This document shows, piece after piece, positions 1-64,000 of a DNA stretch of 64,000 bases (position 1 is the first letter of the stretch; every line of letters starts with the position of its first letter). The DNA is taken from positions 1,754 through 65,753 of the forward strand of contig JAPDLS010000001.1 of the NCBI GenBank assembly GCA_025920425.1, written 5' to 3'. The DNA comes from Candidatus Haiyanarchaeum thermophilum. Lineage in GTDB: Archaea > Nanobdellota > Nanobdellia > JAPDLS01 > Haiyanarchaeaceae. Below the pieces are notes generated by a model, which worked only from the letters and a program-made list of their open reading frames with translations, searched no databases and was not told the DNA's origin. Position numbers and translations under genes: made by a program.

Positions 1-3000
1 AGGGGAAGTAAGTGTTAGATAACTTGTGAAGCATCTGGACCGAGAGTGTACTCTCGTTCAACACCTCTTCTGTACAATCGCTTGTAAGATTGAATTTAAT
101 TGTGAGATTATCCCCTCTTAGCAGCACTCTTGAGGAAGATGTGAGGAAGTAGATGGTAATATTTCCTAGGAGGTTTAGAGTGTGGGGAGAGGTGAGGTTT
201 ACATTTAAGTAGCAGTTATCAGCAACTCCAGCAACCCATTCCAATGTGCCAACTGAGTATTGGCACCCCGGAATCCAACTGAAGCTCGAGAAACCTGAGG
301 CATTGGTGAGATTGTAGAAACCATTTAGCTCTCCAGTCCTATTTCTGATCCAGAAAGTAGTCATAACACCCATAGGATAGCTCCAGTTCTCTTCATCGAA
401 TACCCTTACAACGAGGTTTGCCTGTTCAAAATTCCTAATCACAGGGGTAAGATCTGGAGGTGAAACGAACTCAATAGTTACATTACTTCTCTGGAGACTT
501 GGGGATCTAATTGGAGTTGTATTGAAGCTCTGAACACCATCATCTATCTCCCACATGAAGTAATTACTTTCTCCCATATCAGAGCAAGTGAATCCAGCAT
601 AGATTACTTCACATCTGCCAATGGTTGGATAGCCAGGAGTTCCAAGAATGTAAGAACTTCCAGCCTTCATCCATGTGTTTCCCCCATCCTTACTTATCCA
701 GAGAGTGCAATTTATATCGTCTCCTTCTTCATCACGTACTTCTATAGTATAATTGAATACTCTACTCCATCCCACTATTTGATTGCTTAGATTTCTCCAC
801 TCTCCTTCAGTATGGTTGAAAATCCAAATAGTTTCATTTTCTGCTATTGGCGCTCTATTTTCTAGCCAGAACCAGTTGAGATAGAAGGTGGAGTTATCAT
901 CATAATAGCCTCTACTACTTCTGAGCCAAACAGTGTAGTTGCCTTCAGGCTTTCCTATTGAGCTCCAAGTACAATTGTACCATCCAGTACCTTCATTGTA
1001 GACTGGTGAACATTCATATTGTTGAGAAGAGGAGTTGTGAATTAAGGTAACTGAATAGGAAGAAGCATCTGGGATGAGACCTTCATCTATGCAATCTGTA
1101 GAAATGTTGAAGCGGACTATGATGTTCTGAGTTACATTGAAAGTGCTTCCTTGTGGAGGAGATTCTAAGTTATTCTTGAGCTGCCCTATCACTAAGAGGC
1201 TCCATATAGTTGACTCAACATCCTTATAGCAAGCATTTCCAGAGACACTTACTTTCCAGAATTGAGTTCCTACTCCATAATTGCAATCTGGGTCAAAGTA
1301 GTATGTGGAGAAACCTGAAGCATTCGTGAAGCTGTAGTGGCCTCCATCGAAGTTAGAACCATCGTAGGTGAAGAAGAAGTAAAGGCTTACTCCTTCTCCT
1401 ACATAAGAAGCTCTATCAACATCATAGACCCTCACAGTAAATGGAGTAAATACAGTACCTTCCCTCCTAGCCTGAGCTCCTGCACCTGCGATCACCTCAA
1501 TTGTAATATCATCCTTTTCTAGAGTGAGGCTGCCCACAGAGCTTTCGGTGGAGAAGCCATGTTCATCTGTTGCAATGAACTTGAAATATACTGAGCCAGA
1601 CAGGTAATCATTACATTCAAAGGTGTGGTTGAAACTCACATCGCTCCAAGTAGTGCTTGAGATGATCGTAGATGTTACATATTTCCATGGTCCTCCAGGA
1701 GAATTAGCAACCAACAGGCTCAGGTTATTGGTATCGCCTTCCACATCTCTGAAGCTCACAGTGAAGGTGAAATTCCTTCCCCAACCTTCCCTACTTGGGT
1801 TAACTCTAGGATTTTGGAGTTCAGGTTTAGCCCCTAGGAAGAAAGCATCCTCTAGGAGGAAGTATGTACTCTCATAATATGGTTTTGATACATTCATACT
1901 AATATTGTACCATCCTAGGGAGAATCCGGTTGAGTCCCAGCTTGTTGTGTATGTACCATTTAACAGATCAATAGCCGGGTCTGGATAGGGCGTATATGAG
2001 GCTGCTCCCTGTATTACTCTAAACCTTACCGTGGCTCCAGTTATGTTACTACAATCATCACTTACATTCCCTAGAATCTCAATAACTTGATCTCTCCAGT
2101 AATAGGCATGCTGAGGTGAGAGTACATTTGCTACCAAGCTCGAGTTGATAAGCAATGTTAGGAGATCGGTAGAGTTAGCGCCATAGTAATAGGGAGATTC
2201 ATCCACTCCACCTTTCCACGTTTGCCAACCTACTTGATAAGCACAGTCAGGATTAAAGGAGAGATTTAAGTAGCCATAAGATGTAGTAGCAGGGATCCTT
2301 GGCCCCTCAGTAACACCATCTACAGTGATCCAAAATCCTCCAGTTAACCCACTGAGCGGATTTCCATATACATCTCTTACCCTTAAAGAGAGAAGCGTGG
2401 CATTGTTTCCTACCCTACTCACACTACTCTGATTTCCACTCACATATTCTATTACTACAGGCATCTTCGTCACGGTGAGAGATTGAATAGGTGTTTGGGA
2501 GACTCCTCCAAAGCTATCAGTAGCATTGAAGAACCACTCCCATTCTCCTATTTCTGAGGGCCCATACACACGGCTGAAACTAAGAGTGGTATGAATACAA
2601 TCGTCGCAACTTCCAGAATCTATTAAAGTCCAACTTGAGGTATCTTTCCTTCTATGCCAGAGATATACGGTTACGTGATCGTCATCGTCCGTTACATTAA
2701 CTTTAAAGACAAATGAAGTACTCCAATAGCTTGAAGAAGGGGTTACAAGAGCTTCTGCGAGGATTGGGGGAACCTCATGGAAGAAGGCTTGAGAAAATAC
2801 CTTGCTTTCGAAGTTGTAGAGGAGGCCCGAAGAATTCATTCTTATCCAATACCAGCCTGATGGGTTATTGGATATATTCCAAGTACAATTGAATACTCCG
2901 GGAGATTCACTTCCTACTGGCTCACAAATTGAGAGGAAGGAATCATGGGCTACCTCAAATGAAACGTCTACTTCGCTTATGTTTTCACCACATTCATCCT

Positions 3001-6000
3001 GTACGAGTCCTCTAATTGTGACATTTTCATTTGACCAGAAAACGTCTCCATTGGGAGCTAGAAGCGAATTTCTTGCCCATCCCTTTATGTTCAAAGTGAA
3101 GTTTGTTGAGGAATTAACATCTTTATAACATACATCTCCAGTTACTCCAGCCTTCCAAAGCTGGGTGTTCACAGAATAGCTACAGTTTGGGGAGAAGTAG
3201 ATGGAAAGATAGCCTTCAGAATCGGTGAGATTGCTCAAGCCCTCATCAAAGTTTGCTCCATCAGTAGTGACCCAGATCCTACCTAGGACTCCTTCTCCCA
3301 CATATCTATCAGCATCTAAATCATAGATTCTTACCCTCAATAGGACAGCCTCACTTCTATTTACCCATGAGTCATTTCCTGAAGAGAATTCCACATACCT
3401 AATCTCTGCGTCAGCTTGCGAGATAGAGAAAGCAATTCCTCCTCTATCCGTAGAGTTATACTCATCACTTGCATTGAATTTGAAATAATAAGTACCTATA
3501 TCGTTGCACGTAAAGCCCCTGTACTCGAAGGCAAGCTCAGTGACCCTTCCGCAATCGTAGCATAATTGAGATGAAACATAACTCCAAGTTAAATTATCAG
3601 GACTCAACCAAAGACTTACATTAACTGTATTTGCATTTGGATCGCTCACATTTACCTTAAAGGTGAATTTCTCTCCCCATCCACCATCCTCCTCAAAAAT
3701 CACCCTCTCTCCCTCTAAGATTGGGGGCTGCCATACTTGGTATATGAAGAAAGAATACCCTTTCTTTCCTTCCCCCCTATTGTAATATTCCACATTTTCC
3801 CCAATCATCGTTACATTATACCAACCTTCTGGAGCAGTGGTTGCATTGAAAGTACAATTATATGTGCCATTTCCGAGATCTTCTACAGGGGAACAGGTGA
3901 AAGTATCTCCAAATCCTAGACTCGTGAGGTTGAAAGATATTGTAGCTCCAGTGATATAAGTGGATTCACATTCATCGATCAAGTTTCCATAAATTGGGAT
4001 GTAAAGCTCCAGTTCCCTGTAATAAATTACCCCATCCGGGAATGTGACGACAGGTTTGAGATCTCCTATGATCGTTACATTGTATATTGGGGAGGAAGTA
4101 TCTTTGTAGCAAGCATCAGCAGAAATATAGGTGTACCAGTTTCTTTCTCCCACTTCATAATTACAAGTGGGATCAAAGGAGAAGTTCACATATCCTGAGC
4201 TGTTTGGGATATTACTCCCATAGATGAGGAAGGTGCTTCCATTATGGACGCTTAACCACACTTCAGGCTTTACAGCTGCTCCTAGCAACGTATAGGCTGG
4301 AGCATTTCTATCTGCATCATGGAGATAGAGGAGGAAGGAAATCGAATTCGAACCACTTCTATTTACTGAACCCCCATTGCCTAGAATGTGGAAGAAGAGG
4401 ACATCGTCCTTAGCAAGGAGATGGAAGAGAGAGGAAGTGTTTGAGTAGGTTTCTGGCACTCCTGGTTGAGAAGCATTAAATGCGAAATATCTGAAGCTAC
4501 TAGCTTGATAATCTTCACAAGAATATTCTCTAATGAATGTAACCAAGGTATTGGTTGGATTCTCCACATAGGTGCAAGAAGTTACATTCCAATCCGAGGT
4601 AGGAGTCCTTTCTAGGAGGCATACATATACTGGAGCATAATGATTTACTACTACGCTAAAGTTATGTGGCTCTCCCCAACTCCCATCTCCAGGATAGCTT
4701 ACACTCGGATTGGAGAGTTCTACTGGAGTGATGAGGAAGAAAGCATTCTCCATCGTGGTAAAGTTTGAATTGTAGAATTCCTTCATCACTTCCAGAGAAA
4801 CATTGTACCATCCCCCTCTCTTTCCGGTAGAGTCCCAATTACAAATATATAGGTTTCCCGAAGAATTGGTGGTAAATCCTGACTCGGGACAATAATAAAT
4901 GTCATCTTCATGTTGGAGTTTGAATCTAACACTAGCATTAGCTATTGGGTTGGAGCATTCGTCATATACGAAGCCTGAAAGTAAAATAGATGTGCCGGCA
5001 GTATAATTAGCATCTCCACTAGGACTGGCTATTAAGCCCTGAAGATCTCCACGAATGGTAACTTCCAATTCTGGAGTAGTATTAGTAGCATAGCATGGAT
5101 CACTTGAATTTACCTTCCATCTCCTCACTCCAACCTCATAGTTGCAATTGGGGTTGAAGTTTAAGGAGTAGGAAGTATCCTCTATGCTTTCGAACTCCTC
5201 TACCCATGTATCCCCACTTCTTTGAATCCAGAATCCTACATTAGAAGTAGGGATAGCGGTGATATATTCTCCAGTTACCAGATCAAATATCTGGACAGAC
5301 AATTTTACAGTAGAATTAGGTTGACTATCACTTCTGTTAACTACTGAGCCATTACCTGAAAGGTGGAGGATAGAAATTGGAGATTTAGTTACGTTGAATG
5401 AGATTAGAGAAGTTTGATTGGAGAATCCAGTTACTGAAGTAGCATTGAATTTAGCTGACCAAGATCCGATATCAGAACAGGTGAAATTCTTCCAAGTAAG
5501 GAAGAGGTAATTACTGCAGAAACTACACTCAGTACTATTTTCCAGTATCCAATCCCCACTTCCGTACCTGAGCCAGAGATAAGCAGTAATTGTCTCATTA
5601 TCCTCCCCACTCACATAAACTGAGAAGTTGAAAGGTCTGAGTTCCCAACTTCCTTCCACTGGCTGCACCGACGGTTGCTCCAGTCTTGGGATACTTGCTA
5701 GGAAAAAGGCATTTTCAAGCTTCACCGAACTTTCCCAATAATATGTTTTGTTTACCTTCATGGTAACATTATACCAACCAAGCGGAGCTGTCGTGGGTAT
5801 AATGAAAGTAGTGTAATAACTTCCCCTCAATGCGTTATAGCTTGCAGGGACCTCTATCACATAATCTGAATGTTGAAGCTGGAATATGGGTGTGGCATCA
5901 GTAATAGTATTTCCGCAATCATCTCTTACAGTACCTTCTAGAGCAACTTCCATACCATGAGTGTAATTGGTAGAACCATTTGGTAAGATGATAGTGGGAA

Positions 6001-9000
6001 AGAGATCTCCATATAAGAGGAATGAAACTGAAGAGGTGGAAGCTCCTTTATAATAAGTAGCCTCTAACACACCTCCTCTCCAGTAATTCGGCCCAAGGTA
6101 GAAATGGCTCTGACACCATCTATCTGAGGTATTTCTCATTTCTATCTTCGCTAGACCATTTTCATCTATCGCAGGATCTGGATAGAACCTTTGGAAGGTT
6201 TCAGCACTTCCATACTTTGAGATCTCTACATAGTTCTGACCAAATACTAAGAGGCTGGCCCAGCTCTCATTATCCAAATCGTAGATCGAGAGGGTAAAGT
6301 TGAAGGGCTTGCTCCTATTTACTATTTCATTAGGAAGTGGAGCTAATAAAGTGACTTCTACATCGTCCCTCTCCACATTGTAGACATAGCCAAGGAGCTC
6401 AGAAGTTCCATCCTCATTACTAGCATTGAACTTAAACTCCCAACTTCCAATGTCAGTTGGTTGATAGTCATAACTAAAGTCCACCTCACTCCAGTCAGCA
6501 CAAGAGCTACATATCTTGCTTCCGATCAACTGGTACTCCGCAGCTCCTACAGGCCTATGCCAAGCATATACTATTACATCTCTTCCGAATCTGTCCCTCA
6601 CCAAGACACTGAAGTTAAACTTCTCTCCCCATCCAGCTGTGGAACCTGGAGGCGCTCTTACTCCATTTATCCAGAGCGTGGCATTCGTGAGGAGTGGAGA
6701 ATAAGTATAGATCTTGGTTTTGATGAATAGGGGCTGTTGTTCTATGAATACCTTACCAGTTTGCCAAGTGTATGCAAGCTTTTCCAAGCTAATATTCCCA
6801 TTAGATCCATATGTGGCATCTACGTAAACTTGCAGTAATAAACTCCTGTTAGCTTTTCTGTATCTCCAACACTCCTCTTCATAGATTGTATAGTTGCTCC
6901 AGCCCTCGTTGCTCTCGGCTCCTAAGCCATAATTCTGCCATGCTAAACTGCTGCGATTTTCATCATCGGTAAAGCTAAGGGAAGCCTGACCAATAGTTAC
7001 ATTTTGACCATACCAATCATATCTCAAGAAGAAATCAACCTCCTTGAGCCGTTCGTAGCGTGCGTTCTCCGGTTTGCTGAAGGCATATTCAACTAGTCTG
7101 GAGGAATTATTTCCAGAACAGTAAAGCTGCACGTCCTCAATAAATGTGGTATAATTCGTAGTATCCTTGATTCCTTGCACTGTTAGAATGTGGGCTCCAA
7201 GCACAGAGCAGTTCAGGGTGAAGTGAAGATAGGTGCTATTTTTGGCCTGTAAGTCAGAAAGTGACCAGATTATCTTTCTAGATGTTTGATTCCATACCCC
7301 ATTTTCATATACCTGAACTACCTCACACCCTGGAGGTATGAACATGCTTATATTCCAGCCTGACGCCAAAGTATCTCCTATATTAGTTATGTGGAGGCCG
7401 TAGTTATACTCTTTATTGAGCTGAGCGCTCCTAGGCTCAGGCCAGGGATAATCTTCCTGCTGAATGACTTCCAGATCGAACTGTAGATGACTCTCGTTAG
7501 TGTAGTTAAAGGTGGAAATGGTATGATTTTCACTTTCCTCTAGGAGCTTATTATCAAAATTTACCTCATATTTAACTCCTCCAGCTTGAGCAAGGCCTGG
7601 AGGAGATTTGATCTGATATACTAGGATAGCATATTGATTAGGTGCAATTTTTCCAAGTTCCCAAGTTATGATGTTCTCCTCAAGATCTACTGAAGAAGAA
7701 CCTGAGATATTTCCTAGGATCATTGGATTAGCTGGAGTCCACCCTATTGGCACAAACTCCTTTACTAGAGTACTCCCATTAGTAGTTCCGCATCCTTTAT
7801 TGTGGATCACGAGCCTAGATTTGAAGACCAAATTACTGGCTACTACGCTTGGGGTCTCCCTAATCACCTCTAGGATTGGAAGGGAGCTCCCTTCCTCTAT
7901 TGTGAATGAAGCATTTTTGGACTTCGTCACCCCTAGTGGATACATGTATTGCACAGTAGCATTTATGGCTACAGTCTCGCTTTGAGCATTACTAGAAGTG
8001 AGGTCAAATCTTACCAGATATTTCCCAGGAGTGGAAGCTTCTATCAGCTGATAAGAGGGAGTATAGCTCCACCCAGTTGGTACGATGAGAGAAATATTGT
8101 ATTGTATGCTCTCATTGAATGGATGATAGACTATTACATAATATGGTTCAGTGGTGGAATTGCACATCCATCTGCTACCTGAGCTTTCAACCACTACATC
8201 TTGGAGGAGTAAAGTCTCAGTCCTCTCAGAAGATGATGGGCCACATTCCACATAAGTCTTGAGAACATAAAAGCCATATTCCCAGCCTATAGTACTTATC
8301 CCTGTGAAATTAAAGAAAGCAATAGAGTCCCCAGCCAAGCTTATGGGTTGGGATGAAGAATAGAAGATAGCCCCGCTAGTATTGGTGATATTTAGCCACA
8401 AAGTCCCTGAGCAGGGAGCTTCATAGGAGTTGGCTATCCTCACACTTACATTAAATTCCTCCTCACTGCCCTCTAATCCAGAGAGAATTGCCTCATTTAC
8501 TTTAACTAAGATATCTTGAATTTTGATAGCTTCAGTATAGTAAGCTTGCAGTTCAGCCCAGCTCAAGTTAAATCCATTATCGCCTACATTAGCTATTCTT
8601 ACCTTACATCTCCCATTTTCATCTGCATTTAGCTGATTTTGAAGCATTAGGATGGAGAGATTTTGTTCTCCTGTGAGATTGATCTTGAGGCTGTGGAGGA
8701 TATCTAGCCAGTTAGTCCCATTGTAGCTCCATACTCGGAGTACAATTTCATAGGGTGAAGCTGTTACGTTACCTATAGTGAGAGTTAAGTTTGCTATTCT
8801 ATAATCTCCAGCTTCACATTCCCAGTTCAATACCTTTTCCTCATTTTCATTTATTATGAAGGGCAACTGCTCGAGGGGAGGAGAAGGTTGCTTTAATTTA
8901 TACACAGTAAAGTTATCGGAGGAGGCCACATCACTTCCAGCATTACTTGAATTGACAACTATCGTTACATTAATTTCTCCATATGTAGTAGGAGTAATAT

Positions 9001-10870
9001 GCCACCATACCGGCTTGTATTCACCCACAGCTATTATTCCTAAGGATTTAGTTACCTCATCTACATACCAACCTTCTGGAAGGATGATGGTAGCATTTAC
9101 ATCCTGAGCATTTCCAACCCAACTGGTTAGAGTAGCATTTATGGTAAAGTTCCTATACTGAAATGTTTCCTTTGGAGCATAGATCTTATATATTTCTACC
9201 TGAGGCTGGCATCCAAGCAATTGAATAGTTATAGTATAATTCTCAGAGACTACTGGCTTATAATTTGGTTCAGTTGGAAGTATCTCAGCAGCCCATAGTT
9301 GGTCACCTTCGTACCATCCCTCACAATTGGTTATGTTGAAATAGAAGCTAGCATAACCCTCCTCATTGGTGTAGTTCTCACCTATTACTTTGAAGCCTTC
9401 TGGATAATTGGGATTGTAGAGCTTGAAAGTCACACGTGCTGAGGGATTAGTTACATTATAAGTGCCTCTATCCAAATCGTAAATTCTTACTATTAGCCAT
9501 TGAGGCTGAACATCCTTAATTACCACTGTATTGTTTCCTGCTACATAACTCATGTTCACATCATCTTTTTCCACAACTACTGAGAGGACCTGAGAAGTTT
9601 CAGCCCTTCCATCCATCTTGAACTGATAATACCACACCCCCTGCTCACTGGCTGTGAAATTCCTAAGCCAATATTTGAGCTCCTGAATGCAGTTAAAGCA
9701 TTCCGTTGGAGTTTGGTTTACACATGTGGGAGACTCACACTTAAATACTGGAGGCCATGCAGTATGCATATAGAGGCTGACATTCCAAGAGTTTTCAACA
9801 TCTCCAGAAGTGGCTATTACTGAGAAATTCCAGTTTGGATATCCCCATCCTTCCACAGTAGGAAAGGCAGCAGGATTTTCAAGCTTCAAGCGGGGGTGTA
9901 AGTAAAATAGTCCAGGAACTCCAATTTTAGAAGTGCTATTCTCATAGTAATAAGGAGCAATGGCTCTCATAGTTGAATTATACCATCCCATTGGAGTGAA
10001 AATGCTGGTTGACCATTCACATGTATAGGCATTTGCTCCTACCCTCGAGACTGGAGTGCATTCAAAGCTAGTAGTTGTATGGTTGGCGAAGAAGGCAACT
10101 GTTGCTGTAAGAGGATCCCCGCAATCATCAGTAGTAGCTCCTAGGAAGAATATGTCATCTTCCTGAGTATAGTTGGTGAGTCCATCTGGTCTTTGAAAAT
10201 CTAGAAGAATATCACCTGTGACGAGGAGAGTCAAGTAATATTGGCCTTCAGTAGATACATCGTAATAGCATTCACTTCCAGAGACTACAGCTTTCCATCT
10301 TTGATAGCCCACGCCATACTTTGGAACACAGCCTGCTTGAAAGGAGTAGTAGGCAAAACCGGAAGCATCTGTAAGGTTGGTGGTGCCAGTATCGTAGATA
10401 TTTCCATCTATCGTTACGAAGAAGGTGACAGGTAAATTATGAATGAAGGTACCGTTAGCATCCCTTACTCTCACTCCTAGTAAAGTAGTAGTTCTACCTC
10501 TCCTAGTTTCAGTATCATTTCCAATTACTTCTTCGAAGAAGATGGTATCTTTAGTTATGGTAAAGGTAGCAGTAGTGGAATTTGTAGTACCTGCATTATT
10601 CGTGGCATTGAACTTCACGAAGACGATAGGACTTATGTCCTCACAGCTTGGGTCAAATTCGAAGGAAAAGTTCAGCCATTCTCCTATGCTTTGGCCTGGA
10701 GCAGGGTAAACTTGGCACTCTCCTACAGGCTTCCAAGGGCCACTACCAGTCTTGCTAAACCACGAACAGACATAAACATCACTCTCACTATTGCTCACCC
10801 TCACACTTATATTGAAAGTGAAATTGAATCCCCAACTTCCTGTTGAGGTACCAGTCTCGTGAGAAACTAT
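1..10870 (-). repeat. Protein-level repeat array: nine copies of a ~314-338 aa unit (two, then a ~1,070-aa spacing containing non-repeat sequence, then seven tandem)
   Basis: Recurrent motifs GxWGxxFxFxV..D, CxxC, FTCxDxG..FKFNA, GN...V.R, FxPxCxYxVG..W, DxC, GWYN. Anchor spacings are 987, 3216, 984, 969, 999, 954, 942 and 1014 nt. Confidence 0.85.
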
Positions 10871-13800
10871 GGTAACATTTTCCATCTCTATTACGGCTGG
10901 GGGGAGTGAGACAAGGACTTCGGTGCAGTTAATTACTTCTGTAGAATTCTCAGTAGCATTAGCTCTAATACAAATAGTATAGGTACCTGCTACGTTAGCT
11001 ATTACCTCCCATTTAGCTTCAGCGCTTCCCTCGAGTGGAATATTTCCCAGATAATTTATGTCACTATTCATTCCGCTAGCATTCCTGAGCTGCAAGCTTC
11101 CTGGACCTGTGTAGTTGATTATTGCAATCACATCAGAGGCCGTGCCTGGTCCAAAATTACTTAAGATTGAACTTACATTGAAGGACTGGCCAACTAGAGG
11201 AGAAGGAGGAGAGATGAGAGGCGCACTCACCACTAAGCTTGCTCCACAAGCAACAAAGATGGTATAATTTCGATCATAAAAAATGAAGGTCCCATTCAAA
11301 TGTCTAGCAAAGAAAGTAAACGTTCCATTAGTTTGGTATGGGACTGAAATAAGATAGGAAAAATTCTGGGAAGAGGCTTTTCCAGTAACATCAAAGTTTA
11401 CTCCACTCCAAGAGACCAATTGATTATCGTAATAGCTTGGCTGGGGCTGGAAATTACTGAATTGAAGATCTCCAGGATGAGTTACAGAGACATTGAACTT
11501 ATTCTCAGTTATGTTAAAATTACTCGCAGGTAAATTACCTTTATTGAAAACCTCTAACTTTGCTGTAAAGTTTCCACAACCAAATGTAGTTGGAAAACCT
11601 CTCTGTTCATCTGCTTGAGTTATATTGTAATATCTTATTGTCTTCAGCCAGGGCCCAAGCAATTCGATTGCAAGCTTATCTGTGTGATAATGATAGGTTT
11701 TAGTGTAGCTACCATACCCTAAAAAAGTGAGTGCTATTGGTTTACCTCCAGGAACGAAGTCTTTATAAGAAACATTTCCTGAGGAGAGAGTAAATGAGTA
11801 GGTTACACTCCCCTCAGCAGCTAGTGTTACTGTCCATCCTCCTGCATGCCATACAGATCTTCTTACTATGTAACCCTCATCTAGAGAGCCGAAAGGATAA
11901 CCTGGAGCCAGTGTAATATTGAAGTTTGAAACGTTGAAGCCTGGAGGAAAATAAGCTTGCCAATCAGCATTTCTAGACACATTATTGTCATGATTTTTAA
12001 TGGTTAATGCCACTCCAATAGAGGAGTCAGGCAAGATGTTCGTTACATTTAAATAAGGATGTGCTGTGCCAGCTTCTGCATCAGCTCTTGGTACTGTAGG
12101 AACATCTACACTTTCCTCGAGGGATATAACCTTACCACTTCCAGGATCTAGCCATGTGACTAAAGTGGTAACAGTCTCCACGCCTGCATCATTACTACCT
12201 CGGTAAATCACCTGTAATTTTTGACATTTTCCAGTGGGTAGGGCAACATCCCACCAGCTAGTTTGACTTCCATTAAGATTGGCAGGAGGAGTAGTCTGGT
12301 ATACAGCAGAATGCAACGTCATCAGTACTGAGACATTTACAGTTACGTTAAAATCTCCATAATTACATACAGTTATAGCAACAGGAAATTCGCTCCCAGC
12401 TGGAGGAGCAGCATCCTCAACTCCAATCATTATTGGCATTGCCCTGTAGAGTACTATAGGTAAAGGTTGCGATTCAATTCCATAGAATGTAAATTTCTTC
12501 TCGTAAATTTTCGTGTCTCCATTTGAGTTATGAATTGACACCTTTGCTATATAGGTGCGGGCAGCATCTACTTGGTCCGGTACTATAATATGCCACTTAG
12601 TTATGTTTGTCTGCCATTCACCTGGGTTCTGGGAAGCACCAATAAAAACGTTCTGCGAGGGTCCCTCTATTATGAACCAATCATATTTATTGCCCAACTC
12701 ATCAAATATCTCCAAAGTCAAATTTGCTGTGAGCGCTGTGGTTAAATTATAATTAGCCAGTGGTACTACTACAGTAAGTAATGATCCAGCAACTGCCTTG
12801 TCTTTTTCATGAGTAAATACTTTTATATCTCTAGCTAAGTCGATATTAGAACAATTAATAACCCTTACTACATGAATATGGGTTCCTTTATAACCTGCTG
12901 CTGGTGCCTGAGCTATGTACATTCTCAACTTAGCTATCCCTGAAGCTTCAGGACTCAAGCTCAATTTCCATTTATCCCAGTAGCATCTATCGTCTGTATT
13001 CAACGCACAAGTAGTGATACTAGCATTACCTCCAACTTCTCCTCCAATATTCCTTGCATTAACATCCCCTCCCCAAAGACCAAAGCCTTTGTAGTAGCCA
13101 GTATTGGGGATAGTAGTATAGCTACCATCCCCCTCTGGCATAACTTGTAAGTATAGGGTAAGGGTGTCGGGATCTTCATCAGCAGCAGTTTCTAGAGCAG
13201 TGTAATGAATTGTATAATTGTGGCCGGCGCAGAGGACCATGGGATCAATTGGGATATAACTGATAGAAGTGTCGTTATAGTAGAAATACCAAGTGTACAT
13301 CATCCAGAAAGCGTCAGCTACTATAATGCTATAGTATCTCCCCTCCCAAAAGGTTAGATTACCAGAGTTTATTAGGATTTCACCCAAATGGTAAATTCTA
13401 GGAACGAACATCGGTGTCTGAAAAGTGTAGCTCAAATTTACAGCCTTACTGGTTAAATTCCAAGTTATGGTCAAATTTTCCTGAGTTCTCCGAATTATTC
13501 CCCCGCCAGCATCAAGAACTATGAAATCTGGTGGAAGAACTTCGGTAACAGTGAAAGTTTCATCCTCCACATAGGAGTTGATTTCCAATTTTGCAGTCAC
13601 TTCCTCTCCTGCTTCAGGAAGGAGCGGAATATCTCTACTTATTTCAAATTCAACAAATTCTCTTGCCTCAAAGCTTGTATTATATTCAGCTATCATCTCA
13701 TCAGTTATGGCAATAGCATTCACGAAGTATTTCCCTACTTCTTCCACTAAATAGTAGGCGAAGAATGTACCGTCTGATTTTCTCTTTACGCTCTCAGGTG

Positions 13801-14734
13801 TGGTCAGAATGGCTTTCTCTCCGGAAGGAGAAACTATGGTCAAAGTAATATTCGCATCTCCAACTACAGCACCTTTTGAATCTAACACACCTATCAGAAT
13901 TTCTGCCACTTCCCCTGGCTTATAGATATTTTTCCTTGTGTTTACAGTGATTATGCCTACACTAAGATTTTCCTCCACCTCTCCTAAGACCTCTTCATTT
14001 GGACCAAGTGCTCTAATCTTAAGCTTATAAATTCCTGGCCTAATACTTCTTCCAAAATCGAATTCCAAATGATACTTTTCCCCATATCGCTGGGGGAGAA
14101 TCTCCAGTAGCCTTTCCTCAGGGTCTTGTAAGAAGGCCTTCACTTTAATATTTGGGGAAGATTTAGTACTTAGCTGAAATTTCAACTTTTTGCCAGCCTG
14201 AATGACAGAAGAGAACTCAGATAATTCTATCTCAGCTGACTGAGAGGCTGGGAGTTCTGAGGAAGTTAAATTGACTGAATAATAGAAGGAGGTAGAATTG
14301 CTAAGGTTTCCACTACTTACTATCACCTCATATTCGCCACTTTCATTCCAATCAGCTTTCACTTTTGTAGTGAAGCCTCCTGGGGTTTCTTGAATAAATG
14401 AAAATACAGTAGAGTTTGTAGGAGAAAGAATGATTATGGATGCATTGCCCATGCTTGAGAAACCAATGATAGTTAATTCCTCTCCAAATGTAAGATGCAA
14501 TTTATCTACTTCTACTCCAACCTGATTTGAGTGGTTGGATAATTGTAGGAGAGAGCTGTGGAACCCTGTGAGATTGGAGGAGTTTGAAAGTAGGATAGAT
14601 GTGGGAATGATTGAGGAGAGTAGGAAGAGGATTAGGAGTACTTTTACTTGCGATTTTAAATTGGATCTACTAGAACTTTCTCTTACGAATTCCGGCTTGC
14701 CTGAGAAGTTAGATTTAAGTCCCAGCTTTTCCAT
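1..14734 (-). CDS. Giant secreted surface protein (>=4,911 aa, 3' end beyond window) with ~320-aa tandem Ig-like repeats; putative adhesin/envelope protein
   Basis: ATG at 14734 (MEKLGLKSNF...KVLLILFLLSSIIPTSILL, signal-like). Blocks translated by hand near both ends and nine repeat-anchor Trp codons (10834, 9847, 6631, 5647, 4678, 3679, 2725, 1783, 769) all lie in the same frame. The other two minus frames hit stops within bases 1-60. The ORF track lists no stop-terminated ORF in this frame, consistent with a frame open to base 1. Rich in NxS/T sequons and Cys pairs. Confidence 0.9.
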   Translation of the reverse strand, partial: MEKLGLKSNFSGKPEFVRESSSRSNLKSQVKVLLILFLLSSIIPTSILLSNSSNLTGFHSSLLQLSNHSNQVGVEVDKLHLTFGEELTIIGFSSMGNASIIILSPTNSTVFSFIQETPGGFTTKVKADWNESGEYEVIVSSGNLSNSTSFYYSVNLTSSELPASQSAEIELSEFSSVIQAGKKLKFQLSTKSSPNIKVKAFLQDPEERLLEILPQRYGEKYHLEFDFGRSIRPGIYKLKIRALGPNEEVLGEVEENLSVGIITVNTRKNIYKPGEVAEILIGVLDSKGAVVGDANITLTIVSPSGEKAILTTPESVKRKSDGTFFAYYLVEEVGKYFVNAIAITDEMIAEYNTSFEAREFVEFEISRDIPLLPEAGEEVTAKLEINSYVEDETFTVTEVLPPDFIVLDAGGGIIRRTQENLTITWNLTSKAVNLSYTFQTPMFVPRIYHLGEILINSGNLTFWEGRYYSIIVADAFWMMYTWYFYYNDTSISYIPIDPMVLCAGHNYTIHYTALETAADEDPDTLTLYLQVMPEGDGSYTTIPNTGYYKGFGLWGGDVNARNIGGEVGGNASITTCALNTDDRCYWDKWKLSLSPEASGIAKLRMYIAQAPAAGYKGTHIHVVRVINCSNIDLARDIKVFTHEKDKAVAGSLLTVVVPLANYNLTTALTANLTLEIFDELGNKYDWFIIEGPSQNVFIGASQNPGEWQTNITKWHIIVPDQVDAARTYIAKVSIHNSNGDTKIYEKKFTFYGIESQPLPIVLYRAMPIMIGVEDAAPPAGSEFPVAITVCNYGDFNVTVNVSVLMTLHSAVYQTTPPANLNGSQTSWWDVALPTGKCQKLQVIYRGSNDAGVETVTTLVTWLDPGSGKVISLEESVDVPTVPRADAEAGTAHPYLNVTNILPDSSIGVALTIKNHDNNVSRNADWQAYFPPGFNVSNFNITLAPGYPFGSLDEGYIVRRSVWHAGGWTVTLAAEGSVTYSFTLSSGNVSYKDFVPGGKPIALTFLGYGSYTKTYHYHTDKLAIELLGPWLKTIRYYNITQADEQRGFPTTFGCGNFTAKLEVFNKGNLPASNFNITENKFNVSVTHPGDLQFSNFQPQPSYYDNQLVSWSGVNFDVTGKASSQNFSYLISVPYQTNGTFTFFARHLNGTFIFYDRNYTIFVACGASLVVSAPLISPPSPLVGQSFNVSSILSNFGPGTASDVIAIINYTGPGSLQLRNASGMNSDINYLGNIPLEGSAEAKWEVIANVAGTYTICIRANATENSTEVINCTEVLVSLPPAVIEMENVTIVSHETGTSTGSWGFNFTFNISVRVSNSESDVYVCSWFSKTGSGPWKPVGECQVYPAPGQSIGEWLNFSFEFDPSCEDISPIVFVKFNATNNAGTTNSTTATFTITKDTIFFEEVIGNDTETRRGRTTTLLGVRVRDANGTFIHNLPVTFFVTIDGNIYDTGTTNLTDASGFAYYSFQAGCVPKYGVGYQRWKAVVSGSECYYDVSTEGQYYLTLLVTGDILLDFQRPDGLTNYTQEDDIFFLGATTDDCGDPLTATVAFFANHTTTSFECTPVSRVGANAYTCEWSTSIFTPMGWYNSTMRAIAPYYYENSTSKIGVPGLFYLHPRLKLENPAAFPTVEGWGYPNWNFSVIATSGDVENSWNVSLYMHTAWPPVFKCESPTCVNQTPTECFNCIQELKYWLRNFTASEQGVWYYQFKMDGRAETSQVLSVVVEKDDVNMSYVAGNNTVVIKDVQPQWLIVRIYDLDRGTYNVTNPSARVTFKLYNPNYPEGFKVIGENYTNEEGYASFYFNITNCEGWYEGDQLWAAEILPTEPNYKPVVSENYTITIQLLGCQPQVEIYKIYAPKETFQYRNFTINATLTSWVGNAQDVNATIILPEGWYVDEVTKSLGIIAVGEYKPVWWHITPTTYGEINVTIVVNSSNAGSDVASSDNFTVYKLKQPSPPLEQLPFIINENEEKVLNWECEAGDYRIANLTLTIGNVTASPYEIVLRVWSYNGTNWLDILHSLKINLTGEQNLSILMLQNQLNADENGRCKVRIANVGDNGFNLSWAELQAYYTEAIKIQDILVKVNEAILSGLEGSEEEFNVSVRIANSYEAPCSGTLWLNITNTSGAIFYSSSQPISLAGDSIAFFNFTGISTIGWEYGFYVLKTYVECGPSSSERTETLLLQDVVVESSGSRWMCNSTTEPYYVIVYHPFNESIQYNISLIVPTGWSYTPSYQLIEASTPGKYLVRFDLTSSNAQSETVAINATVQYMYPLGVTKSKNASFTIEEGSSLPILEVIRETPSVVASNLVFKSRLVIHNKGCGTTNGSTLVKEFVPIGWTPANPMILGNISGSSSVDLEENIITWELGKIAPNQYAILVYQIKSPPGLAQAGGVKYEVNFDNKLLEESENHTISTFNYTNESHLQFDLEVIQQEDYPWPEPRSAQLNKEYNYGLHITNIGDTLASGWNISMFIPPGCEVVQVYENGVWNQTSRKIIWSLSDLQAKNSTYLHFTLNCSVLGAHILTVQGIKDTTNYTTFIEDVQLYCSGNNSSRLVEYAFSKPENARYERLKEVDFFLRYDWYGQNVTIGQASLSFTDDENRSSLAWQNYGLGAESNEGWSNYTIYEEECWRYRKANRSLLLQVYVDATYGSNGNISLEKLAYTWQTGKVFIEQQPLFIKTKIYTYSPLLTNATLWINGVRAPPGSTAGWGEKFNFSVLVRDRFGRDVIVYAWHRPVGAAEYQLIGSKICSSCADWSEVDFSYDYQPTDIGSWEFKFNASNEDGTSELLGYVYNVERDDVEVTLLAPLPNEIVNRSKPFNFTLSIYDLDNESWASLLVFGQNYVEISKYGSAETFQRFYPDPAIDENGLAKIEMRNTSDRWCQSHFYLGPNYWRGGVLEATYYKGASTSSVSFLLYGDLFPTIILPNGSTNYTHGMEVALEGTVRDDCGNTITDATPIFQLQHSDYVIEVPASYNALRGSYYTTFIIPTTAPLGWYNVTMKVNKTYYWESSVKLENAFFLASIPRLEQPSVQPVEGSWELRPFNFSVYVSGEDNETITAYLWLRYGSGDWILENSTECSFCSNYLFLTWKNFTCSDIGSWSAKFNATSVTGFSNQTSLISFNVTKSPISILHLSGNGSVVNRSDSQPNSTVKLSVQIFDLVTGEYITAIPTSNVGFWIQRSGDTWVEEFESIEDTSYSLNFNPNCNYEVGVRRWKVNSSDPCYATNTTPELEVTIRGDLQGLIASPSGDANYTAGTSILLSGFVYDECSNPIANASVRFKLQHEDDIYYCPESGFTTNSSGNLYICNWDSTGKRGGWYNVSLEVMKEFYNSNFTTMENAFFLITPVELSNPSVSYPGDGSWGEPHNFSVVVNHYAPVYVCLLERTPTSDWNVTSCTYVENPTNTLVTFIREYSCEDYQASSFRYFAFNASQPGVPETYSNTSSLFHLLAKDDVLFFHILGNGGSVNRSGSNSISFLLYLHDADRNAPAYTLLGAAVKPEVWLSVHNGSTFLIYGSNIPNSSGYVNFSFDPTCNYEVGERNWYTYISADACYKDTSSPIYNVTIIGDLKPVVTFPDGVIYYRELELYIPIYGNLIDECESTYITGATISFNLTSLGFGDTFTCSPVEDLGNGTYNCTFNATTAPEGWYNVTMIGENVEYYNRGEGKKGYSFFIYQVWQPPILEGERVIFEEDGGWGEKFTFKVNVSDPNANTVNVSLWLSPDNLTWSYVSSQLCYDCGRVTELAFEYRGFTCNDIGTYYFKFNASDEYNSTDRGGIAFSISQADAEIRYVEFSSGNDSWVNRSEAVLLRVRIYDLDADRYVGEGVLGRIWVTTDGANFDEGLSNLTDSEGYLSIYFSPNCSYSVNTQLWKAGVTGDVCYKDVNSSTNFTLNIKGWARNSLLAPNGDVFWSNENVTIRGLVQDECGENISEVDVSFEVAHDSFLSICEPVGSESPGVFNCTWNISNNPSGWYWIRMNSSGLLYNFESKVFSQAFFHEVPPILAEALVTPSSSYWSTSFVFKVNVTDDDDHVTVYLWHRRKDTSSWTLIDSGSCDDCIHTTLSFSRVYGPSEIGEWEWFFNATDSFGGVSQTPIQSLTVTKMPVVIEYVSGNQSSVSRVGNNATLLSLRVRDVYGNPLSGLTGGFWITVDGVTEGPRIPATTSYGYLNLSFNPDCAYQVGWQTWKGGVDESPYYYGANSTDLLTLLINSSLVANVLSPQHAYYWRDQVIEILGNVSDDCSNITGATVRFRVIQGAASYTPYPDPAIDLLNGTYTTSWDSTGFSLGWYNISMNVSKPYYESTYFLLEDAFFLGAKPELQNPRVNPSREGWGRNFTFTVSFRDVEGDTNNLSLLVANSPGGPWKYVTSTIISSTTWSDVSFNHTFECNDYLSGSVYFKFIATDEHGFSTESSVGSLTLEKDDITIEVIAGAGAQARREGTVFTPFTVRVYDVDRASYVGEGVSLYFFFTYDGSNFDGGHYSFTNASGFSTYYFDPDCNYGVGTQFWKVSVSGNACYKDVESTIWSLLVIGQLKNNLESPPQGSTFNVTQNIIVRFNISTDCIDEGLIPDASSYSVTLIHNSSSQQYECSPVYNEGTGWYNCTWSSIGKPEGNYTVWLRSSRGYYDDNSTFYLNWFWLENRAPIAENETIWIFNHTEGEWRNLSNQIVGWSRVFNYTIEVRDEEGDDINCTLWISKDGGNTWMKAGSSYILGTPGYPTIGRCEVIYAGFTCSDMGESNYFMWEIDDGVQSFNTTPIRSPSLQRSNVTIEFVSPPDLTPVIRNFEQANLVVRVFDEENWSYPMGVMTTFWIRNRTGELNGFYNLTNASGFSSFSWIPGCQYSVGTLEWVAGVADNCYLNVNLTSPHTLNLLGNITIYFLTSSSRVLLRGDNLTIKFNLTSDCTEEVLNESTLSVQMLHKLSNTYFP

Positions 14735-14817
14735 GTTGCAGCTTCCACTCCTTCCTCAATAGAGGGATTATTTATAATAACTTATAAAACTTTCATCCCG
14801 AATGAGATTAGGAGAAT

Positions 14818-15585
14818 TCAACTTGAAGCGACGAAGAGGCTTTTAATTTTCTGAAAAATCCCAACTTTTTCTTCCATTCCCACGAGTTTTTTTGCCAATT
14901 TCTCAAATTCCCTAGAAGATCGAGCCTTAGGATTTAGGATGGAAACAGGTATTTTGAAAACATTGCTTTCGATTAACTCCTTATCATAGGGGATAGTAGC
15001 CAATATAGGTAAATTGACGCTTACCCCTATTTCCTCTGGTCTAACTTTATATCTCTTCTCATACATATTTACTACCACTCCCAAAATAGGGATATTGTAG
15101 GAACCTACTACTGCTTTCACTCTCAAAACGTCAAGTACACTGCTCAAAGTAGGAATGGCTACGAGCATGACCTCTTGGGAGCAGAGAATGGCTGAAATTG
15201 CCTCCCTTCCGAGTCCAGGAGCACCATCTAATAGGACGAAATCATTCTTACCCACGAGGCTGCTTAACTTTAATCTCAAATCGAGAAGGTCTACTCCATA
15301 AAGATCTCTTGGGGAAAGGGAGCCTGGGATAATCTTCACACCACTCTTATGTTCATAGATAGCATCTTCGATTTCATAATCTCCCCTCAATACCTGATTC
15401 AAAGTTACTGGATAATCGTAAAATCCAAATAGGAGCCCAAGATGAGAAGTGGTAAGATTGCAGTCGATTGCGATTACTTCTTTTCCCAGTCTAGCTAGTT
15501 GGATTGCCAGATTTGCTGTTAGAGTACTCTTACCTACACCTCCTTTACCTGAGAGTATACCAATTACCCTACCCACTTCCCTCAC
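14818..15585 (-). CDS. minD: Archaeal MinD/ParA-family ATPase
   Basis: Deviant Walker A SGKGGVGKST, IDCNL, LLDGAPGLG, GVVVN and IPYD motifs; 255 aa. Confidence 0.9.
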   Translation of the reverse strand: MREVGRVIGILSGKGGVGKSTLTANLAIQLARLGKEVIAIDCNLTTSHLGLLFGFYDYPVTLNQVLRGDYEIEDAIYEHKSGVKIIPGSLSPRDLYGVDLLDLRLKLSSLVGKNDFVLLDGAPGLGREAISAILCSQEVMLVAIPTLSSVLDVLRVKAVVGSYNIPILGVVVNMYEKRYKVRPEEIGVSVNLPILATIPYDKELIESNVFKIPVSILNPKARSSREFEKLAKKLVGMEEKVGIFQKIKSLFVASS

Positions 15586-16975
15586 CCAGTTCCTTCTTGA
15601 TTTCCTCTATCTTCTGCATGCATTTATTACGTACCTCTTCATATGCCTCCTTTGAGATATTTCCCACAGCATATTCCTTCTCCACTATCCTCACAAGTTG
15701 TCTGAGCCTTTCCAGCTTTCTCCTGAGGATCCCTTCCTTCTCCCCCTCCAGCTTTCCCTTCAGAGCTTCTATCTCTTCCCTACTCACACTTTTTGGGATT
15801 AACTTGGCTCCAGGCCTAGTCTTTTCCATTGCCTCTAACAGTTCGCTCCCATAATAGCTGAGCACCCGTAACAATCTCCTCTCTGACCACTTATGGTAAA
15901 GAAAGATGAGGACCGATGGTATAATTATCGCAGAGAGAAGGAGGAAGAAATTCATGTAGGATTCTTTTATTACACCTGGTAAAAACTGTAGATTGGGATA
16001 AAGAATCTCTGCCTCATCTAGGAAGTCCTTGGCTGCTGATAGGGAAACTAGAGCTTCATTATACTTCTCGACATTTAAATATTCCTTTGCAAAATTAATT
16101 TGGGTCTCTGCCCTCTGAATGAGAGCAGAAAATTGTGTAGTATTTTTTCCCTCAAATATGGCCTGTTGCAGTTTGAGCTTTAATTCATTTAGCCTAGCTT
16201 CAAGCTTCTTCAGATCACTTTCTATAAGTTCCCTCCTCGAGGCAAATACTTGGAGGAGGCTTTCCTTTCTGTCACTTACCCCTTCAGCTGTGACAGCATG
16301 GATACTTAGGTTATATTGCCTAGTCTCAGCGTTAGGAGGAATCGTAATCCTCATAGAGAACACTAACTCCTCCCCGGGTTTGAGTACATCATATTTTACT
16401 GGAGAGATAATCAACCACTCACTGCTTATCCCATAGACGAGAAGACTAACATTATGGAGTACTTCCTCCCCCAGATTTTTAACACTAACAGTTAAGAGAT
16501 TGGACCAGCTCCGTTCCCCATTGATTTCTTTTGGCCATGAGGTTATGGTGATATTAGCTCCTTTGAATTCGAGTGGGCTTTTCATCACGTAAAATGATTG
16601 AGAAGTGGTGATGGGAGAGCTATAATTAGTGAATTTCACTCTCACTTTGAGAAAATATTTGCCTGGAGGTTGGGAGGAAAAGATATAGATATTCTTTGGT
16701 ATCCTTAATGTGCTCGGAGCCTCAGCTAGATAAGTGGAAAAACTATCAGCTCCCCAAATCTCTGCCGTTTCCGACTCAACCCAGAAGTCCACATAGGCGA
16801 TAGCCCCAATTCCAACAGTTTTATTTAGTACTATCTCGAAATGTAAGAACTCGGCTTGATAAACTGTCAAATTGTGAAGATTAATTTCTACGGTACCAGT
16901 AACATATTGGGCTTCAGCTATAGAAATGATAAAAAGGAATCCAATACCCAAAAATAAGATTCTCCCCCACCTCAT
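15569..16975 (-). CDS. Membrane-anchored surface protein: signal peptide, Ig/CARDB-like domains, coiled coil, TM helix, ~100-aa cytoplasmic coiled-coil tail
   Basis: ORF track 15569..17029. The ATG at 16975 (MRWGRILFLGIG) is preferred because a BRE/TATA-like CGAAAAAATATAAG lies ~25-35 nt upstream. CARDB-like TVSVKNLGEEVLHNVSL; TM FFLLLSAIIIPSVLIFL. Confidence 0.75.
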   Translation of the reverse strand: MRWGRILFLGIGFLFIISIAEAQYVTGTVEINLHNLTVYQAEFLHFEIVLNKTVGIGAIAYVDFWVESETAEIWGADSFSTYLAEAPSTLRIPKNIYIFSSQPPGKYFLKVRVKFTNYSSPITTSQSFYVMKSPLEFKGANITITSWPKEINGERSWSNLLTVSVKNLGEEVLHNVSLLVYGISSEWLIISPVKYDVLKPGEELVFSMRITIPPNAETRQYNLSIHAVTAEGVSDRKESLLQVFASRRELIESDLKKLEARLNELKLKLQQAIFEGKNTTQFSALIQRAETQINFAKEYLNVEKYNEALVSLSAAKDFLDEAEILYPNLQFLPGVIKESYMNFFLLLSAIIIPSVLIFLYHKWSERRLLRVLSYYGSELLEAMEKTRPGAKLIPKSVSREEIEALKGKLEGEKEGILRRKLERLRQLVRIVEKEYAVGNISKEAYEEVRNKCMQKIEEIKKELGEGSG

Positions 16976-17119
16976 AATGTTTGAGGTGCTGGACAAATTC
17001 TTATATTTTTTCGAGAAGGGAGTAATCACCAGTTAGAAATAAACCATCGTCCACAAACAGGGAAGCTTTACTGAGAAAATCAAAAAATATAAAAATAAAT
17101 ATTTACCACTTCTCAATTA

Positions 17120-17773
17120 ATGACTAAAACCTTGGAGATCCCACTTGATCTCTTGGTAGGGATCATCTCTTTTTTCTGCATAACCATGATTTCCTACGGA
17201 ATGATTTCAAGATCTCCGATCGTTACAGGTTTTCAGGCAGTTTCCCAACAACAGGCCCAAGCCATTCTTACAGTGAACACATATATTTACACTAGCCTAA
17301 ATAGAACTCCAATCAACTTTACATTTGAGGGCATAGTTCCAGGTTATTGGTATAATGCTAGCAATGGAACAGATGGAAATGGATGGCCTACTACTTTACT
17401 CATGTGGTGGGAGACAAATGTTAACACAAACATCTCGTTCTGGGGAGATCCCTCATTCTGCAAGGAGGGTACTGCATGTTCAGAGGTGCTTTCAGAGAGG
17501 TTTGATATAGGAAATCTAACTTTCAATACCACTGACCTAAACTTTACCCTTCCTGGAGATCTATGGCATCACTATGTATGGGGAAAGTTTAATACTGATG
17601 TTCCATCAACTCCTACTAAAACCCTAGCTAACAAAGATATCGTGTATAATACCACATGCCCCTGTGGGGAGCACAATTATACCATTCCTATGTGGTTCAG
17701 CCTTTTCGTCCCTCCTGGTACAAGGGCTGGGAACTGGAATACTACAGTGTACTGGAGGGTAGATGAAATATGA
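17120..17773 (+). CDS. Secreted beta-sandwich protein, WxL/TasA-like subunit (copy 1)
   Basis: N-terminal hydrophobic helix then IVTGF; INFTFEGIVPG; C-terminal LFVPPGTRAGNWNTTVYWRV; paralog of 21976..22512. Confidence 0.6.
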   Translation: MTKTLEIPLDLLVGIISFFCITMISYGMISRSPIVTGFQAVSQQQAQAILTVNTYIYTSLNRTPINFTFEGIVPGYWYNASNGTDGNGWPTTLLMWWETNVNTNISFWGDPSFCKEGTACSEVLSERFDIGNLTFNTTDLNFTLPGDLWHHYVWGKFNTDVPSTPTKTLANKDIVYNTTCPCGEHNYTIPMWFSLFVPPGTRAGNWNTTVYWRVDEI

Positions 17774-18492
17774 GGGGTAAACTTGTTCTCTTGCTATTTA
17801 TAATTGGAATTTCATTAATTAGAAGCATAGCATTTGCCCAGTCTTGTGGTCTTGGTACAATGCAACCAGTGAAGGGATTTGCAGCCCTCCCAGGGAGTAC
17901 TGTGGAAGCCAAGCTTTATTTCTATAACCTTTACGATACCCTAACCACTCACGTACTCCTAACTCTAACTGATGCTCCTCCAGGATGGGGAGTTGAGATA
18001 GAGCCACCTGCCAGAGATGTGATATATGAGACACCTCTAGGAAGCATTACCGTACTAGAAAATATAGACGTTCCTCTCACTCCTAAAACTCCAAACTGTG
18101 AAGGCACCCTTGCAGGATATGAGCTAATTAGAGATACGGTAACTCCTGGGGCCTGTATTCCTGCTAAGGTAGTGTTAGTTAGGATAAAGGTACCACAGAA
18201 TGTGGAAATAGGTAAAACCTATGAAATCAAGCTCACTGCTACGGGAAGATGTCTTTCTCCCCAAGTAGGAAACGTATTTACAAGCCAAGTGAGGGAATTT
18301 ACCTTCCAAGTAAAGCCTGTATTAAGTGGGGAATTCTATGAAATAAGGAGGGAAGGAGGTTTTAGCATTTGGGATTTCATCGTTCAAAATGCCCTCCTAT
18401 TTTCCCTATTGTTAGGAGTACTTTGCGCTATAGTGATCATACTCATTCTAAGGATGATGGGGAAGCTAGTTATAGAAATTAAGCTCAAGTGA
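17770..18492 (+). CDS. Membrane-anchored Ig/NEW3-like partner protein (copy 1)
   Basis: Signal peptide ending AFAQSCG; PPGWGVEIEP; C-terminal TM helix; ATGA overlap with upstream gene; paralog of 22509..23204. Confidence 0.65.
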   Translation: MRGKLVLLLFIIGISLIRSIAFAQSCGLGTMQPVKGFAALPGSTVEAKLYFYNLYDTLTTHVLLTLTDAPPGWGVEIEPPARDVIYETPLGSITVLENIDVPLTPKTPNCEGTLAGYELIRDTVTPGACIPAKVVLVRIKVPQNVEIGKTYEIKLTATGRCLSPQVGNVFTSQVREFTFQVKPVLSGEFYEIRREGGFSIWDFIVQNALLFSLLLGVLCAIVIILILRMMGKLVIEIKLK

Positions 18493-18528
18493 AACAAACT
18501 TAATATAAACTAAGCCTATTAATGCTTA

Positions 18529-20334
18529 ATGCAACCACCAAAACCTCAGCCCCCAGGGCGTGAGCTTTCCATACTTCTTCTCTTGATATTTGCCATTTTC
18601 ATTCCTACTAGCGCCTACGGAACTTCTCCTTCCCAACTTGCTCCAGTAATTGCTAATGTAAGCCCAAGTTATTCAGAGTTTTCATTTTCTCCTAGCAAGT
18701 TGATAATTTTCATGCCTCCTAATGAAGTAGATGGGTTTATCATTACTGCTAGGGCTGAGAGAGGCAATCTACCCATCCATCTCATTTTAACTCTAGAGGA
18801 GAGCTTCCTAAACTTCTCATATGTATATCCACATTACTTCCTCCTAGATGTACTAGAGGAGAGAAACTTCACATTCCACTTGGATACTTGGGGAGTAGAA
18901 GTTGGAAACTACAGTGGCTACATTTTAGGAAAAGTAGAGGAGACGAATTATACTTCTCTCCTTCCAATCAATCTTACAGTTTCCACTGATGTAGGGAGAT
19001 TTTTAATTCAAGTAACAGATGAAGCCTACAAACCCTTGCCTAATGCTTCTATCAGTATTTATCGGGGACTTGAACTCATAGAAACAGGAATTACTGACGA
19101 GCATGGCTTTTACAGGACACACTTTTATCCCCTAGAGACCTACTATGCCATAGTTGTAGGAAAGGAAGGATACTCTTCTAAGGCCACTGGAAAAAGGCTA
19201 GTGAACTATACCACTTTTGTCCAAATAGTGCTAGGGGGAACCCCTTTTCTCGCATTTTCCCCAAATTATGTATTCTTGGTAATGGATCTCAATCAAACTA
19301 AGACGATAACTCTCAGACTAGAGAACTGGGGGAATGGGAAGGAGAGATGGATAGATATCCTACCGAATCAGAAATGGATTAAGGTACAACCTACTTATCT
19401 TGAATTTCTAGAGCCTGGGGGTTTTAGAGAAATTACAGTTACTGTTGGGCCATTTTTCAAAGAGGGAATCTACTTGGGAGAGATTAAGGCATATGGGTTT
19501 AGAAGTACTGCGAGTGCAATTATTCAAGTACAAGTTTCTCCACCCCCTCCACCCCCCACTGTGCCTCCAACAATTCCTCCCACCCTCCCGAACGTTACTG
19601 TACCTATCATAATAACTCCACCTCCACCCCCTCCACCCCCCATCGTTAAGTTTCCAGCAGTAGATGTGGAGTATCCTAGAACTCTGGAGCTTACGAGAGG
19701 AGTATCTAGACTAATCTTCGTTAAGGTGAAGAATGTAGGTGAGGTGGACTTACACAATCTCACCCTTGAAGCTTATGGAGAAGGCTTACTAGTGGAAATT
19801 TACCCCTCTGCCTATCTACTTTGTCCAATGGGAGACTCTAAAATTTTTATCATGAGGATTTTGCCTCAGGAGGAAGGGGTAGGCAATTTAACACTTAAGA
19901 TAGTGTCTAGGGAAATTGAAACTTATAGGCAAATCAATTATGAGATCAAAATTTCACCAGTGGATCCTGAGGTTCTAAGGGGGGAGATAGAGGCTTTGAG
20001 ACAAATTCTGAGGGTGCTAGAAAGGGAGCTAACTAGTCTGGGAGAGCAGGGTTTTAGTGTTACTGGAGCCTTCTCTTTTCTTTCAGCAGTTGATCAAAAG
20101 CTTGCCAATGCTGAGCTCTCACTCAAATTTGGGAGGCTATTTGAGGCTAAGGGATGGATTGATGAAGCCACAAGGGATATAAGTGATCTAATATCAGTGA
20201 TAGATAGAGTAAGGGCAATACCCCCTCCTAGGATAGGGCTAGAAATCTGGTTCATTCTAATTTTGCTCGTAATTTTAATAATCCTACTTCTACTCCTACT
20301 ACTCATATGGAGAAGGAGAAAAAGGGAAAGATGA
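18529..20334 (+). CDS. Surface stalk protein: Ig domains, carboxypeptidase-regulatory-like domain, polyproline linker, CARDB-like domain, coiled coil, C-terminal TM
   Basis: PLPNASISIY...GITDEHGFY motif; PPPPPPT..PPPPPPPP; FVKVKNVGEVDLHNLTL; TM followed by RRRKRER. Confidence 0.7.
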   Translation: MQPPKPQPPGRELSILLLLIFAIFIPTSAYGTSPSQLAPVIANVSPSYSEFSFSPSKLIIFMPPNEVDGFIITARAERGNLPIHLILTLEESFLNFSYVYPHYFLLDVLEERNFTFHLDTWGVEVGNYSGYILGKVEETNYTSLLPINLTVSTDVGRFLIQVTDEAYKPLPNASISIYRGLELIETGITDEHGFYRTHFYPLETYYAIVVGKEGYSSKATGKRLVNYTTFVQIVLGGTPFLAFSPNYVFLVMDLNQTKTITLRLENWGNGKERWIDILPNQKWIKVQPTYLEFLEPGGFREITVTVGPFFKEGIYLGEIKAYGFRSTASAIIQVQVSPPPPPPTVPPTIPPTLPNVTVPIIITPPPPPPPPIVKFPAVDVEYPRTLELTRGVSRLIFVKVKNVGEVDLHNLTLEAYGEGLLVEIYPSAYLLCPMGDSKIFIMRILPQEEGVGNLTLKIVSREIETYRQINYEIKISPVDPEVLRGEIEALRQILRVLERELTSLGEQGFSVTGAFSFLSAVDQKLANAELSLKFGRLFEAKGWIDEATRDISDLISVIDRVRAIPPPRIGLEIWFILILLVILIILLLLLLLIWRRRKRER

Positions 20335-21932
20335 GGAAGTATTTACTACCCTCCTTCCTACTCTTACTTTCCTTGATCTTCTCCCCAGCTCTAGCGGCCG
20401 AGTCAGTGATAAGTGTGAATAAGAGAGTAATTGAGTTCATATCCATTCCAAACTCCTCTACCTATTCGAAATTCTCAGTTATCGCCTATGGAGGAGATGA
20501 TAAGGTGGAACTCTCCATTGCAGTTGTTGGAGATTTGAGCAGTTGGGTGAAATTTTCTCCCATAAATTTTACCCTCCTTCCTAACACAACCCAAGATATT
20601 TCAGTAGAGCTCAATGTACCAAATGTAAGTGCAGGAGAGTATAGAGGAAAACTTTTAATAACCTCAAAGGGAGGGCAGGTAAATGAAATAGGCCTAAGTG
20701 TAAAGGTTATTGAACATGGAGGAAGGTTTAAGGTGGAGTGCTTGTCAGAAAGAGGAGTAATTAAGGATTTTTCTGTCCTAATTTATGCTGGAGATCAGCT
20801 CGTGGAGAGCGGGCTCGCAAGCGGAGGAGTATACCTTTCCAATTATCTACCCTACGGGGAATATAAGATAAGGGTGGAGAGCGCCGGCTACTATGGAGCC
20901 GAGAAAAACCTACTCCTAAACAAAGTAGAGCAGATAGTGACCTTCAAGTTAGTTGAGATGGAAAAGATAAAGCTCACCATCATTCCTAGGAAAATTGTGG
21001 TGAAGTTCTGCAGTGGGGAAGTGGGCGTTACTTCACTTCAGTTGATCAATGGCGCTCCTTATTCAATTCCTGTGAAGATAAATACTTCCTCTCCAAATAT
21101 AAAAGTAGAACTACCAAATTTTACCTTGGCTGCTTCTTCCACACAAGAGATACGAGTTAGATTTAACTTCTCAGAGGGAAATTACTCCGAATACATATAT
21201 GTAGAACATGAGGGGGTAATAGATGAGATAAAGGCAGATATTTCTTCGATTCCTTCTGAGGAATGTAAGACCGAATTCACATTTTCTATTCACGGCAGAG
21301 ATGCGGTCAAGGTGGTGGAGAACTATACATCTATATTAGTAATTTATGTCAGCCCTTATGAAGATATGAGGAGAGTAAGAGTGATTGGTCCCATGCTTGA
21401 AGTCTATCCCTCTATTTATCCATTGATCAAGAGTGGAGACTCTGGTCCATTCTTATTGAGGATAAAGGGGACTCAAAATCTTTCAGTTTCTCTAGATACT
21501 ACAATCATTTCAGATAAGGGAGAAAGGGCATTCTCTGTAAAAATATACAGGGGAAATACACTGGATAAGGAGGAAATAGCTCAAGAGATAAAGGAGCTGA
21601 AGAGCTTAATAGAGGATCTCAAGAGTAAAGTAGCTGATCTGACCCTTACTTTAAAGGAAGAGGAGGGAGAACGGATAAAGGTGATTTCCCTAATGCTTTC
21701 AGAATTTTCTGTCAAATTAGATGTAGCACGCAGCACGCTAGATGCTAATCTTACTGTTTCCAAAGCATATGTAGAAAGTATTTCGCTGGAGCTTGGAAAT
21801 ATCCTAAATGAGCTTTCGAAGTTCGCAAGGGAGGAACATTACTGGATGAGTTATCTCAACTATCTGTGGCTTCTATTTCCTCTTTGTGGGATATTCTTCA
21901 TAGTGTTTTTAGTGAGAAAGAAACTTATGTGA
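20331..21932 (+). CDS. Surface stalk protein: Ig domains, carboxypeptidase-regulatory-like domain, coiled coil, C-terminal TM
   Basis: ORF track 20307..21932; ATG 20331 (MRKYLLPSFLLLL) overlaps the upstream TGA. Same domain order as 18529..20334; TM LWLLFPLCGIFFIVFLV then RKK. Confidence 0.7.
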   Translation: MRKYLLPSFLLLLSLIFSPALAAESVISVNKRVIEFISIPNSSTYSKFSVIAYGGDDKVELSIAVVGDLSSWVKFSPINFTLLPNTTQDISVELNVPNVSAGEYRGKLLITSKGGQVNEIGLSVKVIEHGGRFKVECLSERGVIKDFSVLIYAGDQLVESGLASGGVYLSNYLPYGEYKIRVESAGYYGAEKNLLLNKVEQIVTFKLVEMEKIKLTIIPRKIVVKFCSGEVGVTSLQLINGAPYSIPVKINTSSPNIKVELPNFTLAASSTQEIRVRFNFSEGNYSEYIYVEHEGVIDEIKADISSIPSEECKTEFTFSIHGRDAVKVVENYTSILVIYVSPYEDMRRVRVIGPMLEVYPSIYPLIKSGDSGPFLLRIKGTQNLSVSLDTTIISDKGERAFSVKIYRGNTLDKEEIAQEIKELKSLIEDLKSKVADLTLTLKEEEGERIKVISLMLSEFSVKLDVARSTLDANLTVSKAYVESISLELGNILNELSKFAREEHYWMSYLNYLWLLFPLCGIFFIVFLVRKKLM

Positions 21933-21975
21933 AAAATTTTTAAATAAGGGGAGCAATTTCATAAAGTGATGTAAT

Positions 21976-22512
21976 ATGAAGGGAGGAAAAGAGATCTATT
22001 TTTCCCTATTTGTCTTCCTACTCGCTTTGACTTTCGCCATATTCAGAGAACCATTCACAGCAGGGATTGTAAGGATTACGGGCCTAACCCAGTGGAGCAG
22101 TGTTGCAGAAGCAACAGTTACGGTACTAGAATACATTTCTGCCACGCTCTTTAACGTACCAATCCAATTTGGTGATCTAAATCCAGGCACCTCAGGACAG
22201 CTTGCTATTAATAATCCAATGCAGATCCAAATCGGAGGAGAGACAAATGTTCCATACAATATAACCTTGGAAGGAACATCAAATTTCGTGAGCGGAAGCT
22301 ATACCTTTAGCATTTCTAACTTAGAGTTCAACACGACTACAACTCAATGGACTCAATATGAGTTAAATGTGGAGAAAGATGCCTACACCAATTTGCCCCC
22401 TCCAGGAGGAACTCCAGTGAACCAAAGTGTGTGGCATAGGATAAGTGTACCAGCAGGCCAAGTTGCAGGTACCTATGTTGGTAATTTAATGGTGAGGGTG
22501 AAGAAAGCATGA
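21976..22512 (+). CDS. Secreted beta-sandwich protein, WxL/TasA-like subunit (copy 2)
   Basis: Hydrophobic N-terminus, RITGL, TLFNVPIQFGDLNPG, ETNV, ISVPAGQVAGTYVGNLMVRV. Confidence 0.6.
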   Translation: MKGGKEIYFSLFVFLLALTFAIFREPFTAGIVRITGLTQWSSVAEATVTVLEYISATLFNVPIQFGDLNPGTSGQLAINNPMQIQIGGETNVPYNITLEGTSNFVSGSYTFSISNLEFNTTTTQWTQYELNVEKDAYTNLPPPGGTPVNQSVWHRISVPAGQVAGTYVGNLMVRVKKA

Positions 22513-23204
22513 TGAGAAAGAAGTACTTAACTTTAGGAATCCTAGCCATCCTTACGATTTTCATTAGAACCCAGCCGATATATGCCCAAAGCTGCGGGTT
22601 TGGAGCTACCCCTCTTTCCGCCAGAGCTTCAGCTATTCCAGGACAAAAGGTAGTGGTAACTTGGAATTTGTACAATATGTACAGTGACAGGAAGACGCAT
22701 ATCTTGATCAACTACACAAGTGATGTGGGGTGGAAGGTTACAATAGAACCTCAAGCTAGGAATGTGAGTTATGAGCTACCTGCTGGAATAGTGACGATCT
22801 TAGAAAATTTAGCATTAGATCCCCTTCCCCCAGTGCAATATAAGCCAGAGGTAATTCCGTATGGAGTTAACTATGTGAAACATCCTACTGCAGATCTTTA
22901 CATTCCAGCTAAGACTGTTACCTTTACTATTGAGGTGCCAACTGATGCGAAAATAGGAGAGCGCCATACTTTCCACTTCAAGGCGAAGGGAGAATGCTTC
23001 TTGGGTACCGGAGCAGTAATTCCAGCATTGGAATTGGGATTAGATTTAACTATAGATGTAGTTTCTCCAGAATTCTATGAGAGGGAACTAATCTCAGGAG
23101 CACCTTGGTATCTTCAGTATGCTTGGGCTATAGTTACTGCAGCTCTATTAGTAATTGCAGTAGTTACTTTAATAATCCTGAGGAGGAGAAGGATCCCCAC
23201 GTAA
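22509..23204 (+). CDS. Membrane-anchored Ig/NEW3-like partner protein (copy 2)
   Basis: IYAQSCG, GWKVTIEPQARNVSYELPAGIVTILEN, GECF, EFYE, TM + RRRR; ATGA overlap with upstream gene. Confidence 0.65.
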   Translation: MMRKKYLTLGILAILTIFIRTQPIYAQSCGFGATPLSARASAIPGQKVVVTWNLYNMYSDRKTHILINYTSDVGWKVTIEPQARNVSYELPAGIVTILENLALDPLPPVQYKPEVIPYGVNYVKHPTADLYIPAKTVTFTIEVPTDAKIGERHTFHFKAKGECFLGTGAVIPALELGLDLTIDVVSPEFYERELISGAPWYLQYAWAIVTAALLVIAVVTLIILRRRRIPT

Positions 23205-23284
23205 TCACCTAATCTTTCTTTTAAATTTTGTTCAATCCTTCCTCTATAAACTTTGGGAGAAGATGGCAAATTTTCTATTGGTTA

Positions 23285-23421
23285 CGGGCCCGGAGGGATT
23301 TGAACCCCCGAAAGACCAGCTCTCACTGCTCAGAACAGGTCAGTTCTCTCACTGATCGACCCGCTATCAGGTCTTCATAGCTTAGGAGGCTGGTGCCCTA
23401 TCCTGGCTAGGCGACGGGCCC
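23285..23421 (-). tRNA. tRNA-Arg(CCU) with 61-nt intron at 37/38 (23322-23382)
   Basis: GGGCCCG/CGGGCCC acceptor stem, D-loop GG-A20, CCAGC/GCTGG anticodon stem, anticodon CCT at 23386-23384, GTTCAAAT T-loop. Confidence 0.9.
23322..23382 (-). ncRNA. Intron-encoded box C/D guide sRNA
   Basis: C box AUGAAGA (23378-23372), 12-nt guide CCUGAUAGCGGG, D' UCGA, C' GUGAGAG, 12-nt guide AACUGACCUGUU, D box CUGA (23333-23330), closed by a GC/GC stem. Confidence 0.8.
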
Positions 23422-23499
23422 ATATTTCACTCAGTTTTTTTGATAGTTCTAATTCGACCTATTTAAAATTTTCCTAAATAATTGCTCGGGCAATAAGTC

Positions 23500-24084
23500 T
23501 TAATATTCCTCACACTTGATCTGATAGAAGCTTCTTTCATGATCACATGATGGACATTTCTCTGGAGGTTCCTTTCCGAAGTGCATATAACCACATTCTC
23601 TGCACACCCACCAAGTTTCTTTATCTTTCTTGAAGACAGTCCCCTGTTCTATCTCTTTCAGAATCTTTTTGAACCTCTCCTCATGATGCTTCTCAGCTAC
23701 AGCAATCGCCCTCAATCGTTGGGCAATTTCTTTAAGACCTTCTTGTTCAGCAATTTCGGCGAACTCTGGATACATCTTCGTATACTCATAGTTTTCCCCT
23801 GCAATTGCAGCTTTTAGATTCTCAGCAGTGTTTCCCAAGGCAAGTGGAACGCTTGTCTCCACTTTTACTTCACTCATCCCTTGCTTGCACTTCTTCTTCA
23901 ATTCATTTAATAACTTGAAGAGCCAACTTGCATGCTCTCTTTCATTCTCAGCTGTGATGAGGAAAACTTCAGCTATTTGTTCGAAGCCCTCCTTCTTTGC
24001 AATTTTGGAGTAGAAAGTGTAGCGGTTTCTGGCTTGGCTCTCACCTACAAATGCCACAGCAAGATTTTCAAGAGTTTTCTTCAT
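23500..24084 (-). CDS. rbr: Rubrerythrin
   Basis: [16 protein letters not shown] and EKHHEERF diiron motifs; C-terminal CRECG...CPSC rubredoxin-like site. Confidence 0.95.
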
Positions 24085-24179
24085 GTTCTCACATTGTGGG
24101 ATTAAAAATCACTCAAAGTTTAAAGCTTTTTGCCCGTTCTCCGAAAATATTATTAATGGCTTGGGCTTCAGAGCTTTAG

Positions 24180-26090
24180 ATGGTGAAGCTAAGGAGAAGT
24201 GATGGCAAGGTCATCGATGCTAAGGTTGGGGAACAAATAATAAACTACGCTTCTCCCAAGGATCTGGTAGCTAAGGTTGATGGAAAGAGGTTGGTTGATC
24301 TGAAGAGTGAGATAAAGAAAGAGTTTAAAGAGATAGAGCTCCTCAGTTTTGAGGCAGAAGAGGCTAAGGATGTATTTTGGCATACAAGTGCTCATATCTT
24401 AGCTCAAGCAGTGAAACGTCTGTTCCCTCAAACCCAATTAGCCATAGGCCATGCTACCGAAAAGGGTTTCTTTTATGAGTTTGATATAGACAGGCCCTTT
24501 TCTAGAGAGGATCTAGATAGAATTGAAGCTGAAATGTTAAAGATCTTAAAGGAGGATTTAGAAATACGTAGGGAGGAGATAACTAAGGAAGAGGCTCTCA
24601 AACTCTTCAAGGGAGAAAAGTATAAGACCGAACTCATTCGAGAGATTCCTGAAAAAGTGCTCTCAATTTATAGGCAAGGTGAATTCGTTGATCTTTGCAC
24701 AGGTCCGCATCTCCCTAGAACAGGTATGGTGGGAACTGTTAAGTTATTATATTCCTCAGCTTGCTTCTGGAAGGGAATAGAGGGAAATCCAAGCCTCCAG
24801 AGGATCTATGGAATTTCTTTCCCAACACCAAAAGAAATGGAGGAATTTATGAGAATATACCAAGAATCTCTTGAGAGAGATCATAGGGAATTAGGAAAAA
24901 GGTTTGAGTTATTCGAGGTAGGAATTCCTGAGGTGGGGAGCGGTTTGGTGCTTTGGTACCCTAAGGGAGCAATTCTTAGAGAGCTGCTCGAACAGTTTCT
25001 CAAAAAAGTGCATTTAGCTCATGGTTACCAGCTCGTGGTTACTCCCCATCTCGCAATGGATTCCCTTTGGGAAAAGTCTGGACATCTCAAGTACTACAAA
25101 GAGAATATGTTTCATTTCGAGCTTGATGGACAGAGATTCTGTGTGAAACCAATGAATTGCCCATTTCACATTCTAATCTTCAAATCAAAGAGGAGAAGCT
25201 ATAGGGAATTGCCGATTAGATATTTTGAGCTAGGTACAGTTTACAGGTTCGAGAGATCTGGAGTACTTCACGGGCTTACGAGAGTTAGGGGATTTACTCA
25301 AGATGATGCCCATATTTTCTGTAGAGAGGATCAAATAGGGGAGGAGGTAGGTTCGATCCTCGATTTAGCAACTAAAGTACTTTCCAAGTTTGGATTCAGG
25401 GAATTCGATATAGATCTATCCATCTCAGACCCCGAGCATCCTGAGAAATTTATGGGTTCCCCTGATAAGTGGAAGACTGCTGAAGAGGCCCTTAGGAGAG
25501 CATTGGATGTGAGGAAAGTGAAGTATAGGGAAGCTATGGGGGAAGCAGCTTTTTATGGGCCGAAAATAGATGTCAAACTGCTGGATGCACTTGGGAGAAA
25601 ATGGCAGTGCTCAACAATTCAGTTAGATTTCAACCTTCCTGAAAAATTTGATCTCACTTACATAGATGAGGAGCAAAAGGAGAGGAGGGTGGTAATGATC
25701 CATAGAACCCTAATTGGTGCGATAGAAAGGTTTGTAGGAGTTCTGCTCGAGCATACTAAAGGAGATTTGCCTATCTTTCTCGCACCAATTCAAGTGGCAA
25801 TGCTTCCAGTTTCCGAGAAAAATTTAGGATATGCATCCAAACTTCATCAAGAACTGATTAAGAATGGAATAAGGAGCTCGCTCTTGGTGGAGAAAACATT
25901 GGAGTATAGGGTGAGGGAGGCAGAGCTAAATAAAATCCCATATATTGTAGTAGTTGGAAAGGAAGAAGAGAGTAGAGGAGAAGTATGTCTCAGGAGGAAA
26001 GGTAGCTCTGAGCTGAGGAGAATTAAGCCTCCAGAACTGATCCAATTGATCAAGAGTGAGAATGAAAGCATTTACGAAGGTTTAATCTAA
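24180..26090 (+). CDS. thrS: Threonine--tRNA ligase (bacterial-type, TGS + SAD editing domain)
   Basis: HTSAHILAQAV, DLCTGPH, RDHRELG, KPMNCP, GLTRVRGFTQDDAH, AFYGPKID, TIQLDF. Confidence 0.97.
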   Translation: MVKLRRSDGKVIDAKVGEQIINYASPKDLVAKVDGKRLVDLKSEIKKEFKEIELLSFEAEEAKDVFWHTSAHILAQAVKRLFPQTQLAIGHATEKGFFYEFDIDRPFSREDLDRIEAEMLKILKEDLEIRREEITKEEALKLFKGEKYKTELIREIPEKVLSIYRQGEFVDLCTGPHLPRTGMVGTVKLLYSSACFWKGIEGNPSLQRIYGISFPTPKEMEEFMRIYQESLERDHRELGKRFELFEVGIPEVGSGLVLWYPKGAILRELLEQFLKKVHLAHGYQLVVTPHLAMDSLWEKSGHLKYYKENMFHFELDGQRFCVKPMNCPFHILIFKSKRRSYRELPIRYFELGTVYRFERSGVLHGLTRVRGFTQDDAHIFCREDQIGEEVGSILDLATKVLSKFGFREFDIDLSISDPEHPEKFMGSPDKWKTAEEALRRALDVRKVKYREAMGEAAFYGPKIDVKLLDALGRKWQCSTIQLDFNLPEKFDLTYIDEEQKERRVVMIHRTLIGAIERFVGVLLEHTKGDLPIFLAPIQVAMLPVSEKNLGYASKLHQELIKNGIRSSLLVEKTLEYRVREAELNKIPYIVVVGKEEESRGEVCLRRKGSSELRRIKPPELIQLIKSENESIYEGLI

Positions 26091-26096
26091 AATTCT

Positions 26097-26975
26097 TCAG
26101 AAGACTTCCCCAGCTTCTTCGAGTTGTACTAATTGTATGTAATCTTCATCTACCATCTCTTGAATTTTCTGGATTTCTTCCTCTTTCAGATGGGAGAATC
26201 TCCCCTGAAGTTTGAGGAAGTCTGAAATGGGGTTTCTTTTCTCGAACTTATAGTTCAATTTCAATTTATTATCCTCTATTTCAAACAAGGGAAAATAATT
26301 CGTCTCCACCGCAAGCTTGGAGAGGGTTACAGTATGCTGTGGGTCAAATCTCCAACCAGTGGGGCATGGAGTTAGTATATGGAGGAAAGATGGTTTCTTT
26401 GCTAGAGCCTTTTCCAATTTCTTTATGAGATCCCTGTGATATGCGATGCTAGCTGTGGCCAAATATGCGATGGGATGCATTCCTAGGATGAGAGAGATCT
26501 TTTTCTTCCTCTCAAGCTTTCCCATACTCATCCTTCCAGTAGGAGTAGTGGTAGTACTTGCAAACAGAGGAGTGGCTCCACTTCTCTGGATTCCAGTATT
26601 CATGTAAGCCTCATTATCTAGGCAAATGTAACACACCTCCTCTCCCCTCTCCACCATTCCGCTGAGGGCTTGAAAGCCTATATCAAATGTAGCTCCATCT
26701 CCAGCTAGTACTATTACATCTACCTCCTTTTCCCTTCCCTGTGTCTTAAGTGCTCTAAAGACTCCAGAGGCTACTGCAGCAGCATTTTCAAAAGCTACAT
26801 GCAGTACTGGGCAATTGAAATAAGAGTAGGGGTAGAGGGTAGTAGTTACTTCCAGACATCCAGTTGAGAGTACCAATATGCTTGGCTTCCTGAAATTCCT
26901 GCAGATAATTCTAGTGGCTATTGCGAGGCCACATCCACTGCAAGTGAGAGGTGCTTTCTCTAGGATCTCAGCCAT
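26097..26975 (-). CDS. porB: Pyruvate:ferredoxin oxidoreductase beta subunit
   Basis: CSGCG, TGCLEV, GDGATFDIG...LDNEAYMNTG TPP-binding motif, PCPTGW. Confidence 0.92.
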   Translation of the reverse strand: MAEILEKAPLTCSGCGLAIATRIICRNFRKPSILVLSTGCLEVTTTLYPYSYFNCPVLHVAFENAAAVASGVFRALKTQGREKEVDVIVLAGDGATFDIGFQALSGMVERGEEVCYICLDNEAYMNTGIQRSGATPLFASTTTTPTGRMSMGKLERKKKISLILGMHPIAYLATASIAYHRDLIKKLEKALAKKPSFLHILTPCPTGWRFDPQHTVTLSKLAVETNYFPLFEIEDNKLKLNYKFEKRNPISDFLKLQGRFSHLKEEEIQKIQEMVDEDYIQLVQLEEAGEVF

Positions 26976-28143
26976 CTTCGCTCACATTTTCTCCGTGAAC
27001 ATTTATCCAGTAGTTTTTAGATTCTCCACAATGCTTGATTATGAACTTTAGATCATCAATTCTCACTTTTTTCCCACCTAATCCTAGGATGAAATTGTTG
27101 ATCTTCTTCTCAAGGCCAAAGAGGGAGCTCCTCACTTCGTGATAGAGAGCTCCTCCCAACCCAAATTCATATGCCCTGTCAACTACAGCTATTTTCTCAA
27201 CCCCCTCCACAGCTTCTCTCAATTCTTCAGCGGGAAATGGTCTGAAACTCCTTATTCTTATCACCCCCACCTTTCCTCCTTCTTTCTTTACATAATATCT
27301 GAAGTTGAATGCAAGAGATCCTATGGTAATTACTACTTTATTACTTCCCTCCAGATTATAGCTCTCCAGCAAACCATCTCCATAACATCTTCCAAATCTC
27401 TCGAAGAATTCCTTGTTAGCTTTTCTGATTTCCCGCTTTGCTCTTTGCATGGCATCCCTCTGTGACTTCTTGAATTCCATATAATGTTCTGGGCCAACCA
27501 GTGGGCCTAGAACCATTCTCTTCCCCAACTCTACAGCAAACGGCAATTTAAACTCAGGAAGATAGGAGTTCACTTCCTCTTGAGTGAGGAGGTGCAATCT
27601 CTCATAGAGATGGGAAAGGATGAATCCGTCATAGCATACCATGGTTGGGAGTAACACTTCCGGCTCCTCACTGATCCTATACGCTTGGATTATGGTATCG
27701 AAGATCTCTTGATTGGAAGCGCAGTAAAGTTGGATCCAGCTACTATGACTTTGAGCTATGCTATCACTTAAATCATTCCAAATATTTATGGGAGCAGAGA
27801 GAGCCCTGTTTGCTACTCCCATAACGATTGGTAATCTCATTCCACTTGCTATGAATAGAACTTCATGCATCAATGCTAGGCCCTGGGAAGAAGTTGCAGT
27901 AAAAGTTCTAACTCCCATGCATGCGGCTCCAATACATGCCGAAATCGCTGAATGTTCGCTCTCAGCATGAACGATCTCAGCATCCAGCATTCCATTTGCC
28001 TTGAAATTGCAGAGCTCCTCCACACACGCTGTTTGAGGAGTGATTGGATATACAGCAATTACCTTGGGGCGAGCAAGCACTACAGCTGCTGCAGCGGCTT
28101 CATTTCCATTGAGTAAGTTCACTTCACCAAATTTTACTTTCAT
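26968..28143 (-). CDS. porA: Pyruvate:ferredoxin oxidoreductase alpha subunit
   Basis: GNEAAA, YPITPQT, ESEHSA, TATSSQGL, NRALSAP. Confidence 0.93.
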   Translation of the reverse strand: MKVKFGEVNLLNGNEAAAAAVVLARPKVIAVYPITPQTACVEELCNFKANGMLDAEIVHAESEHSAISACIGAACMGVRTFTATSSQGLALMHEVLFIASGMRLPIVMGVANRALSAPINIWNDLSDSIAQSHSSWIQLYCASNQEIFDTIIQAYRISEEPEVLLPTMVCYDGFILSHLYERLHLLTQEEVNSYLPEFKLPFAVELGKRMVLGPLVGPEHYMEFKKSQRDAMQRAKREIRKANKEFFERFGRCYGDGLLESYNLEGSNKVVITIGSLAFNFRYYVKKEGGKVGVIRIRSFRPFPAEELREAVEGVEKIAVVDRAYEFGLGGALYHEVRSSLFGLEKKINNFILGLGGKKVRIDDLKFIIKHCGESKNYWINVHGENVSEDG

Positions 28144-28379
28144 TTCACTTCACTCGAGCCTATTGCCTTGAATGCACATACTGTTGTGCAAATCAAACAG
28201 CCTGAACAGAATCTATAATCGATATCATAACTTCCACTCGCAGTTTGATAGATCGCCCCCTCAGGGCACATAGTCCAACATAATCCACATTTCTGGCATC
28301 TTCCTTGCTCTATATAAGGCTTCTTACTTCCTTTCTTCTTCCTTACCTTTGGTTCCTCCCTAGCTACAGGGAATTCCAT
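28140..28379 (-). CDS. porD: Pyruvate:ferredoxin oxidoreductase delta subunit (2x[4Fe-4S])
   Basis: CQKCGLCWTMCP and CSGCLICTTVC; lies between porG and porA. Confidence 0.9.
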   Translation of the reverse strand: MEFPVAREEPKVRKKKGSKKPYIEQGRCQKCGLCWTMCPEGAIYQTASGSYDIDYRFCSGCLICTTVCAFKAIGSSEVK

Positions 28380-28380
28380 T

Positions 28381-28941
28381 TTAGAGGAAGTATTTTCCGA
28401 TCAAGAGATTTTTTCTAACTAGCTCATAAGCTCTCATACAAGCTAGTTCATTTTTCTCAGCAAGCTCTCCTGGAAATGCCTCTCTCAATACTGAGCATGC
28501 CGATTGAAATTTAATAGCATTACTAGCAGCCGCAAACGCTCCTAACATCGCAGTATTAACAATTGGAGCTCTAAATACCTCTTGGGCAATGGAATATAAA
28601 TCTACTACAATGCTTCTGAAGCCACTTAGACCAAGATTTTCTGGAGCCTTTCTGCCATTTACGATAATAAGGCAGCGCTTATCTAGAGGACCAATGAGCT
28701 TCTCATCTACCAAATCTTCATCTAAGACGAGCACATAATCTGGATTTTCGATAGGCATCCTTAACAAGATCTCTTCCTCATCTATTCTGCAATAGGCTTC
28801 AACAGGCATTCCTCTTCTCTCCGCTCCGAAGAATGGAAATGCTTGAGCATATTTACCATCTAGGAAGGCAGCTTTTGCAATCAAAGAAGCTAGGGTGACA
28901 CATCCCTGACCAGCCAGTCCTGAGATCTTAACTTCTATCAC
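28381..28941 (-). CDS. porG: Pyruvate:ferredoxin oxidoreductase gamma subunit
   Basis: GLAGQG, FGAERRG, NTAMLGA. Confidence 0.92.
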   Translation of the reverse strand: MIEVKISGLAGQGCVTLASLIAKAAFLDGKYAQAFPFFGAERRGMPVEAYCRIDEEEILLRMPIENPDYVLVLDEDLVDEKLIGPLDKRCLIIVNGRKAPENLGLSGFRSIVVDLYSIAQEVFRAPIVNTAMLGAFAAASNAIKFQSACSVLREAFPGELAEKNELACMRAYELVRKNLLIGKYFL

Positions 28942-28974
28942 ATCATGAAAGATCTGGAGGAAGTTTATATATTT

Positions 28975-38020: not shown

Positions 38021-38842
38021 TTGAAGATGGAAGGGAAATATCCCAGGAAGCAATTGTTGGAGGAAATTGCTAGAAGAGCTGAAATAGATCCAGGTAAGTT
38101 CAAAGAGGTCCAATTTAAAGGACAGAGCATTTATGTATATCCTACTCCATTGAGGCTAGATGAGCCTCACCCATTGGCTACAGATGAAAAAGCTTATGTA
38201 AAAGGCTTAAACTTCCCTGAACAACTCATTCTCCTTGAGAAACTCAATCCACTGCACGGCTTAAAACTTAAATTACCTTCACTGGAAGAGCATCTCACGT
38301 GCTCGATTACCTTTCCAGAGTATAGGGAGAATGTATTAAGTGATCTAGAGGCTTTTACGAATGAACTTGTCTATCGTCAGTTCCCAGAGATAAAGGAGAA
38401 AGACTCAATAAAGACGGAGGAGAAGTTTGATTTGTTTAGGGCTTCCAAATTTCGAAGTATTAGTTTGGGGATGCTTAAGGGAAAAGGCATAACTTATGAA
38501 ACTACCCCTGGATCTCCTAAAGCTCCAGGTTTCATAGCTCTCTGCGATGAAAATGACCTTTTCCTCTATATTGGAGATTGGATAGAGAAGGACGTGAAAA
38601 TAAGCAAGAGGCCAGGCTTCTTTTCCAGCTTTTCCATAATTCCAAGAGAGGATGAGGTGAAAAGGGAAGGAAGAAGGGGAGATATTGGATATTGGGGAGG
38701 TGCAGAATTCGAGAATGATGTTTCAGTTATTAGCTGCAGACATCCCTCTAAGAGCCCAATTATATGCTGGGGAGAATCCCCTCTAACTAGAAAACCCCGT
38801 AAGGTGGTCCCACTCCTCACAGAAGAAAATCCTAGGAGATAA
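38021..38842 (+). CDS. Hypothetical protein
   Basis: 273-aa ORF with TATA-like upstream sequence; no motif recognised. Confidence 0.6.
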   Translation: MKMEGKYPRKQLLEEIARRAEIDPGKFKEVQFKGQSIYVYPTPLRLDEPHPLATDEKAYVKGLNFPEQLILLEKLNPLHGLKLKLPSLEEHLTCSITFPEYRENVLSDLEAFTNELVYRQFPEIKEKDSIKTEEKFDLFRASKFRSISLGMLKGKGITYETTPGSPKAPGFIALCDENDLFLYIGDWIEKDVKISKRPGFFSSFSIIPREDEVKREGRRGDIGYWGGAEFENDVSVISCRHPSKSPIICWGESPLTRKPRKVVPLLTEENPRR

Positions 38843-40292
38843 GCTCCGCATTCCTTACACATCCAGGGTCTGGAGCTAGATAATTACCAAAATAGGCTAG
38901 AGCTCTAGCTCTGCAGCCTCCACAGATCAATTTATCCTCACAGGCTCCACATCCCACTTTTCTATTCTCCTTCCTAAAATACCACAATTTTTTCCTGTCC
39001 CTCAACTCTTCCAATATTTGATCCTTCTTCCACACTTCTAGCAGATCATCCTCTAAAATATTACCAAGCTTGACTTCTCTTGGAAAAAAAGTGCAGGGAA
39101 GTAGGTCTCCATTTGGTTCCATGGCCAAATAGAGTCTCCCAGCCCCACAACCTCCTATGAAGTTAGCAGTAGATTCTATGCTTCTGAGTTTTTCAATAGG
39201 AAGATTGATCCCTCCATAATGAGTGGATACTAAGTAATCAATTCCTTGAAGTTGAGCGACTTCTTTAGTTTTCCTCCCAAACTGAGGAGCAGTAGAAAGA
39301 ATCAGATCTCCCCTTCCTAGCTTCACATAATTTTCCAAGTTTCTGCGAGCTAGCTCTTCCAACAGATCTTCCCTCTCCTTTGGAGAGATGTCTAATTCCT
39401 TCCTCCCTCTTCCCACAGGAATGTAATTGAAGTGGATGAACCTAGCTCCCAGATCATTAGCCATCTGAGCTACCTTCAGAATATCTTCTAAGTTTCCCCT
39501 CCAAGCCGTAGTCGCAATGCATACATCAATCCCTTCATTCAAGCAATGCTTCACACCATTCAGAGCCCGCTCAAAGGCTCCAGGAATCCCCCGGAATGTA
39601 TCGTGTTTTTCCGATAGTCCATCTATGCTTATCTCCACATAATCCGCAACCTCCCTCAATTTGCGAGCCATTTTCTCATCTATGAGTGTACCGTTTGAAG
39701 CCACACTTACATAAAGTCCAGCCTTTTTAGCTCTTTTAGCTAGCTCGAAGAAATCCTTTCTCACCAGAGGTTCTCCTCCAGAGAAGGCAATGGCTGAGAC
39801 GTTAGCATCTATTAACTTCTCTAGAGCCTCTCTAGCCTCACTCTCTCCCATTTCAACTCTCTCCTTGCCAGCATCTTCGTAACAATGCTTACAGCGCAAG
39901 TTACATTTGTAGGTCAAATTCCACACTACGAGGAGAGGAGAAGCTGGAGTGAATGGTTCACGAATCCCAAACTCCTTTACTCCTCTCGCTATGGAGGCTA
40001 TACCCTTAAGCCAAGATTCTCCATATCTTCCTTTTAACATGGAGGAGATCCAATCCCTATCCACTTTTAACATTCTTTCAGCCAGAGCCAAAGTGGGAGT
40101 AGCCAAGAATTTATATGAAAGTTCACAGCCAGTACAGAGCTCAAGCTCAGGGTTCATATATCTCCTTCTCAGGAAATTTTCAAGTGTAGCCCCATCCTTC
40201 CTGCAAGGTTTATCTATGGAGTTAATCACTATCCTTCCGAGATAGCTTCCTATCTTTTCACCACACTCCATCCCAGCTCTCCCAAGATTCAT
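38832..40292 (-). CDS. Radical SAM protein with SPASM domain
   Basis: CNLRCKHC, FSGGEPL, GCGAG...PNGDLLPC, CGAC...CGGCRARA. Confidence 0.92.
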   Translation of the reverse strand: MNLGRAGMECGEKIGSYLGRIVINSIDKPCRKDGATLENFLRRRYMNPELELCTGCELSYKFLATPTLALAERMLKVDRDWISSMLKGRYGESWLKGIASIARGVKEFGIREPFTPASPLLVVWNLTYKCNLRCKHCYEDAGKERVEMGESEAREALEKLIDANVSAIAFSGGEPLVRKDFFELAKRAKKAGLYVSVASNGTLIDEKMARKLREVADYVEISIDGLSEKHDTFRGIPGAFERALNGVKHCLNEGIDVCIATTAWRGNLEDILKVAQMANDLGARFIHFNYIPVGRGRKELDISPKEREDLLEELARRNLENYVKLGRGDLILSTAPQFGRKTKEVAQLQGIDYLVSTHYGGINLPIEKLRSIESTANFIGGCGAGRLYLAMEPNGDLLPCTFFPREVKLGNILEDDLLEVWKKDQILEELRDRKKLWYFRKENRKVGCGACEDKLICGGCRARALAYFGNYLAPDPGCVRNAELIS

Positions 40293-40534
40293 ATTCTCTC
40301 CACTTTTTCTCCTTTGATTATATAAGCTCCATAAAGATTCTTACGCCTATGGTGTCTAGTAAAACTTACTCCTACTTTGAGATTCTTTTTTACCTCATAA
40401 ACCCAGAGTGGCTTGCAAATTGGGAACTCATAATATATTATCTTCGGCTCTCGCTGGAGAAGCTCCTCCAATCTGAGATTTAACTTAGAACAGACCGCTT
40501 CTAGAGCTTCCCTCTCATTCTGAAATTCTCTCAT
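40289..40534 (-). CDS. Hypothetical protein (81 aa)
   Basis: ATGA-coupled to the radical SAM gene. Confidence 0.55.
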   Translation of the reverse strand: MREFQNEREALEAVCSKLNLRLEELLQREPKIIYYEFPICKPLWVYEVKKNLKVGVSFTRHHRRKNLYGAYIIKGEKVERI

Positions 40535-40605
40535 AAGTTGAGCGAGAAGTTCCGAATTTAAAAACTTAAGCCCGAAGTTAGTTTTTTAAGAAGCTAACAA
40601 CCATA

Positions 40606-41541
40606 TTAAGGAATAAGGGCCGGTGGTCTAGGGGTATGACGCCTCCCTTGCAAGGAGGAGGCCGTGGGTTCGAGTCCCACCCGGTCCATTTTCCTTATCT
40701 TTCTCTCATAGTAGAACATGTAGAGATGAGCTATGCCTGCATGTTCTCCGAAATATGTGAGCGCAAATTTTCTGAGCTTTAGTGGGGATTTCTCCTTTCC
40801 ATTGAAATACTCTCTTATCAGAGCACGTCTAAGCCAAATATCCATAGGAAATGTTTCTGGCCTTCCAAAAGTGTAGAGCAGAATGATATCTGCCACTTTA
40901 GGACCTATTCCACTGAACTTGAGCAGGAACTCCCTAGCCTCCTCAGTACGCATTTCTCCTATCCTTTCAGGGTCCAATTCCCCATTTAATATGGCTTTAC
41001 TTATTTCCTTCACATATTTAGCCCTATATCCAAGTCCACACTTCTTCTGCAAGGCGGAAATAGGGGCTTTCACGATTTTCTCTAGATTAAAAGTATATCC
41101 ATCCCCAAAATTCCTCCTTAGACAGGATTCCATCCTTCTTACTCGCTTCACAGATGTATTCTGGGTACAGAGTGCCTCGATAATTCCCCATTTCCAATCG
41201 AGATTCCTCATCACCCTTAAACCCTTAGCGGCTGCGATGATTCTTCGAATGTAAGGATCTTTAGTGAATTCAGAGTAAAAACTCTCAAGATCATATTCTG
41301 CCCAGAAAAGATACAGAATTTCATCCACTACATCAGTGTCAGCTTCAATGAATAGATTATCCTCATCTTCCCAAAGGGCGACATGAATTATTTTTCCCCC
41401 TCTCTTCACGAAACTACAGTATTTATTTCCATGTGGGCTCCATAGGTCTACAGGACACTGCTCACTTTCCATACAAGCTCTTAAGCTAAATGGTCCATTG
41501 AATTCAGCTTTGGAAACTCTGAGTAGCATTCCTCTACACAA
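40606..41541 (-). CDS. HhH-GPD DNA glycosylase (Ogg1/AlkA-like)
   Basis: TQNTS, GLGYRAKY, FSGIGPKVADIILL, FPMDIW. The C-terminal ~27 codons are antisense to tRNA-Ala. Confidence 0.88.
   Translation of the reverse strand: MCRGMLLRVSKAEFNGPFSLRACMESEQCPVDLWSPHGNKYCSFVKRGGKIIHVALWEDEDNLFIEADTDVVDEILYLFWAEYDLESFYSEFTKDPYIRRIIAAAKGLRVMRNLDWKWGIIEALCTQNTSVKRVRRMESCLRRNFGDGYTFNLEKIVKAPISALQKKCGLGYRAKYVKEISKAILNGELDPERIGEMRTEEAREFLLKFSGIGPKVADIILLYTFGRPETFPMDIWLRRALIREYFNGKEKSPLKLRKFALTYFGEHAGIAHLYMFYYERKIRKMDRVGLEPTASSLQGRRHTPRPPALIP
40617..40688 (+). tRNA. tRNA-Ala(UGC)
   Basis: GGGCCGG/CCGGTCC acceptor with G3:U70, CCTCC-CT-TGC-AA-GGAGG, TTCGAGT T-loop. Confidence 0.95.
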
Positions 41542-41573
41542 AAGTTATAAATTTTTAGAGTTTCTCTCCACTC

Positions 41574-42014
41574 ATGCATATAGAAGTAGACCTCACTAAG
41601 TGTGTGGATTGCAAAAATTGTATGCTCCTCTGCTCTTTCTTCAATGAGAAAGATTTTATTCCAAGCCTAGCTCGAATTAAGGTGTTAAGGAAAGGATACA
41701 ATACTTTTTCTTGGCATGTATGCCAACAACATGAAAAGGAACTTTGTAGACAAAGTTCTTGTATCAAATCCTGTCCTAAAGGGGCAATCATGAAAAGGGG
41801 AGGAAGGATAGTTATTGATTATGAGCTCTGCGATGGATGCGGTAAGTGTGTAGAGGTATGCAAATATGATGCTATTTTCATTCATCCCAAATTGAAAAAA
41901 CCAGTAGTATGCATACTCTGCCTGAATTGCGTGAAAAATTGTAAGAGAGGGGCTATAAAAATATTTGAGGGAAATGTGGAGGTAACTGAGAAGGTACTTG
42001 GTGGTAAAAGATGA
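41574..42014 (+). CDS. 4Fe-4S dicluster electron-transfer subunit
   Basis: CVDCKNCMLLC, CQQH...CIKSCP, CDGCGKCVEVC, CILCLNCVKNC; coupled to the AOR gene. Confidence 0.88.
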   Translation: MHIEVDLTKCVDCKNCMLLCSFFNEKDFIPSLARIKVLRKGYNTFSWHVCQQHEKELCRQSSCIKSCPKGAIMKRGGRIVIDYELCDGCGKCVEVCKYDAIFIHPKLKKPVVCILCLNCVKNCKRGAIKIFEGNVEVTEKVLGGKR

Positions 42015-43732
42015 GCTATGCTGGGAAGATCTTGAAGATCGATCTTGGAAATAAAGTAATAAAGCCAATACCATTGGATGAGAGGCTTTGCAAGCAATAC
42101 ATCGGTGGAGAGGGATTTGGAGTAAAGATTCTTTACGATATTTCCGAGCCAAATATTCACCCATTAAGTTCCAAAAATCCATTCATTTTGATGTGTGGTA
42201 CATTTGCAGGACTACCAATTCCAGCTTCTTTATATGGTGTCTTCGCCAAGTCCCCACAGACCCAATTTTTGGGAGAAGCCTTCGCCAAGGGAATGTTCGC
42301 TCCCGAGCTTAAGTATGCTGGGTATGATGGAATTGTAATTTTGAATAAGGCAAGAGATCCATGCTACATTTTCATAGAAGATGATGAAGTATCTATAAGG
42401 TCTGCGAGGGAGCTATGGGGTAAAGATACCCTCACTACTATTGAGACCTTGATGGAATTACATCCCAGAGCAGAAATTCTATGTATTGGGCCTGCAGGAG
42501 AAAACTGTGTGGGCTTTGCATCTATAGAAAATGATTTCGGGAGACACGCTGGAAGGACTGGGCTTGGGGCAGTACTTGGCTCTAAAAACGTGAAAGCGAT
42601 CGTAGTCAGGGGAAGCAAGGGAATAAAGGTTAATGATCCATCAGCTTTGTGGAAGGAGTTGGAGCATATCTGGGAAGAGGAATTCTCGGAAAAAACTGAA
42701 AAGTATAGGCTCTACGGAACTCCAGGAGGAGTAAAGGGAATAAATGAAATGAGGAGCCTTCCTGCACGAAATTGGCATAGCAGCTACGTGGAATTTGCTG
42801 AGAAGATCTCAGGTGAGGCTATGAGGTCCTTAGTAAAAAAAGAGCTGGCATGCCTCGGATGCTTTGTAGCCTGTAGAAAATTGTTGAAGGTAAATGGCGA
42901 CTTCGTTGAAGGGCCTGAGTATGAGACCATATATTCATTTGGAACAAACTGCCTAATAGATGACTTGGAGGAGATAGCTAGACTGCATCTCCGCTGTGAT
43001 CTCCTAGGCTTAGATGCGATCTCTGCTGGAGCAATTACTGCATTTGCGATAGACCTCTTTGAGAGGGGAAGGCTCAGTGAGCAGCAATTAGGATTCAATT
43101 TGAGTTACGGGGATGTAGAAGCTATAGAAGAATTCCTTGAGTTGATAGCATACCGTAAGGGAGTGGGAGAAATCTTCGCGAGAGGGATCAAATATGCTGC
43201 AGAGAAGTTTGGAGCAGAGCAGCTTGCGGTGCATGTAAAGGGACTTGAACCAGCTGGCTATGAAGCTAGGCATATGAAGGCTATGGGATTAGGGTATGCT
43301 ATTTCTAGAAGAGGGGCATGTCATCTTCGCTCTGGAGGCTATGAAATAGATGCAAAGTTCCCAAATCTGAAGACCCAAGAGAGAATAAAAGCTCTGATCC
43401 TCAAAGAGAATCAGTATGTACTCTATGATTCGTTTGGGGTCTGCAAGTTCATGCGGGGTTTTATAGATGAGCATTATCTCGCTCAGTTGAGCAGAGTCAT
43501 TCTAGGATGGAATACAACACCTGAGAAATTGCTTGAATTAGCTTCAAATATAATCACACTTGCCAGAAAGTATAATGTGAGAGAAGGACTCACAATGCAG
43601 GATGATATGCTCCCTGAGAGGCTATTCAAGGAGAAAGTAAATGGAAAAAGATTAAGCAAAGCAGCATTTATTAAAGAACTCAAATTGTACTATAGAATGA
43701 GAGGCTGGAGCCCGGAGGGGGTTCCGAGGTAA
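42011..43732 (+). CDS. aor: Aldehyde:ferredoxin oxidoreductase family (W/Mo-pterin)
   Basis: KSPQT, ELKYAGYDG, IGPAGEN, GRTGLGAVLGSKNVKA, CLGCFVAC, GPEYET, LGLDAIS, RGACH. Confidence 0.92.
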   Translation: MSYAGKILKIDLGNKVIKPIPLDERLCKQYIGGEGFGVKILYDISEPNIHPLSSKNPFILMCGTFAGLPIPASLYGVFAKSPQTQFLGEAFAKGMFAPELKYAGYDGIVILNKARDPCYIFIEDDEVSIRSARELWGKDTLTTIETLMELHPRAEILCIGPAGENCVGFASIENDFGRHAGRTGLGAVLGSKNVKAIVVRGSKGIKVNDPSALWKELEHIWEEEFSEKTEKYRLYGTPGGVKGINEMRSLPARNWHSSYVEFAEKISGEAMRSLVKKELACLGCFVACRKLLKVNGDFVEGPEYETIYSFGTNCLIDDLEEIARLHLRCDLLGLDAISAGAITAFAIDLFERGRLSEQQLGFNLSYGDVEAIEEFLELIAYRKGVGEIFARGIKYAAEKFGAEQLAVHVKGLEPAGYEARHMKAMGLGYAISRRGACHLRSGGYEIDAKFPNLKTQERIKALILKENQYVLYDSFGVCKFMRGFIDEHYLAQLSRVILGWNTTPEKLLELASNIITLARKYNVREGLTMQDDMLPERLFKEKVNGKRLSKAAFIKELKLYYRMRGWSPEGVPR

Positions 43733-44869
43733 ATGGTAAACTGGGAGGAGCTTGAGGAGATCCACGATACTTTGAACACAAAGAAGTACTTATTAGCCCA
43801 AGGGGAGGACTTAGAGCTTACTCTTCAGAAGAATAGAGATACCGTAACTGATGTGGCAAGGACTCTGAACTTCGTAGAAAAGATCGTAATATGTGGAGCC
43901 GGAGATAAGTATGCCATCCCCCTCATAGCCCAATATCTCTGGAGAAGTTTTTCTAGAAAGCCAATGATCGTTATACACTCCAAAATATTAGCTGAGTATC
44001 CAAATTTCTTAGATGATAGGACATGTGTATTTTTGCTTTCCCAATCAGGGAGAACTAAGGATACTCTCTTGGCGATGAAGATGGCAATGGATAGAGGGGC
44101 TGTATGCATAGGCATTACGAATATGAGAGAAGTGGAACGTGGTACTCTTTTCGATGTTTCCACATATCCAAATGGAATCTTGGTAAGAACTTATACTAAA
44201 TATTATCCGGAGAAGCCATTACCAGCAACAGGAACTTTTCACACCACCCTCTTCATTCTCAACCTTATTTTACTTTCGGCTATTCAGGAAGAGGGATTTT
44301 ACGATGTGAGTAGCTATATCAAATTTCAGACAGAACAATTACCTAAGCTTACCCATAGGCTTTCCACTTCGGTAGAGCTCATAGACTGGAGTAGGGAAAT
44401 GGCTCTCAAACTTTCGAACTTCAAACAAGAAAGTTTCTACATCCTTGGGGATGGGCCTAGGTATGGAATTGCTAGAAAAGCCATGATAAATTTCATGGAA
44501 GGTTCAAAGCAAGACTGTATGGCCTTAGAGACTGAGGAATTCCATCACAATCTCATAGCTACTCTGGATAGAGTGAATTTGACAAAGAAGTTCCTTATTC
44601 TCATAAAACCAAAAGAGGGATTTGTGTCTGAGCACATGAGTAAGCTTCTTATGGAGATTTATACTTATTGGATGAAGTTTGGAGAGGAGGAGAAATATCT
44701 CGAGATCGATCCATTCAAATTTGTAGACGTAGTAGTTGAATCCACACTAGGCAATTTATTGACTCCTCCTCTCTATGCTATTCCTATCCAATGGATAACT
44801 TATTACCTAGCTCTACTCAAAGGGACCGATCCAGGGTTCAGCGAAGTGGTTGGAAAAGTAAGAGGCTAG
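43733..44869 (+). CDS. Double-SIS sugar-phosphate isomerase/deaminase (GlmS C-terminal-like, no glutaminase domain)
   Basis: LSQSGRTKDT, IGITN, second SIS with EEFHH, YYLALLKGTDP. Confidence 0.75.
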   Translation: MVNWEELEEIHDTLNTKKYLLAQGEDLELTLQKNRDTVTDVARTLNFVEKIVICGAGDKYAIPLIAQYLWRSFSRKPMIVIHSKILAEYPNFLDDRTCVFLLSQSGRTKDTLLAMKMAMDRGAVCIGITNMREVERGTLFDVSTYPNGILVRTYTKYYPEKPLPATGTFHTTLFILNLILLSAIQEEGFYDVSSYIKFQTEQLPKLTHRLSTSVELIDWSREMALKLSNFKQESFYILGDGPRYGIARKAMINFMEGSKQDCMALETEEFHHNLIATLDRVNLTKKFLILIKPKEGFVSEHMSKLLMEIYTYWMKFGEEEKYLEIDPFKFVDVVVESTLGNLLTPPLYAIPIQWITYYLALLKGTDPGFSEVVGKVRG

Positions 44870-45984
44870 AGGGAAATCCAGCGATCCTTAAGCTTTTCGA
44901 GGACCTGGGGTAAAGTAGTATATTCTAGTTCGCTTTCCTGTAGCCTAGCTGGTTCAAATTCTCCCATTACAGTCCTCAAATACGTAGCAATCTCTAGAGA
45001 TCTTCTCCTTGCCTCATCGAAGGCTTTGTCAGCGAAGAGATCTGCAGGCATTTTCCCATTTAATCCTAGGAGCTCACCATTGCAAAGCTGAAAGCCAAGA
45101 GCCACTATTCTGGGAGGCCCATCCCAGTAAGAGCATCTAGCATCTTCTAGGCTACACGGAAATACTGGGAAGTAATGGCTTCCCCTCATAGCTCCAGGAG
45201 CGATGTATGGAATGGCGAAAGGAGCCAATATTTCCCCCACAGCAGGAAATTGATGCTGAGCTCTGACTATGAGTACTGGATCATCCTTTCCCACATATTT
45301 TCCAGCAATTAGACTCAACCGAGTAGTTGAGGCTACAGCTGCAATGCTTCCATCAAAATTACTGAATACTCTTTCTATAGCATAGTGATGATGCGCACCT
45401 ATAAGAGCAACTAGTTCATGAAGTTCCTGAGGACATCTCAGATCGATATACTTTCCAGCTACTACATCCATTACCCTGAAGGTAAATCCATTACACAGTT
45501 GTGGTGAGATCACAAGTCCTGCCGTATTCATCGGATCTGCAAAGATTCGATACAACGGAAGATTCCAAGCTCCTCCTGGAGAAGTTTTATCAGCTGCAAA
45601 TACTATGAAGGGCTCACTTGGTCTCTCCTCGATTTCCATCTCAGCTACTCCTGGACCCATTCCCTTTACATTGCCCGAAAATGCCTCCTTCAACAGATCT
45701 TGACCAGAAGCATACAATTTGAGTTTTTTTGATACTTTCTCCGTCACTTGTTTGAATATTTCCCAAGCAAGCCCATGGATCTGAGAGGAGTTTTCTCCAT
45801 AATTATGGGTCATTAGAAGCTCAAGGTCATCACCACAATTGAAAACGAAGAAATCGATGAGTTTCCCAGACTCCTTAGCTTCTTTCAAGATTTCATTTGC
45901 CAGTTGGATTTGCTGAGGATGCACTACATGATGTCCACAGAAACTACCAATATCAGCCTTGATCAAGGAAATGGTTACCTTCAT
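44866..45984 (-). CDS. fbp: Bifunctional fructose-1,6-bisphosphate aldolase/phosphatase (class V)
   Basis: ISLIKADIG, GDDLELLMTH, GQDLL, GMGPGVAEM, ADKT, DPMNTAGL, YVGKDDP, MRGSH. Confidence 0.95.
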   Translation of the reverse strand: MKVTISLIKADIGSFCGHHVVHPQQIQLANEILKEAKESGKLIDFFVFNCGDDLELLMTHNYGENSSQIHGLAWEIFKQVTEKVSKKLKLYASGQDLLKEAFSGNVKGMGPGVAEMEIEERPSEPFIVFAADKTSPGGAWNLPLYRIFADPMNTAGLVISPQLCNGFTFRVMDVVAGKYIDLRCPQELHELVALIGAHHHYAIERVFSNFDGSIAAVASTTRLSLIAGKYVGKDDPVLIVRAQHQFPAVGEILAPFAIPYIAPGAMRGSHYFPVFPCSLEDARCSYWDGPPRIVALGFQLCNGELLGLNGKMPADLFADKAFDEARRRSLEIATYLRTVMGEFEPARLQESELEYTTLPQVLEKLKDRWISL

Positions 45985-46023
45985 ACACCATTCTCAAAGA
46001 TTTGCATATAAAAGCTTTTCCAA

Positions 46024-46314
46024 TTAGAAATCTATTTTGTTAATTATACTCATCAGTCTCTCTAGCGCTTCGGCTAACTCCTTGCCTTTACGAGTAAGCT
46101 TCACAAATTTCAATCTTCCTTTCCTCTCGAAGTTAACGATCTTCTTTTTCCTCAACTCAGCAAGCATTTTTACTGTGTGAGAGTAAGTACAATTAATTTC
46201 TTTAGCCAGAACGCTTGTATACATCATCTTTTGAGAACGAGCCAGCTGGATGAGGAGCATAACAGGCTTTTTTCTGATCAACAAATATGAAAGCCCCTTG
46301 TCCTTAACCCCCAT
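46024..46314 (-). CDS. Winged-helix (MarR-like) DNA-binding protein
   Basis: LAKEINCTYSHTVKML...RKGRLKFVKLTRKG. Confidence 0.8.
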   Translation of the reverse strand: MGVKDKGLSYLLIRKKPVMLLIQLARSQKMMYTSVLAKEINCTYSHTVKMLAELRKKKIVNFERKGRLKFVKLTRKGKELAEALERLMSIINKIDF

Positions 46315-46359
46315 AATTCAAACTCTATTACTTCCGATTTAAAAAATTTTTTGCCAAAT

Positions 46360-46575
46360 CTATCTTACCTTCACCAGCATTAGATCTTCCTTTCTCACGA
46401 TTTTCCTCTTAGCATGAGCTGCCACCATTGATGCTTCTTTCAAGATCTTTCTCGCGATTTTTTCTACTTCTTCACATAGTAAGTCGATAGCTTCATTGCT
46501 GAATCTAGTGATTCCTGCAGCCCTGTACGCTCTGAATATTACCTTCCTCATCCAGTTCCTAGAGAGCCTCGCCAC
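46360..46575 (-). CDS. Archaeal histone
   Basis: Histone-fold pattern RFSNEAIDLL.E.VE.IA..I.KEA...A.HAKRK.V..ED. Confidence 0.85.
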   Translation of the reverse strand: MARLSRNWMRKVIFRAYRAAGITRFSNEAIDLLCEEVEKIARKILKEASMVAAHAKRKIVRKEDLMLVKVR

Positions 46576-46647
46576 ATTTCACAATTATCTCCTCAAAAAG
46601 ATAAATCTTTCTAAACAATTAATAAGACTGGCTGACTTAGAACATCT

Positions 46648-47754
46648 ATGATTGAATGTAAGCTCTGTGCTGAGAGATTGGCAGCAAAAGAATTGAAAGT
46701 GTGTTCAGAGTGTATTAGGAACTGTTTTGATGAGGCCTTTAAATTCATAGAGGAGGCACAAACTAAGGCGAGAGGTGAGCTAGACCTCCCCACATTCCCT
46801 CCAAAAGGCAAAGGAATTAAATGCGGTATCTGTGGAAATGAATGCATAATAGGAGATGGGGAAGTTGGTTATTGTGGTCTCTCTCGCAATGAGGGAGGGA
46901 GGATAATTAGAGAAGTTGGAACCGAAGATGTTGGGCTAGTTTTTGGTTACAAAGATTATCATGTGACAAATTGTACAGCAAGCTTCGTATGTGCTGGGGG
47001 AACTGGGGCTGGATATCCTAAGTACGCTGTAAGAAATGGGCCAGAGATAGGATTTGCGAATGCTAGCCTCTTTTTAGGAAGCTGTTCTTATCACTGCCTA
47101 TACTGCCAAAATACAGATTGGCATCAGATGAGTATGAAGAAGGAACCAAGGATGAGCACTGAGGAACTAGTAGATTGGATCCTTCGAGACGATGAGTTTA
47201 CATGTGTATGCTGGTTTGGGGGTTCTCCTGAAACTCAAGCTCCATTTGTATATCAAGTATCAAGACTTTTGAGTGAAAGGAAGGGGAACAGGATACTTAG
47301 GATTTGTTTGGAGACCAATGGTAATTTTGCTTGGCATTGGCTCAAGAGAATAGCGGAGCTTTCCCTTGAAAGTGGAGGAGGAATTAAGTTCGATCTCAAA
47401 TGCGCTCCTGGATCAAAGTTGAATATTGCTCTCTCAGGAATAGATAACACAGTAGCCTACCGTAACTTTGAAAGGCTTGTAGAATTTCACAGGGAGAGGA
47501 AAGAGGTTCCATTTCTGAGAGCTAGTACCCTCTTAGTGCCACACTATATAGATTTAGAAGAAGTGAAGAGGATAATCCACTTCATTGCAGAATTGGATAA
47601 AAGTATTCCTTATAATTTACTTGCATTCTACCCATGTTACATGCTAGCTGATCTAGGATTTACTTCGAAAAAATTTGCTTTAGAGTGCCTACAGGCAGCT
47701 AAGGAAGCTGGATTGGAAAAAGTCACGGTAGGAAATGTACACTTACTTACGTAG
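46648..47754 (+). CDS. Radical SAM protein, PFL-activase-like family with N-terminal Cys clusters
   Basis: CSYHCLYCQN, FGGSPE, ETNG; N-terminal CKLC/CSEC and CGICGNEC..GYCG. Confidence 0.85.
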   Translation: MIECKLCAERLAAKELKVCSECIRNCFDEAFKFIEEAQTKARGELDLPTFPPKGKGIKCGICGNECIIGDGEVGYCGLSRNEGGRIIREVGTEDVGLVFGYKDYHVTNCTASFVCAGGTGAGYPKYAVRNGPEIGFANASLFLGSCSYHCLYCQNTDWHQMSMKKEPRMSTEELVDWILRDDEFTCVCWFGGSPETQAPFVYQVSRLLSERKGNRILRICLETNGNFAWHWLKRIAELSLESGGGIKFDLKCAPGSKLNIALSGIDNTVAYRNFERLVEFHRERKEVPFLRASTLLVPHYIDLEEVKRIIHFIAELDKSIPYNLLAFYPCYMLADLGFTSKKFALECLQAAKEAGLEKVTVGNVHLLT

Positions 47755-47789
47755 TGAAATTCTTTAAGCTCAATTACTTCTATTTACTT

Positions 47790-47863
47790 GGGCCCGTGGT
47801 CTAGTTGGAAAGGACGCCGGCTTGCGGAGCCGGAGGACGTGGGTTCAAATCCCACCGGGCCCA
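47790..47863 (+). tRNA. tRNA-Arg(GCG)
   Basis: GGGCCCG/CGGGCCC, CCGGC-TT-GCG-GA-GCCGG, GTGGG-TTCAAAT-CCCAC. Confidence 0.95.
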
Positions 47864-48052
47864 CTTCCCTATTTTGACCAAGTAGGTTTAGTTGCTCTTT
47901 CATGAAGTATGGTTGGATAAATCTTCAAACTTTAATTACTATGATTCCGAGGATGCTAACACCCCTAATAAGCCAAGATAAGTTTCTCTAAATAGAGGAA
48001 ATGCGAAAAGAACCGAGGAAGTGGAAAGAATTCGGAGCCACGACTTCTGTAA

Positions 48053-49888
48053 TCACATGAGTTTTGGTACTTCTATCCCCATCAACTTGAGACAATCACG
48101 TAGTACCAGGTATGAGGCTGCCACAAGACTTGCTCTAGCTTTTTTAAGTTCCCCTACAGCTTTAATCACTTGGCACTTACTGTAAAACTCATTGAATTTC
48201 TTTGCTAATTCTAAAGCATATGAAGCGAGAAGGTTTACTTGATAATTGTTCGAAATCTCTTCGATGACCAGAGGATATTCTGCGATTTTCTTAATCAGCT
48301 GTAATTCCTCTTCCTCCTTCAGCACACTGGCATCGAAATGCTTGGGCCTAAACTTTAACTTTTCTAAGATTTTTTTAGCTCTTAAGGTAGCATACTGTAA
48401 ATAAACCCCGCTTTCTCCCTCAAAACTTAGAGCCTTAGCTATTTCAAATATGATCCTCTTATCCAAATCAAATTTCAACAAGTAGAATCTAATGGCTCCA
48501 ACTGCAATTTTCTTAGCTACTTGGTCCACCACTTTTTCATTAGCATTTGGATTTTTCTTCAACACTTCCTGCTTGGCAGCCTCATATACTTTCTCTAACA
48601 GGAAGTCGGCAGAGTATTCGAGTAGATGGCTTTTCCTTCCAGAGATCTTCCCAACCTCTCCTTCCTTTTCGAAGCATACCCATTCGAAGGGAAGATGAAC
48701 AGAATTTCTGAATTCTCTCTCAAATCCCAAAATGCGAAGGGCATTGAAGACTACAAGTTGGGAATATTTCTGCTCAAAGCCAACTACATTTATTACCCTA
48801 TCCACCTCTCTCTCCCCTTCAATCTTCCCTGAGTCAGAAGCAAGCAAGAGCTTCTTGTTTGGTTGCCTAGCAAATGGGGAGAAGCATAGTCCTGTGATAA
48901 TACCAAATTTCCAAAATTGGTATGCGATGTCTTTCCCTTCATAGGTAATGGTACCATCACTCCTCCTTATGATCTTGTATTTTTTGAGAGTATCTCCAAC
49001 AAGTGCTTGACAATCGCTCATATCGATAGCTAAGCATCCTTTATCTTCCCCTTCCATCACTTCAAATACTTTATTGCTCAAGAGCATTCTTTCTATGGTT
49101 TTTCTAAGTATGCTTCTCTTAACCAGATCCCTTTCAAAAACGAGGAGATCAAAGAAAATATTGAACTTCCATAGAGTTTGAAGCATAGCTTTAACACATC
49201 TTGGGATTACCTTTTCCTTCATCTCATGATACTTACCTGTAAGGCTCTCAAGCTCAAATAAGATTTCCCGCACCCTTTCCTCTAACAGGGGGTTTTGCTC
49301 CACTTCGGCATTAGCTTTGATGTAAATACTTCCGAGATAATGGTCAAATTTTTTTCCACTAAACTTCTCTTTGTACCTCTCTAGGCCGAGTAGAAGAATA
49401 GCAACCTGTCTTCCAAGATCATTTATGTAATTCTGCACTTCAACTTCATAGCCAGCCTTAGCTAAGACCCTTGCGAGAGTATCCCCAATTACAGCACATC
49501 TCAGCGTACCTATATGGATTGGGTGCACAGGGTTGGCTGAAGTATGTTCCACTACTATTTTTCCACATTTTCCAAGACTTCCATATGCTTCTCCCTTCTC
49601 GAGCACTTCCTTCAAGACAGACTCTACAAACCTACTTTTCTTCAAAAAGAAGTTAATATAACCGTTTGCATTTTCCACCTTCTCAACGAATTCGAGTTCT
49701 TTCAGATCGATTTTTTTGATCAATTCATCTGCCACTTCTTTAGCACTTCTCCCCTCTTCTTTAGCTATTTGAAAAGCTATCGTAGTGAAGAGATCTCCAA
49801 ACTCAGCTCTCTTGGTGAGCTCCAACCTAACTTCCCTTCCCCAAATTTCGCGAAGCTTCTGAGAAAGAGTTCCCAAGATAAGCTCCAT
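48053..49888 (-). CDS. argS: Arginine--tRNA ligase
   Basis: EHTSANPVHPIHIG (HIGH), NYINDLGRQ, FEGESGVYLQYA. Confidence 0.96.
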   Translation of the reverse strand: MELILGTLSQKLREIWGREVRLELTKRAEFGDLFTTIAFQIAKEEGRSAKEVADELIKKIDLKELEFVEKVENANGYINFFLKKSRFVESVLKEVLEKGEAYGSLGKCGKIVVEHTSANPVHPIHIGTLRCAVIGDTLARVLAKAGYEVEVQNYINDLGRQVAILLLGLERYKEKFSGKKFDHYLGSIYIKANAEVEQNPLLEERVREILFELESLTGKYHEMKEKVIPRCVKAMLQTLWKFNIFFDLLVFERDLVKRSILRKTIERMLLSNKVFEVMEGEDKGCLAIDMSDCQALVGDTLKKYKIIRRSDGTITYEGKDIAYQFWKFGIITGLCFSPFARQPNKKLLLASDSGKIEGEREVDRVINVVGFEQKYSQLVVFNALRILGFEREFRNSVHLPFEWVCFEKEGEVGKISGRKSHLLEYSADFLLEKVYEAAKQEVLKKNPNANEKVVDQVAKKIAVGAIRFYLLKFDLDKRIIFEIAKALSFEGESGVYLQYATLRAKKILEKLKFRPKHFDASVLKEEEELQLIKKIAEYPLVIEEISNNYQVNLLASYALELAKKFNEFYSKCQVIKAVGELKKARASLVAASYLVLRDCLKLMGIEVPKLM

Positions 49889-49892
49889 CTCC

Positions 49893-50186
49893 CTATTCTT
49901 TTCTCACAACAAGGATCTTACCATATTTCCCCACATTTAATTGGAGTTCATCCCTGAACTCCGTAAGATATCCATTTTTGATCTCCACAATATCCCCAAC
50001 CCTCACTTGTTGAATTTGTTTCTCCCAAAGGCTGAGCTTTATCCTACCACTTTCATCCTCAAGAGTGGCATTTGCTACTAGTTTCTTCCCATAGATTGTG
50101 TTAACTTCCCTAGGTTCAGAGATTTCAATTATCACTCCACGCACATCTACATTCTTCGCTCCTTTTCTCAATTCAGAGATTTTCAT
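49893..50186 (-). CDS. ssb: Single OB-fold ssDNA-binding protein (SSB/RPA)
   Basis: Start refined to MKISELRKG (50186); VANATLEDESGRIKLSLW, LNVGKYG. Confidence 0.88.
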   Translation of the reverse strand: MKISELRKGAKNVDVRGVIIEISEPREVNTIYGKKLVANATLEDESGRIKLSLWEKQIQQVRVGDIVEIKNGYLTEFRDELQLNVGKYGKILVVRKE

Positions 50187-50287
50187 GCTAAACTTAAGAG
50201 TTTGGTGTTTTTTAAAGTTTGGGATATTAAAACATAAATTTTTAAAGATTGGTATTGAGCAGAGAAACTTCATAAGTTTTTTAAAAA

Positions 50288-51205
50288 ATGAGCTTTTATC
50301 CTTATAAGATGAAGGGATTATTTAGGTTAAAACTGATAGCCACTTTCACACTCGCTTTAGTATTCGGAATAGTTGCAGGTATTTTTTCCCTACTTATCTG
50401 GCTTTCAGGAGCAAGTGGTCTAAGTGCTCTCTCGCTTGCCCTCATCCTCTCCCTCTCTATGCTACTCATTGAGTGGTGGCTTTCTCCGGTAATCATAAGA
50501 TCTCTATATAGAATGAGGGAGCTTGACAAGAGGGAACACCTATGGATTCACCAGATCGTCGAGGAGATCTGTGAGAGAGAGGGTATGAAGAAGCCTAAGC
50601 TATATCTAGTTGATGATCCCACCCCAAATGCCTTTGCATTTGGTAGGAGTAAAAACTCAGGGAATGTGGCAATCCACACAGGACTGCTTGAACTTTTGGA
50701 TAGGGAAGAAGTAAAAACAGTGATAGCTCACGAGCTAGGCCATATAAGAAACAGGGATATGGTAGTAATGTGTATAGCTAGCACTTTACCAATCCTCCTA
50801 TACTATCTTGCTTTAGCTCTAACTCCAAGAGATGAAAGGAGGGGTGGACTAGGTGTTTTAATTTTCTTATTTGCACTACTAGCAAGATTTGTAGGTCAAC
50901 TGATTGTGCTTTGGATCTCGAGGAGTAGAGAGTACTTTGCAGATGGATTTTCCGCCTACATAACCAAGAATCCTAAAGGCTTAGCCTCAGCCCTAGCTAA
51001 GATATCTTATAACTTACCGAAGTATAGAAAGACTCAAGTACATTCAGCCCTCAGAGCATTCTACATTTCCGATCCTTTCAGTAATGAGAGTCTGAGATAT
51101 GAGATGGAGAAAGAAAAGAGATACGGATTGCTTGAGCTTTTTTCCACACATCCCCTTACATATAAGAGGATAGAACGTCTTAAGCAGATCGCAGAGGAAT
51201 TATGA
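50288..51205 (+). CDS. htpX: Zn metalloprotease HtpX (M48)
   Basis: PNAFAFG, HELGH, SRSREYFAD, FSTHP. Confidence 0.93.
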   Translation: MSFYPYKMKGLFRLKLIATFTLALVFGIVAGIFSLLIWLSGASGLSALSLALILSLSMLLIEWWLSPVIIRSLYRMRELDKREHLWIHQIVEEICEREGMKKPKLYLVDDPTPNAFAFGRSKNSGNVAIHTGLLELLDREEVKTVIAHELGHIRNRDMVVMCIASTLPILLYYLALALTPRDERRGGLGVLIFLFALLARFVGQLIVLWISRSREYFADGFSAYITKNPKGLASALAKISYNLPKYRKTQVHSALRAFYISDPFSNESLRYEMEKEKRYGLLELFSTHPLTYKRIERLKQIAEEL

Positions 51206-52296
51206 AGAGCCAAGTAGATGATATAGGGCCAGAGCTCACAGCCCAATTCTACGATAGGGAGACTAAAACTATTGCCTTCCTCTGTATAGACAATACTGTA
51301 TTCGGGCCTGGGAAGGGAGGAATTAGGGCCACTCCCAATGTAACTCTTGAAGAGATTTCGAAACTAGCTAGGATCATGACTTGGAAATGCGCTCTCCATG
51401 AACTCCCATTCGGAGGAGCTAAGATGGGAATAGTCTTCGACCCAAAGAGCCATCCTAAGGAGTTTAGGGAAAAGGTATTTAGAAATTTTGGGAAGCTGTT
51501 AAGAGGGATAGCTCCTACTAAATATATTGGAGCTCCTGACATGAATACTGGAGCTCTGGAGATGAAATGGTTCATTGAAGGAAATGGTTCTCCCAGAGCG
51601 TGCACTGGTAAACCTTTGGAATTAAACGGAATTCCTCACGAACTTGGAGTAGCAGGTTTTGGAGTGTTTAAGGCAGTAGTAAAGGCTTTGGAGTTCTTCA
51701 ATTATGGTCACGAGATAACAATTAGTATAGAGGGTTTCGGAAACGTTGGGAGAAGTGCAGCTAAGTTTCTTAGCGAGGCTGGATTTAAGATCGTAGCAGT
51801 CTCTGATACCAGCGGGACAATATATAGAAAGGATGGACTCAATATTCCGGAGCTTATTCAGATTAAGGAAAGGGGAGGGAAGGTAATTGAGTATAAAGGT
51901 GGGGAAGTGCTTTTACCAGGAGATATCATTAAGGTAGAGGCAGAAGTTTTCATTCCGGCAGCAGCCAGCGAGACCATCAACGAAAGAAACTTCAACTTGA
52001 TTAAAGCTAGGCTAATAGTGGAGGGATCAAATATCCCAATCAAATATGAAGTGGAAGATGAGTTATTTAAGAGGGGAGTAAAAATTGTCCCAGATTTTGT
52101 GGCCAATGCTGGAGGTGTAATAAGTTCTTGGGTGGAGCATAAGTATGGAAGTAAGGTGGAATTAGCATTTAAGGAAATAGAGAAAAGAATTTCAAAATAT
52201 ACAGAAATAGTGTTGCAGAGAAGTGAGGAGGAGAAGATAAATCCAAGGGAAGTTGCTATAACTATAGCTAAGGAGAGAATCCTAGCTTCAAGATGA
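51202..52296 (+). CDS. gdhA: Glu/Leu/Phe/Val dehydrogenase
   Basis: GKGGIR, MTWKCA, GGAK, APDMNT, GFGNVG, PDFVANAGGV. Confidence 0.88.
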   Translation: MKSQVDDIGPELTAQFYDRETKTIAFLCIDNTVFGPGKGGIRATPNVTLEEISKLARIMTWKCALHELPFGGAKMGIVFDPKSHPKEFREKVFRNFGKLLRGIAPTKYIGAPDMNTGALEMKWFIEGNGSPRACTGKPLELNGIPHELGVAGFGVFKAVVKALEFFNYGHEITISIEGFGNVGRSAAKFLSEAGFKIVAVSDTSGTIYRKDGLNIPELIQIKERGGKVIEYKGGEVLLPGDIIKVEAEVFIPAAASETINERNFNLIKARLIVEGSNIPIKYEVEDELFKRGVKIVPDFVANAGGVISSWVEHKYGSKVELAFKEIEKRISKYTEIVLQRSEEEKINPREVAITIAKERILASR

Positions 52297-53213
52297 GCTA
52301 TGATACAATAATCATTGGAGGAGGGGCAGCTGGTTGTACTGCAGCAATTTATAGTGCTAGGAGGAACCTAAAGACGCTACTCATAGAGGAGAAAGCAATA
52401 GGAGGCCTTCTCCTATTAGCTACCACTATAGAGAATTATCCTGGCTTCGAATCTATTTCAGGATTCGAGCTGGCAAGCAGACTTGAGAAGCAAGTGAAAA
52501 ATTTGCCTGTAGAGATAGTAATTGATAAAGTAGTTGAGGTGAGAAAGGAGGAAGAGGTCTTTCTTGTGTTTACCTCAAGTGGTAAGATGTTTGAGGGAAA
52601 AAGTGTGATAATAGCAAGTGGAGTTACACACAAAGAGCTTGGGATAAGTGGAGAGGAGAAATTCGTTGGGAAAGGGATTAGCTACTGTGCTACATGCGAT
52701 GCTCCTCTCTTCAAGGGAAAAACCGTGGCGGTGGTGGGAGGGGGAAATTCAGCTTTCCATTATGCTCTATTACTCGCTGAACTTTGCTCAAAAGTATATT
52801 TGATTCATAGGAGAAAGGAGTTTAGAGCTGAGGAAGTACTGGTGGAAAGATTACGACGATTTAGAAATGTAGAATTTAAAGTGCCCTACCTAATTGTAGA
52901 GCTGTATGGGGAGAAATTTCTCAGTGGGATCAAGATTAGAAACGTGGAAAGTGGGGAGGATGAGAAACTGAAGTTGGATGGACTTTTCATAGCCATAGGC
53001 CAAGTTCCAAATATAGGGTTTCTGAGTAAACTAAATGTTCAGCTGGACGAAAACAATTTTATTAAGGTGGACGAGAGAATGAGGACGAATATAACAGGCT
53101 TATTTGCTGCCGGAGATGTAACTGGAATTGCACAGCAGTTGGTAGTAGCATGCGCCCAAGGAGCAATAGCAGCAATTAGTGCATCTAAATTTTTAAAAGA
53201 AGGCCAAATTTAA
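52293..53213 (+). CDS. trxB: Thioredoxin reductase
   Basis: GGGAAG, ENYPG, CATCD, GGGNSA, FAAGD. Confidence 0.94.
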   Translation: MSYDTIIIGGGAAGCTAAIYSARRNLKTLLIEEKAIGGLLLLATTIENYPGFESISGFELASRLEKQVKNLPVEIVIDKVVEVRKEEEVFLVFTSSGKMFEGKSVIIASGVTHKELGISGEEKFVGKGISYCATCDAPLFKGKTVAVVGGGNSAFHYALLLAELCSKVYLIHRRKEFRAEEVLVERLRRFRNVEFKVPYLIVELYGEKFLSGIKIRNVESGEDEKLKLDGLFIAIGQVPNIGFLSKLNVQLDENNFIKVDERMRTNITGLFAAGDVTGIAQQLVVACAQGAIAAISASKFLKEGQI

Positions 53214-53222
53214 TTCTTAATA

Positions 53223-53306
53223 GTCGGGGTAGTTTAGCGGTAGAATGCCAGGCTCATGAGCCTCTGGGAGACCTGGAGGTCCCGGGTTCAAATCCCGGCC
53301 CCGACA
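53223..53306 (+). tRNA. tRNA with CAU anticodon (elongator Met most likely), 12-nt intron 53259-53270
   Basis: GTCGGGG/CCCCGAC, CCAGG-CT-CAT-G|intron|A-CCTGG; CUCA pairs with intron UGGG (BHB-like). Lacks the initiator A1:U72 pair and the three G:C pairs. Confidence 0.9.
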
Positions 53307-53338
53307 GTTTTTTATCTTTGTAGTATTCCTACAAGGAA

Positions 53339-53494
53339 ATGAGACCTTCTTTAATCCTAGTATTAGGTGCATTAGACTTAATTACGGCAGTTATTGCGTG
53401 GATTTCCATATCCTTTGGAAGTCTCAGAGAAGTTGCCTCTATCCTGTTAGCATTCCTAGCACTCAAAGGGATCTGGAGTATCTTTTCCTCTTAG
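53339..53494 (+). CDS. Small two-TM membrane protein (51 aa; not in ORF track)
   Basis: MRPSLILVLGALDLITAVIAWISISFGSLREVASILLAFLALKGIWSIFSS; AAGGA upstream of the ATG. Confidence 0.6.
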   Translation: MRPSLILVLGALDLITAVIAWISISFGSLREVASILLAFLALKGIWSIFSS

Positions 53495-53771
53495 GTACTT
53501 CCTTCACCAACATACATTCACGTCCACAGGCCTCGCAAGTAAATTCTACTACTTCTCTATATTTTCCTTCCATTCTTTTCCTTTTCCATATATTTGGCAG
53601 AGAAAGCTCTCCTCTGTAATTGCAGAAGGGACAGGTATATTTGAGGTAAATTCTGTCTTCCTCTCCCTTTAACACCCAAGCCATGATTGAGCCCTTTGCT
53701 TCATTCGAATCGTTGAACAATTGTTTCCTAGCAAAGTATACACATTCCTCAATATTCCTTGGCTCTCTCAT
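53463..53771 (-). CDS. Small Zn-binding protein
   Basis: YTCPFC and FTCEAC motifs. Confidence 0.7.
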   Translation of the reverse strand: MREPRNIEECVYFARKQLFNDSNEAKGSIMAWVLKGEEDRIYLKYTCPFCNYRGELSLPNIWKRKRMEGKYREVVEFTCEACGRECMLVKEVPKRKRYSRSL

Positions 53772-53772
53772 C

Positions 53773-54315
53773 CTAGACCCCTAGAAGCATGAGGAGAAGG
53801 ATTCTCGGATATCCTAAGTATGGGATTCGGAGATACGCTTTCCCTATAATTTGCTGGGCACTTATATGTTGCTCAAAGCCTAAGGGAGAAGGATTTGCAT
53901 CTCCTTTAGTAGTTACACTTCCATTTTCTATGCTTATTACCCTATGAATGATCTTACCATTCGGAGAGTTAAAGACAATGACATCTCCCACCTTCAGTTC
54001 CTCAGGCCTTATCTTTTTTACTAGAACTACATCCCCCCTATTAATTCCGTCACTGAAATCAAATTTCCTGATCTCTTCGAGTGTGAAATTTCTCTGCAAG
54101 AAGAATTTGTAAAAGGTATCATCTACATTCTTATGCTCCATACTTTCCGAAACTATGGCTACTATATCCACTATCTGAAATGCATGTGGAAGGAGGAAAT
54201 TAAATAGGAAGTAAAAGAGGATCAAGAGGAAGAGTAGGAAGGCCAAGTATCCTTTCCAAGATTCCTCTAGGAATATGAGCTTCCAGAGCTTCCTGAGATT
54301 TTCTCTCCATTTCAT
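53773..54315 (-). CDS. sec11: Signal peptidase I, archaeal Sec11/SipW type (S26)
   Basis: IVSESME, GDVVLV, GDVIVF, IIHRV, TKGDAN, IPYLGY. Confidence 0.92.
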   Translation of the reverse strand: MKWRENLRKLWKLIFLEESWKGYLAFLLFLLILFYFLFNFLLPHAFQIVDIVAIVSESMEHKNVDDTFYKFFLQRNFTLEEIRKFDFSDGINRGDVVLVKKIRPEELKVGDVIVFNSPNGKIIHRVISIENGSVTTKGDANPSPLGFEQHISAQQIIGKAYLRIPYLGYPRILLLMLLGV

Positions 54316-54893
54316 GCTCTTCCCCTGCTCTCCCCAAAGACTATGCCTGTTGTAATTAAATGAGCTACCCTCAATGGCTCTGGTACCAATCCTCTCTTCA
54401 ATGTGGTCTGAAGGACTCTCTCCACCATTTGCCGAGTTGTGCCATGAAATTGGTAATAGATCTTCCCTTGCTTCACTTGGAACTCATGGATTTCTCCAGC
54501 CTTCAGGAGCTTATCTACCCTTTCTTGGAAATCTGAGAATTTCATGAGAGCATGTTTCATCCTTTCCACATCAGGATAATATCTCATTACTACTATTACA
54601 GGAATTTTTGTTTGCTCAAAGATTTCTTGAATATCTATCAAATTGAATCCTCCAAATGCTATTCCATCTGTCATCATCACGCGGAGCTGGAGACGATGTG
54701 TACTCCGATTCACCATTTCGATTATCTTCTGAGTGGCATCGTTCCCGTCACATTCTATATAGGTGCTGAGTACTCCATCTAGGAACTCACCACCTCTGAA
54801 GACCACCCCTATCACAAGTACCTCCTTACTTTTACCCTTAATAAAAGGAGCATCATCTATCCCCAAAACTCTAATTTCCTTCTTCACATCCAT
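54312..54893 (-). CDS. DUF99 family (endonuclease V-like) protein
   Basis: LGIDDAPF, DGNDAT, DGIAFGGFN, PEPLRVAHLI. Confidence 0.88.
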   Translation of the reverse strand: MDVKKEIRVLGIDDAPFIKGKSKEVLVIGVVFRGGEFLDGVLSTYIECDGNDATQKIIEMVNRSTHRLQLRVMMTDGIAFGGFNLIDIQEIFEQTKIPVIVVMRYYPDVERMKHALMKFSDFQERVDKLLKAGEIHEFQVKQGKIYYQFHGTTRQMVERVLQTTLKRGLVPEPLRVAHLITTGIVFGESRGRA

Positions 54894-54895
54894 CT

Positions 54896-55159
54896 TTACT
54901 TCTTCAGTTGCTTGTAAAGTTCCATAAATTGTTTCTCCAACCTCTCTATACTTTCCCTAATCACTTTCCTTACATCTTTTCCATTCGTTTTTACGAAGAT
55001 CTTAAACTCCTTCTTGAGAGGATGTTCGATCTTATAAGCACAGGCTATCACGCTCTTGTCTTTTCTGATCTCGTCTGTGAGCAAGTTGCATAAAGTGTGG
55101 TTTTCATCCAATTTGATCTCAATTTCCTCCTTACTTTCCTTCAGGATCTCCACCCTCAT
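54896..55159 (-). CDS. rpoL: RNA polymerase subunit L (Rpo11)
   Basis: Start refined to MRVEILKES (55159); ENHTLCNLL, AYKIEHPL. Confidence 0.92.
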   Translation of the reverse strand: MRVEILKESKEEIEIKLDENHTLCNLLTDEIRKDKSVIACAYKIEHPLKKEFKIFVKTNGKDVRKVIRESIERLEKQFMELYKQLKK

Positions 55160-55212
55160 TCTTAGCTTTAACCAATCTAAAGCTTTAAAAGTTTTCAGAT
55201 AGCAGTTTAATT

Positions 55213-56214
55213 GTGGAAGCAAGAGTCTATATGTTTGGAGTTCTTGTATTCAAGGGAGGAAAGGTAATAGAGAAGATTCTATTTTCCCCTATGCAAGCAG
55301 CAGAGTTCTACCTCAATTATGAGGTCAAATTAAAAGAATTGTTAGATGAACTGGCTAAGAGGGGGATTCAAATTAAAGAGGTGAAGAAGAGTTTCTGGAA
55401 AGAAGAAATACAATTGCTAGATGAGCTAGGAATCTTCAAGGGGAAGCAGGAATTCAGGAGGTTTAGACGACAGTTCTTCGTAGAGCTGTGCAAGCTTAAG
55501 ATGAAGGCTATGCCATTTGAGGATAAGATTATAATAAATCTCATAAACGGCTTAGACGAACTTAATAAAGTGATAAATATCTTTCTGGAAAGAATAGTAG
55601 AGCTCTATGGAAATTTCTTTCCCGAGGCCATTCATGCTGCTGGAGATTATGAGAAAATAGTGAGACTTGTAGCTATAGATCCGCGCCGCGAATTCGTTGC
55701 TACACAGCTAAAACTGAGCTTGGAAAGCATGGGCTCTGAATTTGGAGAGGAAGATCTGAGGATCATTAAAGTCTATGCCAAAAGAGCAGTAGATCTTATA
55801 AACCTAAAAAATGAGATAACTGCCCATCTTGAGGCTAAAATGAATAGAATTGCTCCAAATCTGAGCAAAGTAGCTACTCCCTTGATCGGAGCAAAGCTTG
55901 TAGCTGCTGCTGGTAGCCTTGAAGCCTTGGCAAGACTTCCCGCAAGCACAATTCAACTTTTAGGGGCTGAAAAAGCCCTATTTAGGCATTTGAGGAAAGG
56001 AGCTAAGCCTCCGAAACATGGTTACATTCTCGCTCATCCACTGGTTAAGGGAGCTCCCCTCAAAGATAGGGGAAAGATCGCTCGTACTTTAGCTTCGAAG
56101 ATAGCAATAGCAACTAAGGTAGATGTGTACGGAAAGGAGGATAGAAGTGAAATCATACTGAAGGAGCTTCAAGAGAGAATAAAGAGGATAAAAGATGAGG
56201 GTGGAAAAAAGTAA
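55213..56214 (+). CDS. nop5: Box C/D RNP protein Nop5 (Nop56/58)
   Basis: IAPNL, LPASTIQLLGAEKALFRHL, PKHG, RGKIAR. Confidence 0.95.
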   Translation: MEARVYMFGVLVFKGGKVIEKILFSPMQAAEFYLNYEVKLKELLDELAKRGIQIKEVKKSFWKEEIQLLDELGIFKGKQEFRRFRRQFFVELCKLKMKAMPFEDKIIINLINGLDELNKVINIFLERIVELYGNFFPEAIHAAGDYEKIVRLVAIDPRREFVATQLKLSLESMGSEFGEEDLRIIKVYAKRAVDLINLKNEITAHLEAKMNRIAPNLSKVATPLIGAKLVAAAGSLEALARLPASTIQLLGAEKALFRHLRKGAKPPKHGYILAHPLVKGAPLKDRGKIARTLASKIAIATKVDVYGKEDRSEIILKELQERIKRIKDEGGKK

Positions 56215-56881
56215 GGTAAATGCGAATGTGTTTTTCCTAAAAAATGGGGGCAAGATTCTAGCTACTAAGAATTTGGTGAAAGGATTCAGGTTCTCAGATG
56301 AGAGGCTTTTCACCATAGGTGATGTAGAGTATAGAGAGTGGATTCCCAATCGTAGTAAGATAGCTGCAGCCATCTTAAATGGCCTCAAGGTTCTTCCAAT
56401 CCAAAAGGGAAGTAGAGTTCTATATCTGGGGGCAGCAGCTGGGCAAACAGCTAGTTATTGTAGCGATATCGTGGGGAAGGATGGGGTAGTATATTGTGTT
56501 GAGATTTCCGACAGAGTTTTGAGGGAGTTAATCTTAAGATGTGCTCCTAGGGAAAATATGCTTCCCATCTTGGCAGATGCCTCCAAGATCGAGGAATATG
56601 GAGATCTTATTAAGGAAGTGGATTTCGTTTTTCAAGACATAGCTCAAAGGAATCAAGTGGAAATCTTCATCAGAAATTGTGAATACTTCCTCAGGCAAAA
56701 TAGTTTCGGGATGCTTGCGGTGAAGGCTAGGAGTATAGATGTGGTAGAGCAACCATCTAAGATCTTCAAGAAGGTTGAGGAGGAGCTAAGGAGGCAAAAT
56801 TTTGAGATAGTAGATTATAAAAGGCTGGAACCATTTGAGAGAGACCATTGCGTTTTTCTAGTTAAAAAACAAAAAGCTTAA
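56195..56881 (+). CDS. flpA: Fibrillarin (2'-O-methyltransferase)
   Basis: EYREW.P.RSK, VLYLGAAAG, DIAQRNQ, LEPFERDH. Confidence 0.96.
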   Translation: MRVEKSKVNANVFFLKNGGKILATKNLVKGFRFSDERLFTIGDVEYREWIPNRSKIAAAILNGLKVLPIQKGSRVLYLGAAAGQTASYCSDIVGKDGVVYCVEISDRVLRELILRCAPRENMLPILADASKIEEYGDLIKEVDFVFQDIAQRNQVEIFIRNCEYFLRQNSFGMLAVKARSIDVVEQPSKIFKKVEEELRRQNFEIVDYKRLEPFERDHCVFLVKKQKA

Positions 56882-56915
56882 AATCCCATAATTTTTAGGA
56901 AAAGTAGGTGGGGTT

Positions 56916-57158
56916 ATGGAAGTAAGACCTCTTTCCTTAACCGAGGTGTTGCTACTAGCGATTCTCATCGTATTCTTCTTTGGAGGTCTCTTCATCTATC
57001 CCTATGCCTTCACTACTTCAATAGAGCTTCCAGGATCTGCAGTGGGGTTTGAGGCGATATCTTCAATAATGCTGTGGGTCGCTACCATGTTCCTTATCTA
57101 CGTAGCTCTACAGCTAGAGAGAATCAAGAACCAATTAATGGAAAAGAAGAGACGATAA
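56916..57158 (+). CDS. Small two-TM membrane protein
   Basis: Two hydrophobic segments and a basic C-terminus. Confidence 0.65.
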   Translation: MEVRPLSLTEVLLLAILIVFFFGGLFIYPYAFTTSIELPGSAVGFEAISSIMLWVATMFLIYVALQLERIKNQLMEKKRR

Positions 57159-57211
57159 ACTTCTTTATTTCATTCAAAAATTTTTTATACTCTTAGCTAC
57201 TTCCCTCTTTA

Positions 57212-57640
57212 ATGGAAGAGGGTGTGGAGTACGAGCTTGTACCTATTTCTCCCATCAAGAAAATTCAGAAGGAGTTAGAAGAGATAAGGAGAAGTAAGAT
57301 ATCTACCCTCCCTCTCGATGAATTTAAGAAAGATGTGGAGAAGTTGAGCGAGCAGATAGATAAGTTAATTACCATCAATTTAACTCTCCAGACCAAGATT
57401 ACAGAACTCTTAGTTAAACATGCGGAGGTTCTAAAGGATTTAGATGAGATGGTAAACCTGCTACGACAGGCTACTGAGATAGAGAGCGAAAGCAGTGTAG
57501 TAAATTTGGCTCCGGTTGTAGATGAGCTGAAGAAAATTCAAGAGCAGAACAAGGAGATGATGGAGACCATTAGAGAGCTTACTACATATCTTAAGAGAAC
57601 ATATACCCGAGGATTAATAGAGAGGATAGTTAGAGCTTAG
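57212..57640 (+). CDS. Coiled-coil protein
   Basis: Heptad-rich 142-aa ORF directly upstream of the pilus cluster. Confidence 0.7.
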   Translation: MEEGVEYELVPISPIKKIQKELEEIRRSKISTLPLDEFKKDVEKLSEQIDKLITINLTLQTKITELLVKHAEVLKDLDEMVNLLRQATEIESESSVVNLAPVVDELKKIQEQNKEMMETIRELTTYLKRTYTRGLIERIVRA

Positions 57641-57690
57641 AAGGAAAGTTTTAAATAATTGGCATTTTTTCTAAGTTTGAAGGTGGTGAT

Positions 57691-58152
57691 ATGAATAAGA
57701 GAGGGATAATTGATGTAATTACTTTAGTTTTGCTAGTGGTTATCGCTATTGCTGCCGTAGCTGCTGTTTGGATGTGGATGTCAGGATTCCTCCCAGGGAT
57801 TCTACCGACTACTAGGGTTGCACCTGAGCCAATTTCAATAGCCTCCTATACATGTGATGCTACTCCACCTGCTGGCTCAGAAGAAATAACGGTTTCTGTG
57901 AGAAATGTCGGTAGCAGAGCTATTCCTGCAGGTACTTGGTCAGTATCAATTAGCAGACTAAATCCCACTACAGGTAATTGGGAAGGTCCAATTTGTACAT
58001 ATAACTATGCTGCAGCTAATCCTCTTAACCCAGGAGCAGTAGAAGGCCCAATCCAAGTAAGTTGCTCAATTAGCGCGGGTGATGAACTTTCCATCACAGT
58101 AAGTTCTCCCCAAGGGTCTACAATTTCCGCAAGTTGTAGAGCGGCTGCATAA
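57691..58152 (+). CDS. Type IV pilin (probable major pilin)
   Basis: Class III signal MNKRG|IIDVITLVLLVVIAIAA; four Cys in the globular domain. Confidence 0.85.
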   Translation: MNKRGIIDVITLVLLVVIAIAAVAAVWMWMSGFLPGILPTTRVAPEPISIASYTCDATPPAGSEEITVSVRNVGSRAIPAGTWSVSISRLNPTTGNWEGPICTYNYAAANPLNPGAVEGPIQVSCSISAGDELSITVSSPQGSTISASCRAAA

Positions 58153-58184
58153 GTTTTTTATTCTGCCATTTATTCCTTTATTCA

Positions 58185-58805
58185 ATGAATAGAGGAATTT
58201 CTGTGATTGTTAGCACTCTACTCATCTTTGCCATGGCCATATCTTTTGTAATTGTAGCCTATCTCTGGGGACTTCCTATTCTTCAAAAAAGTGCTGATCA
58301 GAGCAAGTATTCAGTAAGCCTTAATAAAATGGTTGAGATCAGAGAAAGGATTGAGAGGATACCAATTGTAGGAAGTGATGAGATAGAAATTTCTTTAGAT
58401 TCTGGAGATTCAGTTTCAATTTATTATGATGGGAGAATTGGGAAGAGTATTCTTCTTTTCAAGATAAGGGTAGGCAGCCAGCTTATTCCAAGTGTTTGGG
58501 TGCCTCTTGGAGGTTACTTTGAACTACCCTATAATCCGAGTGCTCCAGAGCAAGAGATTGTAGGAACGTATGGAGTAGATAAGTATGGTGTACTTATTGG
58601 AAAGAATTATGGAGATTCGATAGAAATGAAGTTGATCCTCAGATCCCTGAAAGATGAATATCATAGATATCACAATCTCAATTTGAGTTGTCAATACCCA
58701 TGCATGGCTGGCTCACCAGGAATTCACAAATTGATCTTGAGGAAGGGAGAAGAAATTATAAATGCCACACACACTGTAATAAATATAAAAGCATGGTTTG
58801 GTTGA
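58185..58805 (+). CDS. Type IV pilin-like protein (minor)
   Basis: Class III signal MNRG|ISVIVSTLLIFAMAI. Confidence 0.8.
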   Translation: MNRGISVIVSTLLIFAMAISFVIVAYLWGLPILQKSADQSKYSVSLNKMVEIRERIERIPIVGSDEIEISLDSGDSVSIYYDGRIGKSILLFKIRVGSQLIPSVWVPLGGYFELPYNPSAPEQEIVGTYGVDKYGVLIGKNYGDSIEMKLILRSLKDEYHRYHNLNLSCQYPCMAGSPGIHKLILRKGEEIINATHTVINIKAWFG

Positions 58806-60600
58806 AATGCCGAGGAGATTTATAACCAGACTGGGTAAGAAACTAGCTGAGGCCAGCCGTAGGTTGACCATTGAAAAATTTGAGGGGTTGCCAACTCCTC
58901 CAATAACGCTCCTCCCTCAACTTCAGCTTCCATCCCTGCCCTTAATTCTTCCCAAATACCCAAAGGAGAAGGAGAAGAAGGAAGAGAGGGAGGAATCTAC
59001 CAAATTGAGGGAAATAAAGGAAAAGTATGAACCTGTGGATATAAGCGATATAGAAAAAGAGGTAAAAGGGGAGGAAGCGATTTCGGTCAGGATTCTGGAA
59101 AAACTCGAGTCAATAAATGAGATCCATCCCCTTATCAGCATTAAAATGGGAGATAGGGAAGTTCTAATGGCTTTTGCAAACATTAGATGGGATCCTGAGA
59201 GCAGATCTATAGTATATTACGTGATCGAGCCTGAGTTAACTCCAGTGGAGACAAAGATCTTTGGTGAAGTCAAGGAATTGCTAAGGAAAAAGCTAGATAT
59301 AGACCTTACCAAAGCTGAGACAAGTGCTGCTTATACTTACTTGATGAATAAGATGGAGAAGATCATCGGTGAGCTGGGTTTGAAGCTTACTGAGGAACAA
59401 CTCCTAAAATTCAGATACTATGTTTACAGAGATTTCTTAGGATTGGAGAGGATAGAGCCACTCATGCACGATCCAAATATAGAAGATATCTCTTGCAATG
59501 GAGTAGGAATGCCAATCTTCGTTTACCATAGAAATCCGTTGTTTGGAGAGATAAGGACAAATGTAGTATATGCGGATAGAGAAGAATTGGACAATTTCGT
59601 GCTGAAACTTGCTCAGAAGTGTGGAAAGAATTTGACTGTAGCTGAACCTCTCCTAGACGGCTCCCTTCCGGATGGATCTAGGGTACAAGCTACGTTAGGG
59701 AGCGATATAGCTAGGAGGGGAAGCAACTTTACTATAAGAAAGTTCACTGAGAGACCATTGATTCCTGTTGATTTGATAAACTTCGGCACAGCTAATGCTG
59801 AGATCTTCGCATACCTGTGGCTTTTAATAGAGAATGGGCTTAGCATCCTTGTAGCAGGCCCCACTGCCTCAGGGAAAACCACTTTCTTAAACTGTCTTTC
59901 CCTTCTGATAAGGCCTGAAGCCAAAATAGTGTCCATCGAAGATACGCCTGAGCTGAGATTACCTCATCCAAACTGGGTACCTCAAGTAGCCAGAACTGTA
60001 ATAGAGATGGGGAGATATGGGGAAGTAACTATGTTCGACCTGCTGAGAAGTGCTATAAGACAGAGGCCTGATTATCTAATAGTGGGAGAGGTGAGGGGAA
60101 AAGAGGCGTATGTGATGTTCCAGGCAATGGCTACTGGACATGCATGCTTGGGCACAATTCACGCAGATTCAATGGAGGCAGTAATAGAAAGGTTGACCAC
60201 GAAGCCAATAGATCTTCCTCTATCCATCTTGGAGAGTTTAGATGTAATAGTATTTCTTACCAATGTGAGAAGGGAAGGAAGATATGTGAGGAGAGTGGGG
60301 GAAATAGACGAAATAGTTGGTTACGACTTCAAACGTAAGGAGCTGATAAGGAATGTGGTGATGAGGTGGGATGCAGAGCAGGATAGATTTATCTTCTTCA
60401 AGAGCATAATTCTTGATAAGATAAGGGAGAAGATGGGTTACAGCATAGAGAGCTTAAAGGCCGAGTTGAGGAGGAGGGTAAAGGTGATCAGATGGGTAAG
60501 GGAAAAAGGGATTAATGATTATAGAGAGTTCTCTAAGATCATAAGCCTTTACTACCTGAATCCCGATGAGGTGGAGAGGATGATGATAGAGGGAAGTTAA
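58798..60600 (+). CDS. Type IV pilus assembly ATPase (VirB11/TadA/FlaI family)
   Basis: DPNIEDISCNG, LPDGSRV, FTIRKF, GPTASGKTT, RQRPDYLIVGEVRG, TGHA. Confidence 0.95.
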   Translation: MVEMPRRFITRLGKKLAEASRRLTIEKFEGLPTPPITLLPQLQLPSLPLILPKYPKEKEKKEEREESTKLREIKEKYEPVDISDIEKEVKGEEAISVRILEKLESINEIHPLISIKMGDREVLMAFANIRWDPESRSIVYYVIEPELTPVETKIFGEVKELLRKKLDIDLTKAETSAAYTYLMNKMEKIIGELGLKLTEEQLLKFRYYVYRDFLGLERIEPLMHDPNIEDISCNGVGMPIFVYHRNPLFGEIRTNVVYADREELDNFVLKLAQKCGKNLTVAEPLLDGSLPDGSRVQATLGSDIARRGSNFTIRKFTERPLIPVDLINFGTANAEIFAYLWLLIENGLSILVAGPTASGKTTFLNCLSLLIRPEAKIVSIEDTPELRLPHPNWVPQVARTVIEMGRYGEVTMFDLLRSAIRQRPDYLIVGEVRGKEAYVMFQAMATGHACLGTIHADSMEAVIERLTTKPIDLPLSILESLDVIVFLTNVRREGRYVRRVGEIDEIVGYDFKRKELIRNVVMRWDAEQDRFIFFKSIILDKIREKMGYSIESLKAELRRRVKVIRWVREKGINDYREFSKIISLYYLNPDEVERMMIEGS

Positions 60601-61469
60601 TGATAACCTATGCTGAGTTTGCCTTTAGGAATTTTAGGAATTTAACCAAGAGATATGTGTCAATAGCTAAGGAATTAGGCGTATATCTAAAAAAAGCTGA
60701 TCTCAAGTATACATTGGAGGAGTATCTCTCCATACTATTCATGAACGCTCTTTTAGTCTTCATAGGTACTGCCATTCCAATTTTCATCCTTTCTTTCCTC
60801 ATAACTTCAAATATAGCAATTACAATTCTTCTGACTATTATTTTCCCAACGATAGCAGCTGCAGTCACAGGAATTTTCACTTATATGTATCCGATCCTCG
60901 TCACCAACAGCAGAAGAGCAAAAATCGATAATCTCATGCCATTTGCCTTAAATTATATGACTACAATTGCTGCCAGTGGAGCATATCCGATTTTTATCTT
61001 CGAGGCTCTTTCAGAACTCAAGGAATTCGGAGAAATTTCTAGGATCTCCTCAAAAATCGTCTCAAATGTTAAGGTTTTCGGTTTAGATATAGTGAGCGCT
61101 ATTTCCAGAGTCATTCCAGAGGTACCATCAGAAACATTTCAGGAAATACTCTTCGGAATGCAGGCTACAGTTTCAGCTGGAGCAGACCTAAAGATTTATT
61201 TAAGTGAAAAGGCTAGGGCCTCGATAACTGAATACAGAAGGAAACTAGATGAATTCAATAGGACCATGGCGATGATTCTCCAGATGTACATCACTCTCGT
61301 TATCGTGGGAATTGTTTTCGCAATTGTTCTAACCACTATTTTGGGCCTTATTGGAGGAAGCTTCGAGTTCATCAAGATAATCCAATATCTCCTCATAATC
61401 TTTGGACTCCCGCTAGGAGCAGTCATATATATAAGTGTTGTGAGAGCTATTTCCCCTATGGAGATGTAA
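60600..61469 (+). CDS. Type IV pilus platform protein (TadC/FlaJ family) 1
   Basis: T2SSF-like: IDNLMPFALNYMTTIAASG; multiple TM helices. Confidence 0.88.
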   Translation: MITYAEFAFRNFRNLTKRYVSIAKELGVYLKKADLKYTLEEYLSILFMNALLVFIGTAIPIFILSFLITSNIAITILLTIIFPTIAAAVTGIFTYMYPILVTNSRRAKIDNLMPFALNYMTTIAASGAYPIFIFEALSELKEFGEISRISSKIVSNVKVFGLDIVSAISRVIPEVPSETFQEILFGMQATVSAGADLKIYLSEKARASITEYRRKLDEFNRTMAMILQMYITLVIVGIVFAIVLTTILGLIGGSFEFIKIIQYLLIIFGLPLGAVIYISVVRAISPMEM

Positions 61470-61470
61470 G

Positions 61471-62631
61471 ATGAAAGTTACACTCGGTAAAAGAGAGATC
61501 TCGGCCCTCTCTATCCTTATATCCATAATTTTCTTCATCATTTCACTCTTCATTTTCGGGATTTCTCTCTCCAAACTCATTATTCTCATCACCATTTCTA
61601 GCGTGATAGCCATTCTACCTAGTTTCTTCTATACCTATCTTACATCAAAAAAGATCAGGGGGATGGAGGAAAGATTCCCAGACTTCCTTAGAGATATCTT
61701 AAGCGGAGTAAAGGCTGGAATGACACTGCCTAAAGCCATTATGCATTGCGCTAACATAGATTACGGTCCGCTTACTCCTGAAGTGAGAAAAATGGCAACA
61801 CAGTTGAGTTGGGATGTACCATTTCCGAAGGTGATAAAAAGTTTCGCAGAAGGAGTGAAAGATAGTCCATTTCTCCTCAGGGGAGCTACTGTATTGCTTG
61901 AGTGCTCTAGGAGTGGTGGAGACATAGCCGCTGTAATCGAGTCCACTATCGAGAATATGACCATAATTAAGAGGATAGAAAGTGAGAGAAGCTCAATCAT
62001 TTCCCAGCAAGTGCTTACTCTGATTATCATTCAATTCGTTTTCATAGTGATCTTGGTGATGGTATATAAATTATTCTTACCATTGCTGAGCTCTTTTTAC
62101 TCTCTGAAAGGTGCTCAAACAGCTCTACTGCCAATAGCGGTGATTAATCCTGCAGAAGCAGTAGACCATTTCAAGACACTATTCCTCATAACCCTTATAG
62201 TTTCAGCCCTTGTAAATGGAATAATCATTGGAAAGACGAAGGAAGGAAAAGCTCTGATGGGAATGAAATATTCTATATTTCTCTTGATAGTTTCATTAAT
62301 AGCTTATGCCCTTTTCATCATGCCAAGAAGTGTGGAAGTAAAATGTGAATTGCCTACAGGCATAATTAGTAGTGGACAGGAGGTAGAAATTACTTGTCAA
62401 CTCCTAGTAGATGTATCTCCCATCAAAGGAGTACTACTCAATTTGTCTCTAGAACATCCTGAGTGGAGTAAAACCATAACTGTGGTTACCGACTCAGAGG
62501 GTAAGTTTAAGGGGAAGTTCAAAATTCCTACGATTAGAGGCAATCTCACTATTGGAGTAAGTGGAAGTTATACTACTGGGCTGGGAGAAAGTATACAAAT
62601 CGATGAAAGAATAGGTGTGGAAGTTGCGTAG
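61471..62631 (+). CDS. Type IV pilus platform protein (TadC family) 2 with C-terminal Ig-like extension
   Basis: EERFPDFLRDILSGVKAGM, SGGDI; extra ~100-aa beta-rich tail after the last TM. Confidence 0.85.
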   Translation: MKVTLGKREISALSILISIIFFIISLFIFGISLSKLIILITISSVIAILPSFFYTYLTSKKIRGMEERFPDFLRDILSGVKAGMTLPKAIMHCANIDYGPLTPEVRKMATQLSWDVPFPKVIKSFAEGVKDSPFLLRGATVLLECSRSGGDIAAVIESTIENMTIIKRIESERSSIISQQVLTLIIIQFVFIVILVMVYKLFLPLLSSFYSLKGAQTALLPIAVINPAEAVDHFKTLFLITLIVSALVNGIIIGKTKEGKALMGMKYSIFLLIVSLIAYALFIMPRSVEVKCELPTGIISSGQEVEITCQLLVDVSPIKGVLLNLSLEHPEWSKTITVVTDSEGKFKGKFKIPTIRGNLTIGVSGSYTTGLGESIQIDERIGVEVA

Positions 62632-63382
62632 GGGCCAAATAGTAGATGTGGATCTAATACTCAGTTCATTCGTATTTTTTTTATTCCTTACAGTAATGCT
62701 CCAGATCTTCAATTCCACACTTCCAACTATTTCCAACTTTCTTTTATCGGAAAGTAGAGAAAAGGAAATACTCATCTTTAGCTCCAAGTATTTGAAAACT
62801 GAGCTTACCATCCAGCAAATCAACGAGCTCCTCACAGTAGCATTTCCAAATACTCGATTGGAAGTGGAATTCAAGCTCTTGGGATTTGAGATGCCATACC
62901 AAGATGAGGATCTTGAGCTCTTCGGTAAGTATCTCTATCTTCATAGGAAAGGATATGAAATTGTGGTGGAACTCTCTACTAATGATCAGGAATTTTGGAC
63001 CAATTTTTCCCTAGAAATTCCGTCCCACATAGAATTTGCTGTAAGTTTAGAGAACTTTGAGGATGGAGTAGACCAAATAAGGGAAGGGATTAAAATTTAT
63101 GGGGCCAACCTTGTGGAAGTAAACTTACTTGCTAGGAGGAATCTGAAGAAAATAATCAGGATAATCTGCCTCACTAACACCTCATTCTTAGTTAAAATCG
63201 CTCAATTCAGTAGCAACTTTGAGGATTTGAATTTCATCGTGGGAAAATTAAGATATTATTATCATCTCGGCTATAGGGGTGGAATATATGAACGATACTA
63301 TTTGCTCAGACATTACTCTATGCTCCACGAAGATAACCTGAGCTTCCCAATTGAGTTGAATGTAAGGTTGTGGTACATATGA
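62615..63382 (+). CDS. Class III signal peptide (pilin-like) protein
   Basis: MWKLRRG|QIVDVDLILSSFVFFLFL. Confidence 0.75.
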   Translation: MWKLRRGQIVDVDLILSSFVFFLFLTVMLQIFNSTLPTISNFLLSESREKEILIFSSKYLKTELTIQQINELLTVAFPNTRLEVEFKLLGFEMPYQDEDLELFGKYLYLHRKGYEIVVELSTNDQEFWTNFSLEIPSHIEFAVSLENFEDGVDQIREGIKIYGANLVEVNLLARRNLKKIIRIICLTNTSFLVKIAQFSSNFEDLNFIVGKLRYYYHLGYRGGIYERYYLLRHYSMLHEDNLSFPIELNVRLWYI

Positions 63383-64000
63383 GAGGATTCGTTAAGATGG
63401 TGGAGGTAACAATTAGTATGATTGTGCTCTTATTCATATTCTTCCAGATGATAGTACCTATAATGCAACAACAGTCTAGAGAGGATTTAATTTTTATTCA
63501 AACGCTCTGCAGCTATTTAAAGACAGTTTCACAAACTCAGGCAATGAAAGAGGTATACAGAAACTATGGTTTCTCCCAACTGGACTTCATGTTTTCCAAA
63601 TTGGCTGAAGTGGCGAATCTTCAACTGGAGCTTGAGTATACTCTCTATAATGTGATGATCATCAATCCCACAAATATTACCTTAGAAGACGAGCTAGCAG
63701 CTTTCACTTACCATTTTCCTAGGGGAATAAATAAGAATTCAATAAGGGTAGGAGATTCGGAATTTGGAGATTTTCAATTGTGGGTAGGGGATAATTGGTT
63801 TAGGATTCCAATTACCATCCAGACATCTGAAGAGTGGGAGGAACTCAATTTGACTCTCGATAACCTTTTCCTCACAACATTTGGAAATGGGGAGATAAAT
63901 AATAGGTCTATCCAATTTTATTTGGGCGGAGAAAAGATGAGGGTAGAAGTGAGAGATTTTATTTCTCAAGCTGGGGGTACATCAGCCATAGTAAATCTTA
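63379..64000 (+). CDS. Class III signal peptide (pilin-like) protein, partial (open at right edge; not in ORF track)
   Basis: MRG|FVKMVEVTISMIVLLFIFFQ; no stop up to base 64000; ATG overlaps the upstream TGA. Confidence 0.8.
   Translation, partial: MRGFVKMVEVTISMIVLLFIFFQMIVPIMQQQSREDLIFIQTLCSYLKTVSQTQAMKEVYRNYGFSQLDFMFSKLAEVANLQLELEYTLYNVMIINPTNITLEDELAAFTYHFPRGINKNSIRVGDSEFGDFQLWVGDNWFRIPITIQTSEEWEELNLTLDNLFLTTFGNGEINNRSIQFYLGGEKMRVEVRDFISQAGGTSAIVNL

Follow-up and report, generated by a model that had tools for sequence, protein, structure and literature searches.

A ~325-aa repeated unit, encoded in the 64,000-nucleotide stretch of Candidatus Haiyanarchaeum thermophilum DNA analyzed here (the window), is probably the stalk module of a giant, type-I-like membrane protein of a DPANN archaeon, stapled internally by disulfides and most likely acting as a spacer. 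DPANN archaea depend on physical contact with a host, and giant surface proteins are leading candidates for making that contact; the ectodomains of these proteins have so far been described simply as many Ig-like domains. In the mechanism we propose, each unit would consist of three consecutive β-sandwich domains (A-B-C) with four disulfides, namely a CxxC hairpin in A, one bond within C, a staple between loops of A and B, and a staple between loops of B and C. Held together by the A-B and B-C staples, the three domains would move as a single stiff body, and the joint between units, which is short, proline-containing and free of conserved cysteines, could act as a hinge. A C-terminal transmembrane (TM) helix anchors the ectodomain, and the protein ends in a cytoplasmic HerA/VirB4-like P-loop ATPase. 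The array would then be, most likely, a long protease-resistant spacer that sets the reach of the distal (N-terminal) domains from the cell, probably towards the host cell. Contact with the host, like any part played by the ATPase, is putative.

The units lie in a single open frame on the minus strand, 4,911 aa of which fall within the window (Table 1). The frame leaves the contig end, and joining this contig (C1) to contig C9 through an overlap of 127 nt gives a complete product of 8,600 aa; the join is spanned by an independent assembly (P0153) that is 96% identical. The gene is present in one copy per genome and occupies 3.6% of this 723 kb, 92%-complete archaeal genome. Pfam matches in the N-terminal non-unit region include MG2 (E 3.9e-11 at aa 266–308) as well as Filamin. 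Beyond the window the protein continues with units U10–U13, a distal Ig-like region, a TM helix at aa ~8197–8237 predicted from hydropathy, and a DUF87/HerA ATPase tail with the Walker A motif GATGSGKS at aa 8290. The tail matches DUF87 (2e-09), HerA_C and, weakly, ResIII/FtsK in Pfam, with weak matches to CedD/HerA/TraC in NCBIfam. The ectodomain, half of which is made up of 13 units, contains 347 N-glycosylation sequons as compared to 102 ± 9 after shuffling; each unit carries ~14 of them, and the cytoplasmic tail contains one. An AglB/STT3 gene is present in the genome, and the sequon density suggests that a glycan coat may cover the ectodomain.

Table 1 Features of the giant gene within the window (positions are window coordinates; aa numbering is that of the complete protein).
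Feature	Window position	Strand	Basis
Giant gene, in-window part (aa 1-4911)	2..14734	-	C1+C9 joining, 127-nt overlap, P0153 spanning
N-terminal hydrophobic helix, predicted signal peptide or membrane anchor (aa 29-51)	14582..14650	-	hydropathy scan
N-terminal non-unit ectodomain (aa 52-1289), other β-sandwich domains (MG2, Filamin-like)	10868..14581	-	Pfam
U1 (aa 1290-1616), complete A-B-C	9887..10867	-	phmmer 4.8e-28; ortholog is unit 1 of the G013 protein
U2 (aa 1617-1960), degenerate: partial A and B recognizable, C diverged	8855..9886	-	phmmer 1.7e-13 (aa 1676-1838), alignment
Non-unit insert U2/U3, ~730 aa (aa 1961-2690), β-rich	6665..8854	-	Pfam, weak DUF11
U3 (aa 2691-3018), without 68/193 and 261/274 cysteines	5681..6664	-	phmmer, cysteine listing
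U4 (aa 3019-3341), canonical cysteines 8/8	4712..5680	-	phmmer, cysteine listing
U5 (aa 3342-3666)	3737..4711	-	phmmer, cysteine listing
U6 domain A (aa 3667-3774), predicted β-sandwich, CxxC (C3725, C3728) and C3743	3413..3736	-	AF2 strand pattern
U6 domain B (aa 3775-3878), Big_1-like sandwich, C3851 and C3869	3101..3412	-	Pfam, AF2
U6 domain C (aa 3879-3988), Big_7/invasin-D3/CarboxypepD_reg-like sandwich, C3915, C3937, C3950	2771..3100	-	Pfam, AF2
U7 (aa 3989-4306), without 68/193 and 261/274 cysteines	1817..2770	-	phmmer, cysteine listing
U8 (aa 4307-4644)	803..1816	-	phmmer, cysteine listing
U9 (aa 4645-4966), truncated by the window start after aa 4911	2..802	-	phmmer

The sequence-only reading had described an array of nine diverged units, each with three sub-blocks. 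A phmmer search of one unit against the protein recovers nine copies in the window, with independent E values from 2e-13 to 1.6e-45, one of which is degenerate (U2) and one cut by the window edge (U9). The array itself is not unbroken, since ~730 aa separate U2 from U3, and it continues past the window with four further units on the rest of C1 and on C9; U3–U8 are contiguous (aa 2691–4644). The three consensus strings proposed for the sub-blocks agree nearly letter for letter with the alignment consensus, in which the conserved residues are mainly core aromatics, glycines and cysteines, structural in look. Identity between units is 25–33% at the protein level, and the high divergence claimed at the DNA level is borne out, with shared matches limited to imperfect stretches of 20–54 nt at motif positions.

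The three Ig-like domains that had been suspected are well modeled in a single unit, for which AF2 returns an all-β structure of three sandwich blocks (pLDDT 89.3, pTM 0.73) whose best Foldseek matches are MG-domain and Ig arrays. That the unit behaves as one super-module is indicated by full-length profile matches (positions 2–316), which in 154 proteins follow one another at a median interval of 332 aa. A two-unit model is locally confident (pLDDT 88.6) with a pTM of 0.45, a value that carries less weight because the underlying alignment, made from non-overlapping pairs and relatives, remains out of register in places (1,066 columns for ~650-aa sequences). The drop in pTM may in part reflect a shallow and partly mis-registered alignment together with an elongated shape instead of a true hinge. 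The two-unit model superposes much more closely on extended Ig rods (titin I65–I70, rmsd 17.7 Å) than on compact MG rings (rmsd >50 Å). Of the rigid rod that had been postulated, the single module is retained and its rigidity is plausible from the inter-domain cysteine pairs; the two-unit joint is not confidently modeled, and rigid modules with less certain hinges fit better than one continuous rod.

Does the unit belong to a family that has already been named? When 11 units were scored singly against Pfam, all matches fell below gathering scores (Big_7 on U6, 21.4 bits versus a cutoff of 24.1; best Big_1 match, E 1.2e-05), whole-protein Pfam scans being ones that sum sub-threshold stretches. 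Blocks B and C give sub-threshold matches to Big_1, Big_7, Invasin_D3, CarboxypepD_reg and MG2, and block A gives none at E ≤ 0.1. The assignment of domain A as a probable β-sandwich derives from the whole-unit model. A PDB sequence-profile search with the unit returned nothing at E ≤ 1, and NCBIfam returned nothing on the units. The units align significantly with one another, and they are left uncovered by the sequence models of Pfam, NCBIfam and the PDB. The 316-position profile, which makes the unit a defined and searchable building block, detects 955 cluster representatives at E ≤ 0.001, and for 336 of these the E value is below 1e-30.

The case for staples comes from the co-occurrence of cysteines by profile column in 402 units from 154 proteins. 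Columns 68 and 193 (A to B) both carry cysteine in 243 units and neither does in 155, with only four discordant; the corresponding counts are 377, 19 and 6 for columns 175 and 239 (B to C), 293, 82 and 27 for columns 261 and 274 (inside C), and 141, 219 and 42 for columns 52 and 55 (the CxxC of A). In U6 the four proposed pairs correspond to C3743–C3869, C3851–C3915, C3937–C3950 and C3725–C3728. The cysteine count is even in 381 of the 402 units, all combinations of the three optional pairs are found, and coupling is strong within a unit (phi 0.98) as compared to that with neighboring units (0.07). In the window, U3 and U7 have each lost both members of two pairs. The 68–193 pair must bridge domains, because its members are 125 residues apart and a single domain spans only ~100 aa. 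The cysteine pairs noted by the sequence-only reading are conserved and co-varying, although they are not distributed one per sub-block, as two of the four bridge sub-blocks, A-B and B-C. Together with loop topology taken from strand order, this co-variation points to putative inter-domain disulfide staples, a stiffening mechanism that is testable. No VKOR or DsbA-like (Thioredoxin_4) gene was found in the 92%-complete genome, and any disulfides would thus form without a recognized oxidase.

Comparison with relatives places the array in an evolutionary context. The ortholog in genome G013 has a matching layout of two units, insert and array, with 23 units as compared to the 13 found here. Units pair by position across genomes and form positional orthologs between families in the unit tree, and for this reason the array is considered old, as had been supposed from its divergence. 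Strict positional orthology at 25–33% identity counts against a purely interchangeable spacer, and the units may have individual roles. In four relatives' proteins the identity between units shows a lag-3 periodicity that was reached by at most 1 in 2,000 permutations each, and no such periodicity is detectable in the window's own protein; arrays therefore appear to have grown by three-unit blocks in several relatives, not detectably here. The tree also contains alternating unit types. The named homologs are encoded in MAGs of Micr-, Aenigmat-, Parv- and Nanoarchaeota. The tail recurs at 50–72% identity in >300 giant proteins, which are spread over Aenigm-, Micr-, Woese- and Nanohaloarchaeota, and is 54% identical to a DUF87 giant protein from a Nanohaloarchaeota MAG. 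The unit is present in only 28 of 120 tail homologs and was not found in the nanohaloarchaeal and woesearchaeal ones examined.

An alternative hypothesis is that the units are binding modules, each positional unit recognizing a different host-surface glycan or protein, such that the array would be a multivalent adhesin. That positional orthologs persist across families at such low identity suggests that each unit is under its own constraint, invasins and intimins adhere through tandem Ig-like domains, and for SPEARE ectodomains an adhesive role has been proposed (PMC10266531). However, the conserved residues look mostly structural, Pfam recognizes no lectin, laminin-G or other binding domain in the units, the copy number of orthologs differs almost two-fold, and the closely spaced sequons would hide a large part of the surface, so we consider this reading unlikely. 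Less probable still is that the array is a building element of the symbiont's envelope itself, forming for instance a sheath or an S-layer-like lattice or serving as a ruler for a periodic partner. A three-unit period would suit periodic assembly, as with titin super-repeats, and the alternating unit types and the neighboring genes for pilin-like and stalk-like surface proteins and MinD would agree with it, MinD and two downstream genes being syntenic in G013. Nevertheless, the protein encoded in the window shows no detectable lag-3 signal, block duplication is a simpler explanation of that signal in relatives, and a single gene copy with its own TM anchor and ATPase tail is unlike lattice proteins. 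A speculative extension, which we regard as a long shot, takes the three-unit super-repeats of relatives (~1,000 aa, nine domains) as a titin-like ruler that would co-assemble with a periodic partner, such as the pilin-like or stalk proteins of the neighboring genes, into a fixed-length intercellular bridge for DNA or cytoplasm; the HerA/VirB4-like tail and the adjacent MinD could position or power such host–symbiont transfer.

The top Foldseek matches (complement C3/C4/C5, A2M and A2ML1) and the MG2 match at aa 266–308 raise a further possibility, that of an alpha-2-macroglobulin/complement-like protease trap, and this is hardly credible. The TM-scores of 0.2–0.4 and rmsd values of >20–50 Å mean that the resemblance extends only to individual sandwiches. 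Pfam finds no A2M/TED, thioester or bait domain, and CGEQ is absent, the nearest string being a CGEN at aa 3915 whose cysteine is the conserved column-239 cysteine. An A2M-type trap is rejected on this lack of a thioester domain or motif.

The preferred reading, a stalk module, can be compared with giant proteins that have been described previously. The SPEARE of Nanohaloarchaeota (Hamm et al. 2019, PMC6642349; Reva et al. 2023, PMC10266531) are giant surface proteins anchored in the membrane, exemplified by Ca. Nanohaloarchaeum antarcticus NAR1_1133 and Ca. Nanohalococcus occultus SVXNc_0300 (PMC6642349, PMC10266531). They share with the present protein a length of thousands of residues, an N-terminal export signal, a mostly tandem Ig-like ectodomain, one TM helix close to the C-terminus, a conserved P-loop ATPase of the VirB4/HerA/DUF87 type in the cytoplasm, a C-terminal helical tail, and a DPANN symbiont with a tiny genome of which the gene takes up ~3–4%. 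Length, DPANN genome, extracellular bulk, C-terminal TM helix and P-loop ATPase thus all correspond to SPEARE. The original definition also included at least one laminin-G domain and serine-protease-like or toxin-like ectodomain regions, and Pfam scanning over the full length of the present protein detected no laminin-G, protease-like, toxin-like or β-propeller domain; the SPEARE protease and nuclease assignments are themselves disputed by Reva et al. (PMC10266531). The SPEARE ATPase was called type III restriction-helicase-like by Hamm et al. (PMC6642349) and reinterpreted as VirB4/TraG-like by Reva et al. (PMC10266531). Similar tails were reported in Woese-, Aenigm- and Micrarchaeota (Hamm et al., PMC6642349), and from that statement and the shared DUF87 tail family we infer probable homology to named SPEARE (NAR1_1133, AOV94740.1). 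The carrier protein accordingly has a SPEARE-type architecture, a class already described (PMC6642349, PMC10266531), and the claim that the family was unrecognized holds for the module only. Unlike in SPEARE, the ectodomain here is dominated by the tri-domain, cysteine-paired unit.

Arrays of Big_1/Big_7, invasin/intimin D-domains and MG domains consist of ~100-aa β-sandwiches like each sub-block, and they show weak sequence matches to B and C and MG/Ig fold matches to the unit; however, the repeat period here is three different domains, not one. To our knowledge, these families have no conserved cysteine pairs that link domains. Titin has super-repeats of 7 and 11 domains. Both titin and region II of MpIBP, a 1.5-MDa ice-binding adhesin (PDB 5irb), group sandwiches hierarchically and use an extended rod to set length, and titin I65–I70 and 5irb are among the Foldseek fold matches, with no sequence relationship to the unit. 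The MpIBP repeats are near-identical and calcium-stiffened, whereas the units here are ancient and diverged, and their stiffening would come from disulfides.

Two consequences concern evolution and experiment. As an evolutionary rule, the units are ancient and orthologous by position, and arrays in relatives have grown by blocks of three units; the 13 and 23 units provide a natural variation in stalk length that could be set against host envelope dimensions. A single unit is ~35 kDa, small enough to express and solve, and would offer the first experimental handle on these proteins outside halophiles. With regard to gene neighborhood, the region directly downstream of the giant gene lacks the second VirB4-like ATPase gene that follows SPEARE in nanohaloarchaea; it instead encodes uncharacterized proteins and then acylphosphatase and ribosomal protein S3Ae.

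The repeat is confirmed, with high significance. With one unit as the query, phmmer detects nine copies in the window (E-values 2e-13 to 1.6e-45); the whole protein has 13 (U1–U13), which account for 49% of it, and the unit consensus recovers the three sub-block motif strings listed in the sequence-only reading. The nine-unit stretch read there stands as to copy number and lies in one open frame, but it is not continuous: U1 is full, U2 is degenerate, and ~730 aa of other beta-rich sequence intervene before U3–U13, which form an uninterrupted run of 318–338 aa per unit. Pairwise identity among units is 25–33%, and their divergence at the DNA level is as high as had been noted, with common matches that are short, imperfect and found at motif positions alone.

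The window (G000:C1:1754-65753) belongs to a 723-kb genome in 14 contigs that is 92% complete, and the giant frame stays open up to base 1 of contig C1 (5,495 aa). At its end, a second contig, C9, shares 127 nt with the start of C1; there the same frame goes on for 3,146 aa until a stop codon. Joining the two contigs yields a protein of 8,600 aa encoded in 25.8 kb, or 3.6% of the genome. Support for the join comes from P0153, a homologous protein in an independent assembly, which spans the C1/C9 junction and is colinear over aa 1–5803 at 96% identity.

Features of the giant gene, its protein, its repeat unit and the surrounding DNA
Feature	Location	Strand	Remarks
Giant gene, part in window	window 2-14734	minus	one open frame, 4,911 aa, stop-free to window start
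Hydrophobic helix, N-terminal	aa 29-51
Other sandwiches (MG2, Filamin-like)	after N-terminal helix		~1,240 aa
Ig-like/CARDB/NPCBM_assoc domains and Gly/Pro-rich linker	C-terminal to array		~1,900 aa
Cysteine-rich motif FVCGNEECELEFGEGPINCPVDC	aa ~7860-7960 (C9, outside window)		just before last CARDB-like domains and TM helix
TM helix	aa ~8197-8237
Cytoplasmic DUF87/HerA-type P-loop domain	Walker A at aa 8290		weak matches CedD, HerA, TraC, FtsK, ResIII
Helical C-terminus	end of giant protein
Cys pair 52-55	CxxC in block A		both 141, neither 219, discordant 42 (n=402 units)
Cys pair 68-193	blocks A and B		both 243, neither 155, discordant 4 (n=402 units)
Cys pair 175-239	across B/C boundary		both 377, neither 19, discordant 6 (n=402 units)
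Cys pair 261-274	block C		both 293, neither 82, discordant 27 (n=402 units)
MinD/ParA-type ATPase gene	window 14818-15585	minus	84 nt upstream of giant gene
Three function-unknown genes (223, 366, 292 aa)	contig C9 1688-4512		directly downstream of giant gene
AglB/STT3 oligosaccharyltransferase gene	contig C8 3503-4336
tRNA match, 137 nt	window 23285-23421	minus	found by Rfam, missed by ARAGORN
Archaeal RNase P RNA gene	window 33631-33881	minus	directly after 23S
Archaeal 23S rRNA gene	window 33917-36902	minus
tRNA, unreadable anticodon	window 53223-53306	plus	called by ARAGORN

The AlphaFold2 model of a single unit (U6, with an alignment of 11 full units; pLDDT 89.3, pTM 0.73) is all-beta and consists of three sandwich blocks, A, B and C, at residues ~17–106, 110–210 and 213–321, in agreement with the three Ig-like domains proposed from the sequence. 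Foldseek searches of the PDB with one unit return macroglobulin (MG) domain arrays (complement C3/C4/C5, A2M), an Ig-type cell-adhesion molecule and the RII extender of a 1.5-MDa ice-binding adhesin. These matches have E-values of 1e-10 to 1e-8, yet TM-scores of only 0.25–0.4, and the likeness is therefore one of single sandwiches in tandem. The unit falls in no named family, as the earlier reading suggested: Pfam gives sub-threshold matches for blocks B and C (Big_1, Big_7, Invasin_D3, CarboxypepD_reg, MG2/MG4) and none for block A, and neither NCBIfam nor a PDB sequence-profile search returns anything. In profile–profile comparison the A-B and B-C block pairs are weakly similar (probability ~75%, P ~2.5e-5), and A-C shows no similarity.

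Do successive units form a rod or a compact ring? A two-unit model has equally high local confidence (pLDDT 88.6) and a pTM of 0.45, from an alignment that is shallow and partly out of register. It superposes on extended Ig rods (titin I65-I70) with an rmsd of 17.7 Å over 677 columns, and worse, at >50 Å, on compact MG rings. We read this as an elongated chain in which the predicted three-domain geometry is well defined and the unit-to-unit angle is not. The rigid super-module suggested earlier is plausible within the unit, but less certain from one unit to the next.

Cysteine patterns were compared across 402 full-length units from 154 proteins collected with the unit profile, and the eight cysteine-bearing columns co-occur as four pairs. 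All eight combinations of the three optional pairs are seen, so the pairing is not a subfamily effect, and the cysteine number is even in 381/402 units. The partners of a pair are coupled only within a unit: phi for columns 68 and 193 is 0.98 there versus 0.07 with the partner column of the neighboring unit. U3 and U7 follow the same rule: the 68/193 pair and the 261/274 pair are each lost as a whole. The co-varying cysteines probably form disulfide bonds. The 125 residues that separate columns 68 and 193 exceed the length of one domain. The model's strand order and usual sandwich topology would place the loops holding Cys 68 and Cys 175 at the C-terminal end of their own domain and those holding Cys 193 and Cys 239 at the N-terminal end of the following one, with the two loops of each putative bond facing each other. 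The ectodomain holds 129 cysteines in this paired co-variation in a genome where no VKOR or DsbA-like (Thioredoxin_4) gene was detected, which is a caveat on the disulfides.

The ectodomain contains 347 N-x-S/T sequons versus 102 ± 9 after shuffling, the cytoplasmic tail contains one, and the genome encodes an AglB/STT3 oligosaccharyltransferase. After the cysteine-rich motif FVCGNEECELEFGEGPINCPVDC comes a low-complexity linker, (GGP)n / PNIT / PPAA; the motif is kept in a Micrarchaeia homolog, P0157.

The profile search that the sequence-only reading had proposed extends the unit well beyond this genome, to 955 cluster representatives at E<=0.001 (336 of them <1e-30) with up to 17 units each. 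Named carriers are 'hypothetical', 'DUF87' or 'DUF853' proteins from MAGs of Micrarchaeia, Aenigmatarchaeota, Parvarchaeota, Nanopusillaceae and Nanoarchaeota. Full-length units are patchy, occurring in 6/61 searched genomes (this one and 60 relatives) and in 8/401 evenly sampled genomes of the phylum. Copy number also varies, from 13 units here to 23 in a relative of another family, G013, whose complete ~12,000-aa ortholog shares the layout (2 units, insert, 21 units, TM helix, ATPase tail). The MinD gene upstream and the 366- and 292-aa genes downstream are likewise syntenic there.

When 58 units from four proteins are placed in a maximum-likelihood tree, they cluster according to position in the array rather than source genome: U1 joins G013 unit 1, and U3–U8 join G013 units 3–8, mostly with starred support. 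The array is therefore older than the split of these families, which bears out the old expansion first proposed. The alternation of clades past unit 6 has a period of three, and units are more alike at lags 3, 6 and 9 in G013 (C3 ~5726-41894) and the homologs P0002, P0010 and P0157, the observed lag-3 value being reached in <=1/2,000 permutations in each. These four arrays grew by three-unit blocks of ~1,000 aa and nine domains; the same permutation test detects no such signal in the window's own protein.

Hamm et al. 2019 described giant SPEARE proteins of Nanohaloarchaeota, the longest of 8,553 aa. Most of the chain lies outside the cell; it has a C-terminal TM helix, and its conserved cytoplasmic domain is also present in Woese-, Aenigm- and Micrarchaeota (PMC6642349). 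Reva et al. 2023 re-read them as a signal peptide, ~75 Ig-like domains, a TM helix, a VirB4/TraG-like ATPase and a coiled coil (PMC10266531), and the giant protein here has the same architecture. Its tail is 50–72% identical to >300 giant proteins, one from a Nanohaloarchaeota MAG among them. The tri-domain unit is present in only 28 of the best 120 tail homologs, and the nanohaloarchaeal and woesearchaeal proteins among these 120 lack it; the class thus has several alternative building blocks for its ectodomains, of which this unit is one. No published description of it was found in a literature search. What is new is the module, a conserved and so far undescribed super-repeat of three domains; the kind of protein carrying it is already known. 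Most likely, the unit serves as a spacer, stiffened by disulfide staples and coated with glycans, in a host-contact protein of the SPEARE type.

Elsewhere in the window, the 23S rRNA gene has no adjacent 16S gene and is ~58% G+C versus 41% for the genome, a high rRNA value that may hint at a warm habitat. The 137-nt Rfam match is most likely an intron-containing tRNA.

Follow-up and report, generated by a model that had tools for sequence, protein, structure and literature searches.

Organization of the locus

Nine consecutive envelope ORFs occupy the first part of the 64-kb window (the whole stretch of Candidatus Haiyanarchaeum thermophilum DNA that was analyzed, 64,000 nucleotides long), arranged, as originally predicted, in two divergent arms around an AT-rich spacer. 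All of the encoded proteins except MinD carry an N-terminal hydrophobic signal or anchor, in line with the expectation of eight secreted or membrane-anchored proteins plus minD, and no metabolic genes are interspersed. The minus-strand arm contains C0 (15569–16975), a gene for an archaeal MinD-type ATPase (14818–15585), and the 5′ part of a giant ORF (1/2–14734), which covers its N-terminal 4,911 codons and has its start codon at 14734. The C0 ORF, of 486 aa, opens at an upstream GTG (17029); the ATG at 16975 is likely the true start.

The plus-strand arm comprises A (17120–17773, 217 aa), B (17770–18492, 240 aa), C (18529–20334, 601 aa), C2 (20331–21932, ~533 aa), A2 (21976–22512, 178 aa), and B2 (22509–23204, 231 aa). 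The C2 ORF opens at 20307, with 20331 as the likely start. A and A2 are paralogs (E = 4e-5), as are B and B2 (E = 2e-22), while C2 shares the architecture of its paralog C, and both are related to C0 (E ~1e-6). A C-terminal TM helix is present in B, B2, C, C2, and C0. The A/B and A2/B2 pairs are translationally coupled, each through a 4-nt overlap of start and stop codons. Pfam and NCBIfam searches with A, B, and C returned no family beyond weak matches to NEW3, CarboxypepD_reg, DUF4402, and GH123_N.

The spacer between the two arms (16976–17119, 144 bp) has a GC content of 0.31, compared with 0.42 for the window, and direct reading places a TATA-like A/T box ~20–35 nt upstream of each of the two start codons that flank it. 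On the other side of the plus arm, the locus boundary is marked, as anticipated, by a tRNA-Arg(CCU) gene on the minus strand (23285–23421), which was detected with Rfam (39.7 bits) and missed by ARAGORN; its CCU anticodon and 61-nt intron were assigned by direct reading. The type IV pilus cluster, with a T2SSE ATPase and two T2SSF genes at 58.8–62.6 kb, is separate from the locus. The 23-kb extent first attributed to the cluster corresponds to a real stretch but falls short of the full locus, which reaches ~36 kb because the giant gene and the two coiled-coil genes that follow it (cc1 and cc2) extend it.

The giant protein and its partners

The giant gene exceeds both the window and its contig. 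It reaches the end of the contig after a further 1,753 nt and resumes on contig C9 (39948→30511), which joins the window contig (C1) through an exact 127-nt overlap with an unbroken reading frame, so that a gene of ~25.8 kb yields a product of ~8,600 aa. The ortholog in the genome of Ca. Nanoarchaeia DRTY-6 (G013), from one other family, is contiguous, has 12,055 aa and the same architecture, and aligns collinearly across the C9/C1 junction, which is likewise spanned by a contig from the same genus. The 187-nt junction was not found in JGI metagenome contigs, where the records of this genome may be missing.

The giant contains an N-terminal TM segment (residues 26–52) and another at residues 8197–8237, with 363 residues past the latter. 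Its ectodomain is built from Ig-like repeats of ~320 aa each and contains 351 N-glycosylation sequons and two NEW3-like domains; no laminin-G, protease, or toxin-like region was detected in it. The best conserved part of the protein is its last 621 aa, which are 71% identical to those of the DRTY-6 ortholog and 88% identical within the genus. This tail matches HerA_C (4e-11), DUF87 (1e-10), ResIII (1.6e-5), FtsK_SpoIIIE (1e-4), and T4SS-DNA_transf (2e-4), as well as solved HerA structures (5e-7), and carries the Walker A motif GATGSGKS.

An architecture of this type has been published as SPEARE (Hamm et al. 2019, PMC6642349), with type members in Ca. Nanohaloarchaeum antarcticus and Ca. Nanopetramus. 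The SPEARE cytoplasmic domain, first called restriction-enzyme-like, was later reinterpreted as an ATPase resembling VirB4/TraG (Reva et al. 2023, PMC10266531). The giant shares with the SPEARE proteins of Nanohaloarchaeota and other DPANN archaea a multi-thousand-residue adhesin-like ectodomain, a single TM helix close to the C-terminal end, and, on the cytoplasmic side, a conserved P-loop ATPase (HerA/VirB4/TraG type) that precedes a coiled coil. Because it ends in a TM helix and a cytoplasmic HerA/VirB4-like ATPase, we classify the giant as a SPEARE-type protein, an assignment made from sequence, by architecture and ATPase tail, with the type members compared through their published descriptions. 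The giant, originally taken for a rod, is not a passive one. Homologs of its 617-aa base align over the full length with ~50% identity and come from the groups in which the SPEARE paper lists homologs, namely Woesearchaeota, Aenigmarchaeota, and Altiarchaeales (PMC6642349); SPEARE homologs occur in Aenigmarchaeota, Altiarchaeota, and Woesearchaeota-type genomes. The present locus differs from the published descriptions (PMC6642349, PMC10266531) in the ~320-aa Ig-like repeats of the ectodomain and in its MinD, its C0-type partner, and its adjacent pilin-like genes, the last three of which are not mentioned there.

C0 consists of a signal peptide, a NEW3-like beta-sandwich, a coiled coil, a TM helix (residues 357–381, counted along the 486-aa ORF), and a ~100-aa tail in the cytoplasm. 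The start of minD overlaps the end of C0, and the two genes are translationally coupled in every case, that is, in the window, in G013, in a further genome (G021), and in Aenigmarchaeota. The Aenigmarchaeota operons encode, in order, a DUF87-TM protein, a coiled-coil protein, a C0-like protein, and MinD, and their coiled-coil protein matches cc2 (E = 4e-26). Pfam searches, including SHOCT, with the C0 tail, cc1, and cc2 returned no family at E ≤ 1.

The MinD protein scores 212.1 bits with TIGR01969, the curated model for archaeal MinD, and thus exceeds its cut-off of 201.75; it has a deviant Walker A motif, KGGVGKS by direct reading, and a C-terminal amphipathic tail. Together with other MinDs linked to C0/SPEARE modules, it forms a clade that spans two DPANN phyla (support 96/96). 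Several surface machines have positioning ATPases of the MinD/ParA type, among them TadZ/CpaE, FlhG, BcsQ, and haloarchaeal MinD4. The present locus resembles them in encoding a MinD-family ATPase within a surface-appendage locus; however, its MinD is best matched by the generic archaeal model, with weak NCBIfam matches to BcsQ and the CpaE-like Ssd. By analogy with these systems, we infer a positioning role for the locus MinD.

The minus-strand module is an operon running from C0 through MinD and the giant to cc1 and cc2. A single C-terminal TM helix holds the glycosylated ectodomain of Ig repeats of the giant in the membrane, and the HerA/VirB4-like P-loop ATPase lies in the cytoplasm. C0 is a bitopic stalk protein; its cytoplasmic tail, the two coiled-coil proteins, and the dedicated MinD would organize and position the base of the giant structure.

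The A, B, and C proteins and their likeness to known pili

A and A2 are small secreted proteins, with an N-terminal anchor or signal, a conserved N-terminal strand, and a pilin-like Ig fold. An early AlphaFold2 model from a five-sequence alignment was unusable (pLDDT 44.5), but the final monomer model of A2 reached a pLDDT of 91.4. Its top Foldseek matches are FimF, FimA, FimG, CsuA/B, Caf1, and PapA (E = 3e-4 to 2e-3, probability 1.0), with modest TM-scores of 0.4–0.6 to chaperone-usher pilins; a search against viral structures gave nothing significant. On the basis of this model, A2 has an Ig-like pilin fold. The A family comprises 368 representative clusters, and its N-terminal strand, A.VTVN..IS.TL, belongs to the segments with the highest conservation. 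Such a strand might complete the fold of a neighboring subunit, as in chaperone-usher pili, although the A2 model is a monomer and the A profile also weakly matches the complete N-terminal beta-sandwich of GH123 enzymes (E = 2e-4), for which reason A may, as judged from this profile match, be an ordinary self-sufficient Ig-like domain. In many family members, A forms the C-terminal domain of proteins of about 300–2,200 aa (326–2,211 aa). We refer to these large proteins, whose payload varies and whose last domain is A, as X; in this genome X lies at C9:4224-1702, and in 13 loci an X-type gene adjoins A-B.

B consists of a signal peptide, a beta-sandwich, a C-terminal TM helix, and a basic tail. 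Its ectodomain of ~165 aa is shorter than a two-domain chaperone, and its profile retrieved only noise, and no chaperone, from PDB sequences. An adjacent A gene was present at every B locus examined (17 pairs in 13 loci), and the A/B pairs are inherited as cognate units. The full B alignment was too divergent for a locus search; a three-sequence subset yielded four loci. By analogy, B is a candidate membrane-anchored chaperone or receptor for A. C carries a signal peptide, CarboxypepD_reg-like beta-sandwich domains, a proline linker, a NEW3-like domain, a coiled coil, and a C-terminal TM helix, and is a candidate base anchor; at their N-termini, C proteins resemble the A strand only marginally (E = 1e-3 to 0.3).

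These features suggest that the plus-strand operon A-B-C-C2-A2-B2 builds a thin fiber through donor-strand exchange (DSE). A and A2 would be exported by Sec, and the conserved N-terminal strand of each would fill in the Ig-like fold of the subunit that follows. Each subunit would be held and primed by its cognate partner in the membrane, B or B2, acting as a chaperone or nucleator, an X-type protein would supply the tip adhesin, and C and C2 would end the fiber and tether it to the membrane.

The same proteins could instead form an envelope or S-layer-type scaffold, with C, C2, and C0 as SlaB-like stalks and B binding the A domain as a docking module, thereby tethering X adhesins without polymerization. 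The order of beta-sandwich, coiled coil, and TM helix in C-type proteins is that of SlaB-type stalk proteins, and the position of the A domain at the end of many large and varied surface proteins would likewise suit an anchoring tag. The GH123 sandwich matched by the A profile is complete and non-polymerizing, and B is short for a chaperone. However, the commonest form of A is stand-alone, payload-free, and directly adjoining B, and a pure docking tag would have no obvious use for such proteins. The extra N-terminal strand is strongly conserved, and polymerizing pilins rank first in Foldseek. A parallel case is the WxL domain, long taken for a wall-binding tag and now shown to be a DSE pilin (bioRxiv 10.64898/2026.10.17.759780). 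Nothing specific supports an S-layer. We regard a non-polymerizing scaffold as unlikely and favor the DSE-type fiber.

The archaeal LSU rRNA and RNase P RNA in the genome identify the host as an archaeon, and most archaea have no outer membrane. The outer-membrane usher of chaperone-usher pili is accordingly not expected, and the likeness to these pili lies in the Ig-like pilin fold of A2 as seen in the AlphaFold2 model and its Foldseek matches. A search of the genome with PapD_N (PF00345) gave no match at E ≤ 10. The blueprint proposed here was demonstrated by experiment in bacteria in 2026: a DSE pilin and its chaperone, which a TM helix anchors, are combined with a tip adhesin whose final domain is a pilin domain and with an anchor in the membrane or wall (bioRxiv 10.64898/2026.10.17.759780; PMC13278184).

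One such system, the Elr/WxL pilus of Enterococcus faecalis (bioRxiv 10.64898/2026.10.17.759780), has the parts list proposed here, for a cell that lacks an outer membrane. Its small secreted subunit has an N-terminal strand and an Ig-like fold akin to that of chaperone-usher pilins, and a neighboring gene encodes a partner with a C-terminal TM anchor. Its large, varied adhesins end in the pilin domain, analogous but not homologous to X; there is a separate base or anchor protein, and several operon copies occur per genome. In contrast, the present locus has no sortase/LPxTG anchor, so that the TM stalk proteins of the C type would tether the fiber instead, and a MinD ATPase belongs to the archaeal operon. 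The Elr/WxL system was reported as confined to Bacillota (bioRxiv 10.64898/2026.10.17.759780). A genome search with WxL (PF13731) gave no match at E ≤ 10, with a Lactococcus genome as positive control, and none of 69 A-family members matched WxL at E ≤ 0.01. The DUF916/DUF3324 chaperone family (DUF916/WxLIP_PGBD, PF06030) also had no match in the genome at E ≤ 10, and its likeness to B is one of common topology only (signal peptide, beta-sandwich, C-terminal TM helix). No sequence similarity between B and either the PapD-like or the DUF916 chaperones could be detected.

The Pam pili of CPR bacteria (PMC13278184) belong to episymbionts with small genomes. They combine DSE pilins of Ig-like fold, chaperone-like proteins bearing a TM helix at the C-terminus, and PamR, a membrane-anchored multi-domain terminator with a C-terminal TM helix, and need no envelope-spanning machine. 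They differ from the present system in that Pam pilins are two-domain proteins that have been reported from CPR alone (PMC13278184), that Pam chaperones are PapD/FimC-like in predicted fold whereas B is likened to them by topology only, and that neither MinD nor SPEARE is linked to Pam. By analogy, then, the plus arm is similar to the Elr/WxL and Pam pili that were described for bacteria in 2026, although membership by sequence was not found.

Among archaea, the subunits of Sulfolobus threads (PMC9715654), ABP/TasA-like pili (PMC9245690), and cannulae are exported by Sec and polymerize through donor-strand complementation, and the thread subunits resemble type 1 pilins (PMC9715654). Unlike the proposed fiber, these filaments have no known chaperone or assembly factor, and their subunits are absent from the top 50 structural matches of A2. 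We rejected identity with an ABP/TasA or thread locus, as those loci contain no B-, C-, or MinD-type genes. The archaeal secretion system predicted by Makarova et al. 2015 (arCOG01314/MoxR/vWA) was likewise rejected, its DUF4350 anchor, MoxR ATPase, and vWA protein being absent from the locus proteins; that system, as described in PMC5898192, is made up of other components.

Conservation and relationship of the two modules

The original prediction named scattered homologs with no conserved linkage as the outcome that would speak against a single system. Our comparison shows conserved linkage: the full two-arm layout recurs in G013, in the order giant<-X<-415aa<-MinD<-C0 | A2 B2 A B C C2, and X-A-B-C(-MinD) forms a conserved operon in at least 12 further loci from several Nanoarchaeia families and non-DPANN archaea, including one non-DPANN archaeon with a tight X-A-B-C-MinD operon. 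Chance clustering of unrelated secreted proteins might be considered because DPANN genomes encode many secreted beta-sandwich proteins, and domains of the NEW3/CARDB type are frequent. This explanation is effectively refuted by the conserved synteny, which is kept in at least 13 loci across several families and phyla, and translationally coupled gene pairs and paralogous pairs inherited as units also stand against it.

A somewhat more plausible explanation, which we nevertheless consider rather unlikely, is that the SPEARE unit and the A-B-C operon are two independent, neighboring envelope systems that have a common divergent promoter region without functional coupling. The modules do occur apart. 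A-B-C(-X)-MinD is found in genomes without any SPEARE-like gene (G020, G035) and, without SPEARE, in non-DPANN archaea (L019, L040), while SPEARE-cc-C0-MinD occurs in Aenigmarchaeota in which neither A nor B was detectable. In G021, the SPEARE-like gene and X-B-C-C-C0-MinD lie on different contigs. The MinDs from A-B-C-only loci fall outside the SPEARE-linked clade, and no conserved regulatory motif was found between the window and G013 spacers. On the other hand, the two-arm adjacency is kept across two families even though the order of the plus-arm genes differs between them, and C0-MinD can accompany the one module or the other. The membrane-proximal ectodomain and TM helix of the giant are homologous to a C-like gene of the fiber module that adjoins B-like genes (family f16, E = 2e-26 to 7e-25). 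Furthermore, the two gene families strongly co-occur: of the 9 genomes in which a B gene was confirmed, 7 have the SPEARE base, compared with 43 of 401 overall, a count that ignores phylogenetic relatedness. A link between the modules is thus supported by the full layout in G013, by C0-MinD together with X-B-C-C in G021, by the homology between giant base and C, and by the co-occurrence of B and SPEARE. The proposal that both arms form one system is partly supported, in that the linkage is conserved but the arms are separable; the labels “fibre modules”, “stalk anchors”, and “positioning ATPase” appear reasonable.

We therefore favor, with a probability of about 0.55, a conserved cell-surface and probably host-contact island of Nanoarchaeia (DPANN) in which a SPEARE module stands beside a DSE-type fiber module. 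The strand exchange, the roles of B as chaperone, C as anchor, and MinD in positioning, and the functional coupling of the modules would all be parts of this picture. A bolder version, which we consider distinctly unlikely, would unite C0, MinD, the coiled-coil proteins, the SPEARE giant, and the A/B/C fibers in one envelope-spanning DPANN contact organelle. A ring of HerA-like ATPase tails would form at the base of bundled giant stalks, MinD and the C0 tail would place this ring at the contact site, DSE fibers bearing exchangeable X adhesins would touch the host first, and the ATPase would drive DNA or protein transfer, making the whole a new archaeal secretion or uptake apparatus. Its fibers, if this is true, would also be the first archaeal pili to have a membrane-anchored chaperone of their own.

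Little is known about how DPANN archaea, which live attached to a host cell, achieve this contact and the exchange of material. The leading candidates are SPEARE proteins, for which no partners were known and whose function, to our knowledge, has never been tested. The island described here gives SPEARE conserved companions, namely C0, a dedicated MinD clade, and coiled-coil proteins, and sets it beside a second, uncharacterized module with the parts list of chaperone-guided DSE pili, first reports of which, from Bacillota and CPR bacteria, date from 2026. If A-B-C-X-MinD builds such a fiber, this assembly logic would reach archaea, including non-DPANN lineages, and the missing assembly factor for archaeal donor-strand filaments would be supplied. 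Part of the locus may represent a type of pilus new to archaea.

Architecture and setting of the locus

The nine envelope genes of the original prediction were found at their predicted positions when the open reading frames (ORFs) were read directly. They form two arms around an AT-rich divergent spacer, which measures 144 bp with a GC content of 0.31 and, on direct reading, contains a TATA-like A/T-rich stretch 5' of each start codon. In the minus arm, C0 (15569–16975, minus strand) is followed by MinD (14818–15585, minus strand), whose start overlaps the end of C0 and which passed the curated archaeal MinD model, and, after a gap of 83 nt, by the giant ORF, which starts at 14734 on the minus strand. 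The C0 ORF extends 5' to a GTG at 17029, but its ortholog in Ca. Nanoarchaeia DRTY-6 (G013), a relative from another family, aligns from the ATG at 16975. The plus arm comprises, on the plus strand and in this order, A, B, C, C2, A2, and B2, with 4-nt overlaps at the A/B and A2/B2 junctions and gaps of 36–43 nt elsewhere. A and A2 are small secreted pilin-like proteins, B and B2 are their transmembrane (TM)-anchored beta-sandwich partners, and C and C2, like C0, are of the stalk or anchor type. Hydrophobic N-terminal segments occur in every product except MinD. A C-terminal TM segment is additionally present in B, B2, C, C2, and C0, and in C0 it is followed by a cytoplasmic tail of ~100 residues. 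Paralogy is evident between A and A2 (E=4e-5), between B and B2 (E=2e-22), and among C, C2, and C0 (~1e-6).

The tRNA-Arg proposed as the boundary of the locus is present at 23285–23421 (minus strand), where direct reading gives a tRNA-Arg(CCU) with a 61-nt intron; it was missed by ARAGORN and matched the Rfam model at only 39.7 bits. Elsewhere in the window, at 53223–53306 (plus strand), ARAGORN reports a tRNA of no assigned identity with a two-base 'anticodon' (Rfam tRNA score 61 bits), which may reflect an intron or an odd anticodon loop. The type IV pilus cluster lies apart from the surface locus, as proposed, with T2SSE and two T2SSF genes at 58.8–62.6 kb.

The genome amounts to 723 kb in 14 contigs and is 92% complete; the window corresponds to positions 1754–65753 of contig C1. 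It contains genes for an LSU rRNA and an RNase P RNA of archaeal type, which lie 35 nt apart on the same strand (33631–36902, minus strand); neither 16S nor 5S rRNA was detected within it. The GC content of the rRNA region (0.56–0.59, against ~0.41 for the genome) suggests a thermophile. Relatives sharing the locus, sampled from hot springs and Guaymas, are labeled Ca. Nanoarchaeia, Nanoarchaeota, or Woesearchaeota. The host is accordingly a member of the class Nanoarchaeia within the DPANN archaea.

The giant SPEARE-type protein and its companions

The giant gene lies where predicted, but it is far larger than the window shows. On the window's contig (C1) it spans 5,495 codons and reaches the contig end without a stop. 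A second contig of the genome (C9) ends in 127 nt that match the start of C1 exactly, and the frame runs on for 3,146 further codons to give a protein of 8,600 residues. The ortholog in G013, a single unbroken ORF of 12,055 residues, is collinear across this junction at 36–38% identity, rising to 71% over its final 621 residues. A contig of a relative from the same genus (G001, C3:1-12685) is likewise collinear over the junction, with 59% identity across residues 4370–8600. Within the genus, identity is ~59% for the ectodomain and 88% for the 617-residue base. In G013 (C3, ~41700–41891, L010), the giant ORF stays open for 65 codons 5' of the start that aligns with the window giant; these encode a winged-helix-like peptide (MNHKEIKEKILELLKRSSPRSTGEIAEELNISW...), which could represent a cytoplasmic extension of the N terminus or simply an in-frame upstream stretch.

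The giant consists of an N-terminal TM segment, Ig-like repeats of ~320 residues with weak matches to MG2, Big_1, Big_7, Filamin, Invasin_D3, and DUF11, two NEW3-like domains, a TM segment at residues 8197–8237, and a cytoplasmic tail of 363 residues; it contains 351 N-glycosylation sequons. The tail is an ATPase of the HerA/FtsK/VirB4 superfamily (HerA_C, 4e-11; DUF87, 1e-10; solved HerA structures, 5e-7), with weak matches to CedD, TraC, and TraD. Exactly this topology, together with a conserved cytoplasmic domain, was described for the SPEARE proteins of DPANN archaea (Hamm et al. 2019, PMC6642349), whose cytoplasmic domain was later re-read as a VirB4/TraG-like ATPase with a proposed role in secretion (Reva et al. 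2023, PMC10266531). The giant adds a new, large representative to this family. Its 617-residue base (ectodomain base, TM segment, and ATPase) has at least 562 homologs, including proteins of ~725 residues in Aenigmarchaeota, Altiarchaeota, and other groups. Of 401 genomes of the class, 43 encode this base, in ORFs as long as 12,056 codons. The ectodomain diverges rapidly, which is what a surface facing the host would be expected to show.

Past the giant's stop codon, C9 (30511–28857) encodes two coiled-coil proteins, cc1 (223 residues) and cc2 (366 residues). The latter is homologous (E=4e-26) to a 525-residue coiled-coil protein encoded after a DUF87-TM gene in Aenigmarchaeota, where three contigs share the order DUF87-TM protein, coiled-coil protein, C0-like protein, and MinD. 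In a MinD tree, the sequences from the window, G013, a further relative (G021), and the three Aenigmarchaeota form one clade (support 96/96), separate from the other MinD/ParA paralogs of the genome. Together, gene order, cc2 homology, and the MinD clade indicate that C0, MinD, the giant, and the coiled-coil proteins constitute a conserved module with a dedicated MinD. A motif, E(E/Q)(Q)Y..G.IS...YEE(I/V), is common to the C0 tail (within 15569–15900), cc1, and cc2, and recurs in the coiled-coil and C0-like proteins of Aenigmarchaeota; Pfam models, SHOCT included, gave no match to the C0 tail, cc1, or cc2 at E ≤ 1.

The A, B, and X families and their linkage

A profile built from A2 and A retrieved 368 representative clusters, the majority stand-alone proteins of 150–220 residues and many others proteins of ~250–2,200 residues in which the A domain comes last. 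Pfam assigns none of the 69 members tested to a family. A confident AF2 model of A2 (69-sequence alignment, pLDDT 91.4) best matches the polymerising chaperone-usher pilins FimF, FimA, FimG, CsuA/B, Caf1, PapA, and CfaB among solved structures (E 3e-4 to 4e-3, probability 0.99–1.0, TM score 0.35–0.6). GH123 enzymes carry an N-terminal beta-sandwich that matches as well, in its fold and, at weak significance (E=2e-4), in its sequence. Among the best-conserved parts of the family is a segment, A.VTVN..IS.TL, that directly follows the signal or anchor and lies N-terminal to the GH123-aligning region. A second motif, [ILV]TG[FLYM], occurs 5–12 residues past the N-terminal hydrophobic helix in A, A2, the giant (window 14540–14600, 17200–17240, and 22060–22090), a 415-residue protein of G013, and the X protein of G035, with occurrences in the G013, G020, G032, G035, and G056 loci; it is missing from A homologs with ordinary short signal peptides (L019, L040) and may be a common processing or sorting signal. 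All 68 members retrieved for the B family are annotated as 'hypothetical proteins' and derive from bins of Nanoarchaeia, Pacearchaeota, and Parvarchaeota; they lack a Pfam domain, and the family has no sequence match in the PDB. The X gene of this genome, encoding a large protein that ends in an A domain, lies outside the cluster (C9:4224-1702, minus strand), ~26 kb past the giant's 3' end; its 840-residue product starts with a signal peptide and continues through about seven beta-propeller-like repeats to the C-terminal A domain.

Synteny in relatives bears out the proposed linkage. An A gene adjoins every B gene examined, giving 17 pairs at 13 loci (the window, G013, G035, G020, G032, G056, G301, G307, L019, L039, L040, L041, and L021). 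The window A and B are each closest to an adjoining A and B of G013, as are A2 and B2, which indicates that the pairs are inherited as cognate units. X-type genes occur in the same loci, and a C-type gene follows B in G013, G035, G020, G056, G021, L019, and L040. In a non-DPANN archaeon, one contig has a compact X(1354)-A(172)-B(239)-C(581)-MinD(232) operon, and L019 encodes A, B, X, and C with MinD ~3 kb away. A diverged version of the module, sometimes with MinD, occurs in genomes of the family f16 (L026, L028, L030, L032, and related loci). It comprises a protein of 1,400–2,500 residues, a ~300-residue protein with an N-terminal TM segment, a B-like protein of 183–203 residues, and a C-like protein of 460–570 residues; MinD lies near such a module in G328. 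Two Logan contigs (L021:10001-13589, ERR3772643_11548; L041:4050-12069, SRR23086384_709801) consist almost entirely of short same-strand ORFs, which gives them a virus- or plasmid-like look. Their X-B-A module encodes a NosD/beta-helix protein (734 or 2,211 residues) with a terminal A domain, a B-like protein of 294 residues, and an A protein of 168 residues. It may be that mobile elements carry the putative fibre module or put it to their own use.

Possible coupling of the modules and a candidate mechanism

The original prediction treated both arms as a single apparatus. Several observations speak for one system. The full two-arm layout is kept in G013, with the plus-arm order A2 B2 A B C C2 instead of A B C C2 A2 B2, and in G021 C0-MinD closes an X-B-C-C cluster. 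Homology also links the base of the giant to C-type genes; in f16, the C-like gene is similar to the membrane-proximal ectodomain and TM segment of the giant (E 2e-26 to 7e-25). Of nine genomes with a confirmed B, seven contain the SPEARE base, whereas its overall frequency is 43 of 401 (Fisher p=3e-6, uncorrected for phylogeny). Other observations speak against one system, as each module also occurs without the other. In G035 and G020, MinD is divergent from A-B-(A-B)-C-X and neither genome has a SPEARE-like gene, while G001 (87% complete, 80 contigs) has the giant and no B match. In several draft genomes the two modules lie on separate, short contigs, which could mask an adjacency, and comparison of the spacer with that of G013 found no conserved motif. 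We therefore read the locus as two repeatedly linked modules, between which functional coupling is plausible. The cluster noted originally is confirmed and now extends to the giant beyond the contig end and to cc1 and cc2; its interpretation as a single apparatus finds partial support.

By analogy with two bacterial pili, A and A2 could polymerise via their N-terminal strand, with B and B2 as putative cognate membrane-anchored chaperones; X would form the tip, C and C2 would provide the membrane tether, and MinD might set the assembly site. MinD/ParA proteins position Tad pili, flagella, cellulose synthase, and haloarchaeal archaella. The parts list of the module matches two bacterial pilus systems reported in 2026. 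In Enterococcus, the Elr/WxL pilus relies on a TM-anchored chaperone, ElrE, that both primes and nucleates the donor-strand exchange (DSE) pilin ElrD; the pilin domain comes last in the tip adhesins, and a base subunit ends the fibre (bioRxiv 10.64898/2026.10.17.759780). The Pam pili of CPR episymbionts employ the TM-anchored chaperones PamC and PamD and the membrane-anchored terminator PamR (PMC13278184). The likeness is one of design, not of family membership: WxL, DUF916, and PapD_N models gave no match in this genome, even at E ≤ 10. Archaeal donor-strand filaments (threads, PMC9715654; ABP, PMC9245690; cannulae) differ in having no identified chaperone and in their gene neighbors. We found no paper describing an archaeal X-A-B-C-MinD operon, which, as far as could be found, would represent an undescribed archaeal variant of the membrane-anchored-chaperone/DSE-pilus design.

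Follow-up and report, generated by a model that had tools for sequence, protein, structure and literature searches.

A tRNA-Arg(CCU) intron as predicted host of a box C/D guide for 16S rRNA helix 34 in Nanoarchaeia

Introduction

This study addressed whether the 61-nt intron of the tRNA-Arg(CCU) gene of Candidatus Haiyanarchaeum thermophilum constitutes a methylation-guide sRNA of the box C/D class, and which RNA such a guide would modify. The window referred to below is the whole stretch of DNA that was analysed, 64,000 nucleotides in length, and coordinates given without a contig label are positions in it. Work on the box C/D sRNA of the tRNA-Trp intron reportedly includes studies by Clouet d'Orval in 2001 and Singh in 2004. 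This sRNA is present in the euryarchaeal pre-tRNA-Trp intron of Haloferax volcanii and in that of Pyrococcus, as sR50 (cited in PMC7994747 and PMC4090602). A 2014 review termed the tRNA-Trp intron "a unique example" of a guide-encoding intron (PMC4090602), and a 2021 review listed only the known tRNA-intron contexts and tRNA-sRNA dicistrons (PMC7994747). Intron-encoded C/D guides of archaea appear in the literature considered here as the special case of tRNA-Trp self-methylation and one putative case in a tRNA-Met (PMC4090602, PMC3491384).

Results

Gene structure and box C/D architecture

We analyzed the tRNA gene with Rfam and ARAGORN and by direct reading of the minus strand. The gene and its upstream region comprised the following features:

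23285..23421, minus strand: tRNA-Arg(CCU) gene with intron (Rfam RF00005, 39.7 bits; ARAGORN with introns)
23383..23421, minus strand: 5' exon, nt 1-37, ending in CUCCUA, anticodon CCU (direct read; Rfam alignment)
23322..23382, minus strand: 61-nt intron at the canonical position 37/38, the box C/D sRNA
23285..23321, minus strand: 3' exon, A38 to G73
23460..23469, minus strand: candidate TATA-like element ATTTTAAATA, approximately 39-48 nt upstream of the mature 5' end (judged from the sequence read)

The Rfam match exceeded the gathering score of 29 and contained 63 inserted bases in the anticodon loop. ARAGORN missed the gene in its default mode and, when introns were allowed, reported tRNA-Arg(cct) with a 61-nt intron, i(41,61). 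The 14-contig assembly totals 723 kb and contains 41 tRNA genes, of which this was the only CCU isoacceptor. Its cloverleaf retained four stems and the T loop intact, and its variable loop comprised 6 nt (UCUUUC), compared with 5 nt in relatives. Elsewhere in the window, a tRNA-Met(CAU) gene (53223-53306, plus strand), labeled "tRNA-???" by ARAGORN in default mode, contained a short intron of 12-15 nt.

On the minus strand, from 23382 to 23322, the intron read AGCU-AUGAAGA-CCUGAUAGCGGG-UCGA-UCA-GUGAGAG-AACUGACCUGUU-CUGA-GCAGUGAG. This reading reproduced exactly the double-guide C/D parse with two 12-nt spacers that the preliminary description had proposed for all 61 nt. The elements were as follows:

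23372..23378, minus strand: box C, AUGAAGA, 6 of 7 positions matching RUGAUGA
23360..23371, minus strand: D' guide CCUGAUAGCGGG, 12 nt; best candidate target 16S C30 (E. coli C36)
23356..23359, minus strand: box D', UCGA, GA kept
23346..23352, minus strand: box C', GUGAGAG, GA kept
23334..23345, minus strand: D guide AACUGACCUGUU, 12 nt; positions 2-11 perfectly complementary to 16S helix 34
23330..23333, minus strand: box D, CUGA, canonical
23322..23329, minus strand: 3' tail GCAGUGAG, made up of GC (closing the terminal stem), AGUG (3' strand of the central helix) and AG (in the 3' bulge)

The claimed kink-turn with a 3-nt bulge and a GC/GC stem was confirmed, since G2-C55 and C3-G54 can pair beside the bulge U4 A5 U6. 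D' and C' lay 3 nt apart (UCGA-UCA-GUGAGAG), inside the 3-9 nt range of a K-loop, and were degenerate but pairable outside the two GA dinucleotides. These two boxes had also been said to covary, and this claim held in part: positions 5 and 6 of C' can pair with positions 2 and 1 of D' (G-C and A-U), but the covariation was deduced from one sequence, and most relatives carry the canonical CUGA and AUGAUGA. The curated Rfam C/D families yielded no match to the intron at threshold; sR14 (RF01145) scored 16.9 bits against a threshold of 38, and sR17 scored 12.2 against 36. Because these scores fell below the gathering thresholds, the intron does not belong to any curated Rfam C/D family, although it exhibits the architecture of the class.

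A 9-nt direct repeat on the minus strand, CAGUGAGAG, occurred at the D'-C' junction (23346-23354) and again across the 3' splice site (23320-23328). The repeat provides box D with a second possible K-loop partner, and the relative G013 contained an analogous GAAGUGAAAG. A permissive scan of the genome for further C/D sRNAs was dominated by noise, with 52 matches in the real and 46 in the shuffled sequence. The scan did yield one convincing stand-alone C/D sRNA at C1:~359160-359225 on the plus strand, GGG-AUGUGGA-CGCUCAUGAGCA-CUGA-AUAAGG-AUGAGGA-GUGAUGGGCGGU-CUGA-ACCC, the D guide of which matched 16S ACCGCCCGUCA (own position ~1359, decoding centre) with nine Watson-Crick pairs and one G.U pair.

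Splicing motif

The exon-intron junctions at 37/38 comprised, in order, the anticodon stem, a 3' bulge (AG/A), a central helix of four positions, a 5' bulge (UA/A) and helix h'. The central helix is formed by C32-C35 and intron nt 56-59, and helix h' is the terminal stem of the sRNA. The spacing of this bulge-helix-bulge (BHB) motif was exact. The central helix of our genome and of G013 (CUCC/AGUG) paired as C-G, U.U, C-G and C.A, with two of four pairs of the Watson-Crick type, compared with four of four in seven relatives (CUCC/GGAG or CUCC/GGGG) and three of four in two. With only two such pairs, efficient splicing is not self-evident. The AGCU repeated at the junctions allows the splice positions to be shifted by +1 to +4 with the same mature tRNA, and none of these shifts improved the BHB motif.

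Our genome and G013, and precisely these two, carried a C-box-like word after box D (CUGA-GC-AGUGAGAG and CCGA-GA-AGUGAAAG). In our genome, this word makes up the 9-nt direct repeat with the D'-C' junction. It is conceivable, though doubtful, that in these two genomes the word enables L7Ae to shape the cleavage site in place of a 4-bp helix. The splicing endonuclease EndA is encoded by a single gene and comprises 175 aa. Small DPANN EndA proteins with an extra loop have been associated with disrupted tRNA genes (PMC5829648); this report suggests that the 175-aa enzyme may be of that type and have relaxed specificity.

The tRNA portion could also be a decaying host gene, kept mainly for expression of the sRNA, while tRNA-Arg(UCU) reads AGG by wobble. 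The unusual 6-nt variable loop, the degenerate BHB helix and the presence of a tRNA-Arg(UCU) gene in the genome are compatible with such decay. We nevertheless regard it as very unlikely, because the four stems and the T loop show no disruption, the Rfam score exceeds its threshold and relatives retain a canonical tRNA.

Conservation of the module in relatives

BLAST searches against relatives revealed matches that spanned the full length of the gene with its intron in G013 and G035, which represent two other families. We built a sequence-only covariance model from the introns of our genome, G013 and G035 and searched 401 genomes of the class Nanoarchaeia. Twelve matches were obtained, 11 of which were located in the 37/38 intron of a tRNA-Arg(CCU) gene, in six families (own genome, G013, G035, G058, G048, G021, G007, G083, G059, G075 and G067). 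The same module therefore occupies the same tRNA intron in ten other species-level genomes of Nanoarchaeia, which belong to five further families. ARAGORN confirmed tRNA-Arg(CCU) in 9 of the 11; it misread the gene of G013 as tRNA-Ser and missed that of G058, and in both of these we identified the CUCCUA anticodon loop and its flanking stems by direct reading. The same-genus genome G001 was left out because its contig ends inside the neighboring rubrerythrin gene.

The exact pattern CCUCCUA ... UGAWGA ... ACUGACCU NNN CYGA was searched for in 185,579 species genomes and identified nine contigs. These were labeled Nanoarchaeia, Nanoarchaeota, Woesearchaeota, Parvarchaeota or uncultured archaeon, and all belonged to genomes found with the covariance model. 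These affiliations place our organism among the DPANN archaea, in the class Nanoarchaeia.

Most orthologous introns retained the boxes and the 12-nt spacing, as the preliminary description had anticipated for a genuine guide. The D spacer was 12 nt long in 11 of 11 introns, boxes C and D were kept throughout, and the box C variant AUGAAGA recurred in G013, G083 and G007. The exceptions were a hairpin in place of D' in G035 and G058 and a C-to-D' spacer of 11 nt in G007. The terminal stems varied in sequence yet remained paired (GC/GC, UC/GA and AAAAAGU/AUUUUUU). Across families, the D spacer was the most conserved part of the intron.

D guide and 16S rRNA helix 34

When the whole genome was searched for complementary sequences, the D guide matched the 16S rRNA gene (C1:311361-312846) at the site GACAGGUCAGUA. 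Positions 2-11 of the guide formed ten contiguous Watson-Crick pairs with this site; position 1 formed a G.U pair and position 12 was mismatched. We estimated the chance of ten such contiguous pairs in a fixed register, for one guide against approximately 4.5 kb of rRNA, at ~0.004. According to the fifth-nucleotide rule, the duplex predicts 2'-O-methylation at own G1154, the first G of CAGGUC. In the alignment, G1154 corresponds to E. coli A1197, on the 3' strand of helix 34. We take helix 34 to be a decoding-site helix, with E. coli 1197 beside the A-site/tetracycline pocket.

The duplex was complete, at 10 of 10 Watson-Crick pairs, in seven genomes for which the 16S sequence was available (own, G013, G035, G048, G021, G002 and G083). 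The rRNA read GACAGG in our genome, GAUAGG in G013, G021 and G002, and GGUAGG in G035, G048 and G083, and the matching guides read ..CCUGUN, ..CCUAUN and ..CCUACN, respectively. These paired changes in rRNA and guide switch position 2 from U-A to C-G and position 3 from G-C to A-U; at position 3, the guide carries G opposite C in our genome and A opposite U elsewhere. Covariation between guide and target, which had been put forward as a check on the guide function, was therefore found in relatives at two guide positions across seven genomes. Guide positions 1 and 12, by contrast with these, varied without regard to the target. According to structural work on archaeal C/D RNPs, a 12-nt spacer accommodates only 10 bp, and the free drift of these two positions is what this limit leads one to expect.

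G007 exhibited one mismatch in the helix-34 duplex, in an assembly with 6% contamination. G058 was not included in the duplex count, the helix-34 site being outside the recovered 16S stretch. In this genome (L128 and L118; C15:31385-35774 and 38441-42371), the models extended over 4.4 kb for 16S and 3.9 kb for 23S, lengths that point to large insertions, possibly rRNA introns, in both genes.

Stand-alone sRNAs with the same guide

A pattern scan with the guide and boxes C, D' and D identified, in archaea, approximately 40 stand-alone C/D sRNAs that carry this D guide, together with a background of bacterial chance matches. The copies in Vulcanisaeta, Caldivirga, Korarchaeia, Iainarchaeota and Micrarchaeota were unannotated. 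Their hosts were Vulcanisaeta, Caldivirga, Korarchaeia (Methanodesulfokora), other Thermoproteota, Iainarchaeota and Micrarchaeota, and sR32 of Pyrobaculum calidifontis carries the same D guide (supplement of PMC4644070). These sRNAs have in common the core ACUGACCU, which is separated from box D by 3 nt, and presumably address the same 16S helix-34 site, with a likeness that may reflect homology or convergence. They differ from the intron in being independent genes outside tRNAs, with their own terminal stems and with D' guides unrelated to that of the intron. The recurrence of one D guide in so many stand-alone sRNAs indicates that the helix-34 site is widely targeted; the tRNA-intron location of this guide is the peculiarity of Nanoarchaeia.

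The twelfth covariance-model match, in G002, was itself a stand-alone copy with a 5-bp terminal stem. Within family f2, the sRNA was intronic in G021 and stand-alone in G002, where it lay beside an intron-less tRNA-Arg(CCU) gene that was 89% identical to the spliced sequence of G021. The D' guide of the G002 copy resembled that of G021. These findings indicate that the module moved into or out of the intron within family f2. The G002 copy (L043, C11:80744-80806) was preceded by a perfect 9-bp hairpin, GAGAGCACUGUUAUUGCUGUGCUCUC.

The C/D motif could instead serve as an L7Ae-binding aid for the folding or splicing of the pre-tRNA, or be a decaying relic, with spacers that guide no methylation. 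The degenerate D' and C' boxes, the weak central helix of the BHB, given which the substrate might depend on a K-turn protein for its shape, and the C-box-like AGUGAGAG at the 3' splice site are compatible with such a reading. We consider it very unlikely, since it is the D spacer that is most conserved and that covaries with 16S helix 34 at two positions, and since stand-alone sRNAs use this same spacer.

D' guide and its candidate targets

The best rRNA site of the D' guide in our genome was 16S ACUGCUAUCGGG, with eight Watson-Crick and two G.U pairs at positions 2-11 and with C30 (E. coli C36) as the target nucleotide. By our estimate, a random guide would achieve such a match with a chance of ~10%. 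C30 is situated in the helix-3 region, which has been described as a hot spot of methylation (PMC4644070). For the homologous D' guide of G013, C30 was not the best site; a better fit was obtained on the 5' strand of helix 34 (GCCGCCGUCAGC, approximately E. coli U1062). This site lies opposite the strand addressed by the D guide. Each of the two guides would then hold one strand of helix 34, an arrangement that has been proposed for other sRNAs (PMC4644070). On the same 5' strand, the D' guide of our genome had a mismatch adjoining the methylation site. The D' guide of family f3 differed and matched 23S rRNA perfectly over 10 bp (G048). We tentatively suggest that 16S rRNA is probably the substrate of the D' guide as well, with a target at C30 in helix 3 or on the helix-34 strand that faces the D-guide site.

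Searched genome-wide with at most one mismatch, the D' guide yielded matches at chance level, none of which lay in a tRNA gene. The best pairings of either guide with the pre-tRNA were weak and lay off the anticodon arm, and neither guide addressed nt 34 or 39 of that arm in the manner of the tRNA-Trp intron. The earlier statement that neither guide matches the host tRNA was thus upheld. The proposal that a tRNA-Arg intron would release a trans-acting rRNA guide gained support from the D guide, which forms a perfect 10-bp duplex with helix 34 as a covarying predicted target.

Alternatively, the two guides could have neighboring targets in 23S rRNA (window ~34507-34527), where CCCGCUAU is complementary to the eight D'-proximal guide nucleotides. 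We judge this highly improbable, because the D' match pairs positions 1-8 only and then has three mismatches in four, the best 23S match of the D guide contains an internal mismatch and scores 14 compared with 20 for 16S helix 34, and the site that covaries is the one in 16S. The 23S targets were accordingly rejected for both guides as weaker than the 16S sites, at eight pairs for D' and with the internal mismatch for D.

The 23S rRNA gene occupies 33917-36902 on the minus strand of the window, and the 16S gene is unlinked, approximately 275 kb off. On the same minus strand, 35 nt separate the 23S gene from the RNase P RNA gene downstream of it (33631-33881, 129.8 bits).

Short, degenerate boxes are easily found by eye, but the reading of the intron as an ordinary long tRNA intron with a chance resemblance to box C/D is effectively refuted: an architecture regex run on both strands of the 723-kb genome matched exactly once, in the tRNA-Arg(CCU) intron, compared with ~0.01 matches per genome expected by chance (our estimate from the box degeneracies), and the module is conserved in ten other genomes and covaries with its target.

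Short introns of other tRNA genes

Four further tRNA genes of this genome contained a short intron:

C1:214323-214422, plus strand: tRNA-Trp-CCA with a short intron
C1:249462-249571, plus strand: tRNA-Gln-UUG with a short intron (mislabeled by ARAGORN)
C1:135565-135687, minus strand: tRNA-Lys-UUU with a short intron (mislabeled by ARAGORN)
C1:83849-83963, plus strand: tRNA-Glu-UUC with a short intron (mislabeled by ARAGORN)

These introns were 27-40 nt long, and each contained a single K-loop of the D'/C' type, consisting of CUGA, 2-6 nt and AGAUGAGGA, AUGAAGA or AUGUGGAGGA, located just before the 3' splice site. In each, the approximately 10 nt upstream of CUGA were antisense to the gene's own anticodon loop, with the fifth nucleotide pairing with nt 34. 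Nine pairs were counted in Gln (eight Watson-Crick and one G.U), Lys and Glu, and only six in Trp. The four introns look like one-sided mini guides for Cm34 or Um34. Across the class, the exact mini K-loop pattern gave ~76 matches compared with ~22 in the control, mostly in coding DNA.

Related observations were made on other tRNA genes. In another family of Nanoarchaeia, G032 and G045 (L142 and L143, ~position 1500) carried a tRNA that ARAGORN called Leu(cag), with an anticodon loop reading CAA and a 31-nt intron. This intron, ACUUGAGCG-CUGA-UGAAA-AGAUGAGGA, was registered on its own C34 and had the same mini-guide design. The tRNA-Lys(UUU) gene listed above exhibited two apparent introns, one in the D arm (GCUC...AGA/AAGCUUACCAA/GAGC) and one at 37/38, and a similar D-arm insertion was present in tRNA-Lys(CUU) (C1:335822-335918).

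Protein partners and proposed pathway

The preliminary description had placed Nop5 and fibrillarin in the same window as the intron, and Pfam searches confirmed both:

55213..56214, plus strand: Nop5 (Nop domain), C/D RNP core protein (Pfam PF01798, E=2e-52)
56195..56881, plus strand: fibrillarin, 2'-O-methyltransferase (Pfam PF01269, E=9e-82)

The genes for L7Ae, EndA, RtcB, Nop5 and fibrillarin were all encoded in the genome. On the model of established archaeal pathways, the pre-tRNA would be transcribed and cut at 37/38 by EndA, after which RtcB would join the exons and probably circularize the 61-nt intron. L7Ae would bind the C/D kink-turn and the C'/D' K-loop, Nop5-fibrillarin would assemble on the guide RNA, and own G1154, paired with the D guide AACUGACCUGUU, would occupy the fifth position from box D and undergo 2'-O-methylation. 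Judged from sequence comparison, we consider it likely that the single tRNA-Arg(CCU) gene is also the host of a trans-acting C/D methylation-guide sRNA for 16S rRNA.

Discussion

The intron of tRNA-Arg(CCU) has in common with that of euryarchaeal tRNA-Trp a complete C/D sRNA at position 37/38, the terminal stem of which is continuous with the splicing motif. The tRNA-Trp sRNA is released by EndA, and by analogy the same may apply here. The two differ in their targets: the tRNA-Trp intron acts on its own tRNA (Cm34 and Um39), whereas the tRNA-Arg(CCU) intron has no complementarity to its host and carries a predicted guide for 16S rRNA. [quoted passage not shown] The two cases share a host in the Nanoarchaeota/DPANN and a C/D-like RNA in a tRNA other than tRNA-Trp; the N. 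equitans RNA has a mutated box C and, as far as we found, no named target, whereas the tRNA-Arg(CCU) intron has both box pairs, 12-nt spacers and a covarying rRNA target. Within the collection of literature searched, we found neither a guide reported in a tRNA-Arg intron nor a tRNA-intron guide for which an rRNA target had been demonstrated.

A further likeness is to eukaryotic snoRNAs. Yeast snR56 and human U25 guide Gm1428 and Gm1490, respectively, in helix 34 of 18S rRNA (PMC2794176). Their methylation falls on a G within the CAGGUC stretch that also holds the G predicted here, and affects either the equivalent nucleotide or its neighbor. Eukaryotic intronic snoRNAs likewise are rRNA guides from the intron of an unrelated host gene; the eukaryotic host is an mRNA spliced by the spliceosome, whereas the host here is a tRNA spliced by a protein endonuclease. 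Because the intron guide is aimed at 16S rRNA and not at its own tRNA, it would be an archaeal counterpart of the eukaryotic intron-hosted snoRNAs.

The predictions are directly testable, namely that one defined position of 16S rRNA carries a Gm and that the intron exists as an RNA of 61 nt, probably in circular form. Through the intron, a product of tRNA splicing would serve ribosome modification in a genome of 0.7 Mb, and the intron offers a concrete example of the mobility of C/D guide genes through tRNA introns. It is possible, though doubtful at present, that tRNA introns are a general vehicle for methylation guides in Nanoarchaeia, with guide genes moving in and out of them. If this were true, intron-hosted snoRNAs would have a precedent in prokaryotes, and such a vehicle might even represent their ancestral state.
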